Position numbers and translations under genes: made by a program
The notes under the pieces: generated by a model
What the model saw: the letters and a program-made list of their open reading frames with translations, nothing else
Told to the model about the DNA's origin: nothing
Databases searched by the model: none
Part shown: one piece after another, positions 1 to 64,000 of the stretch
Numbering within the stretch: the stretch's first letter is position 1
Layout of the letters: every line of letters starts with the position of its first letter
Source of the DNA: an uncultured Eubacteriales bacterium
GTDB taxonomy: Bacteria; Bacillota; Clostridia; Christensenellales; UBA1242
Direction: 5' to 3'
DNA length: 64,000 nt
Assembly (NCBI GenBank): GCA_948806215.1
Contig: CAQIDI010000003.1
Coordinates: 27,948 to 91,947, forward strand

Positions 1-1007
1 TGAGGACGGTATCCATTAAAGAATGGAGTATGACGACCACCTTCTTCTTTCTTTAATACGTAAACTTCTGCAGTAAATTCTGTATGTGGATGAATTGTAC
101 CTGGTTTAGCAAGAACTTGACCACGTTCAATATCAGTTCTTTGAACACCACGTAGTAATAAACCAACGTTATCACCAGCTTCTGCAAGATCTAGTAATTT
201 ACGGAACATTTCAACACCAGTAATAACTGTTTTTAGTTTTGAATTCATACCAACGATTTCAACTTCGTCGCCAACTTTAACTTGACCACGTTCTACTCTA
301 CCTGTAGCAACTGTTCCACGACCTGTGATTGTGAAAACGTCTTCAACTGGCATTAAGAAAGGTTTATCTGTTTCACGAACAGGTTCTGGAATGTATGAAT
401 CTAGAGCGTCAACTAATTCGTTGATGCATTTGCAAGCAGGATCGTCTGGACGACCAGCTTGAGCAGCTTCAAGAGCTTTTAATGCGCTACCTTTAATAAT
501 TGGGGTATCGTCACCAGGGAAACCGTATTCAGATAATAGATCTCTGATTTCCATTTCAACTAATTCTAATAGTTCAGGATCATCAACTTGGTCGGTTTTG
601 TTCATAAATACAATAATGTATGGAACACCAACTTGTCTAGCAAGTAAGATGTGTTCACGAGTTTGAGGCATAGGACCATCTGTTGCAGCAACAACTAGAA
701 TAGCACCGTCCATTTGTGCAGCACCAGTAATCATATTTTTAACATAGTCTGCGTGTCCTGGGCAGTCAACGTGTGCATAGTGACGTGCATCACTTTGATA
801 TTCTACGTGAGATGTATTAATTGTTATACCTCTAGCTTTTTCTTCTGGAGCCTTGTCAATTTCAGCATAGTTCATTGCAAGCGCTTTACCTTGTGCAGCA
901 AGAACAGATGTGATAGCAGCGGTAAGAGTTGTTTTACCGTGGTCTACGTGTCCGATTGTTCCTACGTTTACGTGTGGTTTTGTTCTTTCATATTTAGCTT
1001 TAGCCAT
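1..1007 (-). CDS. tuf: Elongation factor Tu (C-terminal part cut off by window edge)
   Basis: Not in the ORF track because it runs off the window. The reverse-strand translation from ATG (1007..1005) reads [33 protein letters not shown]...[28 protein letters not shown]...FMNKTDQV. It carries the GHVDHGKT P-loop and the DCPGH and NKTD G-motifs. GGAGG SD lies about 9 nt upstream. Confidence 0.95.
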
Positions 1008-1044
1008 TATTTATATCCTCCTAAATCTTTTTTATTTTAAATAA

Positions 1045-3123
1045 TTAGCTTTTTTGTTTTTCACCGATTATTTTATCAGCGATATTTTTTGGAACTTCAG
1101 CATAATGTGAGAATTCCATATTAAAAGTACCTCTACCCTGTGTTAATCCTCTTAGGTCGGTTGCATAACCAAACATTTCGCTAAGTGGAATTTGGGCATT
1201 GATAACTTGTAACCCATTGTTAATTTCGGTTCCTTGAACCAAACCGCGACGGCGGTTAATGTTTCCAAGAACGTCTCCTAAATATTCATCAGGCATTTCA
1301 ATTTCAACTTTCATAATTGGTTCAAGTAAAACTGGGTCTGCTTTTCTAGCACCTTCTTTAAATGCCATAGATCCTGCAATTTTAAATGCCATTTCTGATG
1401 AGTCAACATCGTGGTAACTTCCATCATATAATGTGATTTTAAAGTCTACTGTTTCATATCCAGCTAACACACCATTTTGTGAAGCTTCTTTAATACCATT
1501 ATTGATTGGTTCAATATATTCTTTAGGAATAACGCCACCAACAATGTTGTTAACAAATTCGTAACCTTTACCAGGTTCTTGTGGTTCAAGTTTAATACGG
1601 CAGTGACCATATTGACCTTTACCACCAGATTGTTTAATATACTTACCTTCAGCATCCACTGCTTTTCTAATTGTTTCACGGTAAGCAACTTGTGGAGCAC
1701 CAACATTAGCAACAACCTTAAATTCACGAAGTAATCTATCAACGATAATTTCAAGGTGAAGTTCGCCCATACCTGCAATAATTGTTTGACCAGTTTCTTG
1801 ATCGGTATAGGTTTTAAATGAAGGGTCTTCTTCAGCAAGTTTAATAAGCGCTAAAATCATTTTTTCTTGGCTTGCTTTATCTTTTGGTTCGATTGCTACT
1901 CTAATAACTGGATCTGGGAATTCCATTGGGTCAAGAACAATTTGTTTTGATTCGTCACAAAGTGTTTCACCTGTGGTTGTATCCTTTAAACCAACAATAG
2001 CAACAATATCACCAGCATAAGCTGCATCAATTTCTTCACGATCGTTAGCGTTCATTCTAATAAGTCTACCGATTCTTTCACGTTTATGTTTGTTGCTATT
2101 ATAAGCATAAGTTCCTGCTGTAATAGTTCCAGAATAAACACGGAAGAATGTTAATTTACCAACATAAGGGTCGGTCATAATTTTAAATGCTAAACCAGCA
2201 AATGGTTCGGAATCGCTTGGTTTACGATCTTCTTCCAAATCGCTATTTGGCTTTTTACCAACTACGGCTGCAATATCGGTTGGAGCTGGCATATAATCAA
2301 CAATTGCATCTAACAATTTTTGAACGCCTTTATTTCCAAGTGCAGTTCCGCAAGTGGTTGGGAATATGTTCATATTGATTGTACCAATTCTTATTCCCTT
2401 TTTAATATCTGCAACTGATAATTCTTCACCAGAAAAGAATTTTTCTAGTAATGCATCATCTTGTTCTGCAGCTATTTCAATAAGTTCATTTCTATATTTT
2501 TCTGCTTGAGCCTTGTATTCTTCTGGAATATCGATAACTTCCATATCTTTTCCAAGGTCGTCTTTATAAATAATTGCTTTGTTTTCAACTAGGTCAATAA
2601 GTCCTATAAAGGTTTCGCTTGAACCAATTGGTAATTGAATTGGAACAGCATTTGAACCAAGTCTACTTTTAATTTTTTCTACAACGTTGAAGAAATTTGC
2701 ATCAGGACGATCCATTTTGTTAACAAAAACCATTCTTGGAACTTTGTAACGGTCAGCTTGACGCCAAACTTTTTCACTTTGTGGTTGAACGCCTTCACGA
2801 GCACTGAAAACTGCAACAGAACCATCTAGAACTTTTAAACTACGTTCAACTTCGATTGTAAAGTCTACGTGTCCTGGGGTGTCAATAATGTTAATTTGAT
2901 GACCTTTCCAAAAGCAAGTTGTTGCGGCAGATGTTATTGTAATACCGCGTTCTTGTTCTTGAGCCATCCAGTCCATTGTTGCACCACCATCGTGAACTTC
3001 ACCAATTTTGTGAGTTTTTCCGGAGTAAAACAAAATTCTTTCGGTTGTTGTTGTTTTACCAGCATCGATGTGCGCCATAATACCAACGTTTCTATATTTT
3101 TCTATTGGACATTGTCTAGGCAT
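1045..3123 (-). CDS. fusA: Elongation factor G
   Basis: 692-aa ORF with the [18 protein letters not shown]-loop, DTPGHVDF and NKMD motifs. AAGGAA SD upstream. It sits in the canonical rpsL-rpsG-fusA-tuf order. Confidence 0.97.
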
Positions 3124-3167
3124 AAATTTATTTTCCTTTATTTTAGTTTAGTTTTTTAAAACTTATC

Positions 3168-3638
3168 TTACCAACGATAATGTGCAAAAGCTTTATTGCT
3201 TTCTGCCATTCTATGAACATCGTCTTTTTTCTTATAAGCTCCACCAGCATTGTTATATGCATCCATAATTTCTGCTGCTAGTTTTTGTTCCATAGTTCTT
3301 TCATTTCTTTTTCTAGAATATGTTACTAGCCATCTAATAGCTAAAGTTTGACGACGAGCAGGGCTAACTTCAATTGGAACTTGATAGTTTGAACCACCAA
3401 CACGACGAGCTTTAGTTTCAAGAATTGGCTTTAAATTTTCTAATGCTTGTTCAAAATATTCGTTTGGTTCTGCACTTGTTTTTTCTTTGATGATATCAAA
3501 TGCGCCATAAACAATATTTTGTGCTATTTCTTTTTTGCCATCCAACATAACTTGGTTAACAAGTTTTGTTACAACTTTGCTATTGTAACGAGGATCTGGC
3601 AAAACATCTCTTTTAGGTGCGCCACCTCTTCTTGGCAT
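3168..3638 (-). CDS. rpsG: 30S ribosomal protein S7
   Basis: 156 aa, MPRRG...DPRYNS...AHYRW, which are typical S7 termini. AGGAG SD. str-operon position. Confidence 0.97.
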
Positions 3639-3686
3639 GATCTTTCTCCTTATAAATTTTTTTTATGATAACCTAAGTTGTTAGGT

Positions 3687-4058
3687 TTATTTTCCTTTTT
3701 TAGCGCCGTATTTGCTACGACCTTGTTTGCGTTTTGCAACACCAGAAGCATCCAATGTTCCACGAATTACATGGTAACGAACGCCGGGTAAATCTCTAAC
3801 CCTACCACCACGAATTAATACAACACTGTGTTCTTGCAAGTTATGACCTTCACCTGGAATGTAAACAGTTCCTTCTTGGCCATTACTTAACTTAACTCTG
3901 GCAATTTTACGAAGCGCTGAGTTAGGTTTTTTAGGGCTAGTTGTAGTTACTGATAAACAAACGCCACGTTTTTGTGGATTTTGATCAAGTGCTGGAACAG
4001 GTGATTTAACTGTTTTAGTTTTTCTACCTTGCCTTACTAACTGATTGATTGTTGGCAT
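3687..4058 (-). CDS. rpsL: 30S ribosomal protein S12
   Basis: 123 aa, [12 protein letters not shown]...[10 protein letters not shown]...[14 protein letters not shown], a canonical S12. AGGAGG SD. Confidence 0.97.
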
Positions 4059-4292
4059 CTTATTCCTCCTAATTAGTTTTAAACGAGCAAAACTAACTCA
4101 ACCCAAGTTGTTTCACTCCAACGGTATCCCACCTAGCACTTAAAAATTTAGCAAAATTTAAAAGTTATTATAATACGGTGGGCTTCAAAATTAATTTTTT
4201 CACACCAAAAAATTAATTTTGTGCTTTAAGTTATTTCTAATTTTAAGCACAAAAAAAGAACATAACTTTAAGCATACTATAATACGCTATTA

Positions 4293-4321
4293 ATATTAGC
4301 ATTATATATTATAATTGTCAA
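4293..4321 (-). promoter_or_regulatory. sigmaA-type promoter for the rpsL-rpsG-fusA-tuf operon
   Basis: Minus strand reads TTGACA (4321..4316), a 17-nt spacer, then TAATAT (4298..4293). This implies a 5' leader of about 230 nt before the rpsL ATG. Confidence 0.55.
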
Positions 4322-4323
4322 TG

Positions 4324-4359
4324 AAAAAAGCACTTTTTTTAAAGGTAAAAAAGTACTTT
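4324..4359 (-). terminator. Rho-independent terminator after the HicB-like gene
   Basis: Minus-strand RNA is AAAGUACUUUUUU-ACCUUUA-AAAAAAGUGCUUU followed by U's. The stem is 13 bp with one G.U pair and is A/U rich. Confidence 0.5.
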
Positions 4360-4379
4360 ATTTTTATATTTTTTTAAGT

Positions 4380-4658
4380 TTAAATTGCTCTATTTTTATC
4401 GTTTAATTTGCTTTCAACTAAAACAACCATATTTTTTGGATACATATCTATCATTTGTTCAAAATCGGTAGCTTCAGGAATTTCGATTTCGTAGCTAAAT
4501 GCTGTTTCAAGATACTTATTTAAATAAGCTTGAGCGGTATTTACTGCTTCTTCAACAGTTTTACCTTCTGCAAAAACTTCGATATCAAACATAGCTATTG
4601 TATATTGTTTTTCGGTTTTATCATAAAACAAAACTGCAGGATAAACAAACTTTTTCAT
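4380..4658 (-). CDS. HicB-like (antitoxin-fold, UPF0150-type) small protein, orphan
   Basis: 92 aa. The pattern YPAVLFYDKTEKQYTIAMFDIEVFAEGKTVEEAVNTAQAYLNKYLE...EIPEATD...VVLVE matches the HicB_lk_antitox N-domain layout (YPA-beta-beta-G-T-EEA-helix-iP). GGAG SD. It has its own promoter and terminator. No HicA-like partner is present. Confidence 0.6.
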   Translation of the reverse strand: MKKFVYPAVLFYDKTEKQYTIAMFDIEVFAEGKTVEEAVNTAQAYLNKYLETAFSYEIEIPEATDFEQMIDMYPKNMVVLVESKLNDKNRAI

Positions 4659-4686
4659 ATATACTCCAAATGTTTTCTACTTTTTA

Positions 4687-4715
4687 ATTTTATCATATGC
4701 AAAACTAAATGTAAA
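4687..4715 (-). promoter_or_regulatory. sigmaA-type promoter for the HicB-like gene
   Basis: Minus strand reads TTTACA (4715..4710), a 17-nt spacer, then TGaTAAAAT as an extended -10 (TAAAAT at 4692..4687). Confidence 0.45.
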
Positions 4716-4772
4716 ATATTTGTAATATTTTTTTATTTTTATAAAAAATTAATTAAAACCCCGATATTTAAA

Positions 4773-4799
4773 CAAAAAAAGAAACCATTATTGGTTTCT
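4773..4799 (-). terminator. Rho-independent terminator after the 91-aa ORF
   Basis: Minus-strand RNA is AGAAACCA-AUAA-UGGUUUCU followed by a U7 run. Confidence 0.7.
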
Positions 4800-4808
4800 A
4801 GTGTGTTT

Positions 4809-5084
4809 TTATTTTCTAGTTTTTGTTGGCGCAGCTACAGAACTAGCATTTAAAGCATCTATTTGATGGTTAATATTTTCTCTCATTTTTGCTGTTGCTA
4901 ATTTTCTTGCTTCAAAATCAGCTTGTGCAGCTTCACAAAACTGTTTCATTTTAGGATCTTCAATAATTTGAACTATTTTACCTGCCCTAACAACAAAACT
5001 AACATTATTCTTAATACCATATTCTTCAAGTTGTTTTGGGGTTTGACTTTCAAATTTACTAAAATCTTCAACTAATTTGCTCAT
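4809..5084 (-). CDS. Hypothetical small cytoplasmic protein (91 aa)
   Basis: The ORF has a GAGGA SD 6-7 nt upstream of the ATG, tandem promoters upstream and a clean terminator downstream. I recognise no family for it. Confidence 0.65.
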   Translation of the reverse strand: MSKLVEDFSKFESQTPKQLEEYGIKNNVSFVVRAGKIVQIIEDPKMKQFCEAAQADFEARKLATAKMRENINHQIDALNASSVAAPTKTRK

Positions 5085-5145
5085 AATATTTCCTCACTTA
5101 AATTAAATAACTTAATTTTTATGTTTCCTTTTTCATTACATCAAT

Positions 5146-5173
5146 ATTTTATCATATATATTTAAAATGTCAA
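5146..5173 (-). promoter_or_regulatory. Proximal sigmaA-type promoter upstream of the 91-aa ORF
   Basis: Minus strand reads TTGACA (5173..5168), a 16-nt spacer, then TGaTAAAAT (TAAAAT at 5151..5146). Confidence 0.5.
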
Positions 5174-5236
5174 TACCATAAATTTTAAAAAATTATAAAA
5201 TTTATTTAATTTATATCACTTAAAATTTACATTTAT

Positions 5237-5265
5237 ATTATAGCATTATTTTAGCCTTATGTCAA
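5237..5265 (-). promoter_or_regulatory. Distal consensus sigmaA promoter upstream of the 91-aa ORF
   Basis: Minus strand reads TTGACA (5265..5260), a 17-nt spacer, then TATAAT (5242..5237). Both hexamers are perfect consensus. Confidence 0.55.
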
Positions 5266-5313
5266 TACCCGAATTTTGCCTTTATTAAGCAAATTATTTT
5301 AAATAAATAATAT

Positions 5314-5346
5314 AAAAAATGTTCACAAAAATTGTGAACATTTTTA
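5314..5346 (-). terminator. Rho-independent terminator after rpoC
   Basis: AAAAAUGUUCACAA-UUU-UUGUGAACAUUUUU, a 14-bp stem plus U run, lying 7 nt after the rpoC stop. Confidence 0.8.
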
Positions 5347-5352
5347 ATCAAA

Positions 5353-8300
5353 TTAAATTAACTCGTTAGAATCGTTTTCTTCAAAGAATTTTTTAACGCT
5401 TTCATCAACTTCGTTGTTTTCTTCTATTTTGCTAACTGTATCAACAGCCTTAACATCTTTAAAGGTTCTATAGCCAGTTCCTGCCGGAATTGGTTTACCA
5501 ATCATAAGATTTTCTTTCAAACCTACCAAGTTATCAACCTTACCTTTAATAGAAGCATCGGTTAACACTTTTGATGTTTCTTGGAAGGAAGCAGCACTCA
5601 AGAAACTTTCGCAGCTTAATGCAGCTTTTGTAATTCCTTGAACTAAGCGTTTAGCTGTTGCAGGAACTCCGCCTTCACGAAGCACTCTTTCGTTTTCGGC
5701 TTCGTATTTAAACACATCAACAATATCGCCTGCAAGAAGGTTTGTATCGCCAACTTCTTCAATTTTAACATTGCGTAGCATTTGACGAATGATAATTTCA
5801 ACGTGTTTAGTGTTAATTTTAACACCTTGTGAAGAATAGGTTGCTAAAATTTCTCTTAAAATATAATCTTCAACATCTCTAACGCCGCGTGTGCGTAAGA
5901 AATCTTTAGGATAAATTGAACCTTCGGTTAAAACTGTTCCGGCTTCAACATTATCGCCATTTTTAACTTTTAGCACAACGCCAAATGGAATAATATAATG
6001 TCCATCACCTTCTGGGTTTTTAACAAATAATTCGTAATATTTACCGCCATCTTTACCAGCAGATTGAACTTCTTTAACAACAACCTTACCAGCAACTTCT
6101 GCAACAGTAGCAACACCCTTTGGTTTTCTTGCTTCAAATAGTTCGGCAACACGAGGCAAACCTTGTGTAATATCGGCAGCATTCGCAACACCACCAGTAT
6201 GGAAGGTTCTCATAGTAAGCTGTGTACCTGGTTCACCGATACTTTGAGCAGCAATAATACCAACTGCTTCACCAATAGGAATAATTTCGTTATTACTCAT
6301 ATTCTTACCATAGCATTTTGCACAAACGCCGTGTTTAGAACGACAAGTTAAAACTGTTCTAATGTTAACACTAGTAATTCCGCAAGCTTCTATTTCATCG
6401 GCTTGAGCTGAACTAATCATAGTGTTAGCAGGAACAATGGTTTTCTTGGTTTTTGGATTAATAACATCTTCAACACTAAATCTGCCAACAATACGTTGTT
6501 TTAAACTACTAACCGGAGTTCCATCTTTAGTAATAGCAGAAACTGCCATACCTTTAACTTTTTCTCCATTAGATTCAAAACAGTCATCTTCGGTAATAAC
6601 AACATCTTGAGCAACGTCAACTAAACGACGAGTTAAGTAACCAGAGTCGGCAGTTTTTAAAACTTTATCTGCCAAACCTTTACGACCACCACGAGAACTT
6701 AAGAAATACTCAATTGGTGTTAAACCTAAACGGAAGTTAGATTTAACTGGAATATCAACCTTTCTACCGGAAGTATTAGCCATAATACCACGCATACCGC
6801 AAAGCTGTAAAATTTGTCCAGCATTACCACGCGCACCAGAGTTAGCCATCATTCTAACTGGATTTTTAACATCCATTTTGTTTAGAACAATGCCTTCTAA
6901 TTGTTTTGTTGCATCTTTCCAAAGTTTAATATTTTTCTCTAATTTTTCATCTTCTGTAATAAATCCACGTTTAAAGAACTTATTGTTTTCTGCAACTTTT
7001 TGTTCAACTTCTTTAACTAATTCATCTTTTTCGGTTGGAATTTCCATATCAAACACGTTAATGGTAATAGCACCAAGTGTGGAATATTTATATCCGATTT
7101 CTTTTACATTATCTAGCATTTTAACAGTTTCAGTTGTTCCAAGGCTGTTAAAACATTTTTGAATAATTTGGTCTAATCCTTTTTTGCCAACTAAGAAATC
7201 AATTTCGTAGTTTAAGAAAGTATCAGCATTTGTTCTATCAACAAAGCCCATATTTTGTGGAACTGCACGGTTAAATATAATTTTACCAACAGTTGTTTTT
7301 ACTCTTGCAGTAATGGTTTTTCCATTAATAACACCAGTTTTTCTAACATAAATTGGTGCTTGAATATCAACAACATTAGTTTGATAAGCCATAATAGCTT
7401 CATCTTCAGAAATAAAACTTTTTCCATTACCTAAAGCATTTTCGGTTTCCAAAGTTAAGTAATAAGAACCTAAAACCATATCTTGTGTAGGAGTTAAAAT
7501 TGGATCTCCAGTAGCAGGTTTTAAAACGTTATTAGAACTTAACATTAAAATTCTTGCTTCTGCAATAGCTTCTGGGCCAAGAGGTACGTGAACACTCATT
7601 TGGTCACCGTCGAAGTCGGCGTTAAAGCCACCGCACACTAAAGGATGAAGTCTTATTGCTCTACCTTCAATTAGCACAGGTTCGAAAGCTTGAATAGATA
7701 ATCTGTGAAGTGATGGAGCACGGTTTAACATAACTGGATGCTCTTTAATAACTTCTTCCAAAATATCCCAAACCACAGGTTTTTGTTTTTCGATTAATCT
7801 TTTTGCAGATTTAAAGTTAAGGCTTAAATTTCTTTCAACAAGTTTGTGCATAATAAATGGTTTAAATAATTCTAAAGCCATTTCTTTAGGCAAACCACAT
7901 TGATAAATTTTAAGTTCTGGACCAACAACGATAACTGAACGACCGGAATAATCCACACGTTTTCCAAGTAAGTTTTGACGGAATCTACCTTGCTTACCTT
8001 TTAAACTTTGAGTTAAAGATTTTAATTCTCTTTGTTTTGGTCCTTGAACAGCCTTGCCACTTTTACCATTTTCAATTAAAGCATCAACTGCTTCTTGAAG
8101 CATACGCTTTTCGTTACGAATAATAACTTCTGGAGCGCCAATACTCATAAATTTCTTTAATCTGTTATTACGGTTAATAATTCTACGATACAAATCGTTA
8201 ATATCACTAGTAGCAAATCTACCGCCATCTAATTGAATCATAGGACGCAAATCAGGTGGGATAACCGGTAACACATTTAACACCATCCATTCTGGACGAT

Positions 8301-8964
8301 TACCACTTTTTAAAAGTGAATCAACAACTTCTAAGCGTTTGTTAATTTTAATTTTTTTCTGACCTTTAGCAGTTAAACTTGCTTTGCTAAGTTCTTTTTG
8401 CTCTTTTTCAAGGTCGATTTCGCAAAGCAATTCTCTAATCGCTTCGCCACCCATACCAACACGGCAACAATCGTAGCCGTAGTGTTCTTGAGCTTCACGA
8501 TATTCAGCATCGGAAATAATTTGGAATTTTGTAAAGTTTGTTTTGCCTGGATCTATAACAACATAAGAAACATAGTAAATAACTTTTTCTAATTGCTTTG
8601 TGTTAAGATTTAATAATATTCCAATACGACTTGGGATGCTGCGCATATACCAAATATGTGCAACTGGTGTTGCAAGTTGAATGTGCCCCATACGTTCACG
8701 GCGAACGCTACTTTTTGTTACTTCAACTCCGCACTTATCACAAATAACACCTTTGTGGCGAATACGTTTGTATTTACCACAATGGCATTCCCAATTTTTC
8801 TTTGGTCCAAAAATGCGTTCGCAAAGAAGTCCACCCATTTCTGGTTTGTGAGTACGATAGTTAATTGTTTCTGATTTGGTAACTTCTCCATAACTCCATT
8901 CTAGAATTTTTTCTGGAGAAGCAATACCAATTTTCATTGAGGCTAAATTGTTTAATTCAAACAT
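5353..8964 (-). CDS. rpoC: DNA-directed RNA polymerase subunit beta'
   Basis: 1203 aa with the N-terminal Zn-finger [23 protein letters not shown] and the catalytic NADFDGDQM motif. AGGAG SD overlaps the rpoB 3' end. Confidence 0.97.
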
Positions 8965-8974
8965 AATTTATCTC

Positions 8975-11900
8975 CTATTCTTCATCATCATCGCCAAAAT
9001 CGTCAAATAAAGCCGATTCATCGAAAATATTATCAATGTCATCTTCAAGATCTAATTCTGTTGGTTCTGTGTTTTCGTTATCACCAAATTCTAACTCAAT
9101 ATCAGTTTGAGTTTCTCTTGGTTTTGTTACTTCACTAAATGATTCGGTGTTATCGCCATTTAGATCAGATAAGTTAAATTCTTTATTTGTATCAGTAAGC
9201 AATCTAATATCTAAGCATAAGCCTTGAAGTTCTTTAATTAAAACTTTAAATGCTTCAGGAACTGATGGTTCAGGAAGTGGTAATCCCTCAACAATAGCTT
9301 TATAGGTGTTATATCTTCCTTCAATATCATCGGATTTAACTGTTAACATTTCTTGTAATAATTTGCTTGCGCCATAAGCTTCAAGAGCCCAAACTTCCAT
9401 TTCACCAAAACGTTGTCCACCAAACATTGCTTTACCACCAAGAGGTTGTTGAGTAACATAAGCATAAGGACCAGTTGAACGAGCGTGCATTTTGTCGTTA
9501 ACCATATGTTCTAGTTTAATGTAATACATATATCCAACAGTAACTGGGTTTGCAAAAGGTTCACCTGTTCTACCATCGTATAATTGAATTTTTCCGTTTT
9601 CAGGGAAATTGTTTTCTTTTAATAATTCGCGAATGTCGCTTTCTTTAACACCATCAAATGCAGGTGTTGCAATGTTAATACCTAACGCTTTAGCAACTAA
9701 ACCTAAGTGAACTTCCAAAACTTGTCCAACGTTCGTACGAGATGGAATACCAAGCGGGTTTAACACAATGTCAATAGGTTGTCCGTTTGCCATGAATGGC
9801 ATATCTTCAACAGGTAAAATTCTAGAAACTATACCTTTGTTACCGTGGCGTCCTGCCATTTTATCACCAACGCTGATTTTACGTTTTTCAGCAATGGTAA
9901 CTCTTACTAATTGGTTAACGCCAGTTTCAAGGTCGTCTTTATTCTTTCTGCTAAACACTTGAACATCAACAACAACACCATTAATTCCGTGTGGAACGCG
10001 AAGTGATGTATCTTTAACATCTCTTGCTTTTTCACCGAAAATAGCACGAAGTAGGCGTTCTTCAGGAGTAGGTTCGGTTTCACCCTTAGGTGTTACTTTA
10101 CCAACTAATATATCCCCAGGTTTAACTTCTGCGCCAACCATAATAATACCATTTTCGTCCAAATTCTTAAGTGCATCTTCACCAAGGTTTGGAATATCTC
10201 TGGTAATTTCTTCGTCGCCAAGTTTTGTGCTTCTAGCTTTAACTTCTTCTTCTTTTAAGTTGATTGATGTGTAAACATCTTCTTTAACTAATCTTTCGCT
10301 AAGTAAAATAGCATCTTCATAGTTATAACCTTCCCAGTTCATAAAGGCAATTAACATATTTTTACCAAGTGCCATTTCGCCGTTTTTAGTGCTATAACCA
10401 TCAGCAATAGTTTCGCCTTTTTTAACTTTTTGTCCAGTTTTAACAATTGGTTTTTGGTTTACGCAACTTTCTTGGTTTGTTTTGCTAAATTTAATAAGGT
10501 CATATTTATCAACATCGCCTTTTTCTGTTAAGATTTCAATGTGAGTTGCATCGGAACTTGTAACTGTTCCTGCATTTTCTGCAACAATAATTGCACCATT
10601 ATCTAATGCAACACGATGTTCAAGCCCTGTTGCAATCATTGGAGTTTCGGTTGTGATTAGAGGAACTGCTTGGCGTTGCATATTTGAACCCATTAGGGCA
10701 CGCGCAGTATCGTCGTTTTCTAGGAACGGAATACAAGCAGTTGGAACAGATACTAGTTGTTTAGGGCTTACGTCCATATAATCAACCATATCTTTAGAAA
10801 CTTCTAAAACTGTATCGAAATATCTACAAACAATATGTTCGTTTTTAAAGCTACCATCTTCGTTTAAAGGTTCAATAGCTTGTGCTATGTAATGGTTTTC
10901 ATCTTCATCAGCCATTAAATAAGCAACATCGTTTGTAACTACTCCTTTTTCTTTATCAATAATTCTATAAGGAGTTTCAATAAAACCGTATTCATTAACT
11001 CTAGCATAGGTTGCCAAACTGTTAATTAAACCAATGTTTCCACCTTCTGGTGTTTCAATAACGCAAATACGTCCATAATGGCTGTGGTGAATATCACGCA
11101 CTTCATCGGTTGCACGGTCTTTTTTAATACCACCAGGGCCAACTGCAGATAGTCTGCGTTTTTGTGCCAAAGAACTTAGTGGATTCATTTGATCCATTAA
11201 TTGGCTTAATTGGTGGCTTGCTAAAAAGTCTTTAAATGCACGATTAATTGGTCTTGCATTAACAACTTGACTAGGGGTGATATCTGTTAAGTCGTGACTT
11301 TGCAAGGTTTCTTTAACTGCATTTGTTAATTTATTCATACCGCTTCTAAACGAGTCTTGAAGTAACTCGCCTGCACCTTTAATTCTGCGGTTGCATAGGT
11401 GGTCAACAACATCAATATCGCCAATTCCGGCATTTAAATCTAAGAAATAACTAACACTCGCTAAAATGTCATCCATAAATAAGGTTTGACCAACAAGATC
11501 TTTAGCATTTTCTTTAATAGCTTCCAATTTTTCTTCTTTTGTTTTAAGGTCACTAATAAGTTCCATTAAGGTTGGATAGTGAACCATTTCATTAACGCCA
11601 AGTTCGCGTTCGTTGCATTTAATAACATCGCTAAGTTTAACACGATTGTTACCAACCATTTTATGTGGTTTTCCATCAATTGCAACAACAACTTCGTTAA
11701 TTCCATTTTGTTGAATTGCTCTAGCTTGCTCTGGGGTGATAACTTCGCCAGCTTTAACAATTACATCTTTTTTAAGTTTAACATCTTCATAAGCAGTTAA
11801 ACCTGTTACACGAGTTGCTAAACACAATTTTTTATCAATTTTAAATCTTCCAACTCTACCCAAGTTATAATATTGAGTGCTAAAGAATTGGCTAAATATA

Positions 11901-12676
11901 AATTGTTTTGTAGCTTCGGCACTAGGAATTTCACTAGGACGAGTTTTCTTACTTAATTCAATTAATGCGTCGTGTTGGGTTTCAATACCATCTTTATCTA
12001 AGGTAGCACGCATAATTTCGTCGTTGCCAAAAGTATCCAAAATTTGTTCACGTGTTAAGCCAAAGCATTTTAAGAATACGCCTAAGCTAATTTTTCCGCC
12101 TTTATCTAGGCAAACACGAATAAAGTTTGGATCTTTTTCTTTTTGTTCCATTTCCAACCAACTACCACGTGTTGGAATTAGGGTGCAGTTATAAAGTTCT
12201 TTACCAGTTTTATCAATGGTTTTACTATAGTAAACGCTTGGGCTACGAACAAGTTGGCTAACAACAACTCTTTCAATACCATTAAAAATAAATGTGCCTT
12301 CGTTTGTCATATAAGGAACATCGCCCAAGAAAACTTCTTGTTCAATAACTTCGCCAGTTTCTTTAATAACAAGTCTTACTTTAACTTTTAAAGCAATACT
12401 ATAGTTGCTTCCCTTTCTCTTTGCTTCAGGAATTGAAATTTTTGGCTTTGTTTCTAGCGAATAATCAAGTAAATAAACTTCTGCCTTACCACTGTAATCA
12501 GTGATAGGAGAAAATTCTTCTAACGCTTCTTTAATGCCAACTTCTAAGAAATTTTTGTAGGATTCCTTTTGAATCTCTAGTAAGTATGGAAGTTCAATAA
12601 TTTCTTTTGCGTGGCCAAAAGTGTAACGAGTTACATTACCATACTTCAATTTTTTTATGTTCTTTGTGTCTAGCAT
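8975..12676 (-). CDS. rpoB: DNA-directed RNA polymerase subunit beta
   Basis: 1233 aa with the AGRHGNKGIVSRI, GEMEVWALEAYGA and FGEKA motifs. AGGAG SD. rpoC follows 10 nt downstream. Confidence 0.97.
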   Translation of the reverse strand: MLDTKNIKKLKYGNVTRYTFGHAKEIIELPYLLEIQKESYKNFLEVGIKEALEEFSPITDYSGKAEVYLLDYSLETKPKISIPEAKRKGSNYSIALKVKVRLVIKETGEVIEQEVFLGDVPYMTNEGTFIFNGIERVVVSQLVRSPSVYYSKTIDKTGKELYNCTLIPTRGSWLEMEQKEKDPNFIRVCLDKGGKISLGVFLKCFGLTREQILDTFGNDEIMRATLDKDGIETQHDALIELSKKTRPSEIPSAEATKQFIFSQFFSTQYYNLGRVGRFKIDKKLCLATRVTGLTAYEDVKLKKDVIVKAGEVITPEQARAIQQNGINEVVVAIDGKPHKMVGNNRVKLSDVIKCNERELGVNEMVHYPTLMELISDLKTKEEKLEAIKENAKDLVGQTLFMDDILASVSYFLDLNAGIGDIDVVDHLCNRRIKGAGELLQDSFRSGMNKLTNAVKETLQSHDLTDITPSQVVNARPINRAFKDFLASHQLSQLMDQMNPLSSLAQKRRLSAVGPGGIKKDRATDEVRDIHHSHYGRICVIETPEGGNIGLINSLATYARVNEYGFIETPYRIIDKEKGVVTNDVAYLMADEDENHYIAQAIEPLNEDGSFKNEHIVCRYFDTVLEVSKDMVDYMDVSPKQLVSVPTACIPFLENDDTARALMGSNMQRQAVPLITTETPMIATGLEHRVALDNGAIIVAENAGTVTSSDATHIEILTEKGDVDKYDLIKFSKTNQESCVNQKPIVKTGQKVKKGETIADGYSTKNGEMALGKNMLIAFMNWEGYNYEDAILLSERLVKEDVYTSINLKEEEVKARSTKLGDEEITRDIPNLGEDALKNLDENGIIMVGAEVKPGDILVGKVTPKGETEPTPEERLLRAIFGEKARDVKDTSLRVPHGINGVVVDVQVFSRKNKDDLETGVNQLVRVTIAEKRKISVGDKMAGRHGNKGIVSRILPVEDMPFMANGQPIDIVLNPLGIPSRTNVGQVLEVHLGLVAKALGINIATPAFDGVKESDIRELLKENNFPENGKIQLYDGRTGEPFANPVTVGYMYYIKLEHMVNDKMHARSTGPYAYVTQQPLGGKAMFGGQRFGEMEVWALEAYGASKLLQEMLTVKSDDIEGRYNTYKAIVEGLPLPEPSVPEAFKVLIKELQGLCLDIRLLTDTNKEFNLSDLNGDNTESFSEVTKPRETQTDIELEFGDNENTEPTELDLEDDIDNIFDESALFDDFGDDDEE

Positions 12677-12902
12677 AATTACTCCTTAATTTTTGCAAAA
12701 ATTTATGCTCACATTGGTTGAATTTTTAACCATAAAAAAGCTATGCTAGCCTCTTAACAGAAAAAAATTTCTGCCAGCAAAAAAACTAGCATAACAATAA
12801 TAATTTATTACGTTATTTTTTACTTTTATCCAGTAAAATCAAAAAAATTCACCCCGGCATTTGAAATCTGCGCATAATTCAAATGCTACTTATGCATTAT
12901 CT

Positions 12903-12932
12903 ATAGTATCATAAACTTTTACTATGTGTCAA
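12903..12932 (-). promoter_or_regulatory. sigmaA-type promoter for rpoBC
   Basis: Minus strand reads TTGACA (12932..12927), an 18-nt spacer, then TGaTACTAT (TACTAT at 12908..12903). This leaves a structured leader of about 225 nt. Confidence 0.45.
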
Positions 12933-13117
12933 CAAAGATTAACAAATAATTTTTTTTATATTTTTTTTAAAACAACTTTGTTTTATCACAGCCCACAAAA
13001 TATAAACCATAATAAAAAAACTATTAAATAAAACCACACAACAATTTATTACAGTATATATACTATATAATATTATATATATAAATATATCATATAATAT
13101 AAAAAATAAATTAATGC

Positions 13118-13152
13118 AAAAAAAAGAAAGCAAAGTTTGCTTTCTTTTTTTT
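13118..13152 (-). terminator. Rho-independent terminator after giant gene 1
   Basis: A-run, GAAAGCAA-ACU-UUGCUUUC, then U8, lying 8 nt after the TAA stop at 13160..13162. The flanking A/T runs make it potentially bidirectional. Confidence 0.75.
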
Positions 13153-13159
13153 TAGCTAT

Positions 13160-16100
13160 TTATTCATAATAAGCATATAGGACTAAATCTGAAGTAATTT
13201 CTTCGTTATCAAAATTAAATATATAATCATCATAATTTCCTGTGAAACCAGGATCATACATAATTTTATACCAACCAACAAACGTTTTTCCTTCAGGTAT
13301 TGGAGGGGCTTGAAGCTCAGGATATTGAGTAATATCTATTTTATCTCCCTTCTTAACTTGGATAATTATTTCTGAAGGGAAAGGCATACCATCAATATCA
13401 ACAAAATTGACATTATAAACAGGTTTATCCCATAAAGCATAAATAATTAGATCGTTTCTAATTTTTGTTTGCTCAAAATCAAACAATACAAATTCTCCCT
13501 CTGAATTCCTAATATACCAATTATTAAATGTATTTTCGCTATCGCTTGGATCAACTGGGTTATCAGTTGGTCTACTTGCACTCTGACCAAATCCAACTTT
13601 TTGACTTATAAATGCATCGCCTGTTAATGAATTACCTAAGCTATCAACAAATGATACTGTATAAGTTGTGTCGGCAGGTTCCCAATAGCCATAAATAAAT
13701 ATATTTGACGTAATCTTAGTATTTTCAAAATCAAACAATAATTTATCATAATCAAAACCAGATAGACTATTATTCTTTCTTTCTGAATACCAACCACGGA
13801 ATAACATACTTGTATCCGCTGGATTTGCTATTTCACCAGGATTAACAACTGTGCTATTCCAATCAACAATAATCGGATTAGCCATACCGAAATCTTCTTC
13901 ATCAATTTTTGTACCATTTGCATCAACAAAAGTAACACTAAATGTTTTTATTTCAAAGTGTGCGTAAATATTAATATGATCCATTACAACAAATGCATCT
14001 TCATTTCCACTAAATATAAATTGTTCGTTTCCAGTTGCTGTTGTAAACCAACCAACAAAATTGTATCCTTCTTTTACTGGATCGGTTGGTCTTGAAACAT
14101 TTCCACCAGTATGAACAATCTGATTTGGAACATCGCTTAACAATATACCTTCTTCATCTACAAATCTAACTGTAAATGGAATAGTAACAAAATATTGATA
14201 AATAGATATATCCGCATTAACTGTTAATGGGAATGTTATTTTATATGTTGAATATGGTTTTGTGTCGCCTGAAGCTAAATATTGACTATAAGATTTAGTG
14301 TACCAGCCATCAAACTTATATGAAGGTTTAGTAGGCATTGTAGGCAAATCTAATTTTGCACCTTTACTTAATACTAAAACTCCATTAGTACCATAATTTT
14401 TATCGATAGTAACACCATCTTCTTTATAATATGTTACATTTACCACAGAAGAACTAAACACTGGGTATAAAATTAAATCAGAATTTATTGGAGTATTCCA
14501 ATTATACATTATAAAATTATCACCATCTTTTATTGCCCAATGTTGGAATGCCATACTAGGTTTAGTTGGCGAAGAAGCAGGTTCAGAAATAACTCCACCA
14601 AAATTTACTTTCTGAGTTAAGAAAACTCCTGCATCATCAGTACTATCATTCATAAATGTTACAACAGCTTGTGACCAGTGTGCATAAATAGTAATATTTG
14701 CGTTTATTTCATATTTCTTAAAGTCAAATTTAACAATTTTCCAAAAATCATTAAAACTATTAACTGGTTTACCGTCTGCATCTGTAATATCATTATTCTT
14801 ATTATTTTCATAATATTTATATGCTTCGCCATATGGCATTGTGTACCAACCACCAAAACTTAATCCTGGTTTTGTAGGATTATTTGGCTCTGGAACATTA
14901 TCTCCCTCATCTAAAGTTTGATCTGGAATATTACCAGTACCACCTTGTAAATCAAATTTTACAACATAAACACCGGCTCTTTGCCAAATTGCATATAAAT
15001 TTAAATCTCCAGTTACAGGTTTGCTAAAGTCATATTCAAGTCCATCAGAAGTTTTCCAACCAACTAATTCATATTTTGATCTATAAACATCGCTAATATA
15101 TACAGCTGTTCCACCTTCAACAACTCTTTTTGTTTGAACAGCATTAGGATTTACACTGTCAAAATATTTTACAGTATAAGATTTTACACCTGGAAATGGT
15201 TCAGAATCTGAACCTATATAATTAGTAGATCTCCCTAATGAAACGGTAAATCCATAATCGCCACCAATCCATAAAAATCCTCCTGAATAACACATATTTT
15301 GTAATGTTAAATCATCTTTGGTTGAAAGGTTATATCCACCCTTAAACATCGTAGCACTTTCATTATAAATTTCACCTTCACCATTACCATTAGGATTTGC
15401 GATACGACTATAGTATCTTACACCACATTGTTTTCCTGTAAATCCACCAACACTATCCGCATTACCTTTGCCATAATATTCGGTATACTGATCCACAAAT
15501 TTTGTACTTTTAGCATTATTACTCTGATTATTATTTTTATCAGTATATGGTTTAAGATAAAATCCATTATCTCTTGAATCCAAATTTCCAAAAATTGTTC
15601 CAAATTTAAATGGGCCACTAAAGCCATTATAATAACCAATTCTATATCCACTGTAAACATCACTAGCAGTTCTTGAACTATATCCATCATATGAATCCAT
15701 ATTATATGTTAAATACATTGAATCATAACTTGAAACATAGCCACCAAAACCTTTTGATAAATTATTGTTTAGTTCACCATAGGTTGCATAACCAACTATT
15801 CCGCCGCAACCATACGATAAATCATAACTTAATGCTCCAGCAACACTATTTGTATCAGCAGTATTACTATTTATTTTTGAATAACTAGAATAACCAACAA
15901 TTCCACCTACCGCATCGTTACCTACTACAATGAAATTATTGGTGTTACCAACAACTTCAGAACTATTTTCTGCATATCCAGTAATTCCACCAACATAGGA
16001 TGAAGAAACTTCTACTCTACCTGTATTTATACTATTATTTATACTAGAGTGATTAATTTTACCAACAATACCACCCACATAATTAGTACCTCTTATATTT

Positions 16101-19100
16101 TTTGCAGAGTTATTAGCACTTATTTTAGAATTATTAGTAGCATAACCAACTATTCCACCAATATTAGACCCAGCAAAAATATTTTGAGTGTTTGAGCAAT
16201 TCTTATTAGCTGTTGTTCCTTCATATCCAATAGTTGTATCATTAGCAACACCAACTATTCCACCAATATTTGTTCCAGTAGAACTAGAAACCCTGGATGG
16301 ATTTGTGAAGTTGCCATTTTTCGGTTCATAGTTGATATAAGCGGTATTTGTACATTTTGATATACGAGTATTATCAAATGTATTACCTATTAACCCACCA
16401 ATATTACTTGAATTATAAGATAGTATAAAGCCTTTTGATATACAACTTACAACCTCACTATTAAATAAATTAGCAGCTAAAGTTCCGAAATTATTATTAG
16501 GATAATAAATAGTTGTATCGTTACCAGCATTTATATTATTTAATTTAACATTATGGCCAGCTATTAATAATGCTCCGACACCATCATCAAATCTATTTGA
16601 TGTATTGCTACCATTATTAACAAAAGTAATATTTTGAATAGTATTGTTGTAAGCATAGCCTAAAATAGATTTTGCGCCATTATTACCACTAGCAACACTA
16701 ACACTTGTTCCAGTAACATCTACTTTAATAGGATAAGCTGTATTACTTGCTAAAGTTTTAAATCCATTACTTAAAGATAAAGTTTGTAAATAAATTGGTT
16801 TAATAACTTTAGAAGTTGAACTATTCATAAAGTTTGTTTTAATTAAGAAATTAACATAATTAAATTTTGCCTCAGTGTCAATTCTAAATTGTCCATTAAC
16901 TATAGATGGCGGTGTCATAGTTAAAGAAGTATCCTTATAACTATAATTTAAAGTTATATTGCTACCATAACTCCAATAAGGATTTTGTTCAATAATATTT
17001 TTGTATGTTACATTAATTTTATTCGAGTCATCACCATATGAAAAAGCAGTACTAGTATATGAATTTACAGAATTGAAAACTGCAGTATAAGGTTTAGCTA
17101 AGTTGATTGCACCTAATGGATTACCACTTGTTGTTACACATAAGCCAAACATACTCGCATCAAAACCATTAGGTAAACTATATGCAATTCCGTTAGTAGC
17201 AGCAGCTGTGTTCAATACATTATTAATATAAACATCTGTGTTTTCTATTTTAGCAACAATTCCTGCTGAATTATCTGCACTAACACTTCCATTATTAACA
17301 GCTAATGTAATATTACCATTAGTAGTTCCAGCAATACCGCCAACATATGCACTATTGTAACCAATAATCTTACCACTATTTGTAACAGAAGTTATTATTG
17401 ATTTGTTATCTGCCACATAACCAACAATACCACCAACATTATCATATCCAGAAACATTGCCAGTATTATTGCTGTTTAGATTACCTGAACAATCAACAGT
17501 AACACCATTAATAATTTTTCCAACTAAACCACCAACATTAATATTCCCTCTAACTGTTTTTATGTTATAGTCGTCTTTTATAATTACATTTCCATAAACT
17601 AATCCAGCTATACCACCAAAATTTTCTGGTTTATCAGTATCTTCTTTGTAGTTAGCAGAGTATTGAACAGCTGCTCTATTAGTGTTTGTCGAAATATTTA
17701 ATGGCTCTGTTTTATTATTTCTATAATATCCAACAATACCACCAACATTAGAATAACCACCAACAAATGTTTTATCTTCTTCTGGATGCTCTGGGTTTCC
17801 ATTAGCACAATTAATAATTGAAGTATCAACCGCATAACCAACTATTGTTCCAATATTTTCGCCACCATAAATTATACCTGATTCAACCGTTAAATTTTGA
17901 ATTGTTGCATTAACAGCATATCCAACAAGTCCCAACGAATCATTTGTTAACGCTTCTACACCAGTAATAGTATTAGTATCATCAATTGCATAAACCGAAG
18001 TTGACATAACGTTTTCTAAACGAATATCGCCATTTCCAATTAATATTCCCTTAAAAGCTTCATTATCGCTTAATGAAGAATAATAACCTATAGGAGTCCA
18101 AACCATACCACCAAAATTCATAGATCCATTAATTTTAATTGTCCAACCGTTAAAGTTATCATAATCATATCCTTGTTCATCCACACCTCCATTATTAACA
18201 ACATAAGCAATCCAAGCAAGTTGTTGAGGTCCGTAAACAGGTGTTTTTCTATCTATATTATTAACTGTTTCAACCATAAACTTATATGGGTGAGGGTTTA
18301 TAGTAATAGTTTTTGTAGATTTATTTATCGTACCAGGGGTAAATTTAACAACTGTAGTTCCATCTTTTATTTCACCAATGTCTTCATCTGGTCTTATATA
18401 ATTTTTAATCCAATATTCAACCTTTGTAGAGAATGTAGGATATTCTCCAGGCATTGTTCTTACCCAAGTACTAATCCAATCAAATCCATCAAGCATACCA
18501 GTTCCTAACTTAACTATTGTTATAACCTGATCACAGGTTCCACCAAACATAAAAGATACTACACTTGCTAACATTGCATTAGTATCATAATAATCCACAG
18601 CATAAACATTATTTGATTTAGTTTGTGTATTTTCATTACCCATAAATAATGAATTTTTACTATAAGTTGATAACATTGATGTCATAGAGGTTAATTTTTC
18701 TTTTCCTGATAACTCACCAATATAATAAACTTGGTCAGCAAAAACAGCATTATTAGTAGCACTTGTTCCACCGCAATAAGTATACGCTAAACCACTTGTG
18801 TTATTACCATAAACAGAAGAATTAACATAAACTTTATAAATAATCAATTTATTATTGCTTGTGTTAGCAAATGTTACTTTTCCAATCAAGCCACTAGCAG
18901 TTTGAGTAGCGTAAATATTACTATTTTCAACTCCAACCTTACTAGTAAAATATGTTTGTTGTGATTTATTTACATAAACAAATCCAGCAAGAGTTCCTGT
19001 AGAACTTATTCCATTATTTTTAGAAACTGAAATGAAGTTACTATCTTTAATAAGAATATCATTTGCAAATGTATCAGCAAAATTTTGACTCTCATCTATT

Positions 19101-22100
19101 GCAGTATCTTTTGGGACTTCAACAGATCCAAATAGACCAACATTTCTATTTACTCCAATTGCTGATAATCCAACGAATGAATATTTATTTCCAGATATTT
19201 TTCCAGCAAATAAATTAGAATATGTGCCTTCTCCAACTATTGAAGATTTTAAGTATTTTGCATTATTTCCGCTTCCAGTTACTAAATTCTCATCAGAAAT
19301 ATTATCAGCACCAAATCCGATTGGCGTCCAAAGTTTATTATAGAAATTTAATGAAACTTCTTTGCTAGGATCTGTTACTGCAGGTAATGTTAAAACAATA
19401 TTATTATAATTTAATAAGTTATGAGTTGTTTTTATTTTTAAACCAAACTCATATTTTTCAGTGGTTAAACCTATTCCATAACCACTAACAGTTTCTCTAT
19501 AATAATCGTTTAAACTTACCTCTGCATTGCTTATATCAACAACTTTATATCCATAATTAGAGTAAGCTGCAACTGCTGCTAAGTCTTCTTCTTCCCTTAT
19601 TAAAATTGAAGAACTATTATAAATATTTTTTAAATAATAATCATAGTTATTTAACTTAGCATAGTTATTAGAACCAGTATTGGTTTCGTTAACGATATTA
19701 TCGTTTGCCCAATAATATTCATCGTCCATTCTTTCGTTTCTTAAATCAGATTTTAAATCAATTTGTAGCATTGGCAAGCCAAACCTAAATTTAGTTTGAT
19801 TAGCAGTTTCTTGATCTGGAATAATTATTGTCCAAATCTTATCAAAGTCAAATTGATTACCATTTTCTTTTAAGAAATATGATAAATTAAACTTTCCATT
19901 ATTGTTATTATACTTACTAACAGAATGAGTAACATTATTTTTATCATCAACGGTAAATTCGTTACAAGTTCCATTATCAGAATAAATTTTTATGGTTTTA
20001 TTATTTGCACCACTTGTAGTTAAACTATTTTTTACAATTCCATCGTAATTATTGATTGTATTTCCAACAATACTTGCATTATTTATAATACCACTTGAAT
20101 CATTTGTAATAGCAGCGTTTGATTTTAATGTATCAATAAGTCCAGTATTATTTGCAATAGCAAAACCTGATCCATCAACATTAAATATAATTCCTGCATT
20201 GTGTGAGTTAGTACCAGCAATTAAAGAATTGCCATCTTTTGTATTAACTTTTGTTATAAAACCTTCATTTTCTTTAATTTTGAAACCAGTTGTAGTTAAA
20301 CCGTATAATATAGACTTATTATCAACTGTTGTAACACTTGCACCTAATCCGGCTCCGTTTTTAAAGTAATAGGTCTTACCTGCAATATTTCCACCAGTAT
20401 AATTGCTTGTAAAAATACTTGAAATAGCATCTGCAATACCATTTGCTGGTTTTACTTTTAAACCTGATGCTTGTAAATCAGCAACACGTTTAAAGTTAAT
20501 TAAATTTAGTTCGTCAATATTTTCATTAACAACGTATCCGCTTGTGATTTGACCTATTGAATTTCCATCACTTTCATTTTTAAATTCAACACCTTTAACT
20601 TCGGTTCCAAGTTTATCGGTTATTCCTTCTTCAATCCATTTTAAAAGTGGATAAGAATTATCGCTTATATTCCAATATTCTTTTGACCAAGCTTTTAAAT
20701 CGCTTTTAAATGTATCACTACTACCAAATAACATTTGTTCTGTGTTTAAAGCAGTTCCAAAATTATTTGAATATGGAACAAAATCTTGATTGTAATAGTT
20801 TTCAATAAGTTTAATATTTGTTGAATTTTTATAACTATTATAACTATCACTGGTTTGATTATAATTTGCACTATCAGTTGTGGTTATTCCACCAACAACT
20901 CCACCTTTCTTGGTGCTAAAGTAAACATAATCGCCAACATAGTTACCAATGCTGTAGTTATTATACATTTCAAATAAACTTGAAATACCCACAACATCTC
21001 TTGTTTTATAAGCATAGTTAATAGATCCAATAATTAAACCATCGTTGGTTTGTGGTCCTATTAATACTGCTTCATCTTGAATATAACCGGTAGTATAGTT
21101 ATTTTGAATTAAAACTTTACTATAGTTTTTATTAAGATCACTATTTGAAACTTTATTAGCATAGTCAATATCAGCAACACCAACCAATCCACCAAGATTG
21201 TAGCGAATATACTCAGGATATCCTTTTCCATTAATTTCTATATTACTGTTAGAAACACTCTCTGATATTTCCCCATTATATATAGTACCTATCAAACCAC
21301 CAATATTTTTAGTTGTTTTTATGCCACTACTTGGAGTATTTTTTGAAGTTGACTTAATTAAATCAACATTAGCAACTACTCTGTTAACTTTTCCAATAAC
21401 AGGAGTTATGTTAGTTAAATCGTAGTGCATATCAACAATACCTATAGCACCGCCAACACTTGTTAGTTTTGAAGTATCACTCTCAGATGGCTCAACATTA
21501 ATACTATTAATATCTGCTAAAGAATTGCTTATGTTAGAACAGTTACTAGCAACGCCAACTAAGCCACCAACAGTAGTTTTACTAATACCATTAACATCAA
21601 CTTTTATAGAATTGAAATTAGTTGTTAGGTTTCTAATATCAAAGTTATTAACCTTACCAGCAACACCACCAATATTGGTTTCAGCAGTATCTCCACCTGT
21701 TGTGTTGTTAACAGTTATAAACGAATTATCAGTACTTGATTCAACTAAAATATTTTCTAATCCAAGAACATTAATATCTCCGCCTAATGCTCCAACTGCA
21801 CCACCAACATTAAGAACATATTTATAGTTGTTTGAAACATTAACATTAATATGTGATGCATCTTTTATTGAGTTACCAAAAACATATGTGTTCGAAACAG
21901 AACCATCTTCGTTTTCTTGCTCACCAACATAAGAAGTTAAACTAGCAGAATTTGTATAACCAACTAAGCCACCAACGCTAATATTATTAAAGCTATCATT
22001 AGGTTTAATATTGGCATTAATTTGTACTTTTGTTGCATTAATTCCAGCAATTCCTAAGCTAGACATTCCTCTTGGATTAACAACACCAAATGCTCCGCCA

Positions 22101-25100
22101 ATGCTTAAGTTTTTAGCATATTCGTTTTTATTCTTTAAAATTCCATTTAATATATTACTTGAGTTACCAATAGTAATACTTACATCATTTAATTCAACTC
22201 CGTTTGCTAAAACGATTTCGCTTTCATCAGAATCAATCATTCCAGCAACACCACCAAAGCCATACAATGAATTTCTATAACTTGTTGAATAAGATACTAA
22301 TTTATCATTATTTACATCTATATTTGTATCAGTAAATTTATTAACAGTTATAGTCGATTCTTTTACTAAACTATTAGTAATTTTAGTACCGCCACCATAA
22401 CCAATCAATCCACCTACTGTGCAAGCCTCTAACTGCATTGTAATCTTATTAGCCACAACTTCGTTAACTGTTGCCTTTGATTGAGCAAGAGCAAATAATG
22501 AACCAGCATAAACTGCCGAATTAGTAAAGGTTAGATCTTCTAATGTGAAATGATGGAAACTTGCATCGTTAACAACGCCAAGTAATCCTAGGAAGTCAGA
22601 ACTTGGTAAAAAGTTTACTGTTTTTTTACTATCATAAATTTTAAAGTTATAGTATCCGCCATCTGGTTTAGATTGAGAATGAATTGAACCTTCAAATGGA
22701 TCAGACTGAGTACCTACAGCCTGCCAATTTTTTAGAATGCTTAAATCTATATCGTTTTGTAAAATAAATTCAGCGTTTTTATAATCTTCCATTTGAGCTA
22801 ATTGATTTGCATTATATACTAACACACGGCTTTTAATTGCCTTTGGTTCTAGATATGGGAAAGCTGTTGCAATATCATCAGGAGTTACTTCATCATCACC
22901 ATCCGAAGTTTTTCTAAGTCCTGTCCAATAATCAGAACTCCAATTTGCAAACAATCCTTTTGCATCGTTAACATAAGCTAAATTTTCAGGTTTACTTATT
23001 TCATTATCTCCCCAAACTGTGGCATCGGTAGCATTTAATTTGGTTTCAAAAACTTCTAACATAGTTCTAGCAGATCCAATGTTTTGCATTCTACTATAAT
23101 AGAAACATTCTGCTACATTACCACTATTATCCTTAGTTTTTTCAACATCTGAAAATCCTGCATAACTAATTAAATTATCTTTAATTCTTGCATCACCATC
23201 AATATATTCGCTACTACTATCTAAATCATTAATTTCTTTACTGTTGCCAATTGCTCCAATTTCTGGCATTAATAATTTTTCATTATTTTTAGCAGTAGTA
23301 CCAGTACCTAAAACAGTGCCTAATGGTCGATTAATTAATGGTTGAACAAAATATATTGTTTCGTTTCCAAGCTTTCTTGATCCAGCAGGACTAAAGTTTG
23401 CAAATGCTTTAGAAAGATTATATGCATTTGGTTTTGGATTAATATTATCTCCAGAACCTTTATTCATTATAATATTACCAAAAATTGCACCAATTTTTAA
23501 TGCGGTATTATTATATAACAATGATCTATCAGTATATAAATCTTCTTCACGCCAAACATTCGCAGCAACAATATTTGAAATTGTAGTGTTAGAGTTTGGT
23601 AAAATATGTGCTTCAACATTACCAGATTTAGTATCTAAGAATAAAAATTTAATAATTTCTTCTTTAAAGGATAATTGTTTATTATCATCCAATGTAACAG
23701 GAGCTTCTGTGTGTAATCCAATAAAGCCACCTACTCCGCGGAAAGCATTAACACTTGAGGTTGTGTAAACATAAGCGATTTTACCACCTGTGTTTAAGCC
23801 TGCCACACCACCAGCATATAAGCTATCAATGTTAGAAACATTAACTTTTGAATAAGAATTAGTTATTTGACCACCATTATTAAAGCCAACTAAGCCACCA
23901 ATAAAGTGAGCATTTCCACTAAATAAATTTGAGTAGCCTTTATTAATTATTTTATAGCCCGTTCCAGTTGCACTTGCTTTATATTCGTTATCAATTTTTT
24001 TCTGAGTTTCTAATGTTTGACTAATTAAAGCGCGTTCCAAACTACCACGGTTTTCGCCAACAACACCACCAGCAACACGACTAGCAATTAATTCTGGTTC
24101 AGCGTTATCGGAAACAATAAAGCTAATTTCACTTGCTGTAGAATCAACGCCAATTGCACCAAACACGCCACCAACAACTTCGCCAACTAGTGTAACATTT
24201 CCACTAACCTCTAAGCTTCTTGCTTTAGCATTAAATAAGCTTCGTTTATTTTGTTCGTCGGATGGTCTTGCATCAACATCGAAAATACCAATAATACCAC
24301 CAGCATAAGAAATTGTTTTAGCATTTTTTATGCTAACAATCCCATTATCTTCGGTTTTATTAAATATTTCGTAAGAGCCATAAGAAGAATCATCTAATAA
24401 ACTATTAGTTGCTTTAAATAAGTTAGGATATTTATAATATGCAGCTTTAGCACTTAGTGAACTAGAAATATTAACTATTTCGCTATCGCCTGAAACTAAA
24501 CCTGCAAGTCCGCCAACAACATTTCGGCCTTGAATAACTTCGTCACCAGTTATATTAATGTTAAACACATTAGCGTTTTCAATTTGTCCAGCTAGTGCCC
24601 CAACAAAGGTTACATCGCTACCTTTAACTTCGGAAACATTAATATTTAGGTTTCTAACAACGCCACGTTGTTCTTTTTTGGTATCTTTATCTTTGGTAAT
24701 AATTCTACCAAACAATCCAAGATATTCTACAGTTTTATTTTGGCTTTCAAAATCTTTATCAGCAATTAAACGAAGTTCGCTAATGTTCATACCATTACCA
24801 TCTAAATCACCATAATATTCCATATTATAGGTTCTAGCAGTAAGATCGGTTTTATTAAATGCAATATCAGAAATAAGTCTTATTGCAAAATTTCTTTCAT
24901 CATCGTTAATTGAACTTTCGTAGTTTAAGTAACTATTAAAGTTTTCTGCTGATTTTACAAGTATTGGGTTAGATATATCTTCACCAATAACAGTTGACAC
25001 ATAATTATATTTATTTTCATCGCTCGAATCAGTTCCAGCCCAAACTCTAATGCTTTGAGTTTTTAAGTTAGCAGCAACTAATTGTGGACGAGATAACGAA

Positions 25101-28100
25101 TAGAAATTATGTTTAAAGTTAGCTTCATAAATAGCATCAGTTCCTCTAGTTGGAATAAACCAAACAGAACGAATAACTTCTTGTTCGCTATTTAAGTTAA
25201 AGTCGGTATTAAATGCAAAGCTTTGGAATGTGTTATATTCATCAAAGTCGCCTGCTCCAATTCCTGTAGCAAGTTCTCCTTCATCTAAGAAAACATCTTT
25301 ATATTCTTTTTCAGAATCACTATCAGTAGATGAACTACCAAGTTTTAAATAGTGACAATCAGTAATAGAATTTGGAGTTACATTATTGTAATCATACTGT
25401 GAATTTCTACCAGTAAATGGACTAGCATCCATATTATTTACTAGCACACTGCTTAGTGTGAAGCACGAATTAATTGTTCCTGCTTCTTTATTACTAAACA
25501 CGAAACCACTAGTTTTCATAGAACTCTTAACTAAAATGTTTGCATAGCTATTTGAAATATTTGCATTATTTTCATAAACAAATGCACTAGCTTCGGTGGC
25601 GGAACTTATTGCCGAGTTCATTGCACGAAGTCCTGCTATGTTATAATTAAAGTCAGCATTATCTTTTGCGTTTTCGTTATAAGCATAACCCGCATAGCCG
25701 CTTTTCATAGAATCAGTTAAACCAGTTTTATCACTATTAGCTTTTGTTATAAATTTTTCATCAACTGATAATTGGAAATTATCTCCATCACCAAGCCTAC
25801 CTTCAACATAACTATATTGAATGCTAGCATTACTACCTGTGTTAAACACAACAAATCCGCTAGTAGCCGAGTTTTTACTATCGCTTTCACCAGCACGGTT
25901 AATAATGTTTGCACCTTTATAATACGAAGTGCTTATTTTGCCTGCATTATATGCTGCAAAACCACCAACATAACCAATACCATTAATTGTAATGTTATCT
26001 ACACTGCTATTAGTAATATAACCCATAGCATTGCCAGTAGAGGTTGAACTAACATCGTTTTTACCTACTAACACACCCATATAATGTTCTTGCGAATCGG
26101 TTGTTATGGTTGTGTTAACTTTAACGATTGATAAATCACGACCAATATTTTCTTGATTTTTATAAATAATTTTTTCATCTGTTGTTTTATCTTCATCAAC
26201 AATGTAATTATATTTTCCTGCAACATCAGCTGCAAATTTTAACTCGTCAAATTTTCCGCTTGACCAATATTTTGCATAATCAGGATTATCTGCCGATGCT
26301 CTTGCAATTATTAGTTCACGCTCGTATTTTAACCAATCTGCATTATTAGTTACTTGAACATTGGTTACCATACCATAGTTAACACCAGCAAGCAAACCAA
26401 ATGTAATGTTCTTATAGGCTGTTGCATCAATATTTAAGTCGCCATTAACCGAGGTTTTATCGGCTGCTTCGTTATTAATACTAATGCTTTTGTTAGGTTT
26501 AACTTCGATAATTAAATTTTTAATAACTGTTTCACTATTAATTTGTGTGAAAATACCAAAAGTTTTATCGATTAAAGCTGCATCGTTATCTGGTTTTGCA
26601 TCTAACTTAAAGCTATTAATAGTTATAACATAACCATTACCATCTAAACTATTAATGTTTAAATCTGCACTAAATGGTTCCCAATCGTTTAGTTCTAAAT
26701 CGTTAACTAAAATATAGTCAACGCCACTTTCCATTGCTTTAAATTCTTCAACTGTTGCAATAGGATCTGGGTTATCTTCGGTTCTAACTCTGTAGAAACC
26801 AAAACCAAATTCGAAATATCTATCGTATGTAAATTCGTTACTTTCGTATAAATGATACATATCGGTATCTAAAATTGGTTTAATACCTTCATCAGTATAG
26901 CAATACATTGCTCTAGCAAGTAATCTATCCCCCGAATTAAATCTTATGTTTCTAATAGAGTAAACAGTTTCGTTATCAAGATCGGTGCTAGACATTTTAC
27001 TAAACACAAAGGTTTCGGTTGGATTAGTTCCAAGCTTAATAGTACCGTGATTTTGCTCACTTCCGGTATACCAAGCACCACTTTCCGATAACTTATTATC
27101 TACTGAACTAAATTGTTTTTCTAGTTCTTTAACTTGACCTTCTACAATTGTTTGTAAACTTGGGTGGCAAGTGTAGTTAGTTATTCTTAAAACTAAACCA
27201 TAGGTTTGGTTAAATAATCCAACAAAGTTGCCATTTGTAACATTTTCAACTCCAATGCTTTCAATAACAAAATCGGAAACTTTTATTCTTAAAACATCGG
27301 ATTTTTCGTAAATTTCACCATTAATCTCTTTTCTAATTGTTCCTTTAACACAAATGTATGCTTGAGAGTTTAATGTTAAGTTTGTATCTAAAACATAGTT
27401 ATTGCCTTGTTTAGAAATATCAAAGAATGTGCCATATCCGCCTAAAACGCTTTCAACACCATTAATAATCCTATAAGCATAACTACCGCTAAAATCAACT
27501 TCTCCTTCAATGCCTTCGTGATCTGCACTAAAGCTTAAACTTGTTCCTCTTGCAACAGCAGCACTATCTCTGCCATTAACGTGAAGATTTAAAGTTGGAG
27601 TTGTTTTTACGCTTAAAGTAATAGATTGTGATTTTAATGCCACACCATTTTTATAGGCTTGAGCAGTTAATGTGAATTCTCCACTTTCGCTAACAAAACT
27701 GTTAATTAAAGTTTTTACATATATAAATCCATCAAAGTTTATGTTGCCATTTGCTAATTTATTTGATTGTTTTGTTAAAACAATTCTACCCAAAATATCG
27801 TGTGAACCACTAATTGTTGAATATGAACCATCGTAAACATATTCGCCATTACTATTTAAAGCCATATTTGCTAACACTTGGTTAAACCAAACAACACTGC
27901 CTTGTGAAGTGCTAGAAGTTAAAACAACTTCATCAAAATTAGCAAATACAGGTGAAATGTTAATTTTTAGAACACCCGTAAATCCTGGAATAATGTTATC
28001 GTAAGCTTCTTCACCAAGATCGAAAATAGTTGTTTGTTCACCATTTTCGTTAACTTCGGTGTTAGCTTCGCCCTTAGGATAATGTTTTAAACTTATATTA

Positions 28101-31100
28101 ACAATTTCTTGAGGGTTAAGTGTAACATTAACAGAAGAACTACTTAATGTTATTTCTGATAAATCGCTTACAACAAAACTATTTGTAGGATCGTAGTTAA
28201 CCGAAACATTATCTTTAACAATAAAGAAATTATATGTTTTGCTAACCACATCTTGAATATCTAATTTGTCTTCATCTTTAACTTCTAAATTAAAGTAATA
28301 TCTAACATATTTTTCGGTTACATCCGCATTATCAAAGCTTGAATAATCAATGCTTGCTAAACTTAATGTTAAACCACTAATAGTTAACGGATTCATTTCT
28401 CGTTCTAAATTTCCGCCAACAACTTTCGAAACAGCAATAGTTCTTTCTTCTCCACTATTTCCATAGTAAGTTAAATATAGTATTGCATTTTTATTATCGG
28501 TTTTAATATCTACATAGAACGAAATTGGTTGTTGAACAAAGAAATTAACATTGTTAACACTTGTTTTTACACTATAACTTGAATTAACAACTTTAACATT
28601 AAATAGTGTTACAAAATTATTAATGTAATCTTTAATATCAATTTCTCTAGCATTTTCGCTTAATTTAATAATACTTTCTTCAATAATATTTTCATTACCA
28701 TCTTCATCATAACCATCAATACGATGATCAGCAATTCCAGCAACAGGAACATTGTTAATTAAAACATATCCGTTTGTGCTCTTATAGTTATATGTAATGC
28801 TATTAACCACATTATAAGAAGTTATATTAATTAATGGAGTGTTAACAGCATTTCCTAATTCGTCTACTGATACGAAATAAGGAACTGCTAAAAGTTTTGT
28901 GTTAGATTCGTTTAAGCCAATAATATTTGTTGTTGAACCAGTTGGAACATCAATGTAATAAACATAATAGTTCTTAATTGTTGTTTTAGAATCTTCAACT
29001 TGTAACCATTCTTGAGTAAAGGTTTTATTATTAATTGTTATTTGTGGTAATGCACCAGAATCGGTTAATGCATTTTCGTGTAGTAACGAATATCCATTAA
29101 CATTTTCGTTGTTTATTGTAAAGGTTTTATCTGCAACATAATAATATCTAATACCTGATGCATTATTTTGATTTAGATCAAAGGTTTTAGAGCCTTTTCC
29201 AAATGCAAAATCAAACTTGCCAACTAAACTATTGTTTAAAATAAAAGTTTGTTGATTTGAAGGTGTTGATTTTGAAACAACAATTTCACTATTTGATTTT
29301 ACTATGTTTTTATTACCAGATGTGTAGTAACTTAATTCTGAATTATTAATTGCATTAACAACATTAACTGTAACTTTTTCGGTTAATTTTGTGTTGTACG
29401 AAGAAGAAATATATAAATCAACAACACCTGTTCCTTTTGCTACTAATTTACGAATTCCATTAACTTTTTCAACACTTAAAATTTGGGAATTCGAACTTGT
29501 TACATTAAAGGAATCTTTACCAATAAATGCTGGCACAGGATTTGAAGTTAAAACTTTTTCAATCGAATAAGTGTTATAGCCTTTTAATTCCTCTTTTAAT
29601 AAGTTTGTGTAAGATTCTACTTCACTTGATAATAAATTAGAAATTCCAAAATCTAATTTGCCATTAGAGTCGTAGTTGGTTGAACTTAAAGAGTAATAGT
29701 ATATAGTTGAAACATTTTTACCTTTTTGTGTCCAAATATTAGCCATATTTGAATTTGTTTCAACTTTTATACTCTTTGGTGGGAAGTTAACCAAAAGTTT
29801 TATTGCAAAATTATATTCATCGGTTTTTCTTATTCTTTGTCTACTTAGTAAAACAGGTAAACCATTATTAATATCGGCATAACCATACCAAGAATAGTTA
29901 CTTAATCTGCTATAAGCATCATCAAAACCGTTTGATTGGTCGATATCATTAATACCATTTAAATCTGCATCAACTGTTATTTCATAAGGATTAAAGCTTT
30001 GCCTTACACTAGAATTTTTATCTGTATCTGGATAAAAATCGCTAGGATCACTTAAAGTTAAAACTTTTTCGTAAAGTTTAATTTTTTCCCAAACTGCATC
30101 TGGAATAACACTTCCACTAGTGGTTGTTTTAAACATACCCATAATAGAATATCCAGTTTCATAACCAAAATATAAATAATTTTCGTTTTGATAAGAAACA
30201 TTATAAACTGGTTGACTTTCGTCTACAACAAATTTTAATAACGCATTTGGATCAATGTGATTATCAAGCATCTTATAATAATTCTTGCTAGATTTGTTGT
30301 TACCTACTACTTCTATTCCATCTTCATTATTATAATTTCCAAAGAAATATGAGTTTACAATGTTATTAAAGTATTCTTTATTTGTGTATTTGCTAGTTAC
30401 AGCATAAGGAGCATAGTAATGAGTTACTCTATCGTTTGAATCAATAACATTGTTTGAATTAATATCCATCCATTCGCCATAGTTTAATCCGGTTTGCTGA
30501 GCATTTTGGGCACTACCAATTAAAGTACCACGGCTTAATCTCTCAGCTTCGGTTTGAGATTCTGGAGAGTTAAGAATTGCTCCTGCAAAATAGCTATCTG
30601 CAATTTGAATAACATTTGAAGCAGAACCAACTAATCCACCAATATTTGCATTGTTTGCAGCAACTCCGGCATTAACAGAGTTATATTGAATGTAAGCATT
30701 ATTACTTTCACCAATCAATCCACCAACATTATATTTATTTGAATTATTTAATGCTTTTTCTAATACTATGTCGCCAAAATATTCGTTTGTGCTAGAAACA
30801 TTTGTATTCCATTTATCAATTAAAGTTGAATCTAAATAATAACTATAAACCGAGTTATATTCTAATGTATTAACAAATTCAATCTTCATATTTGAAGATA
30901 AAGGTTTTCTGCCAGTATCGGCATCAACAGCAAAAATTAAGTTTTTGTTTAAAATGCCAGTTGCAGTATCTTCTTCGTTATCGGCAGGAGTTTGATAATA
31001 TAAACCAGAATATTTACCAATTAATCCACCAACATTGTTATAACCTAACACGCCAGTTTTATAATCTGCCAACTTTTCGGTTTCTAAAAGTTCAACATTA

Positions 31101-34100
31101 TTTCCTGTTACATAATTTATTTTTGCATTGTTTAATGTTTCAACAACTTCTTGAACAGAAACAATTTCTTTAGTTGTGTTAATTGTTATGTTAGAACCTG
31201 ATTTTTCTAAACTATAATTTCCTGCGTTAACATTTGATTTATAAACATAAGTTACCGATGGTGACACACCACTATTTAAGTTAGTGTTTTCAACTTTTAA
31301 AATAACCATATGTTCACGGTTTTTACCTTGATTACCTGCAAGATAATAGTTTACAAATTGATTAAATAATTCTCTGTTACCTAAATCTTCAATACTATCA
31401 GATAAACTAACATTAAATTCTTTTGCAAAAATATCGTATAGAGTAAGTTCATCATTGTTATAATCGTCACGGTTTACTCTAGCCATAATGTTAGAATAGT
31501 TTACATATTCAATTTGTAAGTTCTTATTAAATTCAACCAATGCGCTATTATTAGCTAAGTCGATACCATTAATAAAGTTATATTTTCTAGTTACAAAATT
31601 AACAACAGTGTTTTCGCTAACACCAACTAATCCACCAACATTGTTATTTCCTCTAACTAACGGATTTGAAATATTATTTTCAATAACACCAGCATTGTAA
31701 CCAACAACACCGCCAACATTGTTTAAGGCTTTTGAACTTTCAATTGCTTTATTGCTTGGAATTAAAGCTTTTATAGTGTAATTACTAATTTCACCATTAT
31801 TAAAACCAACAGCACCACCAAAGGCCGAATTATCGTTTCTTTCGTTTATAACTCTAGAATTAATGCAAACAACAACATCTGCTTGGCTAATTCCAGAACC
31901 CGAAATATCATTAAGTGTTTTAGTTATTATTGCTTTATTATTAAATCCAGCAATACCACCAACATATGCCACCGAACCTTTAGCATCCACATTAATTTCG
32001 ATAGAAACATTAACATCTACAATTTGCGGTTTTGTTTCTTGCGTTGCTTTTTGAAGTAAAATTTCGGCATTTGTATAGCTATAAGAGCCAATATTTTCGT
32101 TAGCAGTGCTTAATCTGCCAGCAGTTGAACCAAATTCGTTAAGAGTTGTATTGTTTACAAAACCAACAACACCGCCAACAAACACATTTTGTTTTCCTTG
32201 CATACTAACCGAAGGGCTAATGCTAATTCCCCTGTTTTGTATAATTGTAGTATCTAAATTATCAAAGTATGCACCGTTAAAGTTATCCACACCACTTAAA
32301 TCGGAAATAGTTACATTTTTAATTACGCCTTCGCTATATCCTACAAGCGAACCAACATAATAGTTTAAGGAATCAACTATTGCTGGGTTGTTAATATAAA
32401 CGCCATTTATAACAATATCTTCTAAAACACCATTTCTGCCAAGCATTGCAAATAATCCCATATAGGAGTAACTGCCAGTTACTTGCAAGTTAGATAAATA
32501 ATATTGACGTTCTTCTAAAACATTTCCGTTAACATCGTAAGTTTTGTTTTTACCACTTAAATATCCTGTGAATGGAACAACTAAATCGTGGTTGGTATAA
32601 CCAATAGGTTGCCATTCGCCAACGCTAATATTATCGGCTAACACAAAGTAAGCATTCATTGATTGATTAATTTTTAATAAGTCGTTAGTGTTTGTAATTT
32701 CAAATGGAGCAAACTTTGTTCCGTTTAAAATTCTTACTGTTATTTCGGTGTAAAGATCACCCATACCGCCAACAACATTAACCGAATCTTTAGCCCACAC
32801 TGTTATTAGTGCAGTGCCATATTCTGATAATATTTTATTTTTTGCAGTAATAGTTAAAACGCCAGTTGTGTTATTTATTTTAACTTCGATTGCACCCGGA
32901 ACCGAGCATCTAACATCTAAGTCTTTATATAAAGCATTTTGAGGATAAACTTGGAAATTAATTTCTCTAACATTGTTTGTTGTGTAGCCCGAATCGGTGT
33001 AGCCAAGTTCTCTTTCGTCAAAAGTTACAAAATATTCTCTAGCATAGTTATTAACAACTTTTGTTTCAACATTATCAAAAACAAAATATTCTACCGCTAT
33101 TGGTTTAATAACTTCAAACTTGATATCAATTTGCTTTGTAGCATCAATTAAAATACCTGATTCGTTAATAAAGCTTTGTTTAATTCTTGCAGAAACTGTA
33201 AAGCTTGCACTAGAGGTTGAACCTAGCGAACAATAAACAGTTGCTTCAGTAAAGTTATTAATGTTTGTTACTAAAGTTATTGTTGTTACATTGCTGGTTC
33301 TTAAAACATAGGTGTAAACATCGCCATTAACAGTTAACTCTGCTAATTGTTTTAAGTTATAACTAATACCATTAAAATTAACAAGCCATTCTAAATCTTC
33401 AAAAGTATAAGTAGCATAGGATGGTTGTGTGTTTAAAACAATTTTATGTGTGCCATAAAGTTGTTTTTGTTCGATATTAATTTCGTTATAGTCGTAAATT
33501 GTAACTTCTCTTTTTGCAACCGAAATTTCAGATAGTGGAATATGAACCGAAATTCTAATTCTAAAAGTTGCAACTCTGGTTTTTGAGCCAAAATTATCGT
33601 AACCTGTTATTCTAATGGTTATTAACGAAGAACCACTAATGTTTTGAGTCGCTAGTTTATATCCTGTTGCAACTCTAACAACATCTCGGTTTTCACTATC
33701 GGCACTATAATCTAAAACATCAGGTAGTGCACTATATTCTTTTCCGTTAACAGTAAACATAATTGGTAAAACAAGATTGTTTTTAACAGTTACATTAATT
33801 GGGTCAGAGTTTGTAAGTTCATAAGGAGAAATTATTTGACCTGCAATTTTTAAATTAGTTGATTCTAACTCTAAACTTTCGTATAAGCTAATCACATAAC
33901 GAACCCTGCTACCATTTGGTGCTGTTATTGTTAAGTTTGTTTTTCCAATTTGATTTTTTGGAGAAATAGAAATTCTTGCATTAGTTTGAGTTAAATTAAG
34001 CATATTTTCATCGTAATCAACAGTTAAATTACGATAATCATAGCCATTAGGCAATCCGCTAATGCCAACAACTGTAGGATCGGTTACATTAATATCTAAC

Positions 34101-35575
34101 GATAACTCACCTTCTTTTGCACCAACATCGGTAGTTAAATCAATTCCTTGAGTAACAATTTTAATAGGAATGGTTTTAACAACTTTGTTATATTTAACAC
34201 TTGTGATTGTTAATGTTAAATCAGATGGAACAGTTGTTAAATTATGTTTTAAATAGTATGTATAGTTTGCGCTAACACTTTCGTTAAATTGCAATTGGTT
34301 TCTCCAACGATCGTATAATTCAATTCTGTCTTCATAGCCAGAAAGTGATAATATAACATCTTCGTTGCTCATTAAACCAAATTCGTTATAAACATCAAAT
34401 TTAACTGGAGCACCAAATAAAACGCTATCGTAGTTTGCATAAATAACTAGTTCGTTTAATTCTTTATTGCCATCGGTTACTGTTATGCTTGTTGGATAAG
34501 CTAAAACATTAACATTAACAATTAATTGGCGAGTAAATTGTGTGTAGTTAGGAAAATCACGACGAGAAACATTTAAAATTAATTTATCTGTTCCAAGTCC
34601 GATTGCTTTAACTGTTAAAACACCTGTTGTTTTATCGATATCAATTTGAACAACACCTTTTTTAATTCCGTTTTCAACAATTAAACCTTCTTCGTTTAAA
34701 CCAACAACCGAAACAACATAATTTTCGGCATCGGCAGAGTTTAAGAAATCAACATAAATAATTTTTTCGTGCAAATCGGAAGTGTTAGAAGCAAGTTCTA
34801 AGAAATATTCTCCACGAGAATAAGTTAAAACTTTATCGTCGGAAGTATCGCCTATAACACCGGCATCGTGTTTAACCGAAAGTTGTTCGGTTGCAACTAA
34901 GCTAATAACCTTTGCTTGAGTTCTTGCAAAAATGCGATCGTTATAAATAGATTTTGCAACAACTTCAAAATCGGTTACATTACAATCGTTAGGAACAGTT
35001 ATTTTGCTACCATTTCTAATAATTTTAATTAACTCGTCGTTTTCACCTTGTTTAATAAGTTCAAGTTCAACTTCGGTTTGATTTGTGTTTTGTGGATAGT
35101 AGTTTAAAAATTGTGAAATATCGGTTTCAACACCCTTAACCACAGGGATTAATGTGTCGTTAAAATTTAATCCACTAATTTCTTTAACAACTTTTATTGT
35201 TATTTCGCTAGAAACATTACCCTCTAGGGTTACAACACTAACATTAACAGTGCCCGGTTCTTTTGCATAGAAAGTTCCGTAATAAACACCATTACTTATT
35301 TTTGTTGCACCTTGAGTTAGCTCGATTGAATCGTTTACAGGAACAGAAAAAGCAACAGCACCATCATAGCCCTTAGGCATACCAGTTGTTGTTGCAGTTA
35401 TTGTAAACACATTATCCTGAACATTATCACTAAGTGTAACAACGCCATTTGGCGCAGAAGTTGAAAGTGATAATTTTAGGTTTTTATATATGTTATCGTT
35501 ACACCCAGCCAAAAGCGATAGTGCACTAAACAAAATTAATGTTATTAAAACTAAACTCTTCCTAACGTTTTTCAT
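13160..35575 (-). CDS. Giant surface lipoprotein 1 (about 7,470-7,485 aa): Ig-like arrays, GLUG-like beta-helix units and a C-terminal Listeria-Bacteroides (InlB B-type) repeat array
   Basis: The ORF is uninterrupted over 13160..35617. The likely start is the ATG at 35575 (AAGGA SD 8-9 nt upstream, MKNVRKSLVLITLILFSALSLLAGC). The in-frame ATG at 35617 has no SD. It has a lipobox LLAGC, dozens of N-[VI]-G-G-[LIV]-[VIAF]-G repeats, and its own promoter and terminator. Confidence 0.9.
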   Translation of the reverse strand: MKNVRKSLVLITLILFSALSLLAGCNDNIYKNLKLSLSTSAPNGVVTLSDNVQDNVFTITATTTGMPKGYDGAVAFSVPVNDSIELTQGATKISNGVYYGTFYAKEPGTVNVSVVTLEGNVSSEITIKVVKEISGLNFNDTLIPVVKGVETDISQFLNYYPQNTNQTEVELELIKQGENDELIKIIRNGSKITVPNDCNVTDFEVVAKSIYNDRIFARTQAKVISLVATEQLSVKHDAGVIGDTSDDKVLTYSRGEYFLELASNTSDLHEKIIYVDFLNSADAENYVVSVVGLNEEGLIVENGIKKGVVQIDIDKTTGVLTVKAIGLGTDKLILNVSRRDFPNYTQFTRQLIVNVNVLAYPTSITVTDGNKELNELVIYANYDSVLFGAPVKFDVYNEFGLMSNEDVILSLSGYEDRIELYDRWRNQLQFNESVSANYTYYLKHNLTTVPSDLTLTITSVKYNKVVKTIPIKIVTQGIDLTTDVGAKEGELSLDINVTDPTVVGISGLPNGYDYRNLTVDYDENMLNLTQTNARISISPKNQIGKTNLTITAPNGSRVRYVISLYESLELESTNLKIAGQIISPYELTNSDPINVTVKNNLVLPIMFTVNGKEYSALPDVLDYSADSENRDVVRVATGYKLATQNISGSSLITIRITGYDNFGSKTRVATFRIRISVHIPLSEISVAKREVTIYDYNEINIEQKQLYGTHKIVLNTQPSYATYTFEDLEWLVNFNGISYNLKQLAELTVNGDVYTYVLRTSNVTTITLVTNINNFTEATVYCSLGSTSSASFTVSARIKQSFINESGILIDATKQIDIKFEVIKPIAVEYFVFDNVETKVVNNYAREYFVTFDERELGYTDSGYTTNNVREINFQVYPQNALYKDLDVRCSVPGAIEVKINNTTGVLTITAKNKILSEYGTALITVWAKDSVNVVGGMGDLYTEITVRILNGTKFAPFEITNTNDLLKINQSMNAYFVLADNISVGEWQPIGYTNHDLVVPFTGYLSGKNKTYDVNGNVLEERQYYLSNLQVTGSYSYMGLFAMLGRNGVLEDIVINGVYINNPAIVDSLNYYVGSLVGYSEGVIKNVTISDLSGVDNFNGAYFDNLDTTIIQNRGISISPSVSMQGKQNVFVGGVVGFVNNTTLNEFGSTAGRLSTANENIGSYSYTNAEILLQKATQETKPQIVDVNVSIEINVDAKGSVAYVGGIAGFNNKAIITKTLNDISGSGISQADVVVCINSRVINERNDNSAFGGAVGFNNGEISNYTIKALIPSNKAIESSKALNNVGGVVGYNAGVIENNISNPLVRGNNNVGGLVGVSENTVVNFVTRKYNFINGIDLANNSALVEFNKNLQIEYVNYSNIMARVNRDDYNNDELTLYDIFAKEFNVSLSDSIEDLGNRELFNQFVNYYLAGNQGKNREHMVILKVENTNLNSGVSPSVTYVYKSNVNAGNYSLEKSGSNITINTTKEIVSVQEVVETLNNAKINYVTGNNVELLETEKLADYKTGVLGYNNVGGLIGKYSGLYYQTPADNEEDTATGILNKNLIFAVDADTGRKPLSSNMKIEFVNTLEYNSVYSYYLDSTLIDKWNTNVSSTNEYFGDIVLEKALNNSNKYNVGGLIGESNNAYIQYNSVNAGVAANNANIGGLVGSASNVIQIADSYFAGAILNSPESQTEAERLSRGTLIGSAQNAQQTGLNYGEWMDINSNNVIDSNDRVTHYYAPYAVTSKYTNKEYFNNIVNSYFFGNYNNEDGIEVVGNNKSSKNYYKMLDNHIDPNALLKFVVDESQPVYNVSYQNENYLYFGYETGYSIMGMFKTTTSGSVIPDAVWEKIKLYEKVLTLSDPSDFYPDTDKNSSVRQSFNPYEITVDADLNGINDIDQSNGFDDAYSRLSNYSWYGYADINNGLPVLLSRQRIRKTDEYNFAIKLLVNFPPKSIKVETNSNMANIWTQKGKNVSTIYYYSLSSTNYDSNGKLDFGISNLLSSEVESYTNLLKEELKGYNTYSIEKVLTSNPVPAFIGKDSFNVTSSNSQILSVEKVNGIRKLVAKGTGVVDLYISSSYNTKLTEKVTVNVVNAINNSELSYYTSGNKNIVKSNSEIVVSKSTPSNQQTFILNNSLVGKFDFAFGKGSKTFDLNQNNASGIRYYYVADKTFTINNENVNGYSLLHENALTDSGALPQITINNKTFTQEWLQVEDSKTTIKNYYVYYIDVPTGSTTNIIGLNESNTKLLAVPYFVSVDELGNAVNTPLINITSYNVVNSITYNYKSTNGYVLINNVPVAGIADHRIDGYDEDGNENIIEESIIKLSENAREIDIKDYINNFVTLFNVKVVNSSYSVKTSVNNVNFFVQQPISFYVDIKTDNKNAILYLTYYGNSGEERTIAVSKVVGGNLEREMNPLTISGLTLSLASIDYSSFDNADVTEKYVRYYFNLEVKDEDKLDIQDVVSKTYNFFIVKDNVSVNYDPTNSFVVSDLSEITLSSSSVNVTLNPQEIVNISLKHYPKGEANTEVNENGEQTTIFDLGEEAYDNIIPGFTGVLKINISPVFANFDEVVLTSSTSQGSVVWFNQVLANMALNSNGEYVYDGSYSTISGSHDILGRIVLTKQSNKLANGNINFDGFIYVKTLINSFVSESGEFTLTAQAYKNGVALKSQSITLSVKTTPTLNLHVNGRDSAAVARGTSLSFSADHEGIEGEVDFSGSYAYRIINGVESVLGGYGTFFDISKQGNNYVLDTNLTLNSQAYICVKGTIRKEINGEIYEKSDVLRIKVSDFVIESIGVENVTNGNFVGLFNQTYGLVLRITNYTCHPSLQTIVEGQVKELEKQFSSVDNKLSESGAWYTGSEQNHGTIKLGTNPTETFVFSKMSSTDLDNETVYSIRNIRFNSGDRLLARAMYCYTDEGIKPILDTDMYHLYESNEFTYDRYFEFGFGFYRVRTEDNPDPIATVEEFKAMESGVDYILVNDLELNDWEPFSADLNINSLDGNGYVITINSFKLDAKPDNDAALIDKTFGIFTQINSETVIKNLIIEVKPNKSISINNEAADKTSVNGDLNIDATAYKNITFGLLAGVNYGMVTNVQVTNNADWLKYERELIIARASADNPDYAKYWSSGKFDELKFAADVAGKYNYIVDEDKTTDEKIIYKNQENIGRDLSIVKVNTTITTDSQEHYMGVLVGKNDVSSTSTGNAMGYITNSSVDNITINGIGYVGGFAAYNAGKISTSYYKGANIINRAGESDSKNSATSGFVVFNTGSNASIQYSYVEGRLGDGDNFQLSVDEKFITKANSDKTGLTDSMKSGYAGYAYNENAKDNADFNYNIAGLRAMNSAISSATEASAFVYENNANISNSYANILVKSSMKTSGFVFSNKEAGTINSCFTLSSVLVNNMDASPFTGRNSQYDYNNVTPNSITDCHYLKLGSSSTDSDSEKEYKDVFLDEGELATGIGAGDFDEYNTFQSFAFNTDFNLNSEQEVIRSVWFIPTRGTDAIYEANFKHNFYSLSRPQLVAANLKTQSIRVWAGTDSSDENKYNYVSTVIGEDISNPILVKSAENFNSYLNYESSINDDERNFAIRLISDIAFNKTDLTARTYNMEYYGDLDGNGMNISELRLIADKDFESQNKTVEYLGLFGRIITKDKDTKKEQRGVVRNLNINVSEVKGSDVTFVGALAGQIENANVFNINITGDEVIQGRNVVGGLAGLVSGDSEIVNISSSLSAKAAYYKYPNLFKATNSLLDDSSYGSYEIFNKTEDNGIVSIKNAKTISYAGGIIGIFDVDARPSDEQNKRSLFNAKARSLEVSGNVTLVGEVVGGVFGAIGVDSTASEISFIVSDNAEPELIASRVAGGVVGENRGSLERALISQTLETQKKIDNEYKASATGTGYKIINKGYSNLFSGNAHFIGGLVGFNNGGQITNSYSKVNVSNIDSLYAGGVAGLNTGGKIAYVYTTSSVNAFRGVGGFIGLHTEAPVTLDDNKQLSFKEEIIKFLFLDTKSGNVEAHILPNSNTTISNIVAANVWREEDLYTDRSLLYNNTALKIGAIFGNIIMNKGSGDNINPKPNAYNLSKAFANFSPAGSRKLGNETIYFVQPLINRPLGTVLGTGTTAKNNEKLLMPEIGAIGNSKEINDLDSSSEYIDGDARIKDNLISYAGFSDVEKTKDNSGNVAECFYYSRMQNIGSARTMLEVFETKLNATDATVWGDNEISKPENLAYVNDAKGLFANWSSDYWTGLRKTSDGDDEVTPDDIATAFPYLEPKAIKSRVLVYNANQLAQMEDYKNAEFILQNDIDLSILKNWQAVGTQSDPFEGSIHSQSKPDGGYYNFKIYDSKKTVNFLPSSDFLGLLGVVNDASFHHFTLEDLTFTNSAVYAGSLFALAQSKATVNEVVANKITMQLEACTVGGLIGYGGGTKITNSLVKESTITVNKFTDTNIDVNNDKLVSYSTSYRNSLYGFGGVAGMIDSDESEIVLANGVELNDVSITIGNSSNILNGILKNKNEYAKNLSIGGAFGVVNPRGMSSLGIAGINATKVQINANIKPNDSFNNISVGGLVGYTNSASLTSYVGEQENEDGSVSNTYVFGNSIKDASHINVNVSNNYKYVLNVGGAVGALGGDINVLGLENILVESSTDNSFITVNNTTGGDTAETNIGGVAGKVNNFDIRNLTTNFNSIKVDVNGISKTTVGGLVGVASNCSNISNSLADINSINVEPSESDTSKLTSVGGAIGIVDMHYDLTNITPVIGKVNRVVANVDLIKSTSKNTPSSGIKTTKNIGGLIGTIYNGEISESVSNSNIEINGKGYPEYIRYNLGGLVGVADIDYANKVSNSDLNKNYSKVLIQNNYTTGYIQDEAVLIGPQTNDGLIIGSINYAYKTRDVVGISSLFEMYNNYSIGNYVGDYVYFSTKKGGVVGGITTTDSANYNQTSDSYNSYKNSTNIKLIENYYNQDFVPYSNNFGTALNTEQMLFGSSDTFKSDLKAWSKEYWNISDNSYPLLKWIEEGITDKLGTEVKGVEFKNESDGNSIGQITSGYVVNENIDELNLINFKRVADLQASGLKVKPANGIADAISSIFTSNYTGGNIAGKTYYFKNGAGLGASVTTVDNKSILYGLTTTGFKIKENEGFITKVNTKDGNSLIAGTNSHNAGIIFNVDGSGFAIANNTGLIDTLKSNAAITNDSSGIINNASIVGNTINNYDGIVKNSLTTSGANNKTIKIYSDNGTCNEFTVDDKNNVTHSVSKYNNNNGKFNLSYFLKENGNQFDFDKIWTIIIPDQETANQTKFRFGLPMLQIDLKSDLRNERMDDEYYWANDNIVNETNTGSNNYAKLNNYDYYLKNIYNSSSILIREEEDLAAVAAYSNYGYKVVDISNAEVSLNDYYRETVSGYGIGLTTEKYEFGLKIKTTHNLLNYNNIVLTLPAVTDPSKEVSLNFYNKLWTPIGFGADNISDENLVTGSGNNAKYLKSSIVGEGTYSNLFAGKISGNKYSFVGLSAIGVNRNVGLFGSVEVPKDTAIDESQNFADTFANDILIKDSNFISVSKNNGISSTGTLAGFVYVNKSQQTYFTSKVGVENSNIYATQTASGLIGKVTFANTSNNKLIIYKVYVNSSVYGNNTSGLAYTYCGGTSATNNAVFADQVYYIGELSGKEKLTSMTSMLSTYSKNSLFMGNENTQTKSNNVYAVDYYDTNAMLASVVSFMFGGTCDQVITIVKLGTGMLDGFDWISTWVRTMPGEYPTFSTKVEYWIKNYIRPDEDIGEIKDGTTVVKFTPGTINKSTKTITINPHPYKFMVETVNNIDRKTPVYGPQQLAWIAYVVNNGGVDEQGYDYDNFNGWTIKINGSMNFGGMVWTPIGYYSSLSDNEAFKGILIGNGDIRLENVMSTSVYAIDDTNTITGVEALTNDSLGLVGYAVNATIQNLTVESGIIYGGENIGTIVGYAVDTSIINCANGNPEHPEEDKTFVGGYSNVGGIVGYYRNNKTEPLNISTNTNRAAVQYSANYKEDTDKPENFGGIAGLVYGNVIIKDDYNIKTVRGNINVGGLVGKIINGVTVDCSGNLNSNNTGNVSGYDNVGGIVGYVADNKSIITSVTNSGKIIGYNSAYVGGIAGTTNGNITLAVNNGSVSADNSAGIVAKIENTDVYINNVLNTAAATNGIAYSLPNGFDASMFGLCVTTSGNPLGAINLAKPYTAVFNSVNSYTSTAFSYGDDSNKINVTYKNIIEQNPYWSYGSNITLNYSYKDTSLTMTPPSIVNGQFRIDTEAKFNYVNFLIKTNFMNSSTSKVIKPIYLQTLSLSNGFKTLASNTAYPIKVDVTGTSVSVASGNNGAKSILGYAYNNTIQNITFVNNGSNTSNRFDDGVGALLIAGHNVKLNNINAGNDTTIYYPNNNFGTLAANLFNSEVVSCISKGFILSYNSSNIGGLIGNTFDNTRISKCTNTAYINYEPKNGNFTNPSRVSSSTGTNIGGIVGVANDTTIGYEGTTANKNCSNTQNIFAGSNIGGIVGYATNNSKISANNSAKNIRGTNYVGGIVGKINHSSINNSINTGRVEVSSSYVGGITGYAENSSEVVGNTNNFIVVGNDAVGGIVGYSSYSKINSNTADTNSVAGALSYDLSYGCGGIVGYATYGELNNNLSKGFGGYVSSYDSMYLTYNMDSYDGYSSRTASDVYSGYRIGYYNGFSGPFKFGTIFGNLDSRDNGFYLKPYTDKNNNQSNNAKSTKFVDQYTEYYGKGNADSVGGFTGKQCGVRYYSRIANPNGNGEGEIYNESATMFKGGYNLSTKDDLTLQNMCYSGGFLWIGGDYGFTVSLGRSTNYIGSDSEPFPGVKSYTVKYFDSVNPNAVQTKRVVEGGTAVYISDVYRSKYELVGWKTSDGLEYDFSKPVTGDLNLYAIWQRAGVYVVKFDLQGGTGNIPDQTLDEGDNVPEPNNPTKPGLSFGGWYTMPYGEAYKYYENNKNNDITDADGKPVNSFNDFWKIVKFDFKKYEINANITIYAHWSQAVVTFMNDSTDDAGVFLTQKVNFGGVISEPASSPTKPSMAFQHWAIKDGDNFIMYNWNTPINSDLILYPVFSSSVVNVTYYKEDGVTIDKNYGTNGVLVLSKGAKLDLPTMPTKPSYKFDGWYTKSYSQYLASGDTKPYSTYKITFPLTVNADISIYQYFVTIPFTVRFVDEEGILLSDVPNQIVHTGGNVSRPTDPVKEGYNFVGWFTTATGNEQFIFSGNEDAFVVMDHINIYAHFEIKTFSVTFVDANGTKIDEEDFGMANPIIVDWNSTVVNPGEIANPADTSMLFRGWYSERKNNSLSGFDYDKLLFDFENTKITSNIFIYGYWEPADTTYTVSFVDSLGNSLTGDAFISQKVGFGQSASRPTDNPVDPSDSENTFNNWYIRNSEGEFVLFDFEQTKIRNDLIIYALWDKPVYNVNFVDIDGMPFPSEIIIQVKKGDKIDITQYPELQAPPIPEGKTFVGWYKIMYDPGFTGNYDDYIFNFDNEEITSDLVLYAYYE
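13163..15185 (-). repeat. Eight tandem protein repeats of about 75-100 aa of the Listeria-Bacteroides repeat type (Flg_new / InlB B-repeat), forming the C-terminus of giant 1
   Basis: Each unit starts with a beta strand ([YF]-[TSN]-V-x-F) and carries F-x-G-W-[YF] followed by [LI]-x-[LI]-Y-A-x-[WF]. Examples are YELVGWKTSDGLEYDF...LNLYAIWQ, LSFGGWYTMP...ITIYAHWS, YKFDGWYTKS...ISIYQYF, YNFVGWFTTA...INIYAHFE, LFRGWYSER...IFIYGYWE and KTFVGWYKIM...LVLYAYYE. Confidence 0.7.
15190..26780 (-). other. Giant 1: run of about six GLUG-like beta-helix units (approximate bounds)
   Basis: N-cap-like modules lie near nt 26780 (PDPIATVEEFKAM...LVNDLELNDWEPF...LDGNGYVITINSF), 24975 (NPILVKSAENF...GDLDGNGMNISELRL), 22830 (VLVYNANQLAQM...LQNDIDLS..WQAVG), 19615, 18240 and 16900. 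Each is followed by many GG[LIV][VIA]G turns. Confidence 0.55.
26800..29790 (-). other. Giant 1: second Ig-like / beta-sandwich array (approximate bounds)
   Basis: Non-GLUG sequence made of repeated beta-rich segments of about 90-110 aa, such as SFNVTSSNSQILSVEKVNGIRKLVAKGTGVVDLYISS...VTVNVV. It is collinear with 45220..47860 of giant 2. Confidence 0.45.
29800..32720 (-). other. Giant 1: first GLUG-like beta-helix unit (approximate bounds)
   Basis: Starts with PFEITNTNDLLKINQSMNAYFVLADNISVGEWQPIG (nt about 32720..32600). It contains VGSLVGY, VGGVVGF, VGGIAGF, VGGVVGY, VGGLVGV, VGGLIGK and similar turns, and ends with W..NNGLPVLL. Confidence 0.55.
32740..35500 (-). other. Giant 1: N-terminal Ig-like (Big_2-like) domain array (approximate bounds)
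   Basis: Big_2-like signatures include ISGLNFNDTLIPVVKGVETDISQFLNYYPQNTNQTEVELEL and FQVYPQNALYKDLDVRCSVPGAIEVKINNTTGVLTITAKN. Confidence 0.5.
35501..35575 (-). other. Lipoprotein signal peptide and lipobox of giant 1 (L-L-A-G-C, Cys codon 35503..35501)
   Basis: MKNVRKSLVLITLILFSALSLLAG|CNDN has a positive n-region, a hydrophobic core and a canonical [LVI][ASTVI][GAS]C lipobox. Confidence 0.75.
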
Positions 35576-35667
35576 AAAATTTGTCCTTGAAATTAATATA
35601 GTTTTTGCTTTTTTCATATTTATTATTTATATAATATATTATATATATAATAATACGGCCTACATAG

Positions 35668-35696
35668 AGTATAATGTTATGCGTTTTATATGTCAA
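35668..35696 (-). promoter_or_regulatory. sigmaA-type promoter of giant gene 1
   Basis: Minus strand reads TTGACA (35696..35691), a 17-nt spacer, then TATACT (35673..35668). Confidence 0.6.
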
Positions 35697-35951
35697 TTAA
35701 AAATATTTGTTTTAACATTTTTCGATAGTTTTTTTAAAATTAAAAATAAAAAAAATTATAACTAAATTTTATTAATTTTTATAATTTTTTATGGTTAAAT
35801 TAACCATATTTTTTTAATATTTTTTATTGTTTTTTTATGTTAAATTTACATAAATTTTATATAATTTTGTGAGTTTAATTTAATAATTATAAAGTAAATA
35901 TTTAATGTTTTTTTAACCGAAAAATGTAAAAATCTTGCAATAAATTGCAAC

Positions 35952-35981
35952 AAAAAAAGTGCTAAATTTAGCACTTTTTTT
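35952..35981 (-). terminator. Rho-independent terminator after giant gene 2
   Basis: A7-GUGCUAAAUUUAGCAC-U7, a perfect palindrome lying 4 nt after the TAA stop (35986..35988). Confidence 0.8.
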
Positions 35982-35985
35982 GTTG

Positions 35986-38900
35986 TTAAATATTTGTATA
36001 GCTTACTTCTCCAAATCTTTTACCATGTTTATTCAAATCTGTAGGATACATATTTTCCCATAAACCTCCACGCCAATGTATTTCTTGACTTCTAACATTG
36101 GAGATTTTTTGATAAGAAACATACTCCATTCCTTGATAAGCATAATTAGTATAAAGATTTTTTAAAATTGCTAAACCTTCAGCTTTATTAGGTACAACTG
36201 AACATTTTTTCATTTGCGATTCAAATAAAGCAGCCATTCCCTCTGTTCCATTTGCACCTGCCTCAATATAACTAATAGGTTCATATCCATTTTCATAAGC
36301 AATAGAATATCCTGCAGCAATATAAGTTAACACATTTAACATATGTGTTGAACAATTTTGCTCGGCTACTGATTTATTATATTCTCTAAACTTATTATAA
36401 TCATCTGTTCCGTTATTAAATGCAAATATACCATTGTTTTGATAAGCATTTAAAGTTCGTTGGATTATTCGTTTTTCTAAATACCATTTCCATTGGTTTT
36501 TACCACTCCAATCGTCCCAGAACCTATTAACAGCATATAATGTGCCTTTATCTGTTATACCATTAATGCATCCATTATTTACAATAATATTGCTTTGTGA
36601 GGCAACTGAACTAGTTCCTCCAGTTATAAAGCCAAAGTAAAGTTTAAATGTTCCACCGTGATCTATTTTAGATGCGCGCGCATCTAATCCGCCATATTCA
36701 ACTGCAAAATAACCGCGTTGTTCATCTAATCTATTATCAGTATTTGTTCCCATAAAGTAACCATTTAAACTTCTTTTTGAATTTATAGTTACGCATCCAA
36801 GATAAGAATCATACGGATTGCTTTTTATAGATGTAAGTACAGAATTATAATCAGAATTAGCACCGGCATATAAGTTTTTGCCATCGCCATCGTATTCGTC
36901 CATTTCTTTATTGCTCTTATAATATAAATTGTTATTATAAACTTCGCAATTAGCTAACGAACCTCTATTTTGATAACCAATAGCCCCACCAACAAGCCTT
37001 GAACCATAAATAACGTTATTTTTTGAATCTGCATATCTTATAGTTCCGCCATTTTGGAAGCCAACAATTCCACCAACAGCAAAGTTCAAGTTAATACCAG
37101 AATAAGCAATGGTTGAATTGTTAATTGAAACTCTTCCGACTCCAGCATTTTCTAGAGTTGTAGAATCTGACATATATCCAACCATTCCACCAAGTGCAAT
37201 TGCTCCAATGCCATTATTGTTATTAACAACATCTAAATATTGAATATTTGTTTGAACAGTATAATTAATTCTTGCTGTGCTAAATAATCCACCAACAATA
37301 CCACCAGAATAAGAGTTTGCCGAAATAGTAACTTTACCATTGCTACTTCCAATTGGGTAACAATCCTCTATTAAAGCATTGCTATCGGCACTAGTTCTTC
37401 CAACAATACCACCAGCAAATGAACCTGAGCCTATAGAATTATTTATTATACTAATCTTGCTTGAAACATTATTTTTAAATATTCCGCTATCTATTGTTGT
37501 TGCAATACTAATATCATTTTTGTTATTAGCGATAATAGAAGAACTTGAAACAACAGTGCAATTTTTTAGTTTTGCAGAACTTGCAACATAACCCGCAATA
37601 CCGCCAACTTGTTTTTTAGCTGTAACTCGACCGCTATATTTAGCCGATGTTATTTCGGTATTATAAGCAAAACCAACAACGCCACCAACATTTAAGCCAT
37701 TATTGGCATCAACTGTAACCATAACATTAGTGGTACTATCATTTAATAAAATTCTACCATTTTTAGCATAACCTATTAAACCACCAACATTATTAGAATC
37801 GGTTGCTGTAATTGTAGATGTTCCTATAACTTTAACATCGTTTAATGTAATGCCACTTGCAAAACCTGCAATAATACCAACGCCATAAGTTTCTCCAACC
37901 CTATCACCAATATCGCTAGCAGTGTTTGTTACTTCAGCATTCTTAATTGTTAGGTTAGAAATTTCTTTTCCTTCAATTTTAATAAACCAACCAACACGAT
38001 TAGCACTTTGGCTTTTTATTTTTAGATTAGAAATTGTGTAACCATTACCATAAATATTATGTTTTAATTCATCTTGTGGATTAATAAAATCAATATCTAT
38101 AGTATTACTTGAAATTCCTTTGTTAACGCCATTCATATCTATGTTATTAACAATATCGTAATTAACACCTGTAATATCATATTTATTTAGGTTATTAATT
38201 TGTCCTTTATGCCAAATAACAAATCGGTTTTTATTATTTAATGTATTTATTTGAATACCATTAATAATTGTTGGATATCCGTAATTATATTTAACGCTTG
38301 CATTTTCGAAACTTGTAACAATTGTTTGTGTTCTTAAAGCATAATCTGTGAATAGCGAATTTAACATATCGCTAGTTAGAACATATCTTGCTTTATCATA
38401 AGGCTGACTAACAGTTTGACTTAAATTATATTTACTCGAGTCTTTCTCAGTACTCAATGCATCGTAATCGTAATAGCAATTAATTAATGTGCCAGAGCCA
38501 GCATAAACTAATGCATTCTTTCCAACTTTTTCTGGGTTATAAGAACCTGCATAATAAGAGGTTTCTATTACACCATCGTTACTATAAGCTAAGCCCGCAG
38601 ATGGAGCATTAAGAACAAAGTTTGAAGTAGCACTAGTGTTAATAAACGAACTTGTGCTGTAGCAATCCTTAATATAAGCTGATCCACTCTTTGTAGAATT
38701 TGAAATGTTTTGTGTAACAAATCCGCTATAACTATTTGCTTTAATGTTTCCATTATAAGCAAGCATAATCATACTTCCGCTAGCAACAATGTTTGAATAA
38801 TTTGTTTGTACAAACATTGCCAGAGTACCATTATCACTAATAGGTGCGCTTGTTAATTCTAAATATCCAGTAGTAACAACATTTATAATGTTACCATTAT

Positions 38901-41900
38901 TTACTTTTAATAAAGCACCTGTTAAATTTGTTGTGTTAGTAACCTTAACATAGAAATTAGCCAATATTCCGTTATTAACTTTTCCGCTAAATCCCGAAAC
39001 ACTTGGAACACCTTTTCTTGATTTATTAATCAATACACCATTAAATGTATTATCGTTAAAACTAAACTCGTAGTTTTTGTTTAAGGTAGATGTGCCAGAT
39101 TCGTTAATAATGTAATACTTATTAGCCAAAATATCTTTTCTAACTGAAGTTTGATTTGAAGCGGAACTAATAATTTCTGGGTTTAGTTTGTTACCAGAAC
39201 TTGCAATGTTATTAGCCTCCATTTCACGATAAACAACATTAACAGGAATAACATTTTGTAAGTAAGGAATTTTTATTGTGGTTTCTAACCTACTAAAGTT
39301 ACCAGAATTATTTCCAGTTTGTAAATAAGCTAATAGCAAGTTAGAAGAACTATCGTTTTCAATTAAGTTACCATAAGATATTCCACCAAATTTAACACTA
39401 TCTGATTTTGCACTTATAATAACCTTACCAATTTCTGTTGTACCATTTAATAGATTTTTAGTGTTTGTGTATGGGAAGAATTCGTGAATATAGAACACCT
39501 TATCAAACATTGCAACATCAAAACTTTGAATGTGACCAATTCCGTTAATAAATTCGTTTGTAGCAAAAGTTCCATTGTTTGAAATAAATAAGTCGTCATC
39601 GTTAGCATTTTTAGCATTGAACACACGAGTTAATGTGTATCCATTACTAAATCTTATAGCGTTACTTGTTATTGAGCCAACAACACCACCAATAAATTTA
39701 TTAGTGTTTGGAACAGAAGCATTAACATAAATATCTCCATAGGAAATAAAGTTATTTATCATTCCTTCTTTTTCGCTAGTAGAAAGCGAGGTTTTACCAA
39801 ACAACCCACCAACACTATAGTTATTGTTTGTTTTTATTGCTATATCACCAATGTTAAACACATCTTCGTATTTACCACCAATAATTGTTCCTGCAACACC
39901 ACCAACATTTAAGTTCGATGCAGTTGTGCTGTTGTTAAACGCTCTTATATAACCTTGGTTATATGCTCTTAATATTCCGTTACGATTATTTGAATTTCTT
40001 GCATACCCAATAATTCCACCAACATCTAGTGTTCCACCATTAACTGTTGCGTTAATGTTAGATGCATTACCAGATGTAATGTTGTTATTGTTATTTCCAG
40101 TTATTGTTGAGTTATTAATAAATCCTGCAACACCACCAACCGTTGTTTGTAAATTAGTTGTGGCATTATATACATTAATGTTTTTATTAATAATTTTTAA
40201 TTCCGGAGAAGTATTATTTAAAGTGTTATAGTAGTTGTTCATAACAACATTTAAGTTAGAAGAATTAGCATAACCAACAATTCCACCAACATTAAGTTTT
40301 GTTGATACACTGTTGTTATTAGCATTACCAACAACAACTCTGCCTGCATAATTTGCATTTACCATTGTTGAAGCATCTAAATTTCCAACAAGGCCACCAA
40401 TGTTATAACCGCCATCAAAGTTTGCACCACCTTCAAAAGTGTTATTAACTTTAATTTCGCCATTTATATTATAATCGCCGTTTGGTTGAACTTGATTTAT
40501 GTTTTGAACCGAGCAATCTTTTAACAAGCCTGCTAAAGTTCCAACATTAACAATTCCGCTCTTTTGGTTTTCGTTTAAAGAAATAAAGTTTTCGTTATTG
40601 TTTCCGTTGCTAGACATAATGTTAATGTTACTTAAAATTGAGCGTAAACCACTACCTACTAAAATACCAAAATTCAAGTTTTTAGTAGCATCTGGTTTAA
40701 CATCTTCAATATTAGTACTAATATCTGTTGTTATGTTAGGAGAAGCTGTTGCGTTTCCTTTTTCAAAGGTTAATTTAACATTAATATTATTTAATGTGCT
40801 ATCTTCTACACTACCAAACAACAAGCCAATGTTGTTAAAGCTGTTTCTAAACTTATTATTAATAACTTGACTTGTATTTGTATTAACACCTTGGAACACT
40901 ATTTCAACATTAATATTACTTAAAACCGAGCCTTTAACAGTTTTAGCAAGCAATCCAAAGGATGTTTGCATTGCATCTCTTTTTGATAATTGAGATGTAT
41001 AACCATCTGGAATTATTATTTTAAAGTCAACATTTTGAATTGTTGCACTTGCAATGCTATTAAAAATATTACTTAAATTATTTAACTGAGTAACAACAAT
41101 TAATGGATTTTTTCCTGCATTAGGATTTCCTATTAATGTTCCTTCAAATGCGTTACTAAACAAGTTTTCGTTTGATTGATAAGTAGAACTAGAATCTTTA
41201 GTGAAATTATAAGCTTTATTATCTGCTAAGTCAGCAGTTTCGTTTTCGCTTAATAAATAGAATTGATTTTTAGTGCTGGTTGCAATTCTTATTTGAGTGT
41301 TTAAATCTGCAACGCTTTTAATTTCGTTAAAATTAGAGAATATTCCAATAATATATGCTGGCATTAGGTTTTCATCAATCATCCAAACATTACTACCCGA
41401 ATCTGGTTTTATATCGGCTAAAGATACAACATCCCAAGCAAATCCACCAAACATATTAGAGTTTTTGCCAGTTTGACCAAAAATCGAGTTTAGATGGAAC
41501 TGATTACCAATGTTGTTTGTATAATCAACAACATCAAACACCACTTGTTTACCAGTGTTTAATTCTTCTGGAGTTGGTAATGCAGATAACGCCTCGTTAA
41601 AGAATTTGTTCATAAATTCTTCTGCATTACTTGCACCTGGATCTTCGAAGCCATCAAGAATACCATCAGGTGTCCTAAGATTGTTTTTAGTAATTTTTCC
41701 CGAATTTAGAGTTGTTGAAATTACGCTCGCAAATTCGTAATATTTACCAAATCCTGTTGTTACATTTGAAACTTTTCTTGCGGCATTAACCGAAGTTGTT
41801 AATGCTGCATTATTTATTATTTTATTGGTTTTAATATCAGCATTGGTAGTTTCTTCAACTTTACCAACTAACGAACCAATATAATACTTATATTTTAAAT

Positions 41901-44900
41901 TATTGTTTGCAGTTATATTGTTTAAGTCGCCATCGGTTACACTTGTTTCGGTTTTAGATACGCTTGTAACCGTGCCTTCGTTTTTAACAATATTAAGTCT
42001 TCCATAACTAAATGCTTGGTTGCCTATTTCCGGCATACGAGGCGAGAAGTTATAGTATCCGCCATCGCCATTATCGTAGTAACCTTGAAGATTTTCGGTT
42101 AGTTTTGCACTTACATCTTCGCCCCAATTATTTGCAGAAATTGCAAAGTCAAAAGATAATCGGAAAGCACTTGGTAAAATTTCTACTGTTTGCGAGCTAC
42201 TATCATTATTTGCCACATAAGTTACTTTTAGTTCGTCTTCGGTGCCAATAATATGCATACCAGTTTTGTTATATAACCCAACGAGTCCGCCAATAACGGT
42301 AGATGCCGAAACATTGCCAGTTGCATAAACGTGACTTAAATAGTTTGTTCTGGTTGCGATACCAATAACGCCACCAGCAACTTTTGCTTTTTCGTTAATA
42401 ACTCCAACTTTTACAAAGCTATCAACAATAATACTTTGGTCACTAAAGCCTGCAATACCACCTATTGCAACGCTTGCTTCAGAACCAAATAGGTTGTTAA
42501 CAACATTTTTGTTAGTTTTGTTATTTACAAAATCTTTATCAATGTCAGGTTGCCAATCTGCAATGTGTTGAACAGTAACTTGTTCAAGCATACCATAGTT
42601 TTCGCCAACAATACCACCTGCATAATTGTAACCCCTAATTTGTTGCACTCTTGGAGTTACGGTTTCTGATGAACCATTATCCTTAGTAACAACACCTAAT
42701 AAATAACTACTATTTTTAATATGTGTGTTTTTACCTACATAACCAAACATACCACCAGCTTGTTCGGCTGCAATAAATCCGCCACCTTGAACAGTTATTT
42801 TTGAAATTGAGTTTTCTTCTGGAGTTGAACGATGATTTTTTACATCTCCTTCAGGTATTGACACACTGGTTTTTCCTTGAGAATGTTCTGTAGGACGATT
42901 GTTAGCATCAATAACACCAGCAATACTTCCTGCATAAGAATAGTTTCTTAAAACTTCTACTGAATCGCGAGAATCTTTATTGTAACTATTAAATGCAATT
43001 TTATTACCATTATTTAATGCAACACCATAACCACTAAGTGTGCTAACTTCGCTAACACTATTACTTCTGTGTGAAGCAGTTACTGTTATGTTGTTAGTTG
43101 TAACATTATTAATAATAATTCCTGGTTTATTAACAATTAAACCCGCAAATCCACCAACTAAGTTACGGCCAACAATTTCAACATTTTCGCCTGCTGAAAG
43201 CGAAACATTAATTAATGATGTGTCGTACATCGATCCTGCAATAGCACCAACCTTAACACTTTGAGTTGCTGCAAAGCCATTAATTGTTATGTTAACATTT
43301 TGAATAGAAGGATTAATTCTTTTCTCTTGGCTTGCTTCAGAACCAATTCCTGTTGCTTCCTTTTGAGCATCACTTAAACCAACTTGGCTAAATAAACCAA
43401 AGTTTTCGTGAACGCTATCTTGTTTTAAGTCGGTTAATTTTATTCCAGTAATGCTCATACCATTACCATCTAAAACACCACCAAAAATAATATCGCTAAT
43501 TCGTTTATTATCAACAATCAAATTGTTTAGTGTTATTTCACTAAAGTTAAGGTCGTTAATAAGTCTAATGTAATAAACGCCTTCGTTATCACCAAACAAG
43601 TATAGTTCGTCACCATTATAAGGAACTGTTTTAGAGTTGTTAATAATAAATCTTACAAACTCTTCTGCAGTGTTAACAAGTAATGGGTTAATAACTTGAT
43701 TTGTTGTTCCCATTGCACCATACTGGCAATCGTCATCGTAAATATAATCGTAAATGGTTGTGTTATTTTCCTCACGAGTATCGGTTAATGTTCTATGTGA
43801 GAATGTATTAAATTTCTTAATATTAATAAGTTGTGGACCAAAGTTTTCGTCTGTTCCCAAAGTCCAAATATTGTTTGATTCGGTACCAGTTGCAAAGCTA
43901 AATCCGTTAAACGAACCTGTGTAGCGGAAAGGATTATCCTTACTACCTTCTGGATTTTTGTTTTCTTCATCACTTGAAGAATTTTCTACCTTTTTGCCTC
44001 TAATTGCTAAAGCCGGTTCATCTTCGTTGGCAACTTCGTTTTCGTAAATTAAATAGAAGCACGAAGTTAGTTCTCCAGCATTATTAAATTTGTTTTTGCT
44101 ATTAATACCAGTAAATTGACCGTGAGCTTTACTATTAAATGCGTTTGGTGAAGTTGAATAAGCATTAGTAACACGACCGGTTGCTAAGTTATCGTAAACA
44201 AAGCCACCACTACCACCACTATTGGTTTTTATTGCAATGTTAGAATATGCGTTTTCTACTCTACCTGAGTTTTCATAAATAAATCCGCCAATATTACCTG
44301 TTGCTTCTAAATATATTTCGCTTGATGCTCTATAGCTATTGGTTTTAATACCCTCAACCATAGAGTTAAAGATATAACCATTAGAACTGTTTGAAACAAC
44401 AAAACCTGCTGTTTTAGAACCACTAAATATTGTTGAAGAGTTAATTAAGCCAACACCTAAGTTATACGAGTTAGCAATAATGCCAGCGTTTTTGTTAACA
44501 AAAGCACCAATGCTTTTTCCGCCAACAATAAAGAACGGATAAGTTTGAATTCTGGTTGAACCTTCGCTAGCCAAAGCTTTTAAATCTTCACTATTACTTT
44601 GATTGCTATAATAGGTATCATTCAAGCCAATGTAGCTGTTTGAAATTGTTCCTGCATTAACACCAACAATTCCGCCAACATTGCCATCAACTAATGTTCC
44701 GTTGCTAATGTATCCAATAGTGCTATAAACAAATAGATATTTGCTAGAACTATCGTTTGCATTAGTTTGTTTTGTGTTTATAACTTTAATATTTGTTAAC
44801 GAACCATTATTAGTTCCTGCCAACATACCAAAGTTAAACGAATTAATATTGCTTAAGTTAATTTTTGCATTTCTTGTTACATTTCCATCAGCATCGGTTG

Positions 44901-47900
44901 TGCCATTTTCGTTTAATGCTTTTATTTCTGCTTTTGTAACTAACAAGTTAGCAACATCAAGAGTAACATTTTTAACAACAGTATTATTTGATATTGTTGT
45001 AAATAATCCACAATTAATATCTGAGCCACCTGTGAAGCTTGAAGTATTAAAGTTATTAATTGTTATAATATGTCCATTTCCATCAAGGCTACTAAAGTTA
45101 GCAGCAAATGGAACATAATCGTATAGGTTGATATCGTTAACTAAAATAAAGTGACCAGAAGTTTCGTTTTGTAACGCCATAAATTCTGTTACATTCGAAA
45201 TTGGATTTGGATGATCGTATGTTGAGTTATCTTTAATTATTAAAGTAAAGAAAAATTCTTGTTCGTAAACTCTATAACCAATAACATCTCCAGAACAAAG
45301 TGTTGGAATACCATATTCGTTATAATAGTAGTTTATTCTAGCACCTATAACATCAGAAGAACTTACTCGTTTTGCATTAATTGCAAAATAATGTGTGTTG
45401 TTTAAATCGTTTAATGTTTTGTTTAAGAAGCTAAAGTTATCGTATTTATTACTAAAGTTTAATAACTCGTCGGTGTTACCATTTCTAATATACCAGTTAT
45501 TAATAAAATCGTTTGTGCCGTTAAAGTTTAATCTTCCCGATGCTTCTTGTGCAAAACTATTTATTTTTGTTGATATATCCGAATTACCATTATATTTTGC
45601 ATCAACTATCAAATTCAAAATTTGATTTGTTCCATTTAGCATTTCTAATGTGTTACCAGAAGCACTTTTAATTGCACCTTGCTGCCTAATGCTATTAACA
45701 ATATATTCAACAACATTCAATGTAACTGTGCTATCTTTTGTTTCTTTTATGCCATTAATAAATCTTGAAACTCTTGCAATAACTGTTATTGTGTCGCCTG
45801 CAATAGCATTATCTTTTGCCACAATATAATACTTATTTGTATTAACATCATAATCTAAAACAACTAACGAGTTGTTTTTGCCAGATGTAACATCAAATTC
45901 AACATCGCCTTCAAAGTTGTTGGCTTCAACAGTTAATTCAACTTTTCCGCCAATGTTAATTAACGAGTTATGCTCTCCGTTAACTGTTAGATTAATGCTT
46001 GGTAGCGGTTGAACTGTTAAAGTTATATCCTTAGAATAAACTTCTTGCTTTTGACCAGCAACATTTTTATAAGCTTTTGCTGTGAATACAATGTTTGAGT
46101 TTATTGGTGCATTTTGATCTAGCCCTATTTGAACATAATAGTTACCATTATAAATTATGCTATTATTTGCAAGCATACTTTGATTAACAAGTTTAACCCC
46201 AATAAAGCCCGGCAAATATTCGGTGTTACCCGATACCGATTGATAGTTAATTACATAACCATTTTCGCCACCCTGCATAACAGCTAACTTTTGATTAAAA
46301 CTAACATAATTTTTATATTGCTCTGTTGTTGTTAATTCAACATATTCGGCTTCGTTAAATTCTGGGAATAATTCTATTTTTAAAAGTCCCATTCTTGAAG
46401 GAACAATAAAGTTTGTTTCAACTTCTTGCGGATTAAATTCGGCATCTGATCCGCTACCTGAAGTTTCTGAGTTGGCATAGAATTTTAACTTAATATCACT
46501 AACCTTTTTAGGAACAATTTTTAAATTAAATTGTTTATTTAATTCGATATTAGTTGAAGGAGAAAAACTTAACAAATACGAAATATCGTTTAAGTTATAA
46601 GTAACTCCGCCAGTTCTATTTTTATATGCTTCGGTATTAAAGCTCAATCTTAAATTAAATATTGCTTTAACTTTTTGTAAAACACCATCTTTATAAATTT
46701 TTTCGGCTGTAATGTTATTTATTTCAACATTAATTAAACTTGAGTTAGTTCCGTTATTTTCGTCAAGTAGTGAAACACTGCCAACAGTTTGATTTGTTAC
46801 AGTATCTTTAATTAACATAATAACATCTTCGTTAACAACAACTTCTTCTCCTATTAAAGAAAAGTTGCTTGTTACAACACTAACATTTAGCTCAATGTTT
46901 TGTGATGGTTCGATTGTTGCATTTGTTTTATCGATTTCTAAGCTTTCGGCTTTAGGTTTTACATTAAATAAATATTCTTTAGTTAAATCATTAATTAAAA
47001 GACAATTATTAATGGTTACATCGCCATTTGAAGAAACCAAAGTTTCACCAAAATTTTGATTTGTTAGTTTTATAAATGGTGTTAATTCGTAACTAATAAT
47101 TCCTTCGCTAACACCTGTTAAATTAAACTCTGCTAAAGAACTAAATATGTAGGTTTTGCCATTTTCTAAAACTTGATCGTTTAATTTTGCACTTCCTGTG
47201 TTAGTAGAACTAACCACTAATTTAACTCCAACATTTGGATTAACAGTATAATAACCATTATATCCGCCAGCAATAGAAGTTTCTAAATCTTCCACGCCAG
47301 AATTAATAACTATTTCAACATCTCGGTTAATAGCAGTTGCGTAATAATTGGAAGTGTTGTCAATAAATTGAGTGTGTGTAATATCATCCATTAATAAATT
47401 TGCATCGTTAGTTAAGTTTTTAGATAGATACAAATTATAATCGCTAATACCACTAACAACTAAAATTGTTATTTCATCAAAAATAGAAACATCTAGTTTG
47501 CTTGAAACTCTTAATGTAACTTCGCCTTCGGCTAAGGTTTCTAGAACCAAATCGTTAAGAATTCTTACAACATTAACATTTGAACTTGTAATAATTAAAT
47601 CGCTAGCATAGTCTGCCTGTATACCAACGCTTTCTAAGTTTGGAAGGTCTAACATTATTTGAGCCATATTAACATATTGCGTGCTAAAGTCTTCTTCGCT
47701 TAACAACAATTTATATTTGTTAACATTTTTATAATTCTTACCAGAAATATATTGGTTATTAAATAGTACCACGTGGCTTTCGTCTTGCTTAATATAGCTT
47801 AAGTTACTAAAGCTTTGGTTAATATTTAAAATGTTTGTATTAATGTGAGTTGGTAAAACTTTAAATAAAATTTCACCACTATTGTGTTTATACTTAAATA

Positions 47901-50900
47901 ACACAGGGTATCCATTATTTAAAGTGTAAATATCTCCTAAATAATGTAACCAAGTGTAAGGTATATAGTCTGCAGCTTCGGTGTTAACCGACACAATATT
48001 AAACGCATCGGTTTCAGAGTTTATAAATGATTCGGTTTTAGTTAAATCAGTTTTTATTGTTTCTTCAACTGAACTTACGCTTAGTGAAGTTGAACTAACC
48101 GAAATTTCTTCAACTCTTGTTTCGGTTATAGATAAAGTTTTTGCCAATAATTTTGTGCTGTTTGTAAATGCAACTCCACCATAATTATTAGATCCAATAT
48201 AGCTTAGGCTAACATTTACCATATAACCAAATTCTTTATAAAATTCAAAATTGTTCTTTTTAACAATTGTTGTTGTTATTGTTCCTGCAGTTTGAATGCC
48301 TGTGTCTTCGTCCTCGGCATAATCTTCACTCTTAACAATATCGGTTGATATGTCTTCACGGTTTAACTCTAAACTATTAGTTTCTGTTCCAACAAATGCA
48401 CCAACATTATCGTAAACTGTGTAGGTAATAATTGTTTCAAGATAGTTAGTATCAATAACATTATCAGTAACTTCGGTTTGCACTCTTATTAACGAATTTC
48501 CTTCCCCGGATAAAATAATAGTGCCATCGTTTTCTACTAAACTACCAATTTTATATTCGATTGTTGTTCCAACGTGAGTTAAATTCAAATCTGATTTTGT
48601 TGTAACTTGTGTTGATTTTGGTTCGTTATTTTTAATATTTCCTGTTACGTAACTATTAACAATTGTTGTTTGTTCGTTTTTGTTAACTGCGTTTGTTGAT
48701 AAATTTGTTCCACCAACCAAACCACCAGCATAAACGTTTCCGGTTAATTTTTCAAAAGTTAAGTTAATATCTGCGCTAAAGTAGCTGTTAAATATTCCAT
48801 TGGCAAAAGTGCCATTAAACATATATTCATCAAATTCTTCAGAACCTTCTGATAATGTTTTTAAAGTTAAATCTAAATTAATATCGCCAGTTAAAATAAT
48901 TCCGTAATTTGCTTGTTGGTTGCTTATTTCAGAATTGTTCAAATATCCTACTAAACCACCAACATATTTATTTTCGATGTCGGCATTATTTTTTAAAGCA
49001 ATATTTCCATAGTATTGTTCGTTATTAATACCGCTGTTATTAAAGTAACTTCTAACATAGCTATAGTAAATGTTAATGTTGTTACCTTCGCCCACAAGTC
49101 CGCCAATATTTTTCTCGCCTATTAAACTTAATGTGTTAGCACCTGTTTGACCAGCATTAGCAAATTCAACAACTGCACTATCAATAATGCTATGTTCTAA
49201 AAATCCAACAAGACCACCAACATTTGTTTTGGCCATTAAATTAGGAGCAACTGTTATATCGTTTAAGTAAGTTGAGTTAGCATAACCAAACGCCCCACCA
49301 ACATTTGCAGGAAGCAACTTTTTATTAGCATCCATACTTGTTATTGTTGCACTAACATTTAGGTTATTATAGCTACTACCCATATCACGGGAATAAACGC
49401 TAACATCTGGTTGAACAGGATTTTCGTTTTCGTTTTTAAAATCGTAACCATTAACAACGGTTGCAGTTTTAGTTTCGCTAAAAGCAATTTCGGTTATGTT
49501 ATGTTTTGCATAAGTATAAACCGAACCAGCAATACCACCAATGTTAACATTTAAATCAGTTTCGCCAGAAGTTCCAATGTGGTTAATTACAACTTCGCTA
49601 TTAACCTTGCTAGAACTTGAACTGGTTGTGCTAATTGGTAAATAAGAAATAACACCTGTAACTTTTCTTGTTATATCAATATCGCCAGCAAGCACCATAT
49701 TGGTAATATCGTAATTTTCGTAAGTAAAGCTTTCGCCAACCATACCACCAATGTTTAAATTTTTTGCTTCGCTTGTAACATTTATTACACCAGCAATACG
49801 GCTATTTAAAATTGAGCCATAGTTGCGACCTGCAATAACACCAATATCAATTTTGTTTTTGTTATTAGCATTTAAAATTTTAATATCAAATTTAACGCCT
49901 TCAAAAATTAAATTTTCAATTTCGGCGGTTTCGGATAATTCTTCAAATAAACCAATGTTGTATTCTTTATCGGAAGAAACATCCATTTGTTTTGTTAATT
50001 CAAAATCGTTAATATAATTTTGACGAGAATAACTTATACCATTAATTGAGTAACTAAATAAGCCACTAAGTCCTCCGTTAAACTTTTTAAATGGAGGCAA
50101 AGTTTCGCCTATGCTTTCTAATGCACGCAAACTAATAGTATCAGTTAAAACATAATAGTAAGAGTTATTACCCAAGTTAATATCTCTACCAATTTCTAAA
50201 AATTCTTCTGCATTAGATATTTCAAAAGGATACTCTTTTGTTCCATTTGCAACTCTAATAGGAATGTGGTTAACCGTACTAGGAGTTGCAATTCCTGTTT
50301 CTTCGTTAAATGTATAGCTATCTTCCGAAGCAAAAGTTAAAATTGTTCTACCTGCGTTAACATAAGGTTTAACAACAATTTTATTCGAAATAATACGATT
50401 ATTGCTATCAACACCACTAACTATTTTAGCAACGCTAGTATCAGCAATAAATGCAATTAAGTTTTTGTTAAATGCATCGCTTGGTTCTACATCAAAAACA
50501 ATTTCTTTTCCTTCGCCATAAATTTCATTACCAGAAATTTGATAGTCACGAGAATCAAAATAAACGCCTTTTTCTTTATCTACACTTACAATAATGTTTT
50601 GCACTTTTTTAGCATACTTAACATTAACGTTAACATTTGATGCAATAATTGGCTTGTTATATTGTTGCAAAGTTGCAGAAACAACTGCTGTTAAATTGCC
50701 TTCTTTGTAAATTTGATTAAAGAAAAGATCTGGTGAAAATGAAATATCATTATCGTGAACTAAATCGAATTTAGATTTTATGCCATCGGTATTTGAGTTA
50801 GGATTATATGCATTTTTATCAATTTTTGCATAAACATAACATTTGTTATTAGCCTTATCAACTTCTAATTCAACAAAATCGCCAACAGTAAATTCAACAT

Positions 50901-53610
50901 CAATAATTTCGTTGCCGCGTTTTCCTTTATAGCTTTTAATAACTTGATCTTTGTTTAACAATGTGAAATTTATGTTTGGTTTTGTTGCTTCATCAGAAGA
51001 AACAGCATTTGTTGGATATAGGCTTAAGTTTAATTCTACTTTGCTTGCACCTAAGTTAAAATATCCAACCGAAGTGCTTTCGTAAATTGTAGAATCAATA
51101 GGATTTAATTGAATGGAAGTTATTGGTTTAATAATAGTTAGTTTTAAAACCTTTGTCATAGTTACAACATTACCTATATTATCGTAACCAGTTAAAACTA
51201 TTCTAACATCAACCGGAGCTTCGGTTTTAATGTTTCCTGTTTTAATAAAAGGAGTTCTAATTCCGTTAATATATTTATACTCAACCGAATAATAACTTCT
51301 ATCGGCAATAACAGTTACATTTTGGTTATAATTAATTGCTCGCAAAGTTTGATCGTTACCACTTGTTTGAACAACATAGTTATAAATGTTTAATCCAACA
51401 CTTGAATTAACTGCAACAGTAACAGCATTTTGAGTTGAGTAAGTTGCGCTTTTGTTGTAGATGGTTGTATCTTCAACTTCTTCACTAGGAATAATAGTTA
51501 TTTTACCGTTATCGTTAACACCGATAAAATATTCTGTTTTATTACTTGCATCGTAAATAGCACCACGGCTTTCTTCTGCTTCAAAAATTTCTAATCTAAC
51601 ACTTTGTTGGTTAATGCCTTGATCAACATAATCGTAAACAATAGGAACAAAAATTTCTACTCTAATGTTTTTTGTTATGTTATTTTTTGTTTTAATAACC
51701 AAATCAAAGTTAGATTCTACTGGTTGCAAAATTGGTGTTAAAACCAAACGGTTAACAAAACCATCTTCAACTTGTCTATATTCTAAAGTGAAATAATCAT
51801 TATCAAAAACATCAAAGTTAGGGTCGTATTCTCCGTTAACTGCAATAGCTCTAATGCTTGAAATAATTGTGTTTAAATTAACTTTTTGGTCACCAATAGT
51901 GCCAATAACAATTTCATAAAGTTCTCCTTCTTCAGGGTCGTTAATTCCCAAAGCCTTACCTGTTATTGCATTAATTTTTATTGGAGATGTTATTTGGAAC
52001 CCAACATCGGTTATTCCAGCAAGAGCAACAAGTGGAACTTCGGAAGTTACTGTGTAGGTTTTATAACCTTTAGTAAGCGATGTTGGTGCCATAGTGTAAG
52101 AATACTCTAACACTAACTTAGGGCAATTTTTTTGAGTTGGGTCGGTTATTAAAGTTTGCAAATCGCTAAAGCTATAGTTATGTTTTATGTAAAGAGTTGT
52201 TCCTCCGTTTAATTCGGTTGTTGGAGTTACTAGGCTATTGTTTCTTAAATAAATTTCAAAGCCATCTCTTCCATTAACCTGAGGTGCATTAATAACTTTT
52301 GCATTAATTTTATAACTTGTTGAGTTTGGATTAATTTGTAAGGTTAATGGTGTTCCAACAATGTTTCCACCATAAACGTTATAGATTGATGCAAAACTAT
52401 TGGTAACGTTTTCGCCATCTTCGCCATAAACATCAATTTCTTCACCAAATTCTTTAACAGTTACTCTAACTTTAATTGTTATTGTGAACAAGCCTTCAAA
52501 ACCAACACGATCGATGTTTATATCAAATGTTTCAACATTGTTTTCCATATTTTTAACTTGTTGATTAATTTGATAGGTTTTATATGGGTATGTATCGGCA
52601 ACTCCGTTATAGTTATATCTATCGTTTTCAGAAACTAACGATACTAAACCAATAACATCCGATTTTGCGTTATCTAAGCTGGTTGAAATTCTGTATTGTT
52701 TATCGGTTACAAATTCGGAACCAACTTGAATTTTTAAGTTACGAGAAAATATAAAAGGAATTGTTGAATTTTTTCCAAGAATAATATCATAAACATTTCC
52801 GTTAGAAGGAACTAATACTATTGGTTGCGAATTTAGGTCGGAATTAGTGCTTAAAACAACCTGCGACATATCAATAACATTAATTACATAAATCTTAACA
52901 GTTTGGGTTTTTATTTGATTGTTATAGTTACTAACAGCATAAACATTAACATATTGCAAACCATTGCTATCGTCAATTGGATAATTAGAAGCGTTTTTAG
53001 AAATCAACTTACCATTTTCAATTTTTGCATAACTTGTTTCGGTAACATTGCCTTGTTCGTTTGTTACAACTGCATTTGTTGAATCATCGATAAAAAACGA
53101 AACTTCGGTTTGGTTTGTTCCAACTGGCATAAAGGTTAAATATTTACCAAGTTCAACTTCGCCACCAAATTTAACAGCTTTGTTGCTAGTTACAAATCCA
53201 ATGCTTTTAACAGGAACATAAACAGTAACATTTATTTCTGCTCTAAGGTTGCCTTCTTGGGTGTTAACATAAATTATTCCCCTTCCTGGTTTTTGAGCTT
53301 TCAAATTAAATAATGTTTTATTGCCATCCTTTGAAACATCTTCAATACTAACAATATCGTTAACACCATTTGTGCCATACTGAGCAAAGGTAACATCGGT
53401 TGAAACACCTTTTCCTGCTCCCGATACGGTTGCCATTAAATATTCGGAATTAATTAATCCTTCTTGTGGCTCGCCTTCATCGGTTAAATATAATACTACA
53501 TCGGTTTTAGAAACAGATATAGAAAAATTTTTGTATGGGTCATTACACCCAAACAACAACATAACTGATCCTAAAAGAGCAATTAATAACGCACTAATTT
53601 TTTTTGCCAT
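35986..53610 (-). CDS. Giant surface lipoprotein 2 (5,874 aa): Ig-like arrays, GLUG-like beta-helix units and a unique non-repetitive C-terminal domain
   Basis: Uninterrupted ORF. AGGAG SD 7 nt upstream of the ATG at 53610. The signal peptide is MAKKISALLIALLGSVMLLFGC. The module order is collinear with giant 1. It has its own promoter and terminator. Confidence 0.9.
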   Translation of the reverse strand: MAKKISALLIALLGSVMLLFGCNDPYKNFSISVSKTDVVLYLTDEGEPQEGLINSEYLMATVSGAGKGVSTDVTFAQYGTNGVNDIVSIEDVSKDGNKTLFNLKAQKPGRGIIYVNTQEGNLRAEINVTVYVPVKSIGFVTSNKAVKFGGEVELGKYLTFMPVGTNQTEVSFFIDDSTNAVVTNEQGNVTETSYAKIENGKLISKNASNYPIDDSNGLQYVNVYAVSNYNNQIKTQTVKIYVINVIDMSQVVLSTNSDLNSQPIVLVPSNGNVYDIILGKNSTIPFIFSRNLKIQVGSEFVTDKQYRISTSLDNAKSDVIGLVSLVSENDRYNYNGVADTYPYKTYQINQQVKNMENNVETFDINIDRVGFEGLFTITIKVRVTVKEFGEEIDVYGEDGENVTNSFASIYNVYGGNIVGTPLTLQINPNSTSYKINAKVINAPQVNGRDGFEIYLRNNSLVTPTTELNGGTTLYIKHNYSFSDLQTLITDPTQKNCPKLVLEYSYTMAPTSLTKGYKTYTVTSEVPLVALAGITDVGFQITSPIKINAITGKALGINDPEEGELYEIVIGTIGDQKVNLNTIISSIRAIAVNGEYDPNFDVFDNDYFTLEYRQVEDGFVNRLVLTPILQPVESNFDLVIKTKNNITKNIRVEIFVPIVYDYVDQGINQQSVRLEIFEAEESRGAIYDASNKTEYFIGVNDNGKITIIPSEEVEDTTIYNKSATYSTQNAVTVAVNSSVGLNIYNYVVQTSGNDQTLRAINYNQNVTVIADRSYYSVEYKYINGIRTPFIKTGNIKTEAPVDVRIVLTGYDNIGNVVTMTKVLKLTIIKPITSIQLNPIDSTIYESTSVGYFNLGASKVELNLSLYPTNAVSSDEATKPNINFTLLNKDQVIKSYKGKRGNEIIDVEFTVGDFVELEVDKANNKCYVYAKIDKNAYNPNSNTDGIKSKFDLVHDNDISFSPDLFFNQIYKEGNLTAVVSATLQQYNKPIIASNVNVNVKYAKKVQNIIVSVDKEKGVYFDSRDYQISGNEIYGEGKEIVFDVEPSDAFNKNLIAFIADTSVAKIVSGVDSNNRIISNKIVVKPYVNAGRTILTFASEDSYTFNEETGIATPSTVNHIPIRVANGTKEYPFEISNAEEFLEIGRDINLGNNSYYYVLTDTISLRALESIGETLPPFKKFNGGLSGLFSYSINGISYSRQNYINDFELTKQMDVSSDKEYNIGLFEELSETAEIENLIFEGVKFDIKILNANNKNKIDIGVIAGRNYGSILNSRIAGVINVTSEAKNLNIGGMVGESFTYENYDITNMVLAGDIDITRKVTGVISYLPISTTSSSSSKVNSEVVINHIGTSGETDLNVNIGGIAGSVYTYAKHNITEIAFSETKTATVVNGYDFKNENENPVQPDVSVYSRDMGSSYNNLNVSATITSMDANKKLLPANVGGAFGYANSTYLNDITVAPNLMAKTNVGGLVGFLEHSIIDSAVVEFANAGQTGANTLSLIGEKNIGGLVGEGNNINIYYSYVRSYFNNSGINNEQYYGNIALKNNADIENKYVGGLVGYLNNSEISNQQANYGIILTGDINLDLTLKTLSEGSEEFDEYMFNGTFANGIFNSYFSADINLTFEKLTGNVYAGGLVGGTNLSTNAVNKNEQTTIVNSYVTGNIKNNEPKSTQVTTKSDLNLTHVGTTIEYKIGSLVENDGTIILSGEGNSLIRVQTEVTDNVIDTNYLETIITYTVYDNVGAFVGTETNSLELNREDISTDIVKSEDYAEDEDTGIQTAGTITTTIVKKNNFEFYKEFGYMVNVSLSYIGSNNYGGVAFTNSTKLLAKTLSITETRVEEISVSSTSLSVSSVEETIKTDLTKTESFINSETDAFNIVSVNTEAADYIPYTWLHYLGDIYTLNNGYPVLFKYKHNSGEILFKVLPTHINTNILNINQSFSNLSYIKQDESHVVLFNNQYISGKNYKNVNKYKLLLSEEDFSTQYVNMAQIMLDLPNLESVGIQADYASDLIITSSNVNVVRILNDLVLETLAEGEVTLRVSSKLDVSIFDEITILVVSGISDYNLYLSKNLTNDANLLMDDITHTQFIDNTSNYYATAINRDVEIVINSGVEDLETSIAGGYNGYYTVNPNVGVKLVVSSTNTGSAKLNDQVLENGKTYIFSSLAEFNLTGVSEGIISYELTPFIKLTNQNFGETLVSSNGDVTINNCLLINDLTKEYLFNVKPKAESLEIDKTNATIEPSQNIELNVSVVTSNFSLIGEEVVVNEDVIMLIKDTVTNQTVGSVSLLDENNGTNSSLINVEINNITAEKIYKDGVLQKVKAIFNLRLSFNTEAYKNRTGGVTYNLNDISYLLSFSPSTNIELNKQFNLKIVPKKVSDIKLKFYANSETSGSGSDAEFNPQEVETNFIVPSRMGLLKIELFPEFNEAEYVELTTTEQYKNYVSFNQKLAVMQGGENGYVINYQSVSGNTEYLPGFIGVKLVNQSMLANNSIIYNGNYYVQIGLDQNAPINSNIVFTAKAYKNVAGQKQEVYSKDITLTVQPLPSINLTVNGEHNSLINIGGKVELTVEANNFEGDVEFDVTSGKNNSLVVLDYDVNTNKYYIVAKDNAIAGDTITVIARVSRFINGIKETKDSTVTLNVVEYIVNSIRQQGAIKSASGNTLEMLNGTNQILNLIVDAKYNGNSDISTKINSFAQEASGRLNFNGTNDFINNWYIRNGNTDELLNFSNKYDNFSFLNKTLNDLNNTHYFAINAKRVSSSDVIGARINYYYNEYGIPTLCSGDVIGYRVYEQEFFFTLIIKDNSTYDHPNPISNVTEFMALQNETSGHFILVNDINLYDYVPFAANFSSLDGNGHIITINNFNTSSFTGGSDINCGLFTTISNNTVVKNVTLDVANLLVTKAEIKALNENGTTDADGNVTRNAKINLSNINSFNFGMLAGTNNGSLTNIKVINTKQTNANDSSSKYLFVYSTIGYISNGTLVDGNVGGIVGVNAGTISNSYIGLNDTYYSNQSNSEDLKALASEGSTRIQTYPFFIVGGKSIGAFVNKNAGIIANSYNLGVGLINSSTIFSGSKTAGFVVSNSSNGYIFNSMVEGIKTNSYRASSEIYLEATGNIGGFIYENSGRVENAYSNIAIKTNSGGSGGFVYDNLATGRVTNAYSTSPNAFNSKAHGQFTGINSKNKFNNAGELTSCFYLIYENEVANEDEPALAIRGKKVENSSSDEENKNPEGSKDNPFRYTGSFNGFSFATGTESNNIWTLGTDENFGPQLINIKKFNTFSHRTLTDTREENNTTIYDYIYDDDCQYGAMGTTNQVINPLLVNTAEEFVRFIINNSKTVPYNGDELYLFGDNEGVYYIRLINDLNFSEITLNNLIVDNKRISDIIFGGVLDGNGMSITGIKLTDLKQDSVHENFGLFSQVGLSDAQKEATGIGSEASQEKRINPSIQNVNITINGFAATQSVKVGAIAGSMYDTSLINVSLSAGENVEIVGRNLVGGFAGLIVNKPGIIINNVTTNNITVTASHRSNSVSEVSTLSGYGVALNNGNKIAFNSYNKDSRDSVEVLRNYSYAGSIAGVIDANNRPTEHSQGKTSVSIPEGDVKNHRSTPEENSISKITVQGGGFIAAEQAGGMFGYVGKNTHIKNSSYLLGVVTKDNGSSETVTPRVQQIRGYNYAGGIVGENYGMLEQVTVQHIADWQPDIDKDFVNNKTNKNVVNNLFGSEASVAIGGIAGFSDQSIIVDSFVKVGVINEKAKVAGGVIGIATRTNYLSHVYATGNVSASTVIGGLVGLYNKTGMHIIGTEDELKVTYVANNDSSSQTVEILPSAFRLSFDFAISANNWGEDVSAKLTENLQGYYDNGDGGYYNFSPRMPEIGNQAFSYGRLNIVKNEGTVTSVSKTETSVTDGDLNNITANNNLKYKYYIGSLVGKVEETTNADIKTNKIINNAALTTSVNAARKVSNVTTGFGKYYEFASVISTTLNSGKITKNNLRTPDGILDGFEDPGASNAEEFMNKFFNEALSALPTPEELNTGKQVVFDVVDYTNNIGNQFHLNSIFGQTGKNSNMFGGFAWDVVSLADIKPDSGSNVWMIDENLMPAYIIGIFSNFNEIKSVADLNTQIRIATSTKNQFYLLSENETADLADNKAYNFTKDSSSTYQSNENLFSNAFEGTLIGNPNAGKNPLIVVTQLNNLSNIFNSIASATIQNVDFKIIIPDGYTSQLSKRDAMQTSFGLLAKTVKGSVLSNINVEIVFQGVNTNTSQVINNKFRNSFNNIGLLFGSVEDSTLNNINVKLTFEKGNATASPNITTDISTNIEDVKPDATKNLNFGILVGSGLRSILSNINIMSSNGNNNENFISLNENQKSGIVNVGTLAGLLKDCSVQNINQVQPNGDYNINGEIKVNNTFEGGANFDGGYNIGGLVGNLDASTMVNANYAGRVVVGNANNNSVSTKLNVGGIVGYANSSNLNVVMNNYYNTLNNTSPELKIINKNINVYNATTNLQTTVGGVAGFINNSTITGNNNNNITSGNASNINATVNGGTLDVGGIIGYARNSNNRNGILRAYNQGYIRAFNNSTTASNLNVGGVAGTIIGGKYEDVFNIGDIAIKTNNNYSVGGLFGKTSLSTSEKEGMINNFISYGDIYVNASVPNTNKFIGGVVGSITSNAIRFSNGYTLTRVFNAKNANDDDLFISNNGTFATNEFINGIGHIQSFDVAMFDKVFYIHEFFPYTNTKNLLNGTTEIGKVIISAKSDSVKFGGISYGNLIENDSSSNLLLAYLQTGNNSGNFSRLETTIKIPYLQNVIPVNVVYREMEANNIASSGNKLNPEIISSASNQTSVRKDILANKYYIINESGTSTLNKNYEFSFNDNTFNGVLINKSRKGVPSVSGFSGKVNNGILANFYVKVTNTTNLTGALLKVNNGNIINVVTTGYLELTSAPISDNGTLAMFVQTNYSNIVASGSMIMLAYNGNIKANSYSGFVTQNISNSTKSGSAYIKDCYSTSSFINTSATSNFVLNAPSAGLAYSNDGVIETSYYAGSYNPEKVGKNALVYAGSGTLINCYYDYDALSTEKDSSKYNLSQTVSQPYDKARYVLTSDMLNSLFTDYALRTQTIVTSFENASVKYNYGYPTIINGIQINTLNNKNRFVIWHKGQINNLNKYDITGVNYDIVNNIDMNGVNKGISSNTIDIDFINPQDELKHNIYGNGYTISNLKIKSQSANRVGWFIKIEGKEISNLTIKNAEVTNTASDIGDRVGETYGVGIIAGFASGITLNDVKVIGTSTITATDSNNVGGLIGYAKNGRILLNDSTTNVMVTVDANNGLNVGGVVGFAYNTEITSAKYSGRVTAKKQVGGIAGYVASSAKLKNCTVVSSSSIIANNKNDISIATTIDSGIFKNNVSSKISIINNSIGSGSFAGGIVGRTSADSNALIEDCYPIGSSNGKVTISANSYSGGIVGGLFSTARINYTVQTNIQYLDVVNNNNGIGAIALGGMVGYMSDSTTLENAGVGRVSINNSTIAYSGINLNFAVGGIVGFQNGGTIRYADSKNNVIYGSRLVGGAIGYQNRGSLANCEVYNNNLYYKSNKEMDEYDGDGKNLYAGANSDYNSVLTSIKSNPYDSYLGCVTINSKRSLNGYFMGTNTDNRLDEQRGYFAVEYGGLDARASKIDHGGTFKLYFGFITGGTSSVASQSNIIVNNGCINGITDKGTLYAVNRFWDDWSGKNQWKWYLEKRIIQRTLNAYQNNGIFAFNNGTDDYNKFREYNKSVAEQNCSTHMLNVLTYIAAGYSIAYENGYEPISYIEAGANGTEGMAALFESQMKKCSVVPNKAEGLAILKNLYTNYAYQGMEYVSYQKISNVRSQEIHWRGGLWENMYPTDLNKHGKRFGEVSYTNI
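35989..36900 (-). other. Giant 2: C-terminal domain of about 300 aa and unknown function (approximate start)
   Basis: It starts after ...NNLYYKSNKEMDEYDG. The sequence is non-repetitive and rich in Trp, Tyr and Cys (RFWDDWSGKNQWKWYLEKR, NCSTHML, KKCSVVP, HWRGGLWENMYP). Giant 1 has no counterpart for its last roughly 220 aa. Confidence 0.45.
36900..45215 (-). other. Giant 2: run of about four to five GLUG-like beta-helix units (approximate bounds)
   Basis: N-cap-like modules lie near nt 45215 (NPISNVTEFMAL..ILVNDINLYDYVPF..LDGNGHIITINNF), 43700 (NPLLVNTAEEFVRF...GGVLDGNGMSITGIKL), 41340 and 38240 (..IYGNGYTISNLKI). Confidence 0.55.
45220..47860 (-). other. Giant 2: second Ig-like / beta-sandwich array (approximate bounds)
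   Basis: Examples are ITSSNVNVVRILNDLVLETLAEGEVTLRVSS and TLTVQPLPSINLTVNGEHNSLINIGGKVELTVEANNFEGDVEFDV. The second aligns with giant 1 TLSVKTTPTLNLHVNGRDSAAVARGTSLSFSADHEGIEGEVDFS. Confidence 0.45.
47870..50250 (-). other. Giant 2: first GLUG-like beta-helix unit (approximate bounds)
   Basis: Starts with YPFEISNAEEFLEIGRDINLGNNSYYYVLTDTISL. It contains IGGMVGE, IGGIAGS, VGGAFGY, VGGLVGF, IGGLVGE, VGGLVGY and AGGLVGG turns, and ends with W...NNGYPVLF. Confidence 0.55.
50260..53540 (-). other. Giant 2: N-terminal Ig-like (Big_2-like) domain array (approximate bounds)
   Basis: Examples are VKSIGFVTSNKAVKFGGEVELGKYLTFMPVGTNQTEVSFFIDD and ITSIQLNPIDSTIYE...LSLYPTNAV, plus ...FDVEPSDAFNKNLIAFIADTSVAKIV. 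Confidence 0.5.
53545..53610 (-). other. Lipoprotein signal peptide and lipobox of giant 2 (L-L-F-G-C, Cys codon 53547..53545)
   Basis: MAKKISALLIALLGSVMLLFG|CNDP. As in giant 1, the mature N-terminus begins C-N-D. Confidence 0.75.
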
Positions 53611-53723
53611 TTTGTAACTCCTAAATTTCTTCCATTAAACTATGTTAATTTATATATTATTTTGCGCAAGCGGGCGCGAATTATTATAAATATATATATA
53701 ATAATATAAGTCCGCTTAAAGTC

Positions 53724-53752
53724 ATTATATTTTTTTAATACATTAAAGTCAA
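53724..53752 (-). promoter_or_regulatory. sigmaA-type promoter of giant gene 2
   Basis: Minus strand reads TTGACT (53752..53747), a 17-nt spacer ending in A7, then TATAAT (53729..53724). Confidence 0.65.
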
Positions 53753-53800
53753 ACATAACTAATAATTTTACAAAATTTTATAATTTTTTTAACTTAATAA

Positions 53801-53835
53801 AAAAGCAAAAAAACATTCACGCCGAATGTTTTTTT
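53801..53835 (-). terminator. Rho-independent terminator of spoIIID (the stem includes the stop codon)
   Basis: Minus RNA is AAAAAAACAUUC-GGCGU-GAAUGUUUUUUU. The TGA stop (53819..53817) spans the loop/3'-arm junction. Confidence 0.75.
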
Positions 53836-54080
53836 AAGCTTTCATACTTGTTTTTTGTGGCAATTCCACCACGAATGTTTCGCTCTTTAAAATTGTTTTC
53901 TAAAATTAACTTAACTTTTTTATATAACTCGTAGTCTAAATTTTTTAATTTGTATGAAACATCAACGTGCACCGTGCTTTTTGAAATTCCAAATTCGCTT
54001 GCAGTTTTTCTTATGGTGGATTTATTTTCTAAAATATATTGTCCTAAAAGTTTTGGCCTTAAGTAAACATTGTTTGTCAT
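53817..54080 (-). CDS. spoIIID: SpoIIID-family transcriptional regulator
   Basis: 87 aa. The segment ...IRKTASEFGISKSTVHVDVSYKLKNLDYELYKKVKLILENNFKERNIRGGIATKNKY parallels B. subtilis SpoIIID (AKEFGVSKSTVHKDL...HLRGGEATKLKY). GGAG SD. Confidence 0.85.
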   Translation of the reverse strand: MTNNVYLRPKLLGQYILENKSTIRKTASEFGISKSTVHVDVSYKLKNLDYELYKKVKLILENNFKERNIRGGIATKNKYESLKKHSA

Positions 54081-54174
54081 ATAAATCGCTCCAAATAAAA
54101 GTTACTTATTGATATGACAAATCTCTACATTATATTACAAATTTAGCCAACTTAATTTTTAATGCTACAAAAAT

Positions 54175-54207
54175 CATAAAAAAACACACATTAATAAATG
54201 CGTGTTT
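54175..54207 (-). terminator. Rho-independent terminator after acpP
   Basis: Minus RNA is AAACACGCA-UUUAUUAA-UGUGUGUUU followed by a U run, with one G.U pair. Confidence 0.6.
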
Positions 54208-54241
54208 CAAAACAAAAAAATTGACTTAAAATTTAAGCCAA

Positions 54242-54472
54242 TTATTTTTTGTTGGTAGCCTCAATAATTCTTACAATATCTGCCACGGTTTTTAACTTTA
54301 ACGCATCTTCGTCGCTTACTGTAACATTAAATTCGTCTTCTAATGTCATAAGTAATTCTACTAAGTCAAGAGAATCTGCACCAAGATCTTCTAGTATTCT
54401 TGATTTTTCTGTAATTCGATCTGGTTTAATCCCAAGTTGGCTAGCCAATAAATTTTTAACTTTTTCTAGCAT
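54242..54472 (-). CDS. acpP: Acyl carrier protein
   Basis: 76 aa with LGADSLDLVELLMTLEDEF, i.e. the conserved DSL phosphopantetheine-attachment Ser motif. GGAGG SD. Confidence 0.9.
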   Translation of the reverse strand: MLEKVKNLLASQLGIKPDRITEKSRILEDLGADSLDLVELLMTLEDEFNVTVSDEDALKLKTVADIVRIIEATNKK

Positions 54473-54501
54473 AAATTGTCCCTCCGAATTTTGCTACCCT
54501 A

Positions 54502-54530
54502 ATTATACTTAATTTAAAAATGTTTAACAA
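54502..54530 (-). promoter_or_regulatory. Candidate sigmaA-type promoter for acpP
   Basis: Minus strand reads TTGTTA (54530..54525), a 17-nt spacer, then TATAAT (54507..54502). Confidence 0.4.
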
Positions 54531-54564
54531 GCGAATGCGAGCAAAATTACAAAATTAACAATTT

Positions 54565-55143
54565 CTATTTATCTGTTAAATTTAAATATGCACTTGGGTC
54601 AACTTTAACATCGTTTTCCATAACAGCAAAAGTTAAGTGAGTTCCAAGGTCTAATTCAGCATTAGCAGTTGTTCCAACTTTACCAATAACTTGGCCTTTG
54701 GTTACTGTGTCGCCTTTTTTAACTTTAACATCTTCGTCTAAGCTAGAGTAATAAGTTTTTAAGTTTCCTTCGTGGCTAATAACAACAACGTGTCCGTTAA
54801 GATAGTTTGAATAAACATCTTCAACAACGCCATCTAAAACCGCATAAACTTCTGAACTTTCACTAGCTGCTAGAGCAATTTGTTTATGTGCTTCCCATTG
54901 ATTTAAGGTTGCATTATAAACTAAACCCGAACCATCAAAGCCTTTAGCAACGGTAAAATTCATTACTGGGTTATAAAATGTTATTGGATTATTATCCACC
55001 GGTTTTTTGTCTTCAACCCTAGGTTTGCTGACAGAAACAATAAGTAAAATACTAAGTACCAACATAACAACTGCTAACACAACAATGTAACCGTAGCGTT
55101 TAAAAAAGTTTAAAAACGACTCCTTATAATTTCTTTTTTGCAT
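54565..55143 (-). CDS. Membrane-anchored LytM/M23-domain protein with degenerate active site (SpoIIQ-like)
   Basis: 192 aa with an N-terminal TM helix (YIVVLAVVMLVLSILLIVSV). The M23 fold signature is ...YAVLDGVVEDV..GHVVVISHEGNLKTYYSSL..VKKGDTVTKGQVIGKVG...HLTFAV..DPSAYL. The canonical HxxxD is H-KQI-A, Y.HL is YSSL and HLHFE is HLTFA. AGGAGG SD. Confidence 0.8.
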   Translation of the reverse strand: MQKRNYKESFLNFFKRYGYIVVLAVVMLVLSILLIVSVSKPRVEDKKPVDNNPITFYNPVMNFTVAKGFDGSGLVYNATLNQWEAHKQIALAASESSEVYAVLDGVVEDVYSNYLNGHVVVISHEGNLKTYYSSLDEDVKVKKGDTVTKGQVIGKVGTTANAELDLGTHLTFAVMENDVKVDPSAYLNLTDK

Positions 55144-55204
55144 ATTATCCTCCTAAATTTTTGTTATTAAATAATTGACCAATTAAAACTTTTTATACAT
55201 ATTT

Positions 55205-55681
55205 TTAATAAGAATGTAGTATTAGTGGATAGCCTATTAAATAAGCGTTTTCGGTTTCGGCTATTTGAATATTTATTTTATTATTTTCGCTTGTTAAATA
55301 AGTTGGCAACATATTTGAATATGCTGTTACAACCAACCTATCGTTAACGTGTTCGGAAGAAATTATTTTTAAATTTAATTTTTTGCATATTTCTCCAAAC
55401 CCAAAATCCTTACTAACTTCAACACATTCACCCGAAACAGAGCACCCCGAAACTAAAATGGAATTGGCTAACTTTATATCGGTTTTTATTATTGCACCAT
55501 TGCCATTTAATGTAACCTCATATTTAGAACAATCAATGTTATTCAAGTTATTAACATAAGCAAAGTAACAAATTGCATTGTTATTAAACACTTCACTAAG
55601 CGTGGTGTTTGATAACAAGTTAACTGCAAACAAGCTTGAAATAACCAAAATAAATGCTAATAATTTTTTCAAATTAAACAT
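55205..55681 (-). CDS. Secreted or membrane-anchored YwmB-like (DUF1779, TATA-box-binding-like fold) protein
   Basis: 158 aa with an N-terminal signal or anchor (LLAFILVISSLFAV). The C-terminus KINIQIAETENAYLIGYPLILHSY resembles the YwmB family end (MNLQIALR....TVGTPIVTTEY). The SD is weak. Confidence 0.5.
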   Translation of the reverse strand: MFNLKKLLAFILVISSLFAVNLLSNTTLSEVFNNNAICYFAYVNNLNNIDCSKYEVTLNGNGAIIKTDIKLANSILVSGCSVSGECVEVSKDFGFGEICKKLNLKIISSEHVNDRLVVTAYSNMLPTYLTSENNKINIQIAETENAYLIGYPLILHSY

Positions 55682-55708
55682 CCTTTACTTAGTATTTTTA
55701 ATGAGGAC

Positions 55709-55738
55709 TAAAAAAATCATCCCATTAGGAATGATTTA
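55709..55738 (-). terminator. Rho-independent terminator after the 377-aa gene
   Basis: Minus RNA is AAAUCAUUCC-UAAU-GGGAUGAUUU followed by a U run. Confidence 0.7.
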
Positions 55739-55759
55739 CTTAAAACTATTTATTTAAAC

Positions 55760-56893
55760 TTAAAACTCATTTAAAAAACCAAACTCTCTTAAGAATGTTA
55801 CAAAATTTGCATTAGAACTTTGTTCTGGCAATTTGTTAAAAGCTTGCTTTATTAAATTTGGTTTTAAATACTTTAACTGAGAATATCCTTTATCAAATTG
55901 CAAATTTAAAAACTTGTTAAAGGCTTTTAAAAACATTCGTTTATACTTTAATAAAACTATAGAAAAATCGTTTTTAACACCATTAAAATTGTTAAGTAAT
56001 GCTGTAGATTCGTAATTAAAATTATATAGATTATTATTAATTAATTGATTATTATTAACCTTAATTGCTCTAAATTGTTCCACTCTATTTTCGGCATTAA
56101 AACCAGTTAAACTGCTAATATAATCTATATTAAAAACATAATTAAAAGCATTAAATAAAATTTTAGAACTATAGCCTAGTGCATAGCCATAATTAAATTT
56201 TTGTTCACTATTATAAATTAAATTATTTGCTAAATTATAGACATTACAATTTAAGTAATTGTTGTAAATTAAACTAGCAATGGCGTGCACAAGTTTACAA
56301 AAATATAACTTACCAAATTTTGAATTAAGTACACTTTGAGGAATTGTTGCAAAATTAAACAACAACTTTTCTAGCTTAATCAAGTTTTGTGCCCCAACAT
56401 TTTGTTCGTAAACACAAGCATTAAAAACTTGTTCAATAACAAAACTAAACATTGATAAACATTCTCCAACACAACTACAAAAAGCGTGCAAACTGCAATC
56501 TGTTACTCGATTAAAATTATATATAACAAACTTTGCGCTAGCGTTAATTTCACTAATCGATGGTGACACACAAACAAAAGCAGTGTTATTATAAAACTTA
56601 TTAATCTCGTTTAAAACCCACAAATTTTCTATTACAACAATTAGTCCAACATCGTCGGTTAATTCTTTTTTTATTAGTCTTATTACAAGTTCGTTGTTAA
56701 GTGCATTATCTGGCAATTCAATAAACTTATAACTGCCATAATTAGAAATAACAGAATTAACAAAGCCTATATTATTATTAATATTTTGTTTTGTAGCCAC
56801 AATTAAACATTTAAAAAAACCATTATTACTTCGAATTAAGTTAAAAAACTCTTCATCGGCATTACTACCAAAAATAACATTTTTTTGTTCCAT
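55760..56893 (-). CDS. Hypothetical cytoplasmic protein (377 aa, N/F/K-rich)
   Basis: AGGAG SD, no signal peptide. The length and layout (N-terminal alpha/beta part ...KCLIVAT...GLIVVIEN...VCVSPSI, then a helical C-half) are loosely reminiscent of the DHQS / Fe-ADH / G1PDH superfamily. The Gly-rich NAD motif and the metal-binding His motifs are not evident. Confidence 0.7.
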   Translation of the reverse strand: MEQKNVIFGSNADEEFFNLIRSNNGFFKCLIVATKQNINNNIGFVNSVISNYGSYKFIELPDNALNNELVIRLIKKELTDDVGLIVVIENLWVLNEINKFYNNTAFVCVSPSISEINASAKFVIYNFNRVTDCSLHAFCSCVGECLSMFSFVIEQVFNACVYEQNVGAQNLIKLEKLLFNFATIPQSVLNSKFGKLYFCKLVHAIASLIYNNYLNCNVYNLANNLIYNSEQKFNYGYALGYSSKILFNAFNYVFNIDYISSLTGFNAENRVEQFRAIKVNNNQLINNNLYNFNYESTALLNNFNGVKNDFSIVLLKYKRMFLKAFNKFLNLQFDKGYSQLKYLKPNLIKQAFNKLPEQSSNANFVTFLREFGFLNEF

Positions 56894-57063
56894 ATTAACT
56901 CCTAGGATATTTTAAAATAATCCTAAAAATATAGCATTAAATTTTGGTGTTATTATTTTTTTTAAATAGTCTAATTTTGTATTAATTTATATAATTTTAA
57001 ATTAATATATAAATATTATTTTTATAATTCCATAAACTAATAAAAATTTTTATTAGGGAAACT

Positions 57064-58470
57064 ATGAAAAAAATTATTGTTTTATCTTATGTTTTTATTC
57101 TTTTAATAGTAGCCTTAGTGGGAACAACCTATTCTTCTCCTGAAAGCACAATATTAAAAGAAGTTACAAATTCGACTAACCTACAAAATGTTGTGGATTT
57201 AATAGACTTAAACGAATATGGCAAGGCTATGAACACGCTTGAACAAATTAATGGCCTAGATCAACAATTAGTTGGGTATAATAAAAACAAATTTAATTTA
57301 TTGTTAAGCGAATATAAAAAAATACTTATTTCCGAAGCACAAAAACTTAGCGACGAAAATAACAACACTTTTGCACTTAATTTGTTAAATTCTAAGCTTA
57401 AATATTATAAAAACGATGAAAGCATTAATGCCCTTATTGCATATAACGAAAATATTATCAAAAGCAAAAATTTAGTAGAATATACAGGCGAAATTGAACA
57501 CCTATTCACACACTGCCTTCTTGCCTTTCCAGAACAGGCCCTAAACCCTAAAAACTCTATGAGTAAGGATTACGACCGAGATTGCTTAACACCAACCGAA
57601 TTTAAGCGAATTTTAAGTTCTCTATATAACAACAATTATGTGTTAATAGATATTGATAGCATATATGAAGTTAAAAACGGAATAACAGTTAAGAAAAAAC
57701 TAATGCTACCACAAGGCAAAAAACCACTAATATTTTCGTTTGATGATGTGAACTACGATTCTAAAAAGAAAAATAAAGGAATGGTTGATAAAATTATTCT
57801 TGATAGAAACAATCAAATAGCAACCTACACATCTAAGCAATCCATAGCAAAACGAGTTTCTTACGATAACGAATTTGTAACTATTATGGAAGCATTTATT
57901 AAAAACCACCCGGATTTTAGTTTTAATGGTGCACGCGGAGTTATTAATTTAACAGGTTACGACGGAATTTTAGGCTACAGAACACAAAAAAGCAACGCCA
58001 CCAATCGTTACGAAATTAAAAAAGCAACCGAAGTTGTTACTAAATTGAAAAATTTAGGCTGGAAATTTGCTAGCCACAGTTACGGACATTATCATATGAA
58101 AAACATAACCGATATGGAATTTGCTAAAGAAGTTCAAAATTGGCAAAACGAAGTTGCTCCAATAATTGGCGAAACTGCAATTTATGTTTATCCTTATGGT
58201 GAGTGGGAAGTTAAAACCGATAATAACGAACTAAGTTACAAGCACAAACTTTTGTTAGATGCTGGCTTTAAATTATTTTTAGGCGTGGGTGGCAAAAACT
58301 TTTTTGGCTATGTTCCTATTGGTAGTGGCGAAAATCACACTTTGCTTATGGATAGAAAATCTATAGATGGTAGAACTCTTAGAAGCAACAAAGTTCAGTA
58401 TAGTCACCTATTTAATTGCGAAGAAGTGTATGATAATATTAATAGAACAATACCATTTAATCAAGAATAA
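57064..58470 (+). CDS. Polysaccharide deacetylase (NodB homology domain) family protein, N-terminally anchored
   Basis: 468 aa and the only plus-strand gene. It has an N-terminal hydrophobic anchor, NodB motif 1 LIFSFDDV (TFDDG-like) and motif 2 ASHSYGH (H-S/T-x-x-H). Confidence 0.75.
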   Translation: MKKIIVLSYVFILLIVALVGTTYSSPESTILKEVTNSTNLQNVVDLIDLNEYGKAMNTLEQINGLDQQLVGYNKNKFNLLLSEYKKILISEAQKLSDENNNTFALNLLNSKLKYYKNDESINALIAYNENIIKSKNLVEYTGEIEHLFTHCLLAFPEQALNPKNSMSKDYDRDCLTPTEFKRILSSLYNNNYVLIDIDSIYEVKNGITVKKKLMLPQGKKPLIFSFDDVNYDSKKKNKGMVDKIILDRNNQIATYTSKQSIAKRVSYDNEFVTIMEAFIKNHPDFSFNGARGVINLTGYDGILGYRTQKSNATNRYEIKKATEVVTKLKNLGWKFASHSYGHYHMKNITDMEFAKEVQNWQNEVAPIIGETAIYVYPYGEWEVKTDNNELSYKHKLLLDAGFKLFLGVGGKNFFGYVPIGSGENHTLLMDRKSIDGRTLRSNKVQYSHLFNCEEVYDNINRTIPFNQE

Positions 58471-58497
58471 AAAAGAAGAGTTAAAGCTCTTCTTTTT
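58469..58497. terminator. Shared bidirectional terminator between convergent genes
   Basis: AAAAAGAAGAG-TTAAAG-CTCTTCTTTTT. It lies directly after the deacetylase stop and overlaps the last codons (EKEEL*) of the minus-strand gene. Confidence 0.55.
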
Positions 58498-59851
58498 CTA
58501 TAATATTTTTTTCTAACAACATTTTTTCGTTAACCAAACGGCGGTTTTTACGATTACCATATGCAAAGTCGTAAATAATTACAACTAAGCCTTGAAACAA
58601 GTAAATAAAGTAGTTAAAAATTCTGTATAGTAATAGTGCCCAGAATAATGTTCCATCGCCAAATAGACTAGCAAATAAGGCGGAAAACGAAATTTCGGCA
58701 ACCCCAGTTCCACCCGGAAGTGGAATATATTTTGTTGCAAGTTCTATTATAATAAATTTGCTAAACACTTCCATAACAACATCAATGGATGCACTAGCAT
58801 TAAAAACACAATAAATCATAAGTGGAATTATTGCTTTTAAAACCACAATTAAGCCAGAGCTAACAAACGAAACTATAACTATTAAAACGCTTTTAGCATA
58901 AAACCTCATACTTTTTTGATATTCTAAAATAACTTTCATACATTTATTAAAAGTTAAATTATAGTCTTTAACCAATTTTAACTTATGCAAAAGTTTTATA
59001 AAAAACATTGTTATTTTTGGCATTATTTTTTTACTAATAGAAAACATTAAAACCGTTCCTACTAGAAAAATAGCAATAACTAAACTTATTATTCCCCAAG
59101 TGGTAACAGCAATCTGATTTTCGCCAAACAGGTTTGAACCAAATATTAATACTATTATAGAAACTATAATAAACGCAATAACTTGAAAAACACTTTTTGC
59201 TAACGGAACACTAGTTGCTGGCCCACCTTTTAAGCCACGACTATTTAAATAAAACACTTCAAAAGGCTGGCCACCAGTTGCAAATGGTGTTATGCAATCG
59301 TAAAATCTGTTAATAACTGCCGACTTATAACTTAGTATTGGTCTAACTGTTTTTGTAACTTTAAATATTAATATAAAGGTTCTAAAACTTTCAAGTAACA
59401 TTATTAAAGCAAAAATAAGTAGAGCATAAACAATAAATATCCATCTAAAGGTTGTTAGTTTTTCGATTGTTGCAACACCCATTTTGTTAATTTGATAAAT
59501 AAGTATTCCAACTACCACTAAAATATTTAATATAAAAAACGAAACATTAAGCCATTTTGTTGGCTTTTTATTTTGCTTTTCAACTGCTTTATTAGCTTGC
59601 TTTAAAGCTTCGGTTTCAATTGCTAAATTATCGTAGTTAATAGCAATTTCTTCATCGGATACGGCTAAGCCTTTATCCTTATTGAGCATAAAAACAGTGG
59701 TACACTTTTTTGCCTTTTTTACTTTTAGTTTTTGATTAACATTGTTATTTTTATTTGAAATTAATTTATGGTCAGCAAAAAAATAAACACTATTATTGTT
59801 TACATTGTTTTTATTATTATCTTTTTTTATCAAATCTTTTTTTGTTGACAT
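58481..59851 (-). CDS. Lysylphosphatidylglycerol-synthase TM-region / flippase-like (UPF0104) integral membrane protein
   Basis: 456 aa. A K/N-rich cytoplasmic N-terminal stretch of about 100 aa is followed by about 8 TM helices. The motif ITPFATGGQPFEVFYL is typical of PF03706-type proteins. The SD is weak (AGAGAG), so the start is uncertain. Confidence 0.7.
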   Translation of the reverse strand: MSTKKDLIKKDNNKNNVNNNSVYFFADHKLISNKNNNVNQKLKVKKAKKCTTVFMLNKDKGLAVSDEEIAINYDNLAIETEALKQANKAVEKQNKKPTKWLNVSFFILNILVVVGILIYQINKMGVATIEKLTTFRWIFIVYALLIFALIMLLESFRTFILIFKVTKTVRPILSYKSAVINRFYDCITPFATGGQPFEVFYLNSRGLKGGPATSVPLAKSVFQVIAFIIVSIIVLIFGSNLFGENQIAVTTWGIISLVIAIFLVGTVLMFSISKKIMPKITMFFIKLLHKLKLVKDYNLTFNKCMKVILEYQKSMRFYAKSVLIVIVSFVSSGLIVVLKAIIPLMIYCVFNASASIDVVMEVFSKFIIIELATKYIPLPGGTGVAEISFSALFASLFGDGTLFWALLLYRIFNYFIYLFQGLVVIIYDFAYGNRKNRRLVNEKMLLEKNIIEKEEL

Positions 59852-60015
59852 ATTAAAACTCTCTTTTAAATATACCTAAATTAAATTATAATGTCAAAGA
59901 AATACTAAATAAGCATTAAAAATAATATAGAATCCTTATTTTATACACTGCATAAATATACAATATTATTTATACCACATAACATAACAATATTTCATTA
60001 TTCCCCTTTATTAAG

Positions 60016-60046
60016 CAAAAAAGAAAGCATTTGGCTTTCTTTTTTT
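60016..60046 (-). terminator. Rho-independent terminator after the PrsA-like gene
   Basis: Minus RNA is AAAAAAAGAAAGC-CAAAU-GCUUUCUUUUUU. Confidence 0.75.
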
Positions 60047-60078
60047 ATTTTATATTTATTTAATATCTATTATTAATA

Positions 60079-61731
60079 TTACTTAGCATCAAATATTTTT
60101 AAATATCTATCAGGATAGTAATTAATCTTTTTTGCAGTAGCAGTTAAATCATCAATTACATTATTTAAGTAGTTAGAAACTAAAGATTCGTCCAATTTTA
60201 AAGTATCATATTCGTAGTTAAAAATTGTTTTATTAGAAGAACTTTGTGTTTTAACATTATATAATGCTTGCCAAGTTAAATTGTTAATATTGTTATATTC
60301 AACAATGTTTTTAACTGGTCCAAGATTTAATAACACGTGATAACCAAATTCGGTTTTAACAGGAGCAATACTCATAGAACCTTTTGAATCAGCACCACGG
60401 GTAATATCTTTTTTATAAAGGCTTCTAGCTTCGTCGGCAAATTCTTTTACCATTTTATCTTCTACAGAAGTATCAAGATTAACAACATAAGCAAAATCTT
60501 TGTTCATAATGCCTTCATCATCGTTATATTTATAAATATAACTGTTAAATGCTTTAGCACGCTCTGTAAAATAAATATCTGCATCATATTTATTAACGCC
60601 TTGTTTAATATCTTCAAAAGCGCTTTCAATGTTTGTTGTTACAATTTCGCCAGCATCGTTAACATATTTAACTAATGTGTTTTCCATACTGGTTATTTCT
60701 TCCATTTTAGTATTGTAATAATACTCATCAATGGTGTTAGATTTTAAATCAGCTTTTAATTTTTCAATTTGTTTAGTTTGCTCATCGCTATATTTAAATA
60801 AGATGTGTGTTACCCACATATATTCGTTGCCTGAATTTGGATGATAGTAAACAGCACTAGCATCGCTACCCATAGCAGCGTGATAAGCAGTTTTGTTGTT
60901 TGCAAATTTTTCGTAATCGCGTTTATATTTTTCGATATAAGCATTAACAACTGCTTGCGAGTTAATATCAGAACTGTTTAAAACAGTGGTTTGATATTTA
61001 CTAATATATTTATTTTCTTCTAAAATACCATAAATACGATTAATTTCGTTTTTTAATAAATCTTCTTCTTTTACTTTTTTACCAAGATTTTCGTTATTTT
61101 CTTTTAATTGCTTTTTAAAACGCTTCATTGCTTCTTTAGAAACATCTTCGTCGGTTATATTTTGAACAAATTCACCCGGATCAGAAACAATTTCTTCATC
61201 TTCATCAACAACGCGTTCTAAGTAAGGATTTAAACCATTTTCATCGGTTGACATTTTAATTGTTGGTTCATATTCGGTGTATTCTGCACGCAAAGAAGTT
61301 TTTTCTTCTTCGTTCTTTTCAGGTTCGTTAACAACTCTATCCCACTCAACTCTAATTTCGGTTTCTAGTTCTTTTAATTGAGCATTAATATTGTCGTAGG
61401 CTTGTTTTTTTAGAGTGTTTTTTTCGTTATCGGTTAATGTTAACTTTGTTTTTATTTCTTCCACTAACATATAACGTTGAACCATTAGCTTAGCTGTTGA
61501 TTCAAGTGCATCTTCCATTTTGCTACCGTTTTGAACATATTGATAACCATAGTTTACATATGTCCAATAAAAATCTTCCATAGTAAACTTTTTAGTATTG
61601 TTATCAGCATAAACTATTTCGGTTACAACCTGACTATAATATTTACTTTTATTTAATTCTGTTAAGTTACATCCTGCTAGCATTAATACACAAATAACTA
61701 GCGAGAATAAACACGATAAAATCTTTTTCAT
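60079..61731 (-). CDS. PrsA/SurA-like foldase lipoprotein (parvulin-type PPIase-like)
   Basis: 550 aa. The lipoprotein signal is MKKILSCLFSLVICVLMLAGC (lipobox LAGC). Parvulin-like fragments are WVTHILFKY and TEFGYHVLLNLG. GGAG SD. Its position just downstream of mfd matches many Bacillota. Confidence 0.7.
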   Translation of the reverse strand: MKKILSCLFSLVICVLMLAGCNLTELNKSKYYSQVVTEIVYADNNTKKFTMEDFYWTYVNYGYQYVQNGSKMEDALESTAKLMVQRYMLVEEIKTKLTLTDNEKNTLKKQAYDNINAQLKELETEIRVEWDRVVNEPEKNEEEKTSLRAEYTEYEPTIKMSTDENGLNPYLERVVDEDEEIVSDPGEFVQNITDEDVSKEAMKRFKKQLKENNENLGKKVKEEDLLKNEINRIYGILEENKYISKYQTTVLNSSDINSQAVVNAYIEKYKRDYEKFANNKTAYHAAMGSDASAVYYHPNSGNEYMWVTHILFKYSDEQTKQIEKLKADLKSNTIDEYYYNTKMEEITSMENTLVKYVNDAGEIVTTNIESAFEDIKQGVNKYDADIYFTERAKAFNSYIYKYNDDEGIMNKDFAYVVNLDTSVEDKMVKEFADEARSLYKKDITRGADSKGSMSIAPVKTEFGYHVLLNLGPVKNIVEYNNINNLTWQALYNVKTQSSSNKTIFNYEYDTLKLDESLVSNYLNNVIDDLTATAKKINYYPDRYLKIFDAK

Positions 61732-61831
61732 AAATCTCCAAATACCATTTTAGTATATTTTGACCATATTTTGATTATTGGTCGATTACTAATAGATTAT
61801 ACCTAATTGCAAAAAATTTATCAAATATAAA

Positions 61832-64000
61832 TTAATTATTATTAAAATTATTTAATATATTAATTATACTAATGCAAGTTTTTTCGACAGATTGCAATAC
61901 TTTTAATAATACTTCAACTCCATTTTCTAAATTCAAATTTGCTTTTAATATTTTGTTGTTGCATATTTGTGATGCAATTTTTAAAGTTTTTTCGTTAGAA
62001 TTAACAAATTTTATTTTAACTTCGCTCATTCCAATACTAACCTTTTTAACACCTAGTGTTTTAGTTAAATTTTTAATAACCGCAACATACATAAGCCTTA
62101 GTAACTCTTGTGGCACTTCACCATAGCTTTCGTTAAATTTCTCGCTTAACGAAGCCATTTGTTCTAAACTACTTAATTTTGAAATTTGACTATAGGCACT
62201 AATGCGAGCACCAGTTCCACTAACATAATAATTAGGCAAATTTGCTTCGAAATAGCAATCCATTTTAACATCGCTAAAGCTTTCGGATTCTAACCCATCA
62301 CCTTCTTTAATAGCATCGTTCAAAAGCGTTAAATACATACTATATCCAACACTTTCAATATGTCCGCTTTGTTCAGCCCCAAAAACGCTTCCTGCGCCCC
62401 TTATTTCTAAATCACGCATAGCAATTTTAAAACCATTTCCCAACCCAGAATACTCTATAATTGCACTTAAGCGCTTATAAGCTTCGTCGGTTAAAACTTT
62501 ACCTTTAGCGTAGGTAAAAAGTGCATAGGCTTGTTTATCCGACCTACCAATTCTACCTTTTAATTGATATAACTGGCTAAGTCCCAAATTATCGGCATCA
62601 ACAACAATTAAAGTGTTTGCATTAGGTAAATCAATTCCATTTTCAATAAGTGTTGTGCTTATTAATATTTGCGTTTTGTTATTATATAAATTAAAAATAC
62701 TATTTTCTAAAATATTCTCCGACATTTGTCCGTGAGCAACATCTATTACAACATTTTCTCCCACCAAATTTTTAATTGTTTTTGCAAAGTCGTATATTGT
62801 TTCAACACGATTATAAACTATTAAAACCTGTCCTGCTCTCTCTAATTCTCGTTCAATATAGGATTTTATTATGTGTTCATCATATTCGCTAACATTAGCA
62901 TTAACCGGAATACGATTAAACGGAGGTGTTGCAATAACACTTATATCTTTAACACCAATTAAAGAAATATGCATTGTTCTTGGAATTGGTGTTGCCGACA
63001 ATGTTAAAACATCAATGTTTGTTTTTAGCTTTTTAATTTTTTCTTTGTGTTCAACACCAAAGCGTTGCTCTTCATCCAAAATTAGAAAACCCAACTTTTT
63101 AAATTCAACATCAGAGCTAAGCAGCCTATGTGTTCCGCACAAAATATCTATTTCACCATCAGCAAGTTTTTTTAGTATAGTTTTAGCTTCAGCTTTTGTT
63201 TTAAACCTATTTAAAACTTCCACTCTAACACCAAAGTTTTGCATACGCGATAAGATTGTGTTATAGTGCTGTTCACTTAAAATTGTTGTAGGGCAAAGCA
63301 ACATTACCTGATAACCACTTAAAATTGCACGAAATGCTGCACGCATTGCAACTTCTGTTTTACCATAGCCAACATCGCCACAAACTAGCCTGTCCATAAC
63401 CTTACCAGTTACCATATCTTGTTTAATATTGTTTACAGCCACTTCCTGATCGGCAGTTAAAGAGTAAGGAAAACTTTTTTCAAATTCTTCCATTATTTCA
63501 TCGTTATCTGCAAACTTAATACCATTGCACTTGCTGCGTTCGGCATACACTTTTTTAAGGTTGAAAGTTAATTGCTTTAAGCCAGCCTTTACTTTTTGCT
63601 TGGTTTTTATAAAGTCGTTAGTGCCAAGTTTGTTTAATTTTGGTGCTTTATCCGAGCCCAAATATTTAGAAAGCGAATCTATGTTTTCAACTGGTAAAAA
63701 CAATTTGTCTCCGCCCTTATATTCAAGTTGAACATAATCTTTTGTTATATTATTTAATGTTAGTTTTGTTAAGGCAACACATTTACCAATTCCAAATGTA
63801 GAATGAACAACAAAATCGCCAACGCTTGGTAAAAACCCAAAAGCATCTTCAGATTCTAATTTTACTGGTTTATTTAAAGGAACTTTTTTATGTAAACCAA
63901 TAACAACCAATTTTTCATCTGGCAAACAATAACTATAGCCTAAATCTTTTTTAACAATATTTATTGCACCTTTGCTAACTTGCGATATTGCGTTAACAAT
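61832..64000 (-). CDS. mfd: Transcription-repair coupling factor (N-terminal part outside the window)
   Basis: GDFVVHSTFGIGKC (TRCF/CarD-like domain), helicase Walker A GDVGYGKTEVAMRAAF, DEEQRFGV, and motif VI QLKGRIGRS. The track's initial M at 63925 is a TTG. The reading frame stays open from 63926 to 64000, so the gene continues upstream. Confidence 0.93.
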   Translation of the reverse strand: MVNAISQVSKGAINIVKKDLGYSYCLPDEKLVVIGLHKKVPLNKPVKLESEDAFGFLPSVGDFVVHSTFGIGKCVALTKLTLNNITKDYVQLEYKGGDKLFLPVENIDSLSKYLGSDKAPKLNKLGTNDFIKTKQKVKAGLKQLTFNLKKVYAERSKCNGIKFADNDEIMEEFEKSFPYSLTADQEVAVNNIKQDMVTGKVMDRLVCGDVGYGKTEVAMRAAFRAILSGYQVMLLCPTTILSEQHYNTILSRMQNFGVRVEVLNRFKTKAEAKTILKKLADGEIDILCGTHRLLSSDVEFKKLGFLILDEEQRFGVEHKEKIKKLKTNIDVLTLSATPIPRTMHISLIGVKDISVIATPPFNRIPVNANVSEYDEHIIKSYIERELERAGQVLIVYNRVETIYDFAKTIKNLVGENVVIDVAHGQMSENILENSIFNLYNNKTQILISTTLIENGIDLPNANTLIVVDADNLGLSQLYQLKGRIGRSDKQAYALFTYAKGKVLTDEAYKRLSAIIEYSGLGNGFKIAMRDLEIRGAGSVFGAEQSGHIESVGYSMYLTLLNDAIKEGDGLESESFSDVKMDCYFEANLPNYYVSGTGARISAYSQISKLSSLEQMASLSEKFNESYGEVPQELLRLMYVAVIKNLTKTLGVKKVSIGMSEVKIKFVNSNEKTLKIASQICNNKILKANLNLENGVEVLLKVLQSVEKTCISIINILNNFNNN

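Follow-up and report, generated by a model that had tools for sequence, protein, structure and literature searches.

Two giant genes between spoIIID and rpoBC

We found that the window, the whole 64-kb stretch of DNA analysed here, is dominated by two giant genes, referred to here as A and B (Table 1). ORF A (13160-35617, 7,485 codons) and ORF B (35986-53610, 5,874 codons) lie on the minus strand in the same orientation and contain no internal stop codons, and the remaining five frames over each ORF carry 298-1225 stops per frame. At a stop probability of 0.086 per codon, frames this open would arise by chance with probabilities of 10^-291 and 10^-228 for the two ORFs. Together A and B occupy 40.4 kb, or 63% of the window. 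An initial annotation of this DNA had reported the same two adjacent stop-free frames, the same share of the window and a position between spoIIID and rpoBC, all of which we reproduced. The neighbouring genes encode SpoIIID (PF12116), a SpoIIQ-like membrane M23 peptidase and a DUF1779-like protein. We found no ORF, and thus none of immunity-protein size, between the B stop and A or between A and rpoB, and a scan of the window against Rfam returned no known RNA family.

The initial annotation had also assigned a good Shine-Dalgarno sequence to each gene. This holds for B, whose ATG is preceded by AGGAG 7 nt upstream, but for A it holds only from Met15 (35575), with AAGGA 8 nt upstream, since the first ATG of A (35617) has no Shine-Dalgarno sequence upstream. 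Gene calls on 9 public contigs give exactly the 7,471-aa protein that starts at Met15, and A orthologues begin at the residue equivalent to Met15. Given these three observations, Met15 is most likely the start of A, with a predicted product of 7,471 aa.

Table 1. Positions of the genes, domains and flanking elements of the A and B locus within the window.
Feature	Position	Strand	Description
Gene B	35986..53610	minus	5,874-aa (about 0.65 MDa) predicted lipoprotein; stop-free ORF
Promoter-like site of B, sigma-70-type	53724..53752	minus	TTGACT-17-TATAAT; 11/12 matches
16-nt TATTATTATATATATA element, B 5' leader	53691..53706	minus	identical copy in A leader
B signal peptide and lipobox	53545..53610	minus	MAKKISALLIALLGSVMLLFG followed by C; PS51257 match; kept in orthologues
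B Big_2-like Ig domain, aa 97-204	52999..53322	minus	profile matches are Big_2 proteins; hhalign 99% probability
B beta-helix module 1, aa 1115-1720	48451..50268	minus	cap motif PFEISNAEEFLEI; 8 GLUG-like coils
B beta-helix module, aa 3482-3785	42256..43167	minus	6 coils
B beta-helix module, aa 4400-4655	39646..40413	minus	7 coils
B beta-helix module, aa 5272-5555	36946..37797	minus	8 coils; Pfam GLUG 27.2 bits
B orphan C-terminal tip domain, aa ~5565-5874 (~310 aa)	35989..36918	minus	two alleles within species
Terminator-like hairpin after B	35948..35985	minus	17-pair stem and T run; shuffle mean 0.1 sites
Gene A	13160..35575	minus	7,471-aa (about 0.82 MDa) predicted lipoprotein; ORF runs to first ATG 35617
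Promoter-like site of A, sigma-70-type	35668..35696	minus	TTGACA-17-TATACT; 11/12 matches
16-nt TATTATTATATATATA element, A 5' leader	35640..35655	minus	identical copy in B leader
A signal peptide and lipobox	35501..35575	minus	MKNVRKSLVLITLILFSALSLLAG followed by C; PS51257 match; kept in orthologues
A Big_2-like Ig domain, aa 112-221 (7,485-aa numbering)	34955..35284	minus	hhalign 100%; local profile
A beta-helix module 1, aa 955-1720	30458..32755	minus	cap PFEITNTNDLLKI...WQPIG...PFTGYLSG; 8 coils; Pfam GLUG 25.8 bits
A beta-helix module, aa 3697-3971	23705..24529	minus	6 coils
A beta-helix module, aa 4401-4920	20858..22417	minus	10 coils
A beta-helix module, aa 5896-6105	17303..17932	minus	6 coils
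A beta-helix module, aa 6402-6737	15407..16414	minus	8 coils; Pfam GLUG 35.4 bits
A C-terminal array, ~7 Flg_new (Listeria-Bacteroides / InlB B-repeat)	13163..15190	minus	Pfam PF09479 173 bits, 7 stretches
Terminator-like hairpin after A	13118..13152	minus	16-pair stem and T run

Leaders, promoter-like sites and terminators

The promoter-like sites of A and B align in register. Shuffled versions of the AT-rich spacers contain at least as many such sites, and we therefore regard the promoter assignments as suggestive only; of the near-consensus sigmaA promoter proposed earlier for each gene, the close matches stand, but they show no enrichment over shuffles. The element shared by the two leaders has three matches in the window versus 0.08 expected. 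The strong intrinsic terminators proposed for each gene are borne out by terminator-like hairpins 3' of both, enriched over shuffles. Judged from their sequence, A and B would be expressed, each from its own transcript.

Sequence variation and selection

The same full-length products occur in dozens of independent assemblies from different pipelines (NCBI, ENA, Logan and JGI contigs, all of them metagenome assemblies). B falls in a cluster of 53, and its exact product is encoded on 11 public contigs; all A variants are 7,471 aa long and 99.1-99.99% identical. Indels between variants are all in frame. The first 9 kb of B is ungapped, with a dN/dS of 0.06-0.08 that is similar to neighbouring genes, and is under strong purifying selection. 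The recurrence of near-identical products and the low dN/dS indicate that these are real genes and not decayed remnants, as had been claimed. Assembly collapse across repetitive modules had been raised as a concern; we found no long DNA repeats in A or B, so this concern does not apply. Codon usage of both genes is native to the genome and does not discriminate their expression level.

Lipoprotein signals and predicted anchoring

We compared both N-termini with the PROSITE PS51257 lipoprotein pattern, which calls for a positively charged n-region, an uncharged h-region and [LIVMFWSTAG](2)-[LIVMFYSTAGCQ]-[AGS]-C with the cysteine at residues 15-35. A, read from Met15, fits at LFSALSLLAGC (lipobox LLAGC, Cys25) and B fits at LLGSVMLLFGC (lipobox LLFGC, Cys22), each with 2-3 K/R within the first 7 residues. 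All collinear family members share an L/F-x-[GAS]-C lipobox followed by D/G-x-Y-K/E-N/D-h-K-L (the DPYKNxKL motif), which supports the type-II signal peptides recognised in the initial annotation. For PS51257-type signals, diacylglycerol modification by Lgt and cleavage by LspA form the established pathway. Another lipobox protein is encoded in the window (60079-61731), which indicates that the lipoprotein pathway is in use. We infer that A and B are lipidated and probably exposed at the surface, and the SPII lipobox would place the N-terminus proximal to the cell.

The signal peptide is the sole hydrophobic segment in A and in B, with no second one at the C-terminus or elsewhere. LPXTG and HExxH motifs are absent from both proteins, Pfam scans found neither SLH nor CWB2 in them, and the 64-kb window contains no T1SS, sortase, accessory Sec, secretion-accessory or mobile-element genes, in agreement with the earlier reading. 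A sortase-anchored LPXTG protein, SRRP or aSec substrate was rejected on the lack of LPxTG, of a C-terminal hydrophobic segment and of accessory genes.

Domain architecture

The two proteins are paralogues that align collinearly (22-28% identity, E 1e-145) and, as one part of the overall interpretation graded below, would stem from an ancient gene duplication. In Pfam and NCBIfam scans only GLUG motifs and the Flg_new array were annotated. GLUG scores above the Pfam cut-off in four segments of the two proteins, including beta-helix module 1 of B (21.7 bits, above the gathering cut-off). A profile of the beta-helix module matches the N-terminal region of IgA1 protease in the PDB (E 0.006), and the AF2 solenoid segment at aa 5272-5555 of B (pLDDT 70-82) has IgA1 protease 7uvl_P as its top Foldseek match (E 6e-4). 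The Flg_new array of A also matches TIGR02543, and internal repeats are seen in it. In B, a first all-beta domain at aa 22-133 precedes the Big_2-like domain, and residues 1-112 of the N-terminal AF2 model (pLDDT 70-85) match tandem Ig folds.

Over 70% of each chain has no match to anything known, and roughly 9,000 residues are without an assignable fold. Iterated Big_2 profile searches and hhalign windows recovered only 2-3 Big_2-like domains per protein, and we therefore do not treat the regions between the beta-helix modules as demonstrated arrays of Ig domains. Tandem repetition is scant outside the Flg_new array and the beta-helix coils, unlike in classical stalks. The AF2 models are poor overall (mean pLDDT 46 and 42) and usable in short segments only; for the tip domain and for residues 135-520 of B, no model could be used. 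Single-sequence phmmer searches of all of A and B against the PDB returned no matches, and neither protein contains a known adhesive Pfam domain. It had been argued that placement of both proteins in a characterised adhesin family would remove their novelty; no such family was found in Pfam, NCBIfam or the PDB.

The C-terminal tip of B

We found that the last ~330 aa of B hold 81% of all within-species B differences. The two tip alleles are ~67% identical and their boundary is sharp, and the domain is retained in two orthologues, P0062 and P0066. Searches of Pfam, the PDB and phage sequences found no homologues of the tip. Queries of protein clusters with the 320-aa tip, with an alignment of the tip and with the 1,500-aa N-terminus gave no matches, which is weak evidence of absence since the giants' own clusters, present in the collection, were not recovered either. 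Scans of metagenome contigs with a terminator DNA pattern and with the C-terminal protein of B likewise gave no matches.

A gene family kept upstream of rpoB

Relatives were gathered by an RpoB-anchored genome scan, and 33 related species were compared. In 26 of them, rpoB is preceded at a distance of 300-930 bp by the end of a giant ORF rich in GG motifs, and L010 carries an A-type orthologue in synteny. Orthologue lengths are kept (7,417-7,525 aa and 5,868-6,038 aa) as identity falls to as low as 34-36%. The N-terminal architecture of A and B is found in only ~10 clusters among 1.84 billion representatives. A genome scan with the A/B N-terminal alignment gave pattern matches, none confirmed as a relative, and a 740-aa Big_2 lipoprotein adjoining rpoB in L044 was rejected as a specific relative of the family. 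Carriers of A/B-type genes come, by record titles, from human, ruminant and bird gut communities and are widespread and uncultured. The longest contig bearing such genes is ~1.03 Mb; if the genome is not much larger than this, about 40 kb, a few percent, would be devoted to two proteins. Retention this consistent, at such a cost, probably reflects a central role in the cells' contact with their surroundings.

Proposed function and alternatives

Our data suggest, with a probability of roughly 0.6, that A and B are N-terminally lipid-anchored fibrillar surface proteins, adhesin-like in character, of an uncultured low-GC gut Clostridia lineage, relatives of which carry the NCBI labels 'Christensenella sp. 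UBA...' or 'Clostridia bacterium'. Each gene would be driven by its own sigma-A-type promoter. The preprotein would be exported by Sec, Lgt would diacylglycerol-modify the lipobox cysteine and LspA would cut the signal peptide, so that the protein would remain tethered by its N-terminus to the outer leaflet of the cytoplasmic membrane. Beyond this anchor the chain would be built of Ig-like domains, right-handed beta-helix modules of GLUG type (4-5 per protein) and long, probably beta-rich stretches of unassigned fold. It may cross the wall and extend past it as a fibre made of one polypeptide, ~0.2 um long if extended and if the unannotated stretches are Ig-like. The working ends would be the membrane-distal C-termini, namely the seven Flg_new repeats of A and the ~310-aa orphan tip of B with its two alleles, and their most likely role would be to attach to or recognise ligands on host or microbial surfaces. 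The tip and the remaining chain diverge fast between species, with total length and genomic position kept.

It is possible, if somewhat unlikely, that two fixed fibre lengths (about 7,470 and 5,870 aa) instead form a dense lipid-anchored layer, a structural coat or spacer replacing an S-layer or capsule, which would protect a small cell or set its distance from other surfaces, with ligand binding secondary. The retention of length at 34-36% identity would suit such a layer, the conserved position in 26 of the 33 species suggests a core envelope component, and strong purifying selection within the species also counts in favour of this reading. The fold matches of the first Ig-like domain of B include the S-layer proteins SbsB, SbsC and Sap; however, these matches are generic, with titin, ICAM and intimin scoring equally. 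Moreover, domains for lattice formation or anchoring, SLH and CWB2 among them, were not found, and the polymorphic distal tip fits recognition better than packing. An S-layer protein with known anchors was rejected on the absence of SLH and CWB2 in Pfam scans, and the earlier description of the pair as the dominant surface structure or an S-layer substitute is speculation.

Many polysaccharide lyases, hydrolases and tailspikes likewise fold as right-handed beta-helices, which leaves room for an enzymatic role. Each beta-helix module might then be a polysaccharide lyase or hydrolase, making A and B tethered multi-catalytic degraders that forage on mucin or dietary glycans, as the gut habitat of the organism might favour. 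We consider this improbable. Below the IgA1-protease matches, the fold search listed PL6 alginate lyases, GH87, GH110, polygalacturonases and phage tailspike depolymerases, but at E >=0.3, with TM-scores <=0.25 and from a low-confidence model. Both in sequence and in fold, the best match is the GLUG domain of IgA1 proteases, which is non-catalytic, and no glycoside-hydrolase or lyase family of Pfam or NCBIfam was found even at E 0.5.

The variable C-terminus of B, with its sharp boundary, together with the highly variable C-termini of giant ORFs in related species, could also be read as a deliverable effector on a long stalk, that is, contact-dependent delivery in the manner of polymorphic toxins. 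This is very improbable, given that the alleles are homologous at ~67% identity and the domain is kept in orthologues, with no swap to unrelated toxins. Neither the interval between the B stop and A nor the one after A contains an immunity-sized ORF, and no toxin, pre-toxin or cleavage motif was found, nor any match in the Pfam, PDB and phage searches. A classical polymorphic toxin was rejected on the homologous alleles, the lack of a downstream immunity ORF and the lack of a toxin family match.

The sporulation genes next to the pair raise the prospect of fibres expressed in sporulation that decorate the spore or the forespore interface; this is equally doubtful, as the promoter-like sites resemble the sigma-A consensus and not sigma-E or sigma-K, and the clade-wide adjacency is with rpoB (the rpoB side being the one examined across species). 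An assembly chimera, decaying remnant or non-functional set of open frames has next to no probability and was rejected on the odds against frames this open, independent recurrence at full length, the absence of repeats able to cause mis-joins, the low dN/dS in the first 9 kb of B and in-frame indels.

The interpretation of A and B as lipid-anchored fibrillar, adhesin-like surface proteins can be taken further, to a lineage-defining system of megadalton fibres of two lengths that is needed for the lifestyle of the clade, with the tip allele of B setting partner specificity. We consider this quite unlikely. Were it true, these small-genome cells might depend on attaching to a partner microbe or to the mucus of a host, the orphan tip and the more than 70% of the chain that is dark would contain new folds, and the envelope organisation would be new for monoderms, beyond one more adhesin. 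The polymorphic tip of B is a defined candidate specificity determinant, and A and B could find use as strain markers, in enriching or labelling this uncultured lineage, and as candidates in work on host or phage recognition.

Comparison with known systems

In Mollicutes, an N-terminal lipobox anchors surface-exposed, fast-evolving adhesins and variable lipoproteins in small-genome, low-GC relatives of Firmicutes. To our knowledge, these lipid-anchored adhesins are typically at least 10 times smaller than A and B and are without GLUG and Flg_new.

In chlamydial Pmps, a GGA[ILV] glycine motif marks successive coils of a beta-helical surface adhesin (PMC11166332, PMC10715098), much as GG[ILV]xG marks successive coils in A and B. 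Pmps differ in being diderm autotransporters of about 1,000-1,800 aa, unrelated in sequence to A and B. The GG[ILV]xG coil motif and Pfam GLUG are shared with the M26 IgA1 proteases (Streptococcus pneumoniae 6XJA/6XJB/7UVL; G. haemolysans 7UVK) and with BACOVA_03286 (3N6Z). IgA1 protease and BACOVA_03286 are the best matches of the AF2 solenoid, and IgA1 protease is the top PDB match of the module profile. Unlike the proteases, A and B lack HExxH, LPXTG and a Peptidase_M26 domain (no match at E 0.5), and they contain 4-5 modules each versus one. Identity as an M26 IgA1 protease (ZmpA family) was therefore rejected, the GLUG beta-helix being present and the HExxH catalytic domain absent.

The initial annotation described the pair as not a described system, which is overstated, since tandem giant surface-protein genes are known (PMC12863079) and giant proteins of gut Clostridia have been noted (bioRxiv 10.1101/2023.11.21.568195). 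Giant1-5 of Apilactobacillus kunkeei, for which a role in adhesion was inferred, are encoded in tandem in a small Firmicutes genome (PMC12863079). As is seen or predicted for A and B, they are consecutive, co-oriented genes for extracellular proteins of 3,000-8,000 aa and account for several percent of the genome; their products are Asn-rich, have both beta-solenoid and Ig-like parts and evolve fast, with recombination inside the genes. Giant1-5 have Sec/SPI signals, N-terminal (distal) beta-solenoids, long imperfect alpha-helical/beta repeats and C-terminal DUF5776/SH3b-like wall-binding domains (PMC12863079), whereas A and B have an SPII lipobox, no DUF5776, almost no tandem repetition and GLUG modules along the chain. 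No sequence relationship between the two sets was detected. The giant Clostridia proteins from gut metagenomes are 10,000-30,000 aa long, dominated by repeats that include Listeria-Bacteroides repeats, and have a suggested role in adhesion; lipoproteins are not mentioned in that report (bioRxiv 10.1101/2023.11.21.568195). Compared by description, A and B share with them habitat, class, Flg_new repeats and the suggested role. Our literature searches on giant bacterial lipoproteins, and on this lineage together with giant proteins, found nothing relevant.

In fibrillar adhesins, Big_2 and Flg_new are known as domains of the stalk, and beta-solenoids are known as regions that bind (PMC9210967). 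A and B resemble these adhesins as very long single polypeptides with a predicted cell anchor, Big_2 and Flg_new domains, beta-solenoids and fast evolution. As to the stalk, A has seven Flg_new repeats and each protein has 2-3 Big_2-like domains, but most of the chain is non-repetitive and unannotated; as to a distal adhesive domain, B has its orphan polymorphic tip and A its Flg_new repeats, and known adhesive Pfam domains are absent from both. Fibrillar adhesins are usually anchored at the C-terminus, through LPXTG or a wall-binding domain, and carry their adhesive domain N-terminally (PMC9210967; bioRxiv 10.1101/2020.12.07.414375). In A and B this polarity is predicted to be reversed, with an N-terminal lipid anchor and a C-terminal tip. 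A and B belong to an undescribed, lineage-restricted family whose predicted anchoring and architecture are new within a general phenomenon that is known, and the family would widen the repertoire of giant bacterial surface proteins to include an N-terminal lipid anchor and reversed polarity.

Two intact giant genes lie between spoIIID and rpoB

Genes A (7,485 codons) and B (5,874 codons) are adjacent open reading frames (ORFs) on the minus strand of the window. The coding strand of this region is 31% GC with a stop probability of 0.086 per codon, a frequency at which the frames would remain open by chance with probabilities of 10^-291 (A) and 10^-228 (B). Neither ORF contains an internal stop, against 298-1225 stops in each of the remaining five frames. 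In transcription order the window encodes mfd, a 550-aa lipoprotein, an LPG-synthase-like membrane protein, a polysaccharide deacetylase (opposite strand), two unknown proteins, an M23 peptidase, acpP, spoIIID, B, A, rpoB, rpoC, two small ORFs, rpsL, rpsG, and fusA; secretion-accessory, sortase, and mobile-element genes are all absent from it. B carries AGGAG 7 nt upstream of its ATG. No ribosome-binding site precedes the first ATG of A, but AAGGA lies 8 nt in front of Met15. Nine public contigs are annotated with the 7,471-aa product that starts at Met15, and A orthologues start at the equivalent residue. The initial annotation had described two giant stop-free ORFs between spoIIID and rpoBC, each with a good Shine-Dalgarno sequence and neither accompanied by secretion, sortase, or mobile-element genes. 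Given the ORF odds, the gene order, and the missing accessory genes, this description is therefore correct apart from the start codon of A, and its core interpretation holds.

Other starts and small ORFs in the window were also noted. Most public assemblies (213 contigs) annotate a SpoIIID of 100 aa, compared with 87 aa from the first ATG in the window; translation probably begins at a non-ATG codon located 13 codons further upstream. Between rpoC and rpsL, a 92-aa ORF has a sub-threshold HicB-like antitoxin match (23.5 bits; cut-off 27), and a 91-aa ORF has no match.

Coordinates of features in the window, in proteins A and B, and at a related locus
Feature	Position	Strand	Remarks
Small ORFs	4380-4658; 4809-5084	minus	rpoC-rpsL gap
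Interval in front of rpoB	12677-13159
16-nt element, one mismatch	13068-13083	plus	A-rpoB spacer
Gene A	13160-35617	minus	Met15 at 35575
Hot spot of A	~18500-18800		aa 5600-5700
16-nt element	35640-35655	minus	A leader
AT-rich 45-bp tandem repeat	35759-35868		B-A spacer, 5' of A promoter; 2.5 copies, 73% matches
Gene B	35986-53610	minus	paralogue of A
Duplication in B variant P0013	~41990		~aa 3874
GC-rich hairpin TTCGCGCCCGCTTGCGCAAA	53661-53680	coding strand	B 5' leader
16-nt element	53691-53706	minus	B leader, identical to A copy
spoIIID	53817-54119	minus
550-aa lipoprotein gene	60079-61731	minus	lipobox MLAGC
Big_2-like domains of A	aa 114-221, 2052-2096		hhalign; 7,485-aa numbering
Big_2-like domains of B	aa 97-200, 805-873, 1013-1065		hhalign
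740-aa lipobox protein	L044:6408-8627		distant clade

It had been feared that repetitive modules were collapsed during assembly. We found no long direct or tandem DNA repeats across the 40 kb of A and B, the sole recurring DNA being a short stretch that codes for the GG[ILV]xG motif. Since the genes are not repetitive at the DNA level, repeat collapse or mis-joining is of no concern. The exact B sequence occurs on 11 contigs (NCBI, ENA, and Logan; 53 members in its 90% cluster) and the exact A sequence on nine (54 members). On eight independent contigs the upstream genes have the same order and a B gene comes next; it is annotated as 5,870 or 5,874 aa on six, as 5,719 aa at locus L007, and is cut by the end of a short contig at locus L008. 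Over its first 9 kb, B is ungapped and 99.7-99.8% identical among four non-identical assemblies, with a dN/dS (0.06-0.08) within the range of neighbouring genes; codon usage of both genes is also that of their neighbours. Full-length A variants are all 7,471 aa (99.1-99.99% identical), B variants are 5,868-5,896 aa (96.4-97.1% identical), and all indels are in frame. Our data indicate that A and B are functional native genes, as first proposed, rather than decayed remnants. In one B variant of the same species (P0013), a 26-aa in-frame tandem duplication (IVKNEGTVTSVSKTETSVTDGDLNNI twice) yields the 5,896-aa form.

The duplicated control regions share a 16-nt element

Each gene had been credited with its own promoter and terminator. 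The terminators stand, as a long hairpin with a T run follows each gene and is enriched over shuffled sequence. Upstream of each gene lies an 11/12 match to the sigma-70 consensus; since the spacers are extremely AT-rich such matches are not enriched over shuffles, and as promoters these sites are therefore suggestive. The upstream regions of A and B align in register and have in common the -35 box, the -10 box, and a 16-nt element (TATTATTATATATATA) 13-18 nt downstream of the -10 box. The A/B duplication therefore took in the control region. The window contains three matches to TATTATTATATATATA (0.08 expected), which may be a shared regulatory or leader element. The B leader also contains a GC-rich hairpin within an AT-rich spacer, with no counterpart in the A leader.

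A and B are predicted lipid-anchored chains with beta-helix and Ig-like domains

Both N-termini fit the PROSITE prokaryotic-lipoprotein pattern, and the lipobox with the following D-P-Y-K-N-h-K-L motif is kept in every collinear family member, which bears out the type-II signal peptides proposed initially. The signal peptide is the sole hydrophobic segment of each protein, and LPXTG is absent from both. The 550-aa protein is a second unannotated lipoprotein near A and B, with a canonical lipobox and no Pfam family above threshold.

A and B are collinear over approximately 4,000 residues (22% identity, E 1e-145; 28% over the first 1,180 aa). Pfam and NCBIfam scans returned GLUG motifs above the gathering cut-off in 4 of 18 segments, seven Flg_new (Listeria-Bacteroides/InlB B-repeat) domains at the C-terminus of A, and no other family. 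Clusters of GG[ILV]xG mark beta-helix modules, five of them in A and four in B, which make up at least 22-23% of each chain; a clear cap precedes the first module in both (e.g., 'PFEITNTNDLLKI...YFVLADNISV...WQPIG...PFTGYLSG'), with looser cap-like motifs in front of some of the remaining modules. A profile of nine modules had one PDB match, the N-terminal region of the S. pneumoniae IgA1 protease (E 0.006). The AF2 model of the last B module, confident over only ~170 residues (pLDDT 70-82), has a short-strand solenoid rhythm, and Foldseek ranked the IgA1 protease (E 6e-4), the G. haemolysans enzyme, and BACOVA_03286 best, with weak matches to tailspikes and PL6 lyases below them. Sequence and fold evidence thus agree on a GLUG-type right-handed beta-helix. 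HExxH occurs in neither protein, so the catalytic part of those proteases is absent.

Positions 105-195 of the N-terminal alignment profile matched many multi-Big_2 proteins, and hhalign placed Big_2-like domains in both chains. For the first domain of B, AF2 gave an all-beta model (pLDDT 70-85) that resembles tandem Ig domains in its fold, with matches to Big_2-CBM56, SbsB, Sap, SbsC, titin, ICAM, and intimin. More than 70% of each chain could be assigned to no family or internal repeat; that the regions between the helices are Ig arrays is therefore a guess from composition, which we do not put forward as a claim.

The distal tip of B is allelic

The last ~310 residues of B form a distinct domain (the tip) with IEYGGxD, LYFGFITGG, and AGYSxAY motifs, which is conserved in the B-type orthologues P0062 and P0066. 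We found no relatives of the tip in Pfam, PDB, phage genomes, or an indexed protein collection, the last being weak evidence of absence as the giants' own clusters were likewise not returned. Within the species B is almost invariant outside a few hot spots. The window allele differs from the common allele at ~180 positions, 146 of them in the last ~330 residues, and identity drops abruptly from ~100% to ~67% after '...KEMDEYDGDGKNL'; both tip alleles occur on several contigs. Since the N-terminus is the predicted anchor, the polymorphic domain would be the membrane-distal end. A has only one small hot spot (22 variable columns plus a 4-column indel per 100 aa versus 0-6 elsewhere).

Orthologue lengths and a giant gene next to rpoB are conserved in an uncultured gut clade

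The RpoB of the window had no exact counterpart in the contig index. An RpoB-anchored scan of GTDB species representatives placed the closest relatives at 88-90% RpoB identity, with 94% for a single fragment of 636 residues. Every one is an uncultured MAG, recovered from gut samples of humans (Hadza, Nepal, and Brazil), goats, yaks, deer, and other sources; the records carry the names 'Clostridia bacterium', 'Clostridiales bacterium', or 'Christensenella sp. UBA...'. The largest contig with A/B products is 1.03 Mb. When 1.84 billion representatives were searched exhaustively with the N-terminal profile (HMMER), 85 matches were obtained, only ~10 of them collinear. All full-length collinear matches are giants, namely A-type proteins of 7,417, 7,525, and 7,469 aa (65%, 34.5%, and 33.8% identical to A over full length) and B-type proteins of 5,875 and 6,038 aa (54% and 35.7% to B). 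Therefore, A and B predate these species, with length conserved and sequence not. Two other profile matches from other organisms, P0072 and P0074, are large Big_2 and LRR_5 surface proteins with an N-terminal match to the L7/L12 C-terminal domain (109 bits in P0072), an odd fusion or co-option.

For 33 related species with RpoB at least 75% identical, the 10 kb in front of rpoB was available. In 26 of them a single open frame fills this stretch completely and extends beyond the edge of the locus. This frame is N/S-rich, contains 16-57 GG-motifs, and ends 300-930 bp before rpoB; no locus with RpoB at or below 62% identity has one. The A-type orthologue P0064 maps to the upstream frame of locus L010 (83% identity over 3,186 residues), whose species has RpoB 90% identical to the window, yet an A-type identity of ~34%. 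C-termini of these rpoB-upstream giants differ widely between species.

The genes rplJ-rplL, which usually precede rpoB, are not in front of it in the window, nor were they seen among the upstream ORFs of nine related loci without a giant ORF (L010-L075 range), where pgk/tpi-like or ABC-transporter ATPase-like genes, judged by eye from N-termini, precede rpoB. Directly upstream of rpoB in a distant clade (RpoB 60%) lies a lipobox protein of 740 aa that has five Big_2 domains; hhalign (probability 1%) revealed no specific relationship to the giants.

A and B may form recognition or attachment fibres

We regard intactness, selection, signal type, domain types, polarity, tip polymorphism, and synteny as established at the sequence level. 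From knowledge of the Sec/Lgt/LspA pathway, A and B would be exported by Sec, receive diacylglycerol on the lipobox cysteine, and lose the signal peptide, leaving the N-terminus in the outer leaflet of the membrane. Judging from the architecture, the remainder would be a long single-chain fibre that presents the Flg_new array (A) or the polymorphic tip (B) outward. Its fully extended length is roughly estimated at ~190 nm for B and ~245 nm for A, taking 3.8 nm for every 95 residues outside the helices and 0.48 nm for each 25-residue coil; the estimate hinges on the unannotated stretches being Ig-like.

Scaffold and length are conserved, sequence turns over rapidly, and the distal domain is allelic. 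An organelle for recognition or attachment that is exposed to diversifying pressure from ligands, phages, or host immunity would be expected to show this pattern, a reading to which we assign a probability of about 0.6. In the definition of fibrillar adhesins, which A and B may also fit, Big_2 and Flg_new are stalk domains, and beta-solenoids are classed as binding regions (PMC9210967). A structural coat or spacer is an unlikely but serious second reading, and tethered glycan-degrading enzymes are more doubtful still. A toxin-delivery system and a sporulation-specific structure are both very improbable, and an artefact hardly deserves consideration.

Comparison with known giant surface proteins

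The pair was initially considered not to be a described system. Tandem giant surface-protein genes were already known; the A/B family itself is new. Searches of open-access literature found no relevant work on giant bacterial lipoproteins or the A/B lineage, and an earlier mention of giant gut-Clostridia proteins with Listeria-Bacteroides repeats does not mention lipoprotein anchoring (bioRxiv 10.1101/2023.11.21.568195). At the domain level, the nearest relative is the GLUG beta-helix of M26 IgA1 proteases, whose defining catalytic domain A and B lack. In genome organisation, the nearest analogue is Giant1-5 of Apilactobacillus kunkeei, five consecutive genes that together account for 6% of a 1.5-Mb genome and encode extracellular proteins of 3,000-8,000 aa, which are rich in Asn and contain beta-solenoid and Ig-like parts (PMC12863079). 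Giant1-5 have SPI signals, long imperfect repeats, a solenoid at the distal N-terminus, and wall binding by C-terminal DUF5776/SH3b-like domains; A and B are different in each of these respects. Our data indicate that what is new in the family, carried by a widespread uncultured gut clade, is a predicted N-terminal lipid anchor with reversed polarity, a largely non-repetitive 'dark' chain, an orphan allelic tip, and a conserved rpoB-adjacent position.

Follow-up and report, generated by a model that had tools for sequence, protein, structure and literature searches.

A pair of neighboring giant lipobox proteins from an uncultured Eubacteriales bacterium share a collinear, strongly diverged core

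Two giant proteins encoded side by side on the minus strand, here called A and B, lie on one extended diagonal when compared with each other, which confirms an earlier note on this DNA that had described them as collinear but strongly diverged paralogues. Together their genes take up 40 kb of the 64,000-nucleotide stretch analyzed (the window), perhaps a few percent of a small genome; on the coding strand, B comes upstream of A. Both very probably go back to a single ancestral gene for a giant lipoprotein, through a tandem duplication older than the radiation of the species that carry them, followed by vertical inheritance at a fixed site. The genes, their modules, and the flanking signals are listed in the order of the coding strand; residues are numbered with the prefix A or B.

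53724..53752, minus: promoter-like TTGACT-17-TATAAT upstream of B (consensus match only)
35986..53610, minus: giant B ORF, 5,874 aa including the stop (ORF list)
53545..53610, minus: B1-22, signal peptide and lipobox LLFG/C, then ND (read from the translation)
50248..53544, minus: B module 1, B23-1121, Ig-like array 1 (collinear with A module 1)
47806..50247, minus: B module 2, B1122-1935, putative beta-helix unit 1, ends NNGYPVL (unit head at B1122, motif, alignment)
45244..47805, minus: B module 3, B1936-2789, second beta-rich array (alignment with A module 3)
43699..45243, minus: B module 4, B2790-3304, beta-helix unit 2 (family alignments)
39463..43698, minus: B3305-4716, beta-helix units 3 and 4 (unit heads, Z, hhalign)
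38317..39462, minus: B4717-5098, short linker with no significant diagonal match to A (alignment, hhalign)
36892..38316, minus: B5099-5573, last beta-helix unit, head at B5137 (unit head, hhalign)
35989..36891, minus: B tail, B5574-5874, nonrepetitive and fast-evolving (Pfam and PDB searches, ortholog alignment)
35948..35985, minus: terminator-like hairpin right after the B stop, 17-bp stem and T run (1 found versus 0.1 expected)
35668..35696, minus: promoter-like TTGACA-17-TATACT upstream of A (consensus match only)
13160..35617, minus: giant A ORF, 7,485 aa including the stop (ORF list)
35501..35617, minus: A1-39, signal peptide and lipobox LLAG/C, then ND (read from the translation)
32726..35500, minus: A module 1, A40-964, Ig-like array 1 (AF2 model, alignment with B1-1121)
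29753..32725, minus: A module 2, A965-1955, putative beta-helix unit 1, ends NNGLPVL (unit-head HMM, motif, Z)
26804..29752, minus: A module 3, A1956-2938, second beta-rich (Ig-like) array (alignment with B1936-2789)
24986..26803, minus: A module 4, A2939-3544, beta-helix unit 2 (AF2 model, Foldseek, alignment)
20765..24985, minus: A3545-4951, beta-helix units 3 and 4 (unit heads A3545, A4261; unit 3 by Z 38; unit 4 by hhalign)
16982..20764, minus: A4952-6212, A-specific extra beta-helix units with no collinear B partner (profile dot plot)
15689..16981, minus: A6213-6643, last beta-helix unit (hhalign against B5099-5573)
13163..15688, minus: A tail, A6644-7485, Tyr/Gly-rich segment, then Flg_new repeats (Pfam PF09479, composition)
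13118..13152, minus: terminator-like hairpin right after the A stop (hairpin search)

A collinear core flanked by unmatched segments

Both ORFs are as the earlier note had given them, and the four peptides that it quoted were found at A2666, B2529, A6667, and B5652. An RBS-like AAGGA precedes the second ATG of giant A, and the true start is likely Met15 at 35575. Each gene is bracketed by its own promoter-like and terminator-like sites, and the two are probably transcribed separately. The nearest orthologs match at full length: P0001 (7,417 aa) is 65% identical to A, and P0002 (5,875 aa) is 54% identical to B.

The modules of A1-4951 aligned one by one with those of B1-4716 at 26-36% identity, which bears out the low overall identity that had been noted, with Z scores of 12-38 in global alignments tested against 30 composition-preserving shuffles. 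Array 1 (A40-964 versus B1-1121) was 26% identical (Z 12.5), helix unit 1 (A module 2 versus B1122-1935) 30% (Z 13.7), array 2 (A1956-2938 versus B1936-2789) 28% (Z 20.8), unit 2 (A2939-3544 versus B2790-3304) 36% (Z 21), and unit 3 of the two proteins 31% (Z 38). Profile-profile comparison with hhalign matched unit 4 (A4252-4951 with B4082-4716, probability 99.4) and the last unit (A6213-6643 with B5099-5573, probability 99.0, E 2.5e-18). In the family alignments, B module 4 was 32% identical to its counterpart in A and held many invariant motif residues. Module 2 of A has a unit-head HMM match at A965 and GLUG-like turns over A1148-1660, and the head of A module 4 reads NPDPI..EF..ILVNDL..SLDGNGYVITI.

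BLASTP gave collinear HSPs at A18-185/B1-172, A860-1340/B1012-1477, A2483-3091/B2340-2945 (E 4e-46), and A3217-4025/B3034-3832 (E 1e-47), and self-comparison of the whole proteins by BLASTP gave no off-diagonal HSPs. Windowed phmmer and family-profile dot plots showed a single main diagonal, several-fold above any off-diagonal or self match. The first pair of peptides that had been singled out as alignable falls on it: A2666, in module 3, maps to about B2526 (phmmer window A2614-2788/B2474-2641), at most 3 residues from the quoted B2529.

Two proteins built from the same kinds of repeat, GLUG turns and Ig-like domains, might resemble each other in composition with no collinear descent. Both are indeed rich in Asn, Ser, and Gly, and many weak off-diagonal matches connect GLUG-rich stretches, such as A6376-6576/B5307-5546 and A1137-1394/B5298-5581. 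The diagonal, however, is continuous rather than limited to short GLUG turns, it exceeds those matches and the composition-preserving shuffles alike, and it persists with the arrays masked. The nonrepetitive array modules score best at the equivalent position, the unit heads stand at equivalent positions, and so does NNG[LY]PVL, which occurs once per protein and, as previously proposed, ends the first beta-helix unit. Convergent repeat composition is therefore refuted by the extended diagonal, and we consider it extremely improbable.

The single module order that the earlier note had assigned to both proteins holds for A1-4951/B1-4716 and for the last unit but fails for A4952-6212 and for the C-terminal tails. 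Between A4952-6212 and B4717-5098 there is no collinear match (positional alignment Z 1.6); in the profile dot plot, A5300-5700 matches B3250-3750, an additional copy of unit 3, and A5800-6130 matches GLUG repeats away from the diagonal. The tails, A6644-7485 and B5574-5874, have no detectable homology (Z -1.3, no hhalign match), and the second pair of peptides offered as an alignable block (SGPFKFGTIFG in A and GGTFKLYFGFITG in B) sits within them. Neither protein is collinear over its full length: the duplicated part that has stayed so covers about 72% of A and 88% of B.

At the DNA level, the best match between the two genes is 112 nt at 73%, with no similarity beyond it. The longest exact word in common spans 20 nt (codon shuffles gave 15-17 nt), in agreement with the absence of long identical stretches reported earlier.

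The tail of A carries Listeria-Bacteroides repeats (Flg_new, PF09479) in five stretches over roughly A6815-7485 (152 bits, above the gathering score), and Flg_new repeats were absent from B in the Pfam search. The B tail, which had no Pfam or PDB sequence match in single-sequence searches, is 39.5% identical in the nearest ortholog, compared with 54% for the whole protein, and can be aligned only partly in the next orthologs. In near orthologs, a conserved motif, [VI][IM]EYGG.D...F.L.FGF.AG, precedes this tail.

Relatives of the pair and the age of the duplication

An exhaustive HMMER search returned 283 family representatives among 1.84 billion sequences. They are annotated solely as "hypothetical" or "GLUG motif-containing," and our literature searches turned up no account of this family. 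A word-based protein search with A2483-4025 yielded 8,000 word-sharing candidates, none of them significant, probably as a result of low-complexity saturation. The carriers are uncultured gut Clostridia, with several records labeled Christensenellales or Christensenella; the family is rare and nearly unannotated, in organisms that are hard to culture.

At eight loci from related metagenome-assembled genomes (MAGs), a B-type ORF (4,600-5,970 aa) precedes a second giant ORF, which starts 230-420 bp further on. The second ORF is closer to the N-terminus of A than to that of B at seven of the eight, the exception being L024, which scores higher against B. The genes upstream of the pair, encoding an M23 peptidase, acpP, and spoIIID, were also found in related loci; rpoB follows the A-type gene in L008, and the pair in L026 also lies upstream of rpoB-rpoC. 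On four contigs that have both core matches, 17-18.5 kb separates the two and B is the upstream one; the spacing is that of the window.

A neighbor-joining tree of the conserved core, built from 123 sequences over 611 columns, divided A-type from B-type proteins into separate clades with bootstrap 100 each (20 and 33 cluster representatives). Identity was 52% within the A clade, 46% within the B clade, and 33.5% between them. The separation of the two clades places the duplication before the radiation of these species; together with the recurrence of the B-then-A pair in related MAGs, it upholds the ancient tandem duplication proposed in the earlier note. Nei–Gojobori dN/dS against the nearest orthologous fragments was about 0.25 for A and 0.30 for B, values that are rough upper estimates because dS is near saturation; the nearest available DNA encodes protein 52-65% identical. 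These ratios agree with the suggestion that selection has acted on both copies, and the persistence of an intact pair across many species points to a strong and lasting need for both.

The comparison very probably records a head-to-tail duplication in an ancestor of a clade of uncultured gut Clostridia, after which both copies were passed on within the order M23 peptidase, acpP, spoIIID, B, A, rpoB, rpoC. Throughout, the core retained its lipobox, its first Ig-like array and beta-helix unit, the second array, three further beta-helix units, and the terminal one, while selection that was purifying but relaxed let the sequence diverge to 26-36% identity. Extra helix units (A4952-6212) were gained by A after the duplication, and B kept a short, fast-evolving tail. 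The Listeria-Bacteroides repeat tail is a late addition to A in one subclade: Flg_new repeats occur in 8 of 18 A-clade representatives, confined to one A-type subclade, and in 0 of 29 B-clade representatives. The differing tails, the extra units of A, and the promoter-like and terminator-like sites of each gene make subfunctionalization plausible.

The age would be overestimated if a recent, lineage-specific duplication had been followed by very fast divergence, and the giants do evolve much faster than their neighbors (in L014, identity to the window is 37-41% for the A-type and B-type orthologs, compared with 83% for acpP and 63% for the M23 peptidase). That account is hard to credit, however, given separate A and B orthologs in many species-level MAGs, their two fully supported clades, and a B-then-A order that is the same everywhere. 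Several independent tandem duplications, or recurrent gene conversion, across the wider family form an unlikely but serious alternative, in which distant pairs would not descend from the A/B event. P0053 and P0077, from the same distant genome, are 42% identical to each other and 38% identical to A or B, so that more than one duplication or gene conversion is conceivable in the wider family. The downstream partners in L026 and L028 are just about 3,300-3,400 aa long, L029 has a lone 3,441-aa giant upstream of rpoB, and the deep nodes among the A and B clades and some 70 further family members have bootstrap values of 3-16%. On the other hand, the downstream partners lean slightly toward the A clade (38.4 versus 34.0, and 36.0 versus 34.1), and the upstream giant of L028 (5,615 aa) appears to be P0052, inside the B clade, by its length, with no exact match confirmed. 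Whatever the history of those distant pairs, the A/B result for the window's own clade is unaffected, and we prefer a single preradiation duplication.

Predicted folds and anchoring

The predicted structures confirm that Ig-like domains arranged in strings and right-handed beta-helices of the GLUG or IgA1-protease type are the two building blocks. The AF2 model of A38-520 (pLDDT 86.8) is a string of beta-sandwich domains whose best Foldseek matches are the Ig-domain arrays of the S-layer proteins SbsC, SbsB, and Sap, cadherins, and titin. Module 4 of A is predicted to form a right-handed parallel beta-helix (pLDDT 81, pTM 0.79). Its top Foldseek match is the Streptococcus pneumoniae IgA1 protease (6xja_P, E 1.5e-4), followed by Bacteroides ovatus BACOVA_03286 (3n6z, E 3.4e-4, TMt 0.48), with pectate-lyase-like helices and tailspikes at lower ranks. 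In the model of A2760-3545, the first 180 residues are beta-sandwich-like with one long helix.

Sequence searches covered little of either protein, with Pfam accounting for less than 10% of A and none of B. Pfam Glug (PF07581) matched the C-terminal half of A with 27.5 bits against a cut-off of 20.5, although no single stretch passed alone, and did not match B at E <= 0.01. Both arrays, the B tail, and the Tyr/Gly segment of A had no Pfam match in single-sequence searches, and family profiles of the two arrays found nothing in the PDB.

Both N-termini combine a signal peptide with a lipobox (...LSLLAG/CNDN in A and ...VMLLFG/CNDP in B), so the lipobox-CND that had been read in each protein is present. 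The lipobox Cys and a following Tyr are invariant in the family alignments, and 69 of 93 full-length members have a lipobox-like motif within the first 50 residues. Neither C-terminus (...DLVLYAYYE and ...GEVSYTNI) carries a sortase LPXTG signal, and Pfam found no SLH or CWB2 wall-anchoring domain in A or B; a sortase-anchored adhesin and an S-layer protein were accordingly rejected as candidates.

Candidate function and comparable systems

A and B are most likely long, lipid-anchored surface fibers with different tips, and we regard the odds of a fiber or adhesin function, read from sequence and models, as evenly balanced. Export would follow the Sec/lipoprotein route with acylation of the lipobox Cys, which would tether the proteins to the cytoplasmic membrane on its outer side. 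A stalk through the wall could be formed by the N-terminal Ig-like array, and the alternation of Ig arrays with rigid right-handed beta-helices may yield a fiber roughly 100 nm long or longer. Polysaccharide or protein ligands, for instance host mucus, dietary fiber, or other cells, would probably be bound by the faces of the beta-helices and by the distal tip, and each paralogue would present its own tip.

A fiber of this kind might instead deliver a variable C-terminal toxin, as WapA/CdiA-like contact-dependent polymorphic toxins do, and the B tail does evolve faster than the rest of the protein and follow a conserved motif. We nevertheless rejected this very improbable reading: neither the 368-nt, AT-rich spacer after B nor the region after A holds a possible immunity-gene ORF, near orthologs retain homologous tails (39.5%, then 29-33%) instead of swapped ones, and searches with A and B found no toxin, Rhs, LXG, or PT-domain match. 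Enzymatic activity is somewhat easier to entertain, although still improbable. The beta-helix fold is common to polysaccharide lyases and hydrolases, so the helix units could degrade polysaccharides on a stalk instead of binding passively, and GH28, GH110, PL6, fucoidan lyase, and phage tailspike depolymerases rank below the IgA1-protease-type matches in Foldseek. Those matches are weak (E 0.008-0.5, TM < 0.25), however, there is no match to a CAZy-type Pfam family, and the best matches, the N-terminal helix of 6xja and 3n6z, are noncatalytic GLUG helices. An IgA1/Zmp metalloprotease (M26) was likewise rejected, with no Peptidase_M26 or other protease family in A or B.

Known proteins resemble the proposed surface fibers in parts. 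GLUG beta-helix domains (PF07581; 6xja, 3n6z) are the best structural matches of the helix predicted for A2939-3545, and NCBI calls one family member a "GLUG motif-containing protein." Unlike the S. pneumoniae IgA1 protease, A and B have neither an M26 zinc-protease domain nor an LPXTG anchor, and they differ from GLUG proteins in having at least five separate helix units set between Ig-like arrays in proteins of 5,900-7,500 aa. The giant fibrillar adhesins of Gram-positive bacteria, exemplified by serine-rich repeat proteins such as Lactobacillus reuteri SRRP (5ny0) and by S. pneumoniae PfbA (4mr0), are elongated surface proteins that combine Ig-like repeats with a beta-solenoid binding region; the beta-helix modules are similar to these regions (Foldseek ranks 5 and 50), and attachment is the likely role. 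In contrast to these adhesins, A and B have an N-terminal lipobox as anchor rather than a C-terminal sortase signal, lack serine-rich repeats, have no accessory Sec system in sight nearby, are far larger with several helices, and form a pair conserved at a housekeeping locus rather than strain-variable. For the N-terminal array of A, S-layer proteins (Geobacillus SbsB/SbsC and Bacillus anthracis Sap/EA1) are the best Foldseek matches, at E 2e-13 to 1e-10, a resemblance that reflects generic Ig-string geometry, as TM-scores are about 0.2 and cadherins and titin score equally.

Giant proteins of 10,000-30,000 aa with Listeria-Bacteroides repeats have been described in Clostridia (West-Roberts et al., bioRxiv 10.1101/2023.11.21.568195). 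They share with A an origin in gut Clostridia, a very large size, a predicted extracellular location, and these repeats; the A/B architecture, with its lipobox, alternation of GLUG helices and Ig arrays, tandem pairing, and rpoB-adjacent locus, does not appear in that survey.

More speculatively, the B/A pair may be no accessory set of adhesins but a core part of the envelope, inherited vertically throughout an order-level clade of uncultured gut Clostridia. In this tentative and rather unlikely extension, the two proteins would co-evolve and make up the principal surface fibers or coat, perhaps with their collinear cores lying side by side; the genes would have stayed next to rpoBC while the lineages diverged to about 60% RpoB identity, and would stem from an ancestor of about 3,400 aa, which in some lineages survives unpaired upstream of rpoB.

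As ancient paralogues with a common core and different tips, A and B make a tip-focused comparison of ligands feasible, and the run of spoIIID, B, A, and rpoB offers a marker locus for this clade. The pair also exemplifies how a giant modular gene may grow, by whole-gene duplication, then insertion of helix units, and the late capture of a binding-repeat tail.

Collinearity of giants A and B

The earlier note described two giant predicted lipoproteins, here A and B, as collinear but strongly diverged paralogues born of an ancient tandem duplication. Their genes are as follows.

13160..35617, minus strand: giant A, ORF, 7,485 aa
35986..53610, minus strand: giant B, ORF, 5,874 aa; directly upstream of A

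Asn, Ser, Gly, Val, Ile and Thr are abundant in both proteins, and both translations begin with a signal peptide and the lipobox-CND that had been read from the DNA (LLAG/CNDN in A, LLFG/CNDP in B). The first ATG of A lacks a ribosome-binding site. Since an RBS-like AAGGA precedes the second ATG (Met15, 35575), which is also the start position of the nearest ortholog (MKNIRKSL...), the real A protein is probably 14 residues shorter than its ORF (35575..35617, minus strand).

BLASTP of A against B gave four collinear HSPs, and a phmmer dot plot in 200-aa windows revealed a single main diagonal running from the N-terminus to approximately A4025/B3832, with windows scoring as much as 72 bits. Off-diagonal self-matches of the arrays were absent or below 10 bits, and GLUG-rich stretches cross-matched weakly between A and B. 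Profiles built from orthologs sharpened the diagonal; hhalign lengthened it to unit 4 (A4252-4951/B4082-4716, probability 99.4) and paired the last helix unit as well (A6213-6643/B5099-5573, probability 99.0). In global alignments, each compared with 30 shuffles, five modules were 26-36% identical.

Matches between A and B by BLASTP (HSPs) and by global alignment of modules.
HSP 1: A18-185 / B1-172
HSP 2: A860-1340 / B1012-1477
HSP 3: A2483-3091 / B2340-2945; 28% identity, E 4e-46
HSP 4: A3217-4025 / B3034-3832; 27% identity, E 1e-47
Lipobox and array 1: A1-964 / B1-1121; 26% identity, Z 12.5
Helix unit 1: A965-1955 / B1122-1935; 30% identity, Z 13.7
Array 2: A1956-2938 / B1936-2789; 28% identity, Z 20.8
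Helix unit 2: A2939-3544 / B2790-3304; 36% identity, Z 21
Helix unit 3: A3545-4260 / B3305-4130; 31% identity, Z 38

Motifs follow the same order. NNG[LY]PVL, noted earlier as shared, occurs once per giant at equivalent positions. An HMM of the unit head, the conserved motif that opens a beta-helix unit (NPxPI..EF....ILVNDL...SLDGNG.xITI), matched A at 965, 2939, 3545 and 4261 and B at 1122, 2790, 3305 and 5137, with spacing identical across every ortholog. At the DNA level, the impression of low identity without long identical stretches was correct: the top match (112 nt, 73%) is situated on the diagonal, and the longest common word is 20 nt, versus 15-17 nt in codon shuffles. Because the diagonal outscores off-diagonal matches, each A module is best matched by the module in the corresponding position of B, which argues for common descent and rules out shared repeat composition as the source of the likeness.

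The collinear fraction is approximately 72% of A and 88% of B, and the claim of collinearity does not extend to the C-terminal third of A. In global alignment, A4952-6212 has no positional counterpart in B4717-5098 (Z 1.6); parts of it instead match B3250-3750 and unit 4's GLUG repeats, so additional helix units are present in A. Within this segment (window 16982..20764, minus strand) lies an extra copy resembling unit 3, A5300-5700 matching B3250-3750, which suggests that a module was duplicated internally once the whole gene had been. The tails are unrelated (Z -1.3, hhalign empty): that of A (A6644-7485) has a Tyr/Gly-rich segment followed by Flg_new repeats, and that of B (B5574-5874) is non-repetitive and has no Pfam or PDB sequence match. 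All four peptides quoted in the earlier note are present (A2666, B2529, A6667 and B5652), but its second example of an alignable block, SGPFKFGTIFG in A and GGTFKLYFGFITG in B, falls in these tails, where each motif is conserved solely in the nearest orthologs of its own family and the two cannot be aligned.

In A, Pfam recognized five C-terminal Listeria-Bacteroides (Flg_new) repeats and a marginal Glug match; in B it recognized no domain. Flg_new repeats occur in 8 of 18 A-clade representatives, in none of 29 from the B clade and in none of 49 other family members; the Flg_new tail is a late gain.

Age of the duplication and the wider family

Scanning one genome per GTDB species yielded 25 loci in gut MAGs (animal and human) of uncultured Clostridia; several of the records are labelled Christensenellales or Christensenella. 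On four contigs there are two core matches, the B-like one upstream, separated by 17-18.5 kb, the exact spacing of the window. In eight loci, a B-type ORF of 4,600-5,970 aa is followed 230-420 bp later by the start of a second giant ORF, which is closer to the N-terminus of A than of B in seven (L024 scores higher against B); orf158, M23, acpP and spoIIID lie upstream, and in one locus (L008) rpoB comes after the A-type gene. When the A/B core profile was run exhaustively with HMMER against 1.84 billion representatives (E <= 0.001), it found only 283 proteins, and among the matches listed most are 3,000-7,800 aa. Two align end to end with the window proteins, P0001 (7,417 aa) at 65% identity to A and P0002 (5,875 aa) at 54% identity to B.

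A neighbor-joining tree built from 123 core sequences (611 columns, 100 bootstraps) places A and B in separate clades of 20 and 33 representatives, each with bootstrap 100. Mean core identity is 52% inside the A clade, 46% inside the B clade and 33.5% between them. The separate clades indicate a duplication older than the radiation of the carrier species, in keeping with the ancient tandem event proposed earlier and with the B-then-A pair in relatives. Selection on both copies, also proposed, is borne out: by the Nei-Gojobori method against the nearest orthologous DNA, dN and dS are 0.26 and 1.05 for A (versus L001) and 0.38 and 1.24 for B (versus L021), giving omega of about 0.25-0.3, upper estimates because dS is near saturation.

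Genomic context was checked for three further members. P0077 (3,261 aa) has the 5,021-aa giant P0053 upstream of it and rpoB-rpoC directly downstream, in a genome whose RpoB is 63% identical to that of the window; upstream of P0061 (3,410 aa) is a giant of 5,615 aa. P0089 (3,441 aa; L029 9609..19934) is a lone giant directly upstream of rpoB (RpoB 59% identical), preceded by a DUF87/TraG-like ATPase gene, and may represent the pre-duplication state or the loss of one copy. These contexts fit an ancestral single gene of approximately 3,400 aa beside rpoB that would have been duplicated and then enlarged. More than one duplication, or gene conversion, may have occurred in distant lineages: deep nodes of the tree have bootstraps of 3-16%, and the partners P0053 and P0077 are 42% identical to each other versus 38% to A or B. 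A MAG labelled 'Spirochaetales bacterium' at NCBI (L026; GCA_050178795.1, JBFXFT010000002.1) carries the giant pair in the gene order of the window, with rpoB (63% identity), a HicB-like ORF and L7Ae-rpsL-rpsG; the label looks doubtful.

Predicted folds and proposed function

The 'Ig-like array' and 'beta-helix unit' labels of the earlier note are confirmed in the two regions modelled. A38-520 (pLDDT 86.8) is predicted to form four to five beta-sandwich domains in a row, with top matches to Ig-domain strings of the S-layer proteins SbsC/SbsB/Sap and to cadherins, DSCAM and titin. The AlphaFold2 model of A2760-3545 (18-sequence alignment, pLDDT 81, pTM 0.79) starts with a beta-rich domain and continues as a long right-handed parallel beta-helix. 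Its top PDB matches are the Streptococcus pneumoniae IgA1 protease (6xja), which has a GLUG helix as its N-terminal domain, and 3n6z (TMt 0.48), a Bacteroides ovatus "putative IgA1 protease"; pectate-lyase-like enzymes, phage tailspikes and the Lactobacillus reuteri SRRP binding region follow.

The lipobox of both proteins would imply export and acylation, leaving the N-terminus tethered to the membrane's outer face. From there, the first Ig array would form a stalk crossing the cell wall, and alternating arrays and rigid helices could build a fiber of the order of 100 nm or more, our own estimate from assumed lengths of approximately 4 nm for an Ig domain and 0.5 nm for a helix rung. Known adhesins, tailspikes and IgA1 protease use such beta-helices to bind or cut polysaccharides and proteins, and Flg_new repeats are binding modules; for these reasons, we favor the interpretation that A and B are two surface fibers with a common shaft and different tips. 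The helices may have an enzymatic role. An IgA1/Zmp protease was rejected as the M26 domain is absent, a sortase-anchored adhesin as LPXTG is absent and an S-layer protein as SLH and CWB2 domains are absent. A polymorphic toxin was likewise rejected, given an AT-rich 368-nt spacer without an immunity ORF and near-ortholog tails that are still homologous.

Giant surface proteins of modular build are familiar, and so are tandem paralogues. A giant-gene survey by West-Roberts et al. (10.1101/2023.11.21.568195) includes other Clostridia giants with Listeria-Bacteroides repeats but does not mention the architecture or locus of A and B, and full-text literature searches found no description of the family. 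What is new is the way Ig arrays alternate with GLUG helices on a predicted lipid anchor, the strict conservation as a pair beside rpoB and a family almost entirely without annotation, public records naming its members only "hypothetical protein" or "GLUG motif-containing protein".

Gene neighborhood and transcription

The genome is that of a low-GC Bacillota, and the giants have chromosomal housekeeping genes on either side. A is followed downstream by rpoB, rpoC, a small HicB-like ORF, rpsL, rpsG and fusA; upstream of B are a SpoIIID-family regulator, acpP and an M23 peptidase, with mfd further on.

53817..54080, minus strand: SpoIIID-family transcription regulator (Pfam 96 bits), directly upstream of B
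57064..58470, plus strand: polysaccharide-deacetylase-domain protein, envelope-related, a few kb upstream of the giants
58481..59851, minus strand: flippase-like membrane protein, envelope-related, a few kb upstream of the giants
53752..53724, minus strand: promoter-like site of B
35618..35985: A-B spacer, 368 nt, very AT-rich
35985..35948, minus strand: strong terminator-like hairpin right after the B stop, inside the spacer
35696..35668, minus strand: promoter-like site of A, inside the spacer
13152..13118, minus strand: strong terminator-like hairpin right after the A stop codon

The 368-nt spacer holds no credible ORF. With its own promoter-like site and terminator-like hairpin for each gene, this arrangement suggests that A and B are transcribed separately. 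The SpoIIID-family regulator gene is syntenic in eight related MAG loci. Between rpoC and rpsL, the HicB-like antitoxin-fold ORF (4380..4658, minus strand) recurs at the equivalent place in a distant relative (L026 28521..28778) and is an odd conserved insertion within a core operon.
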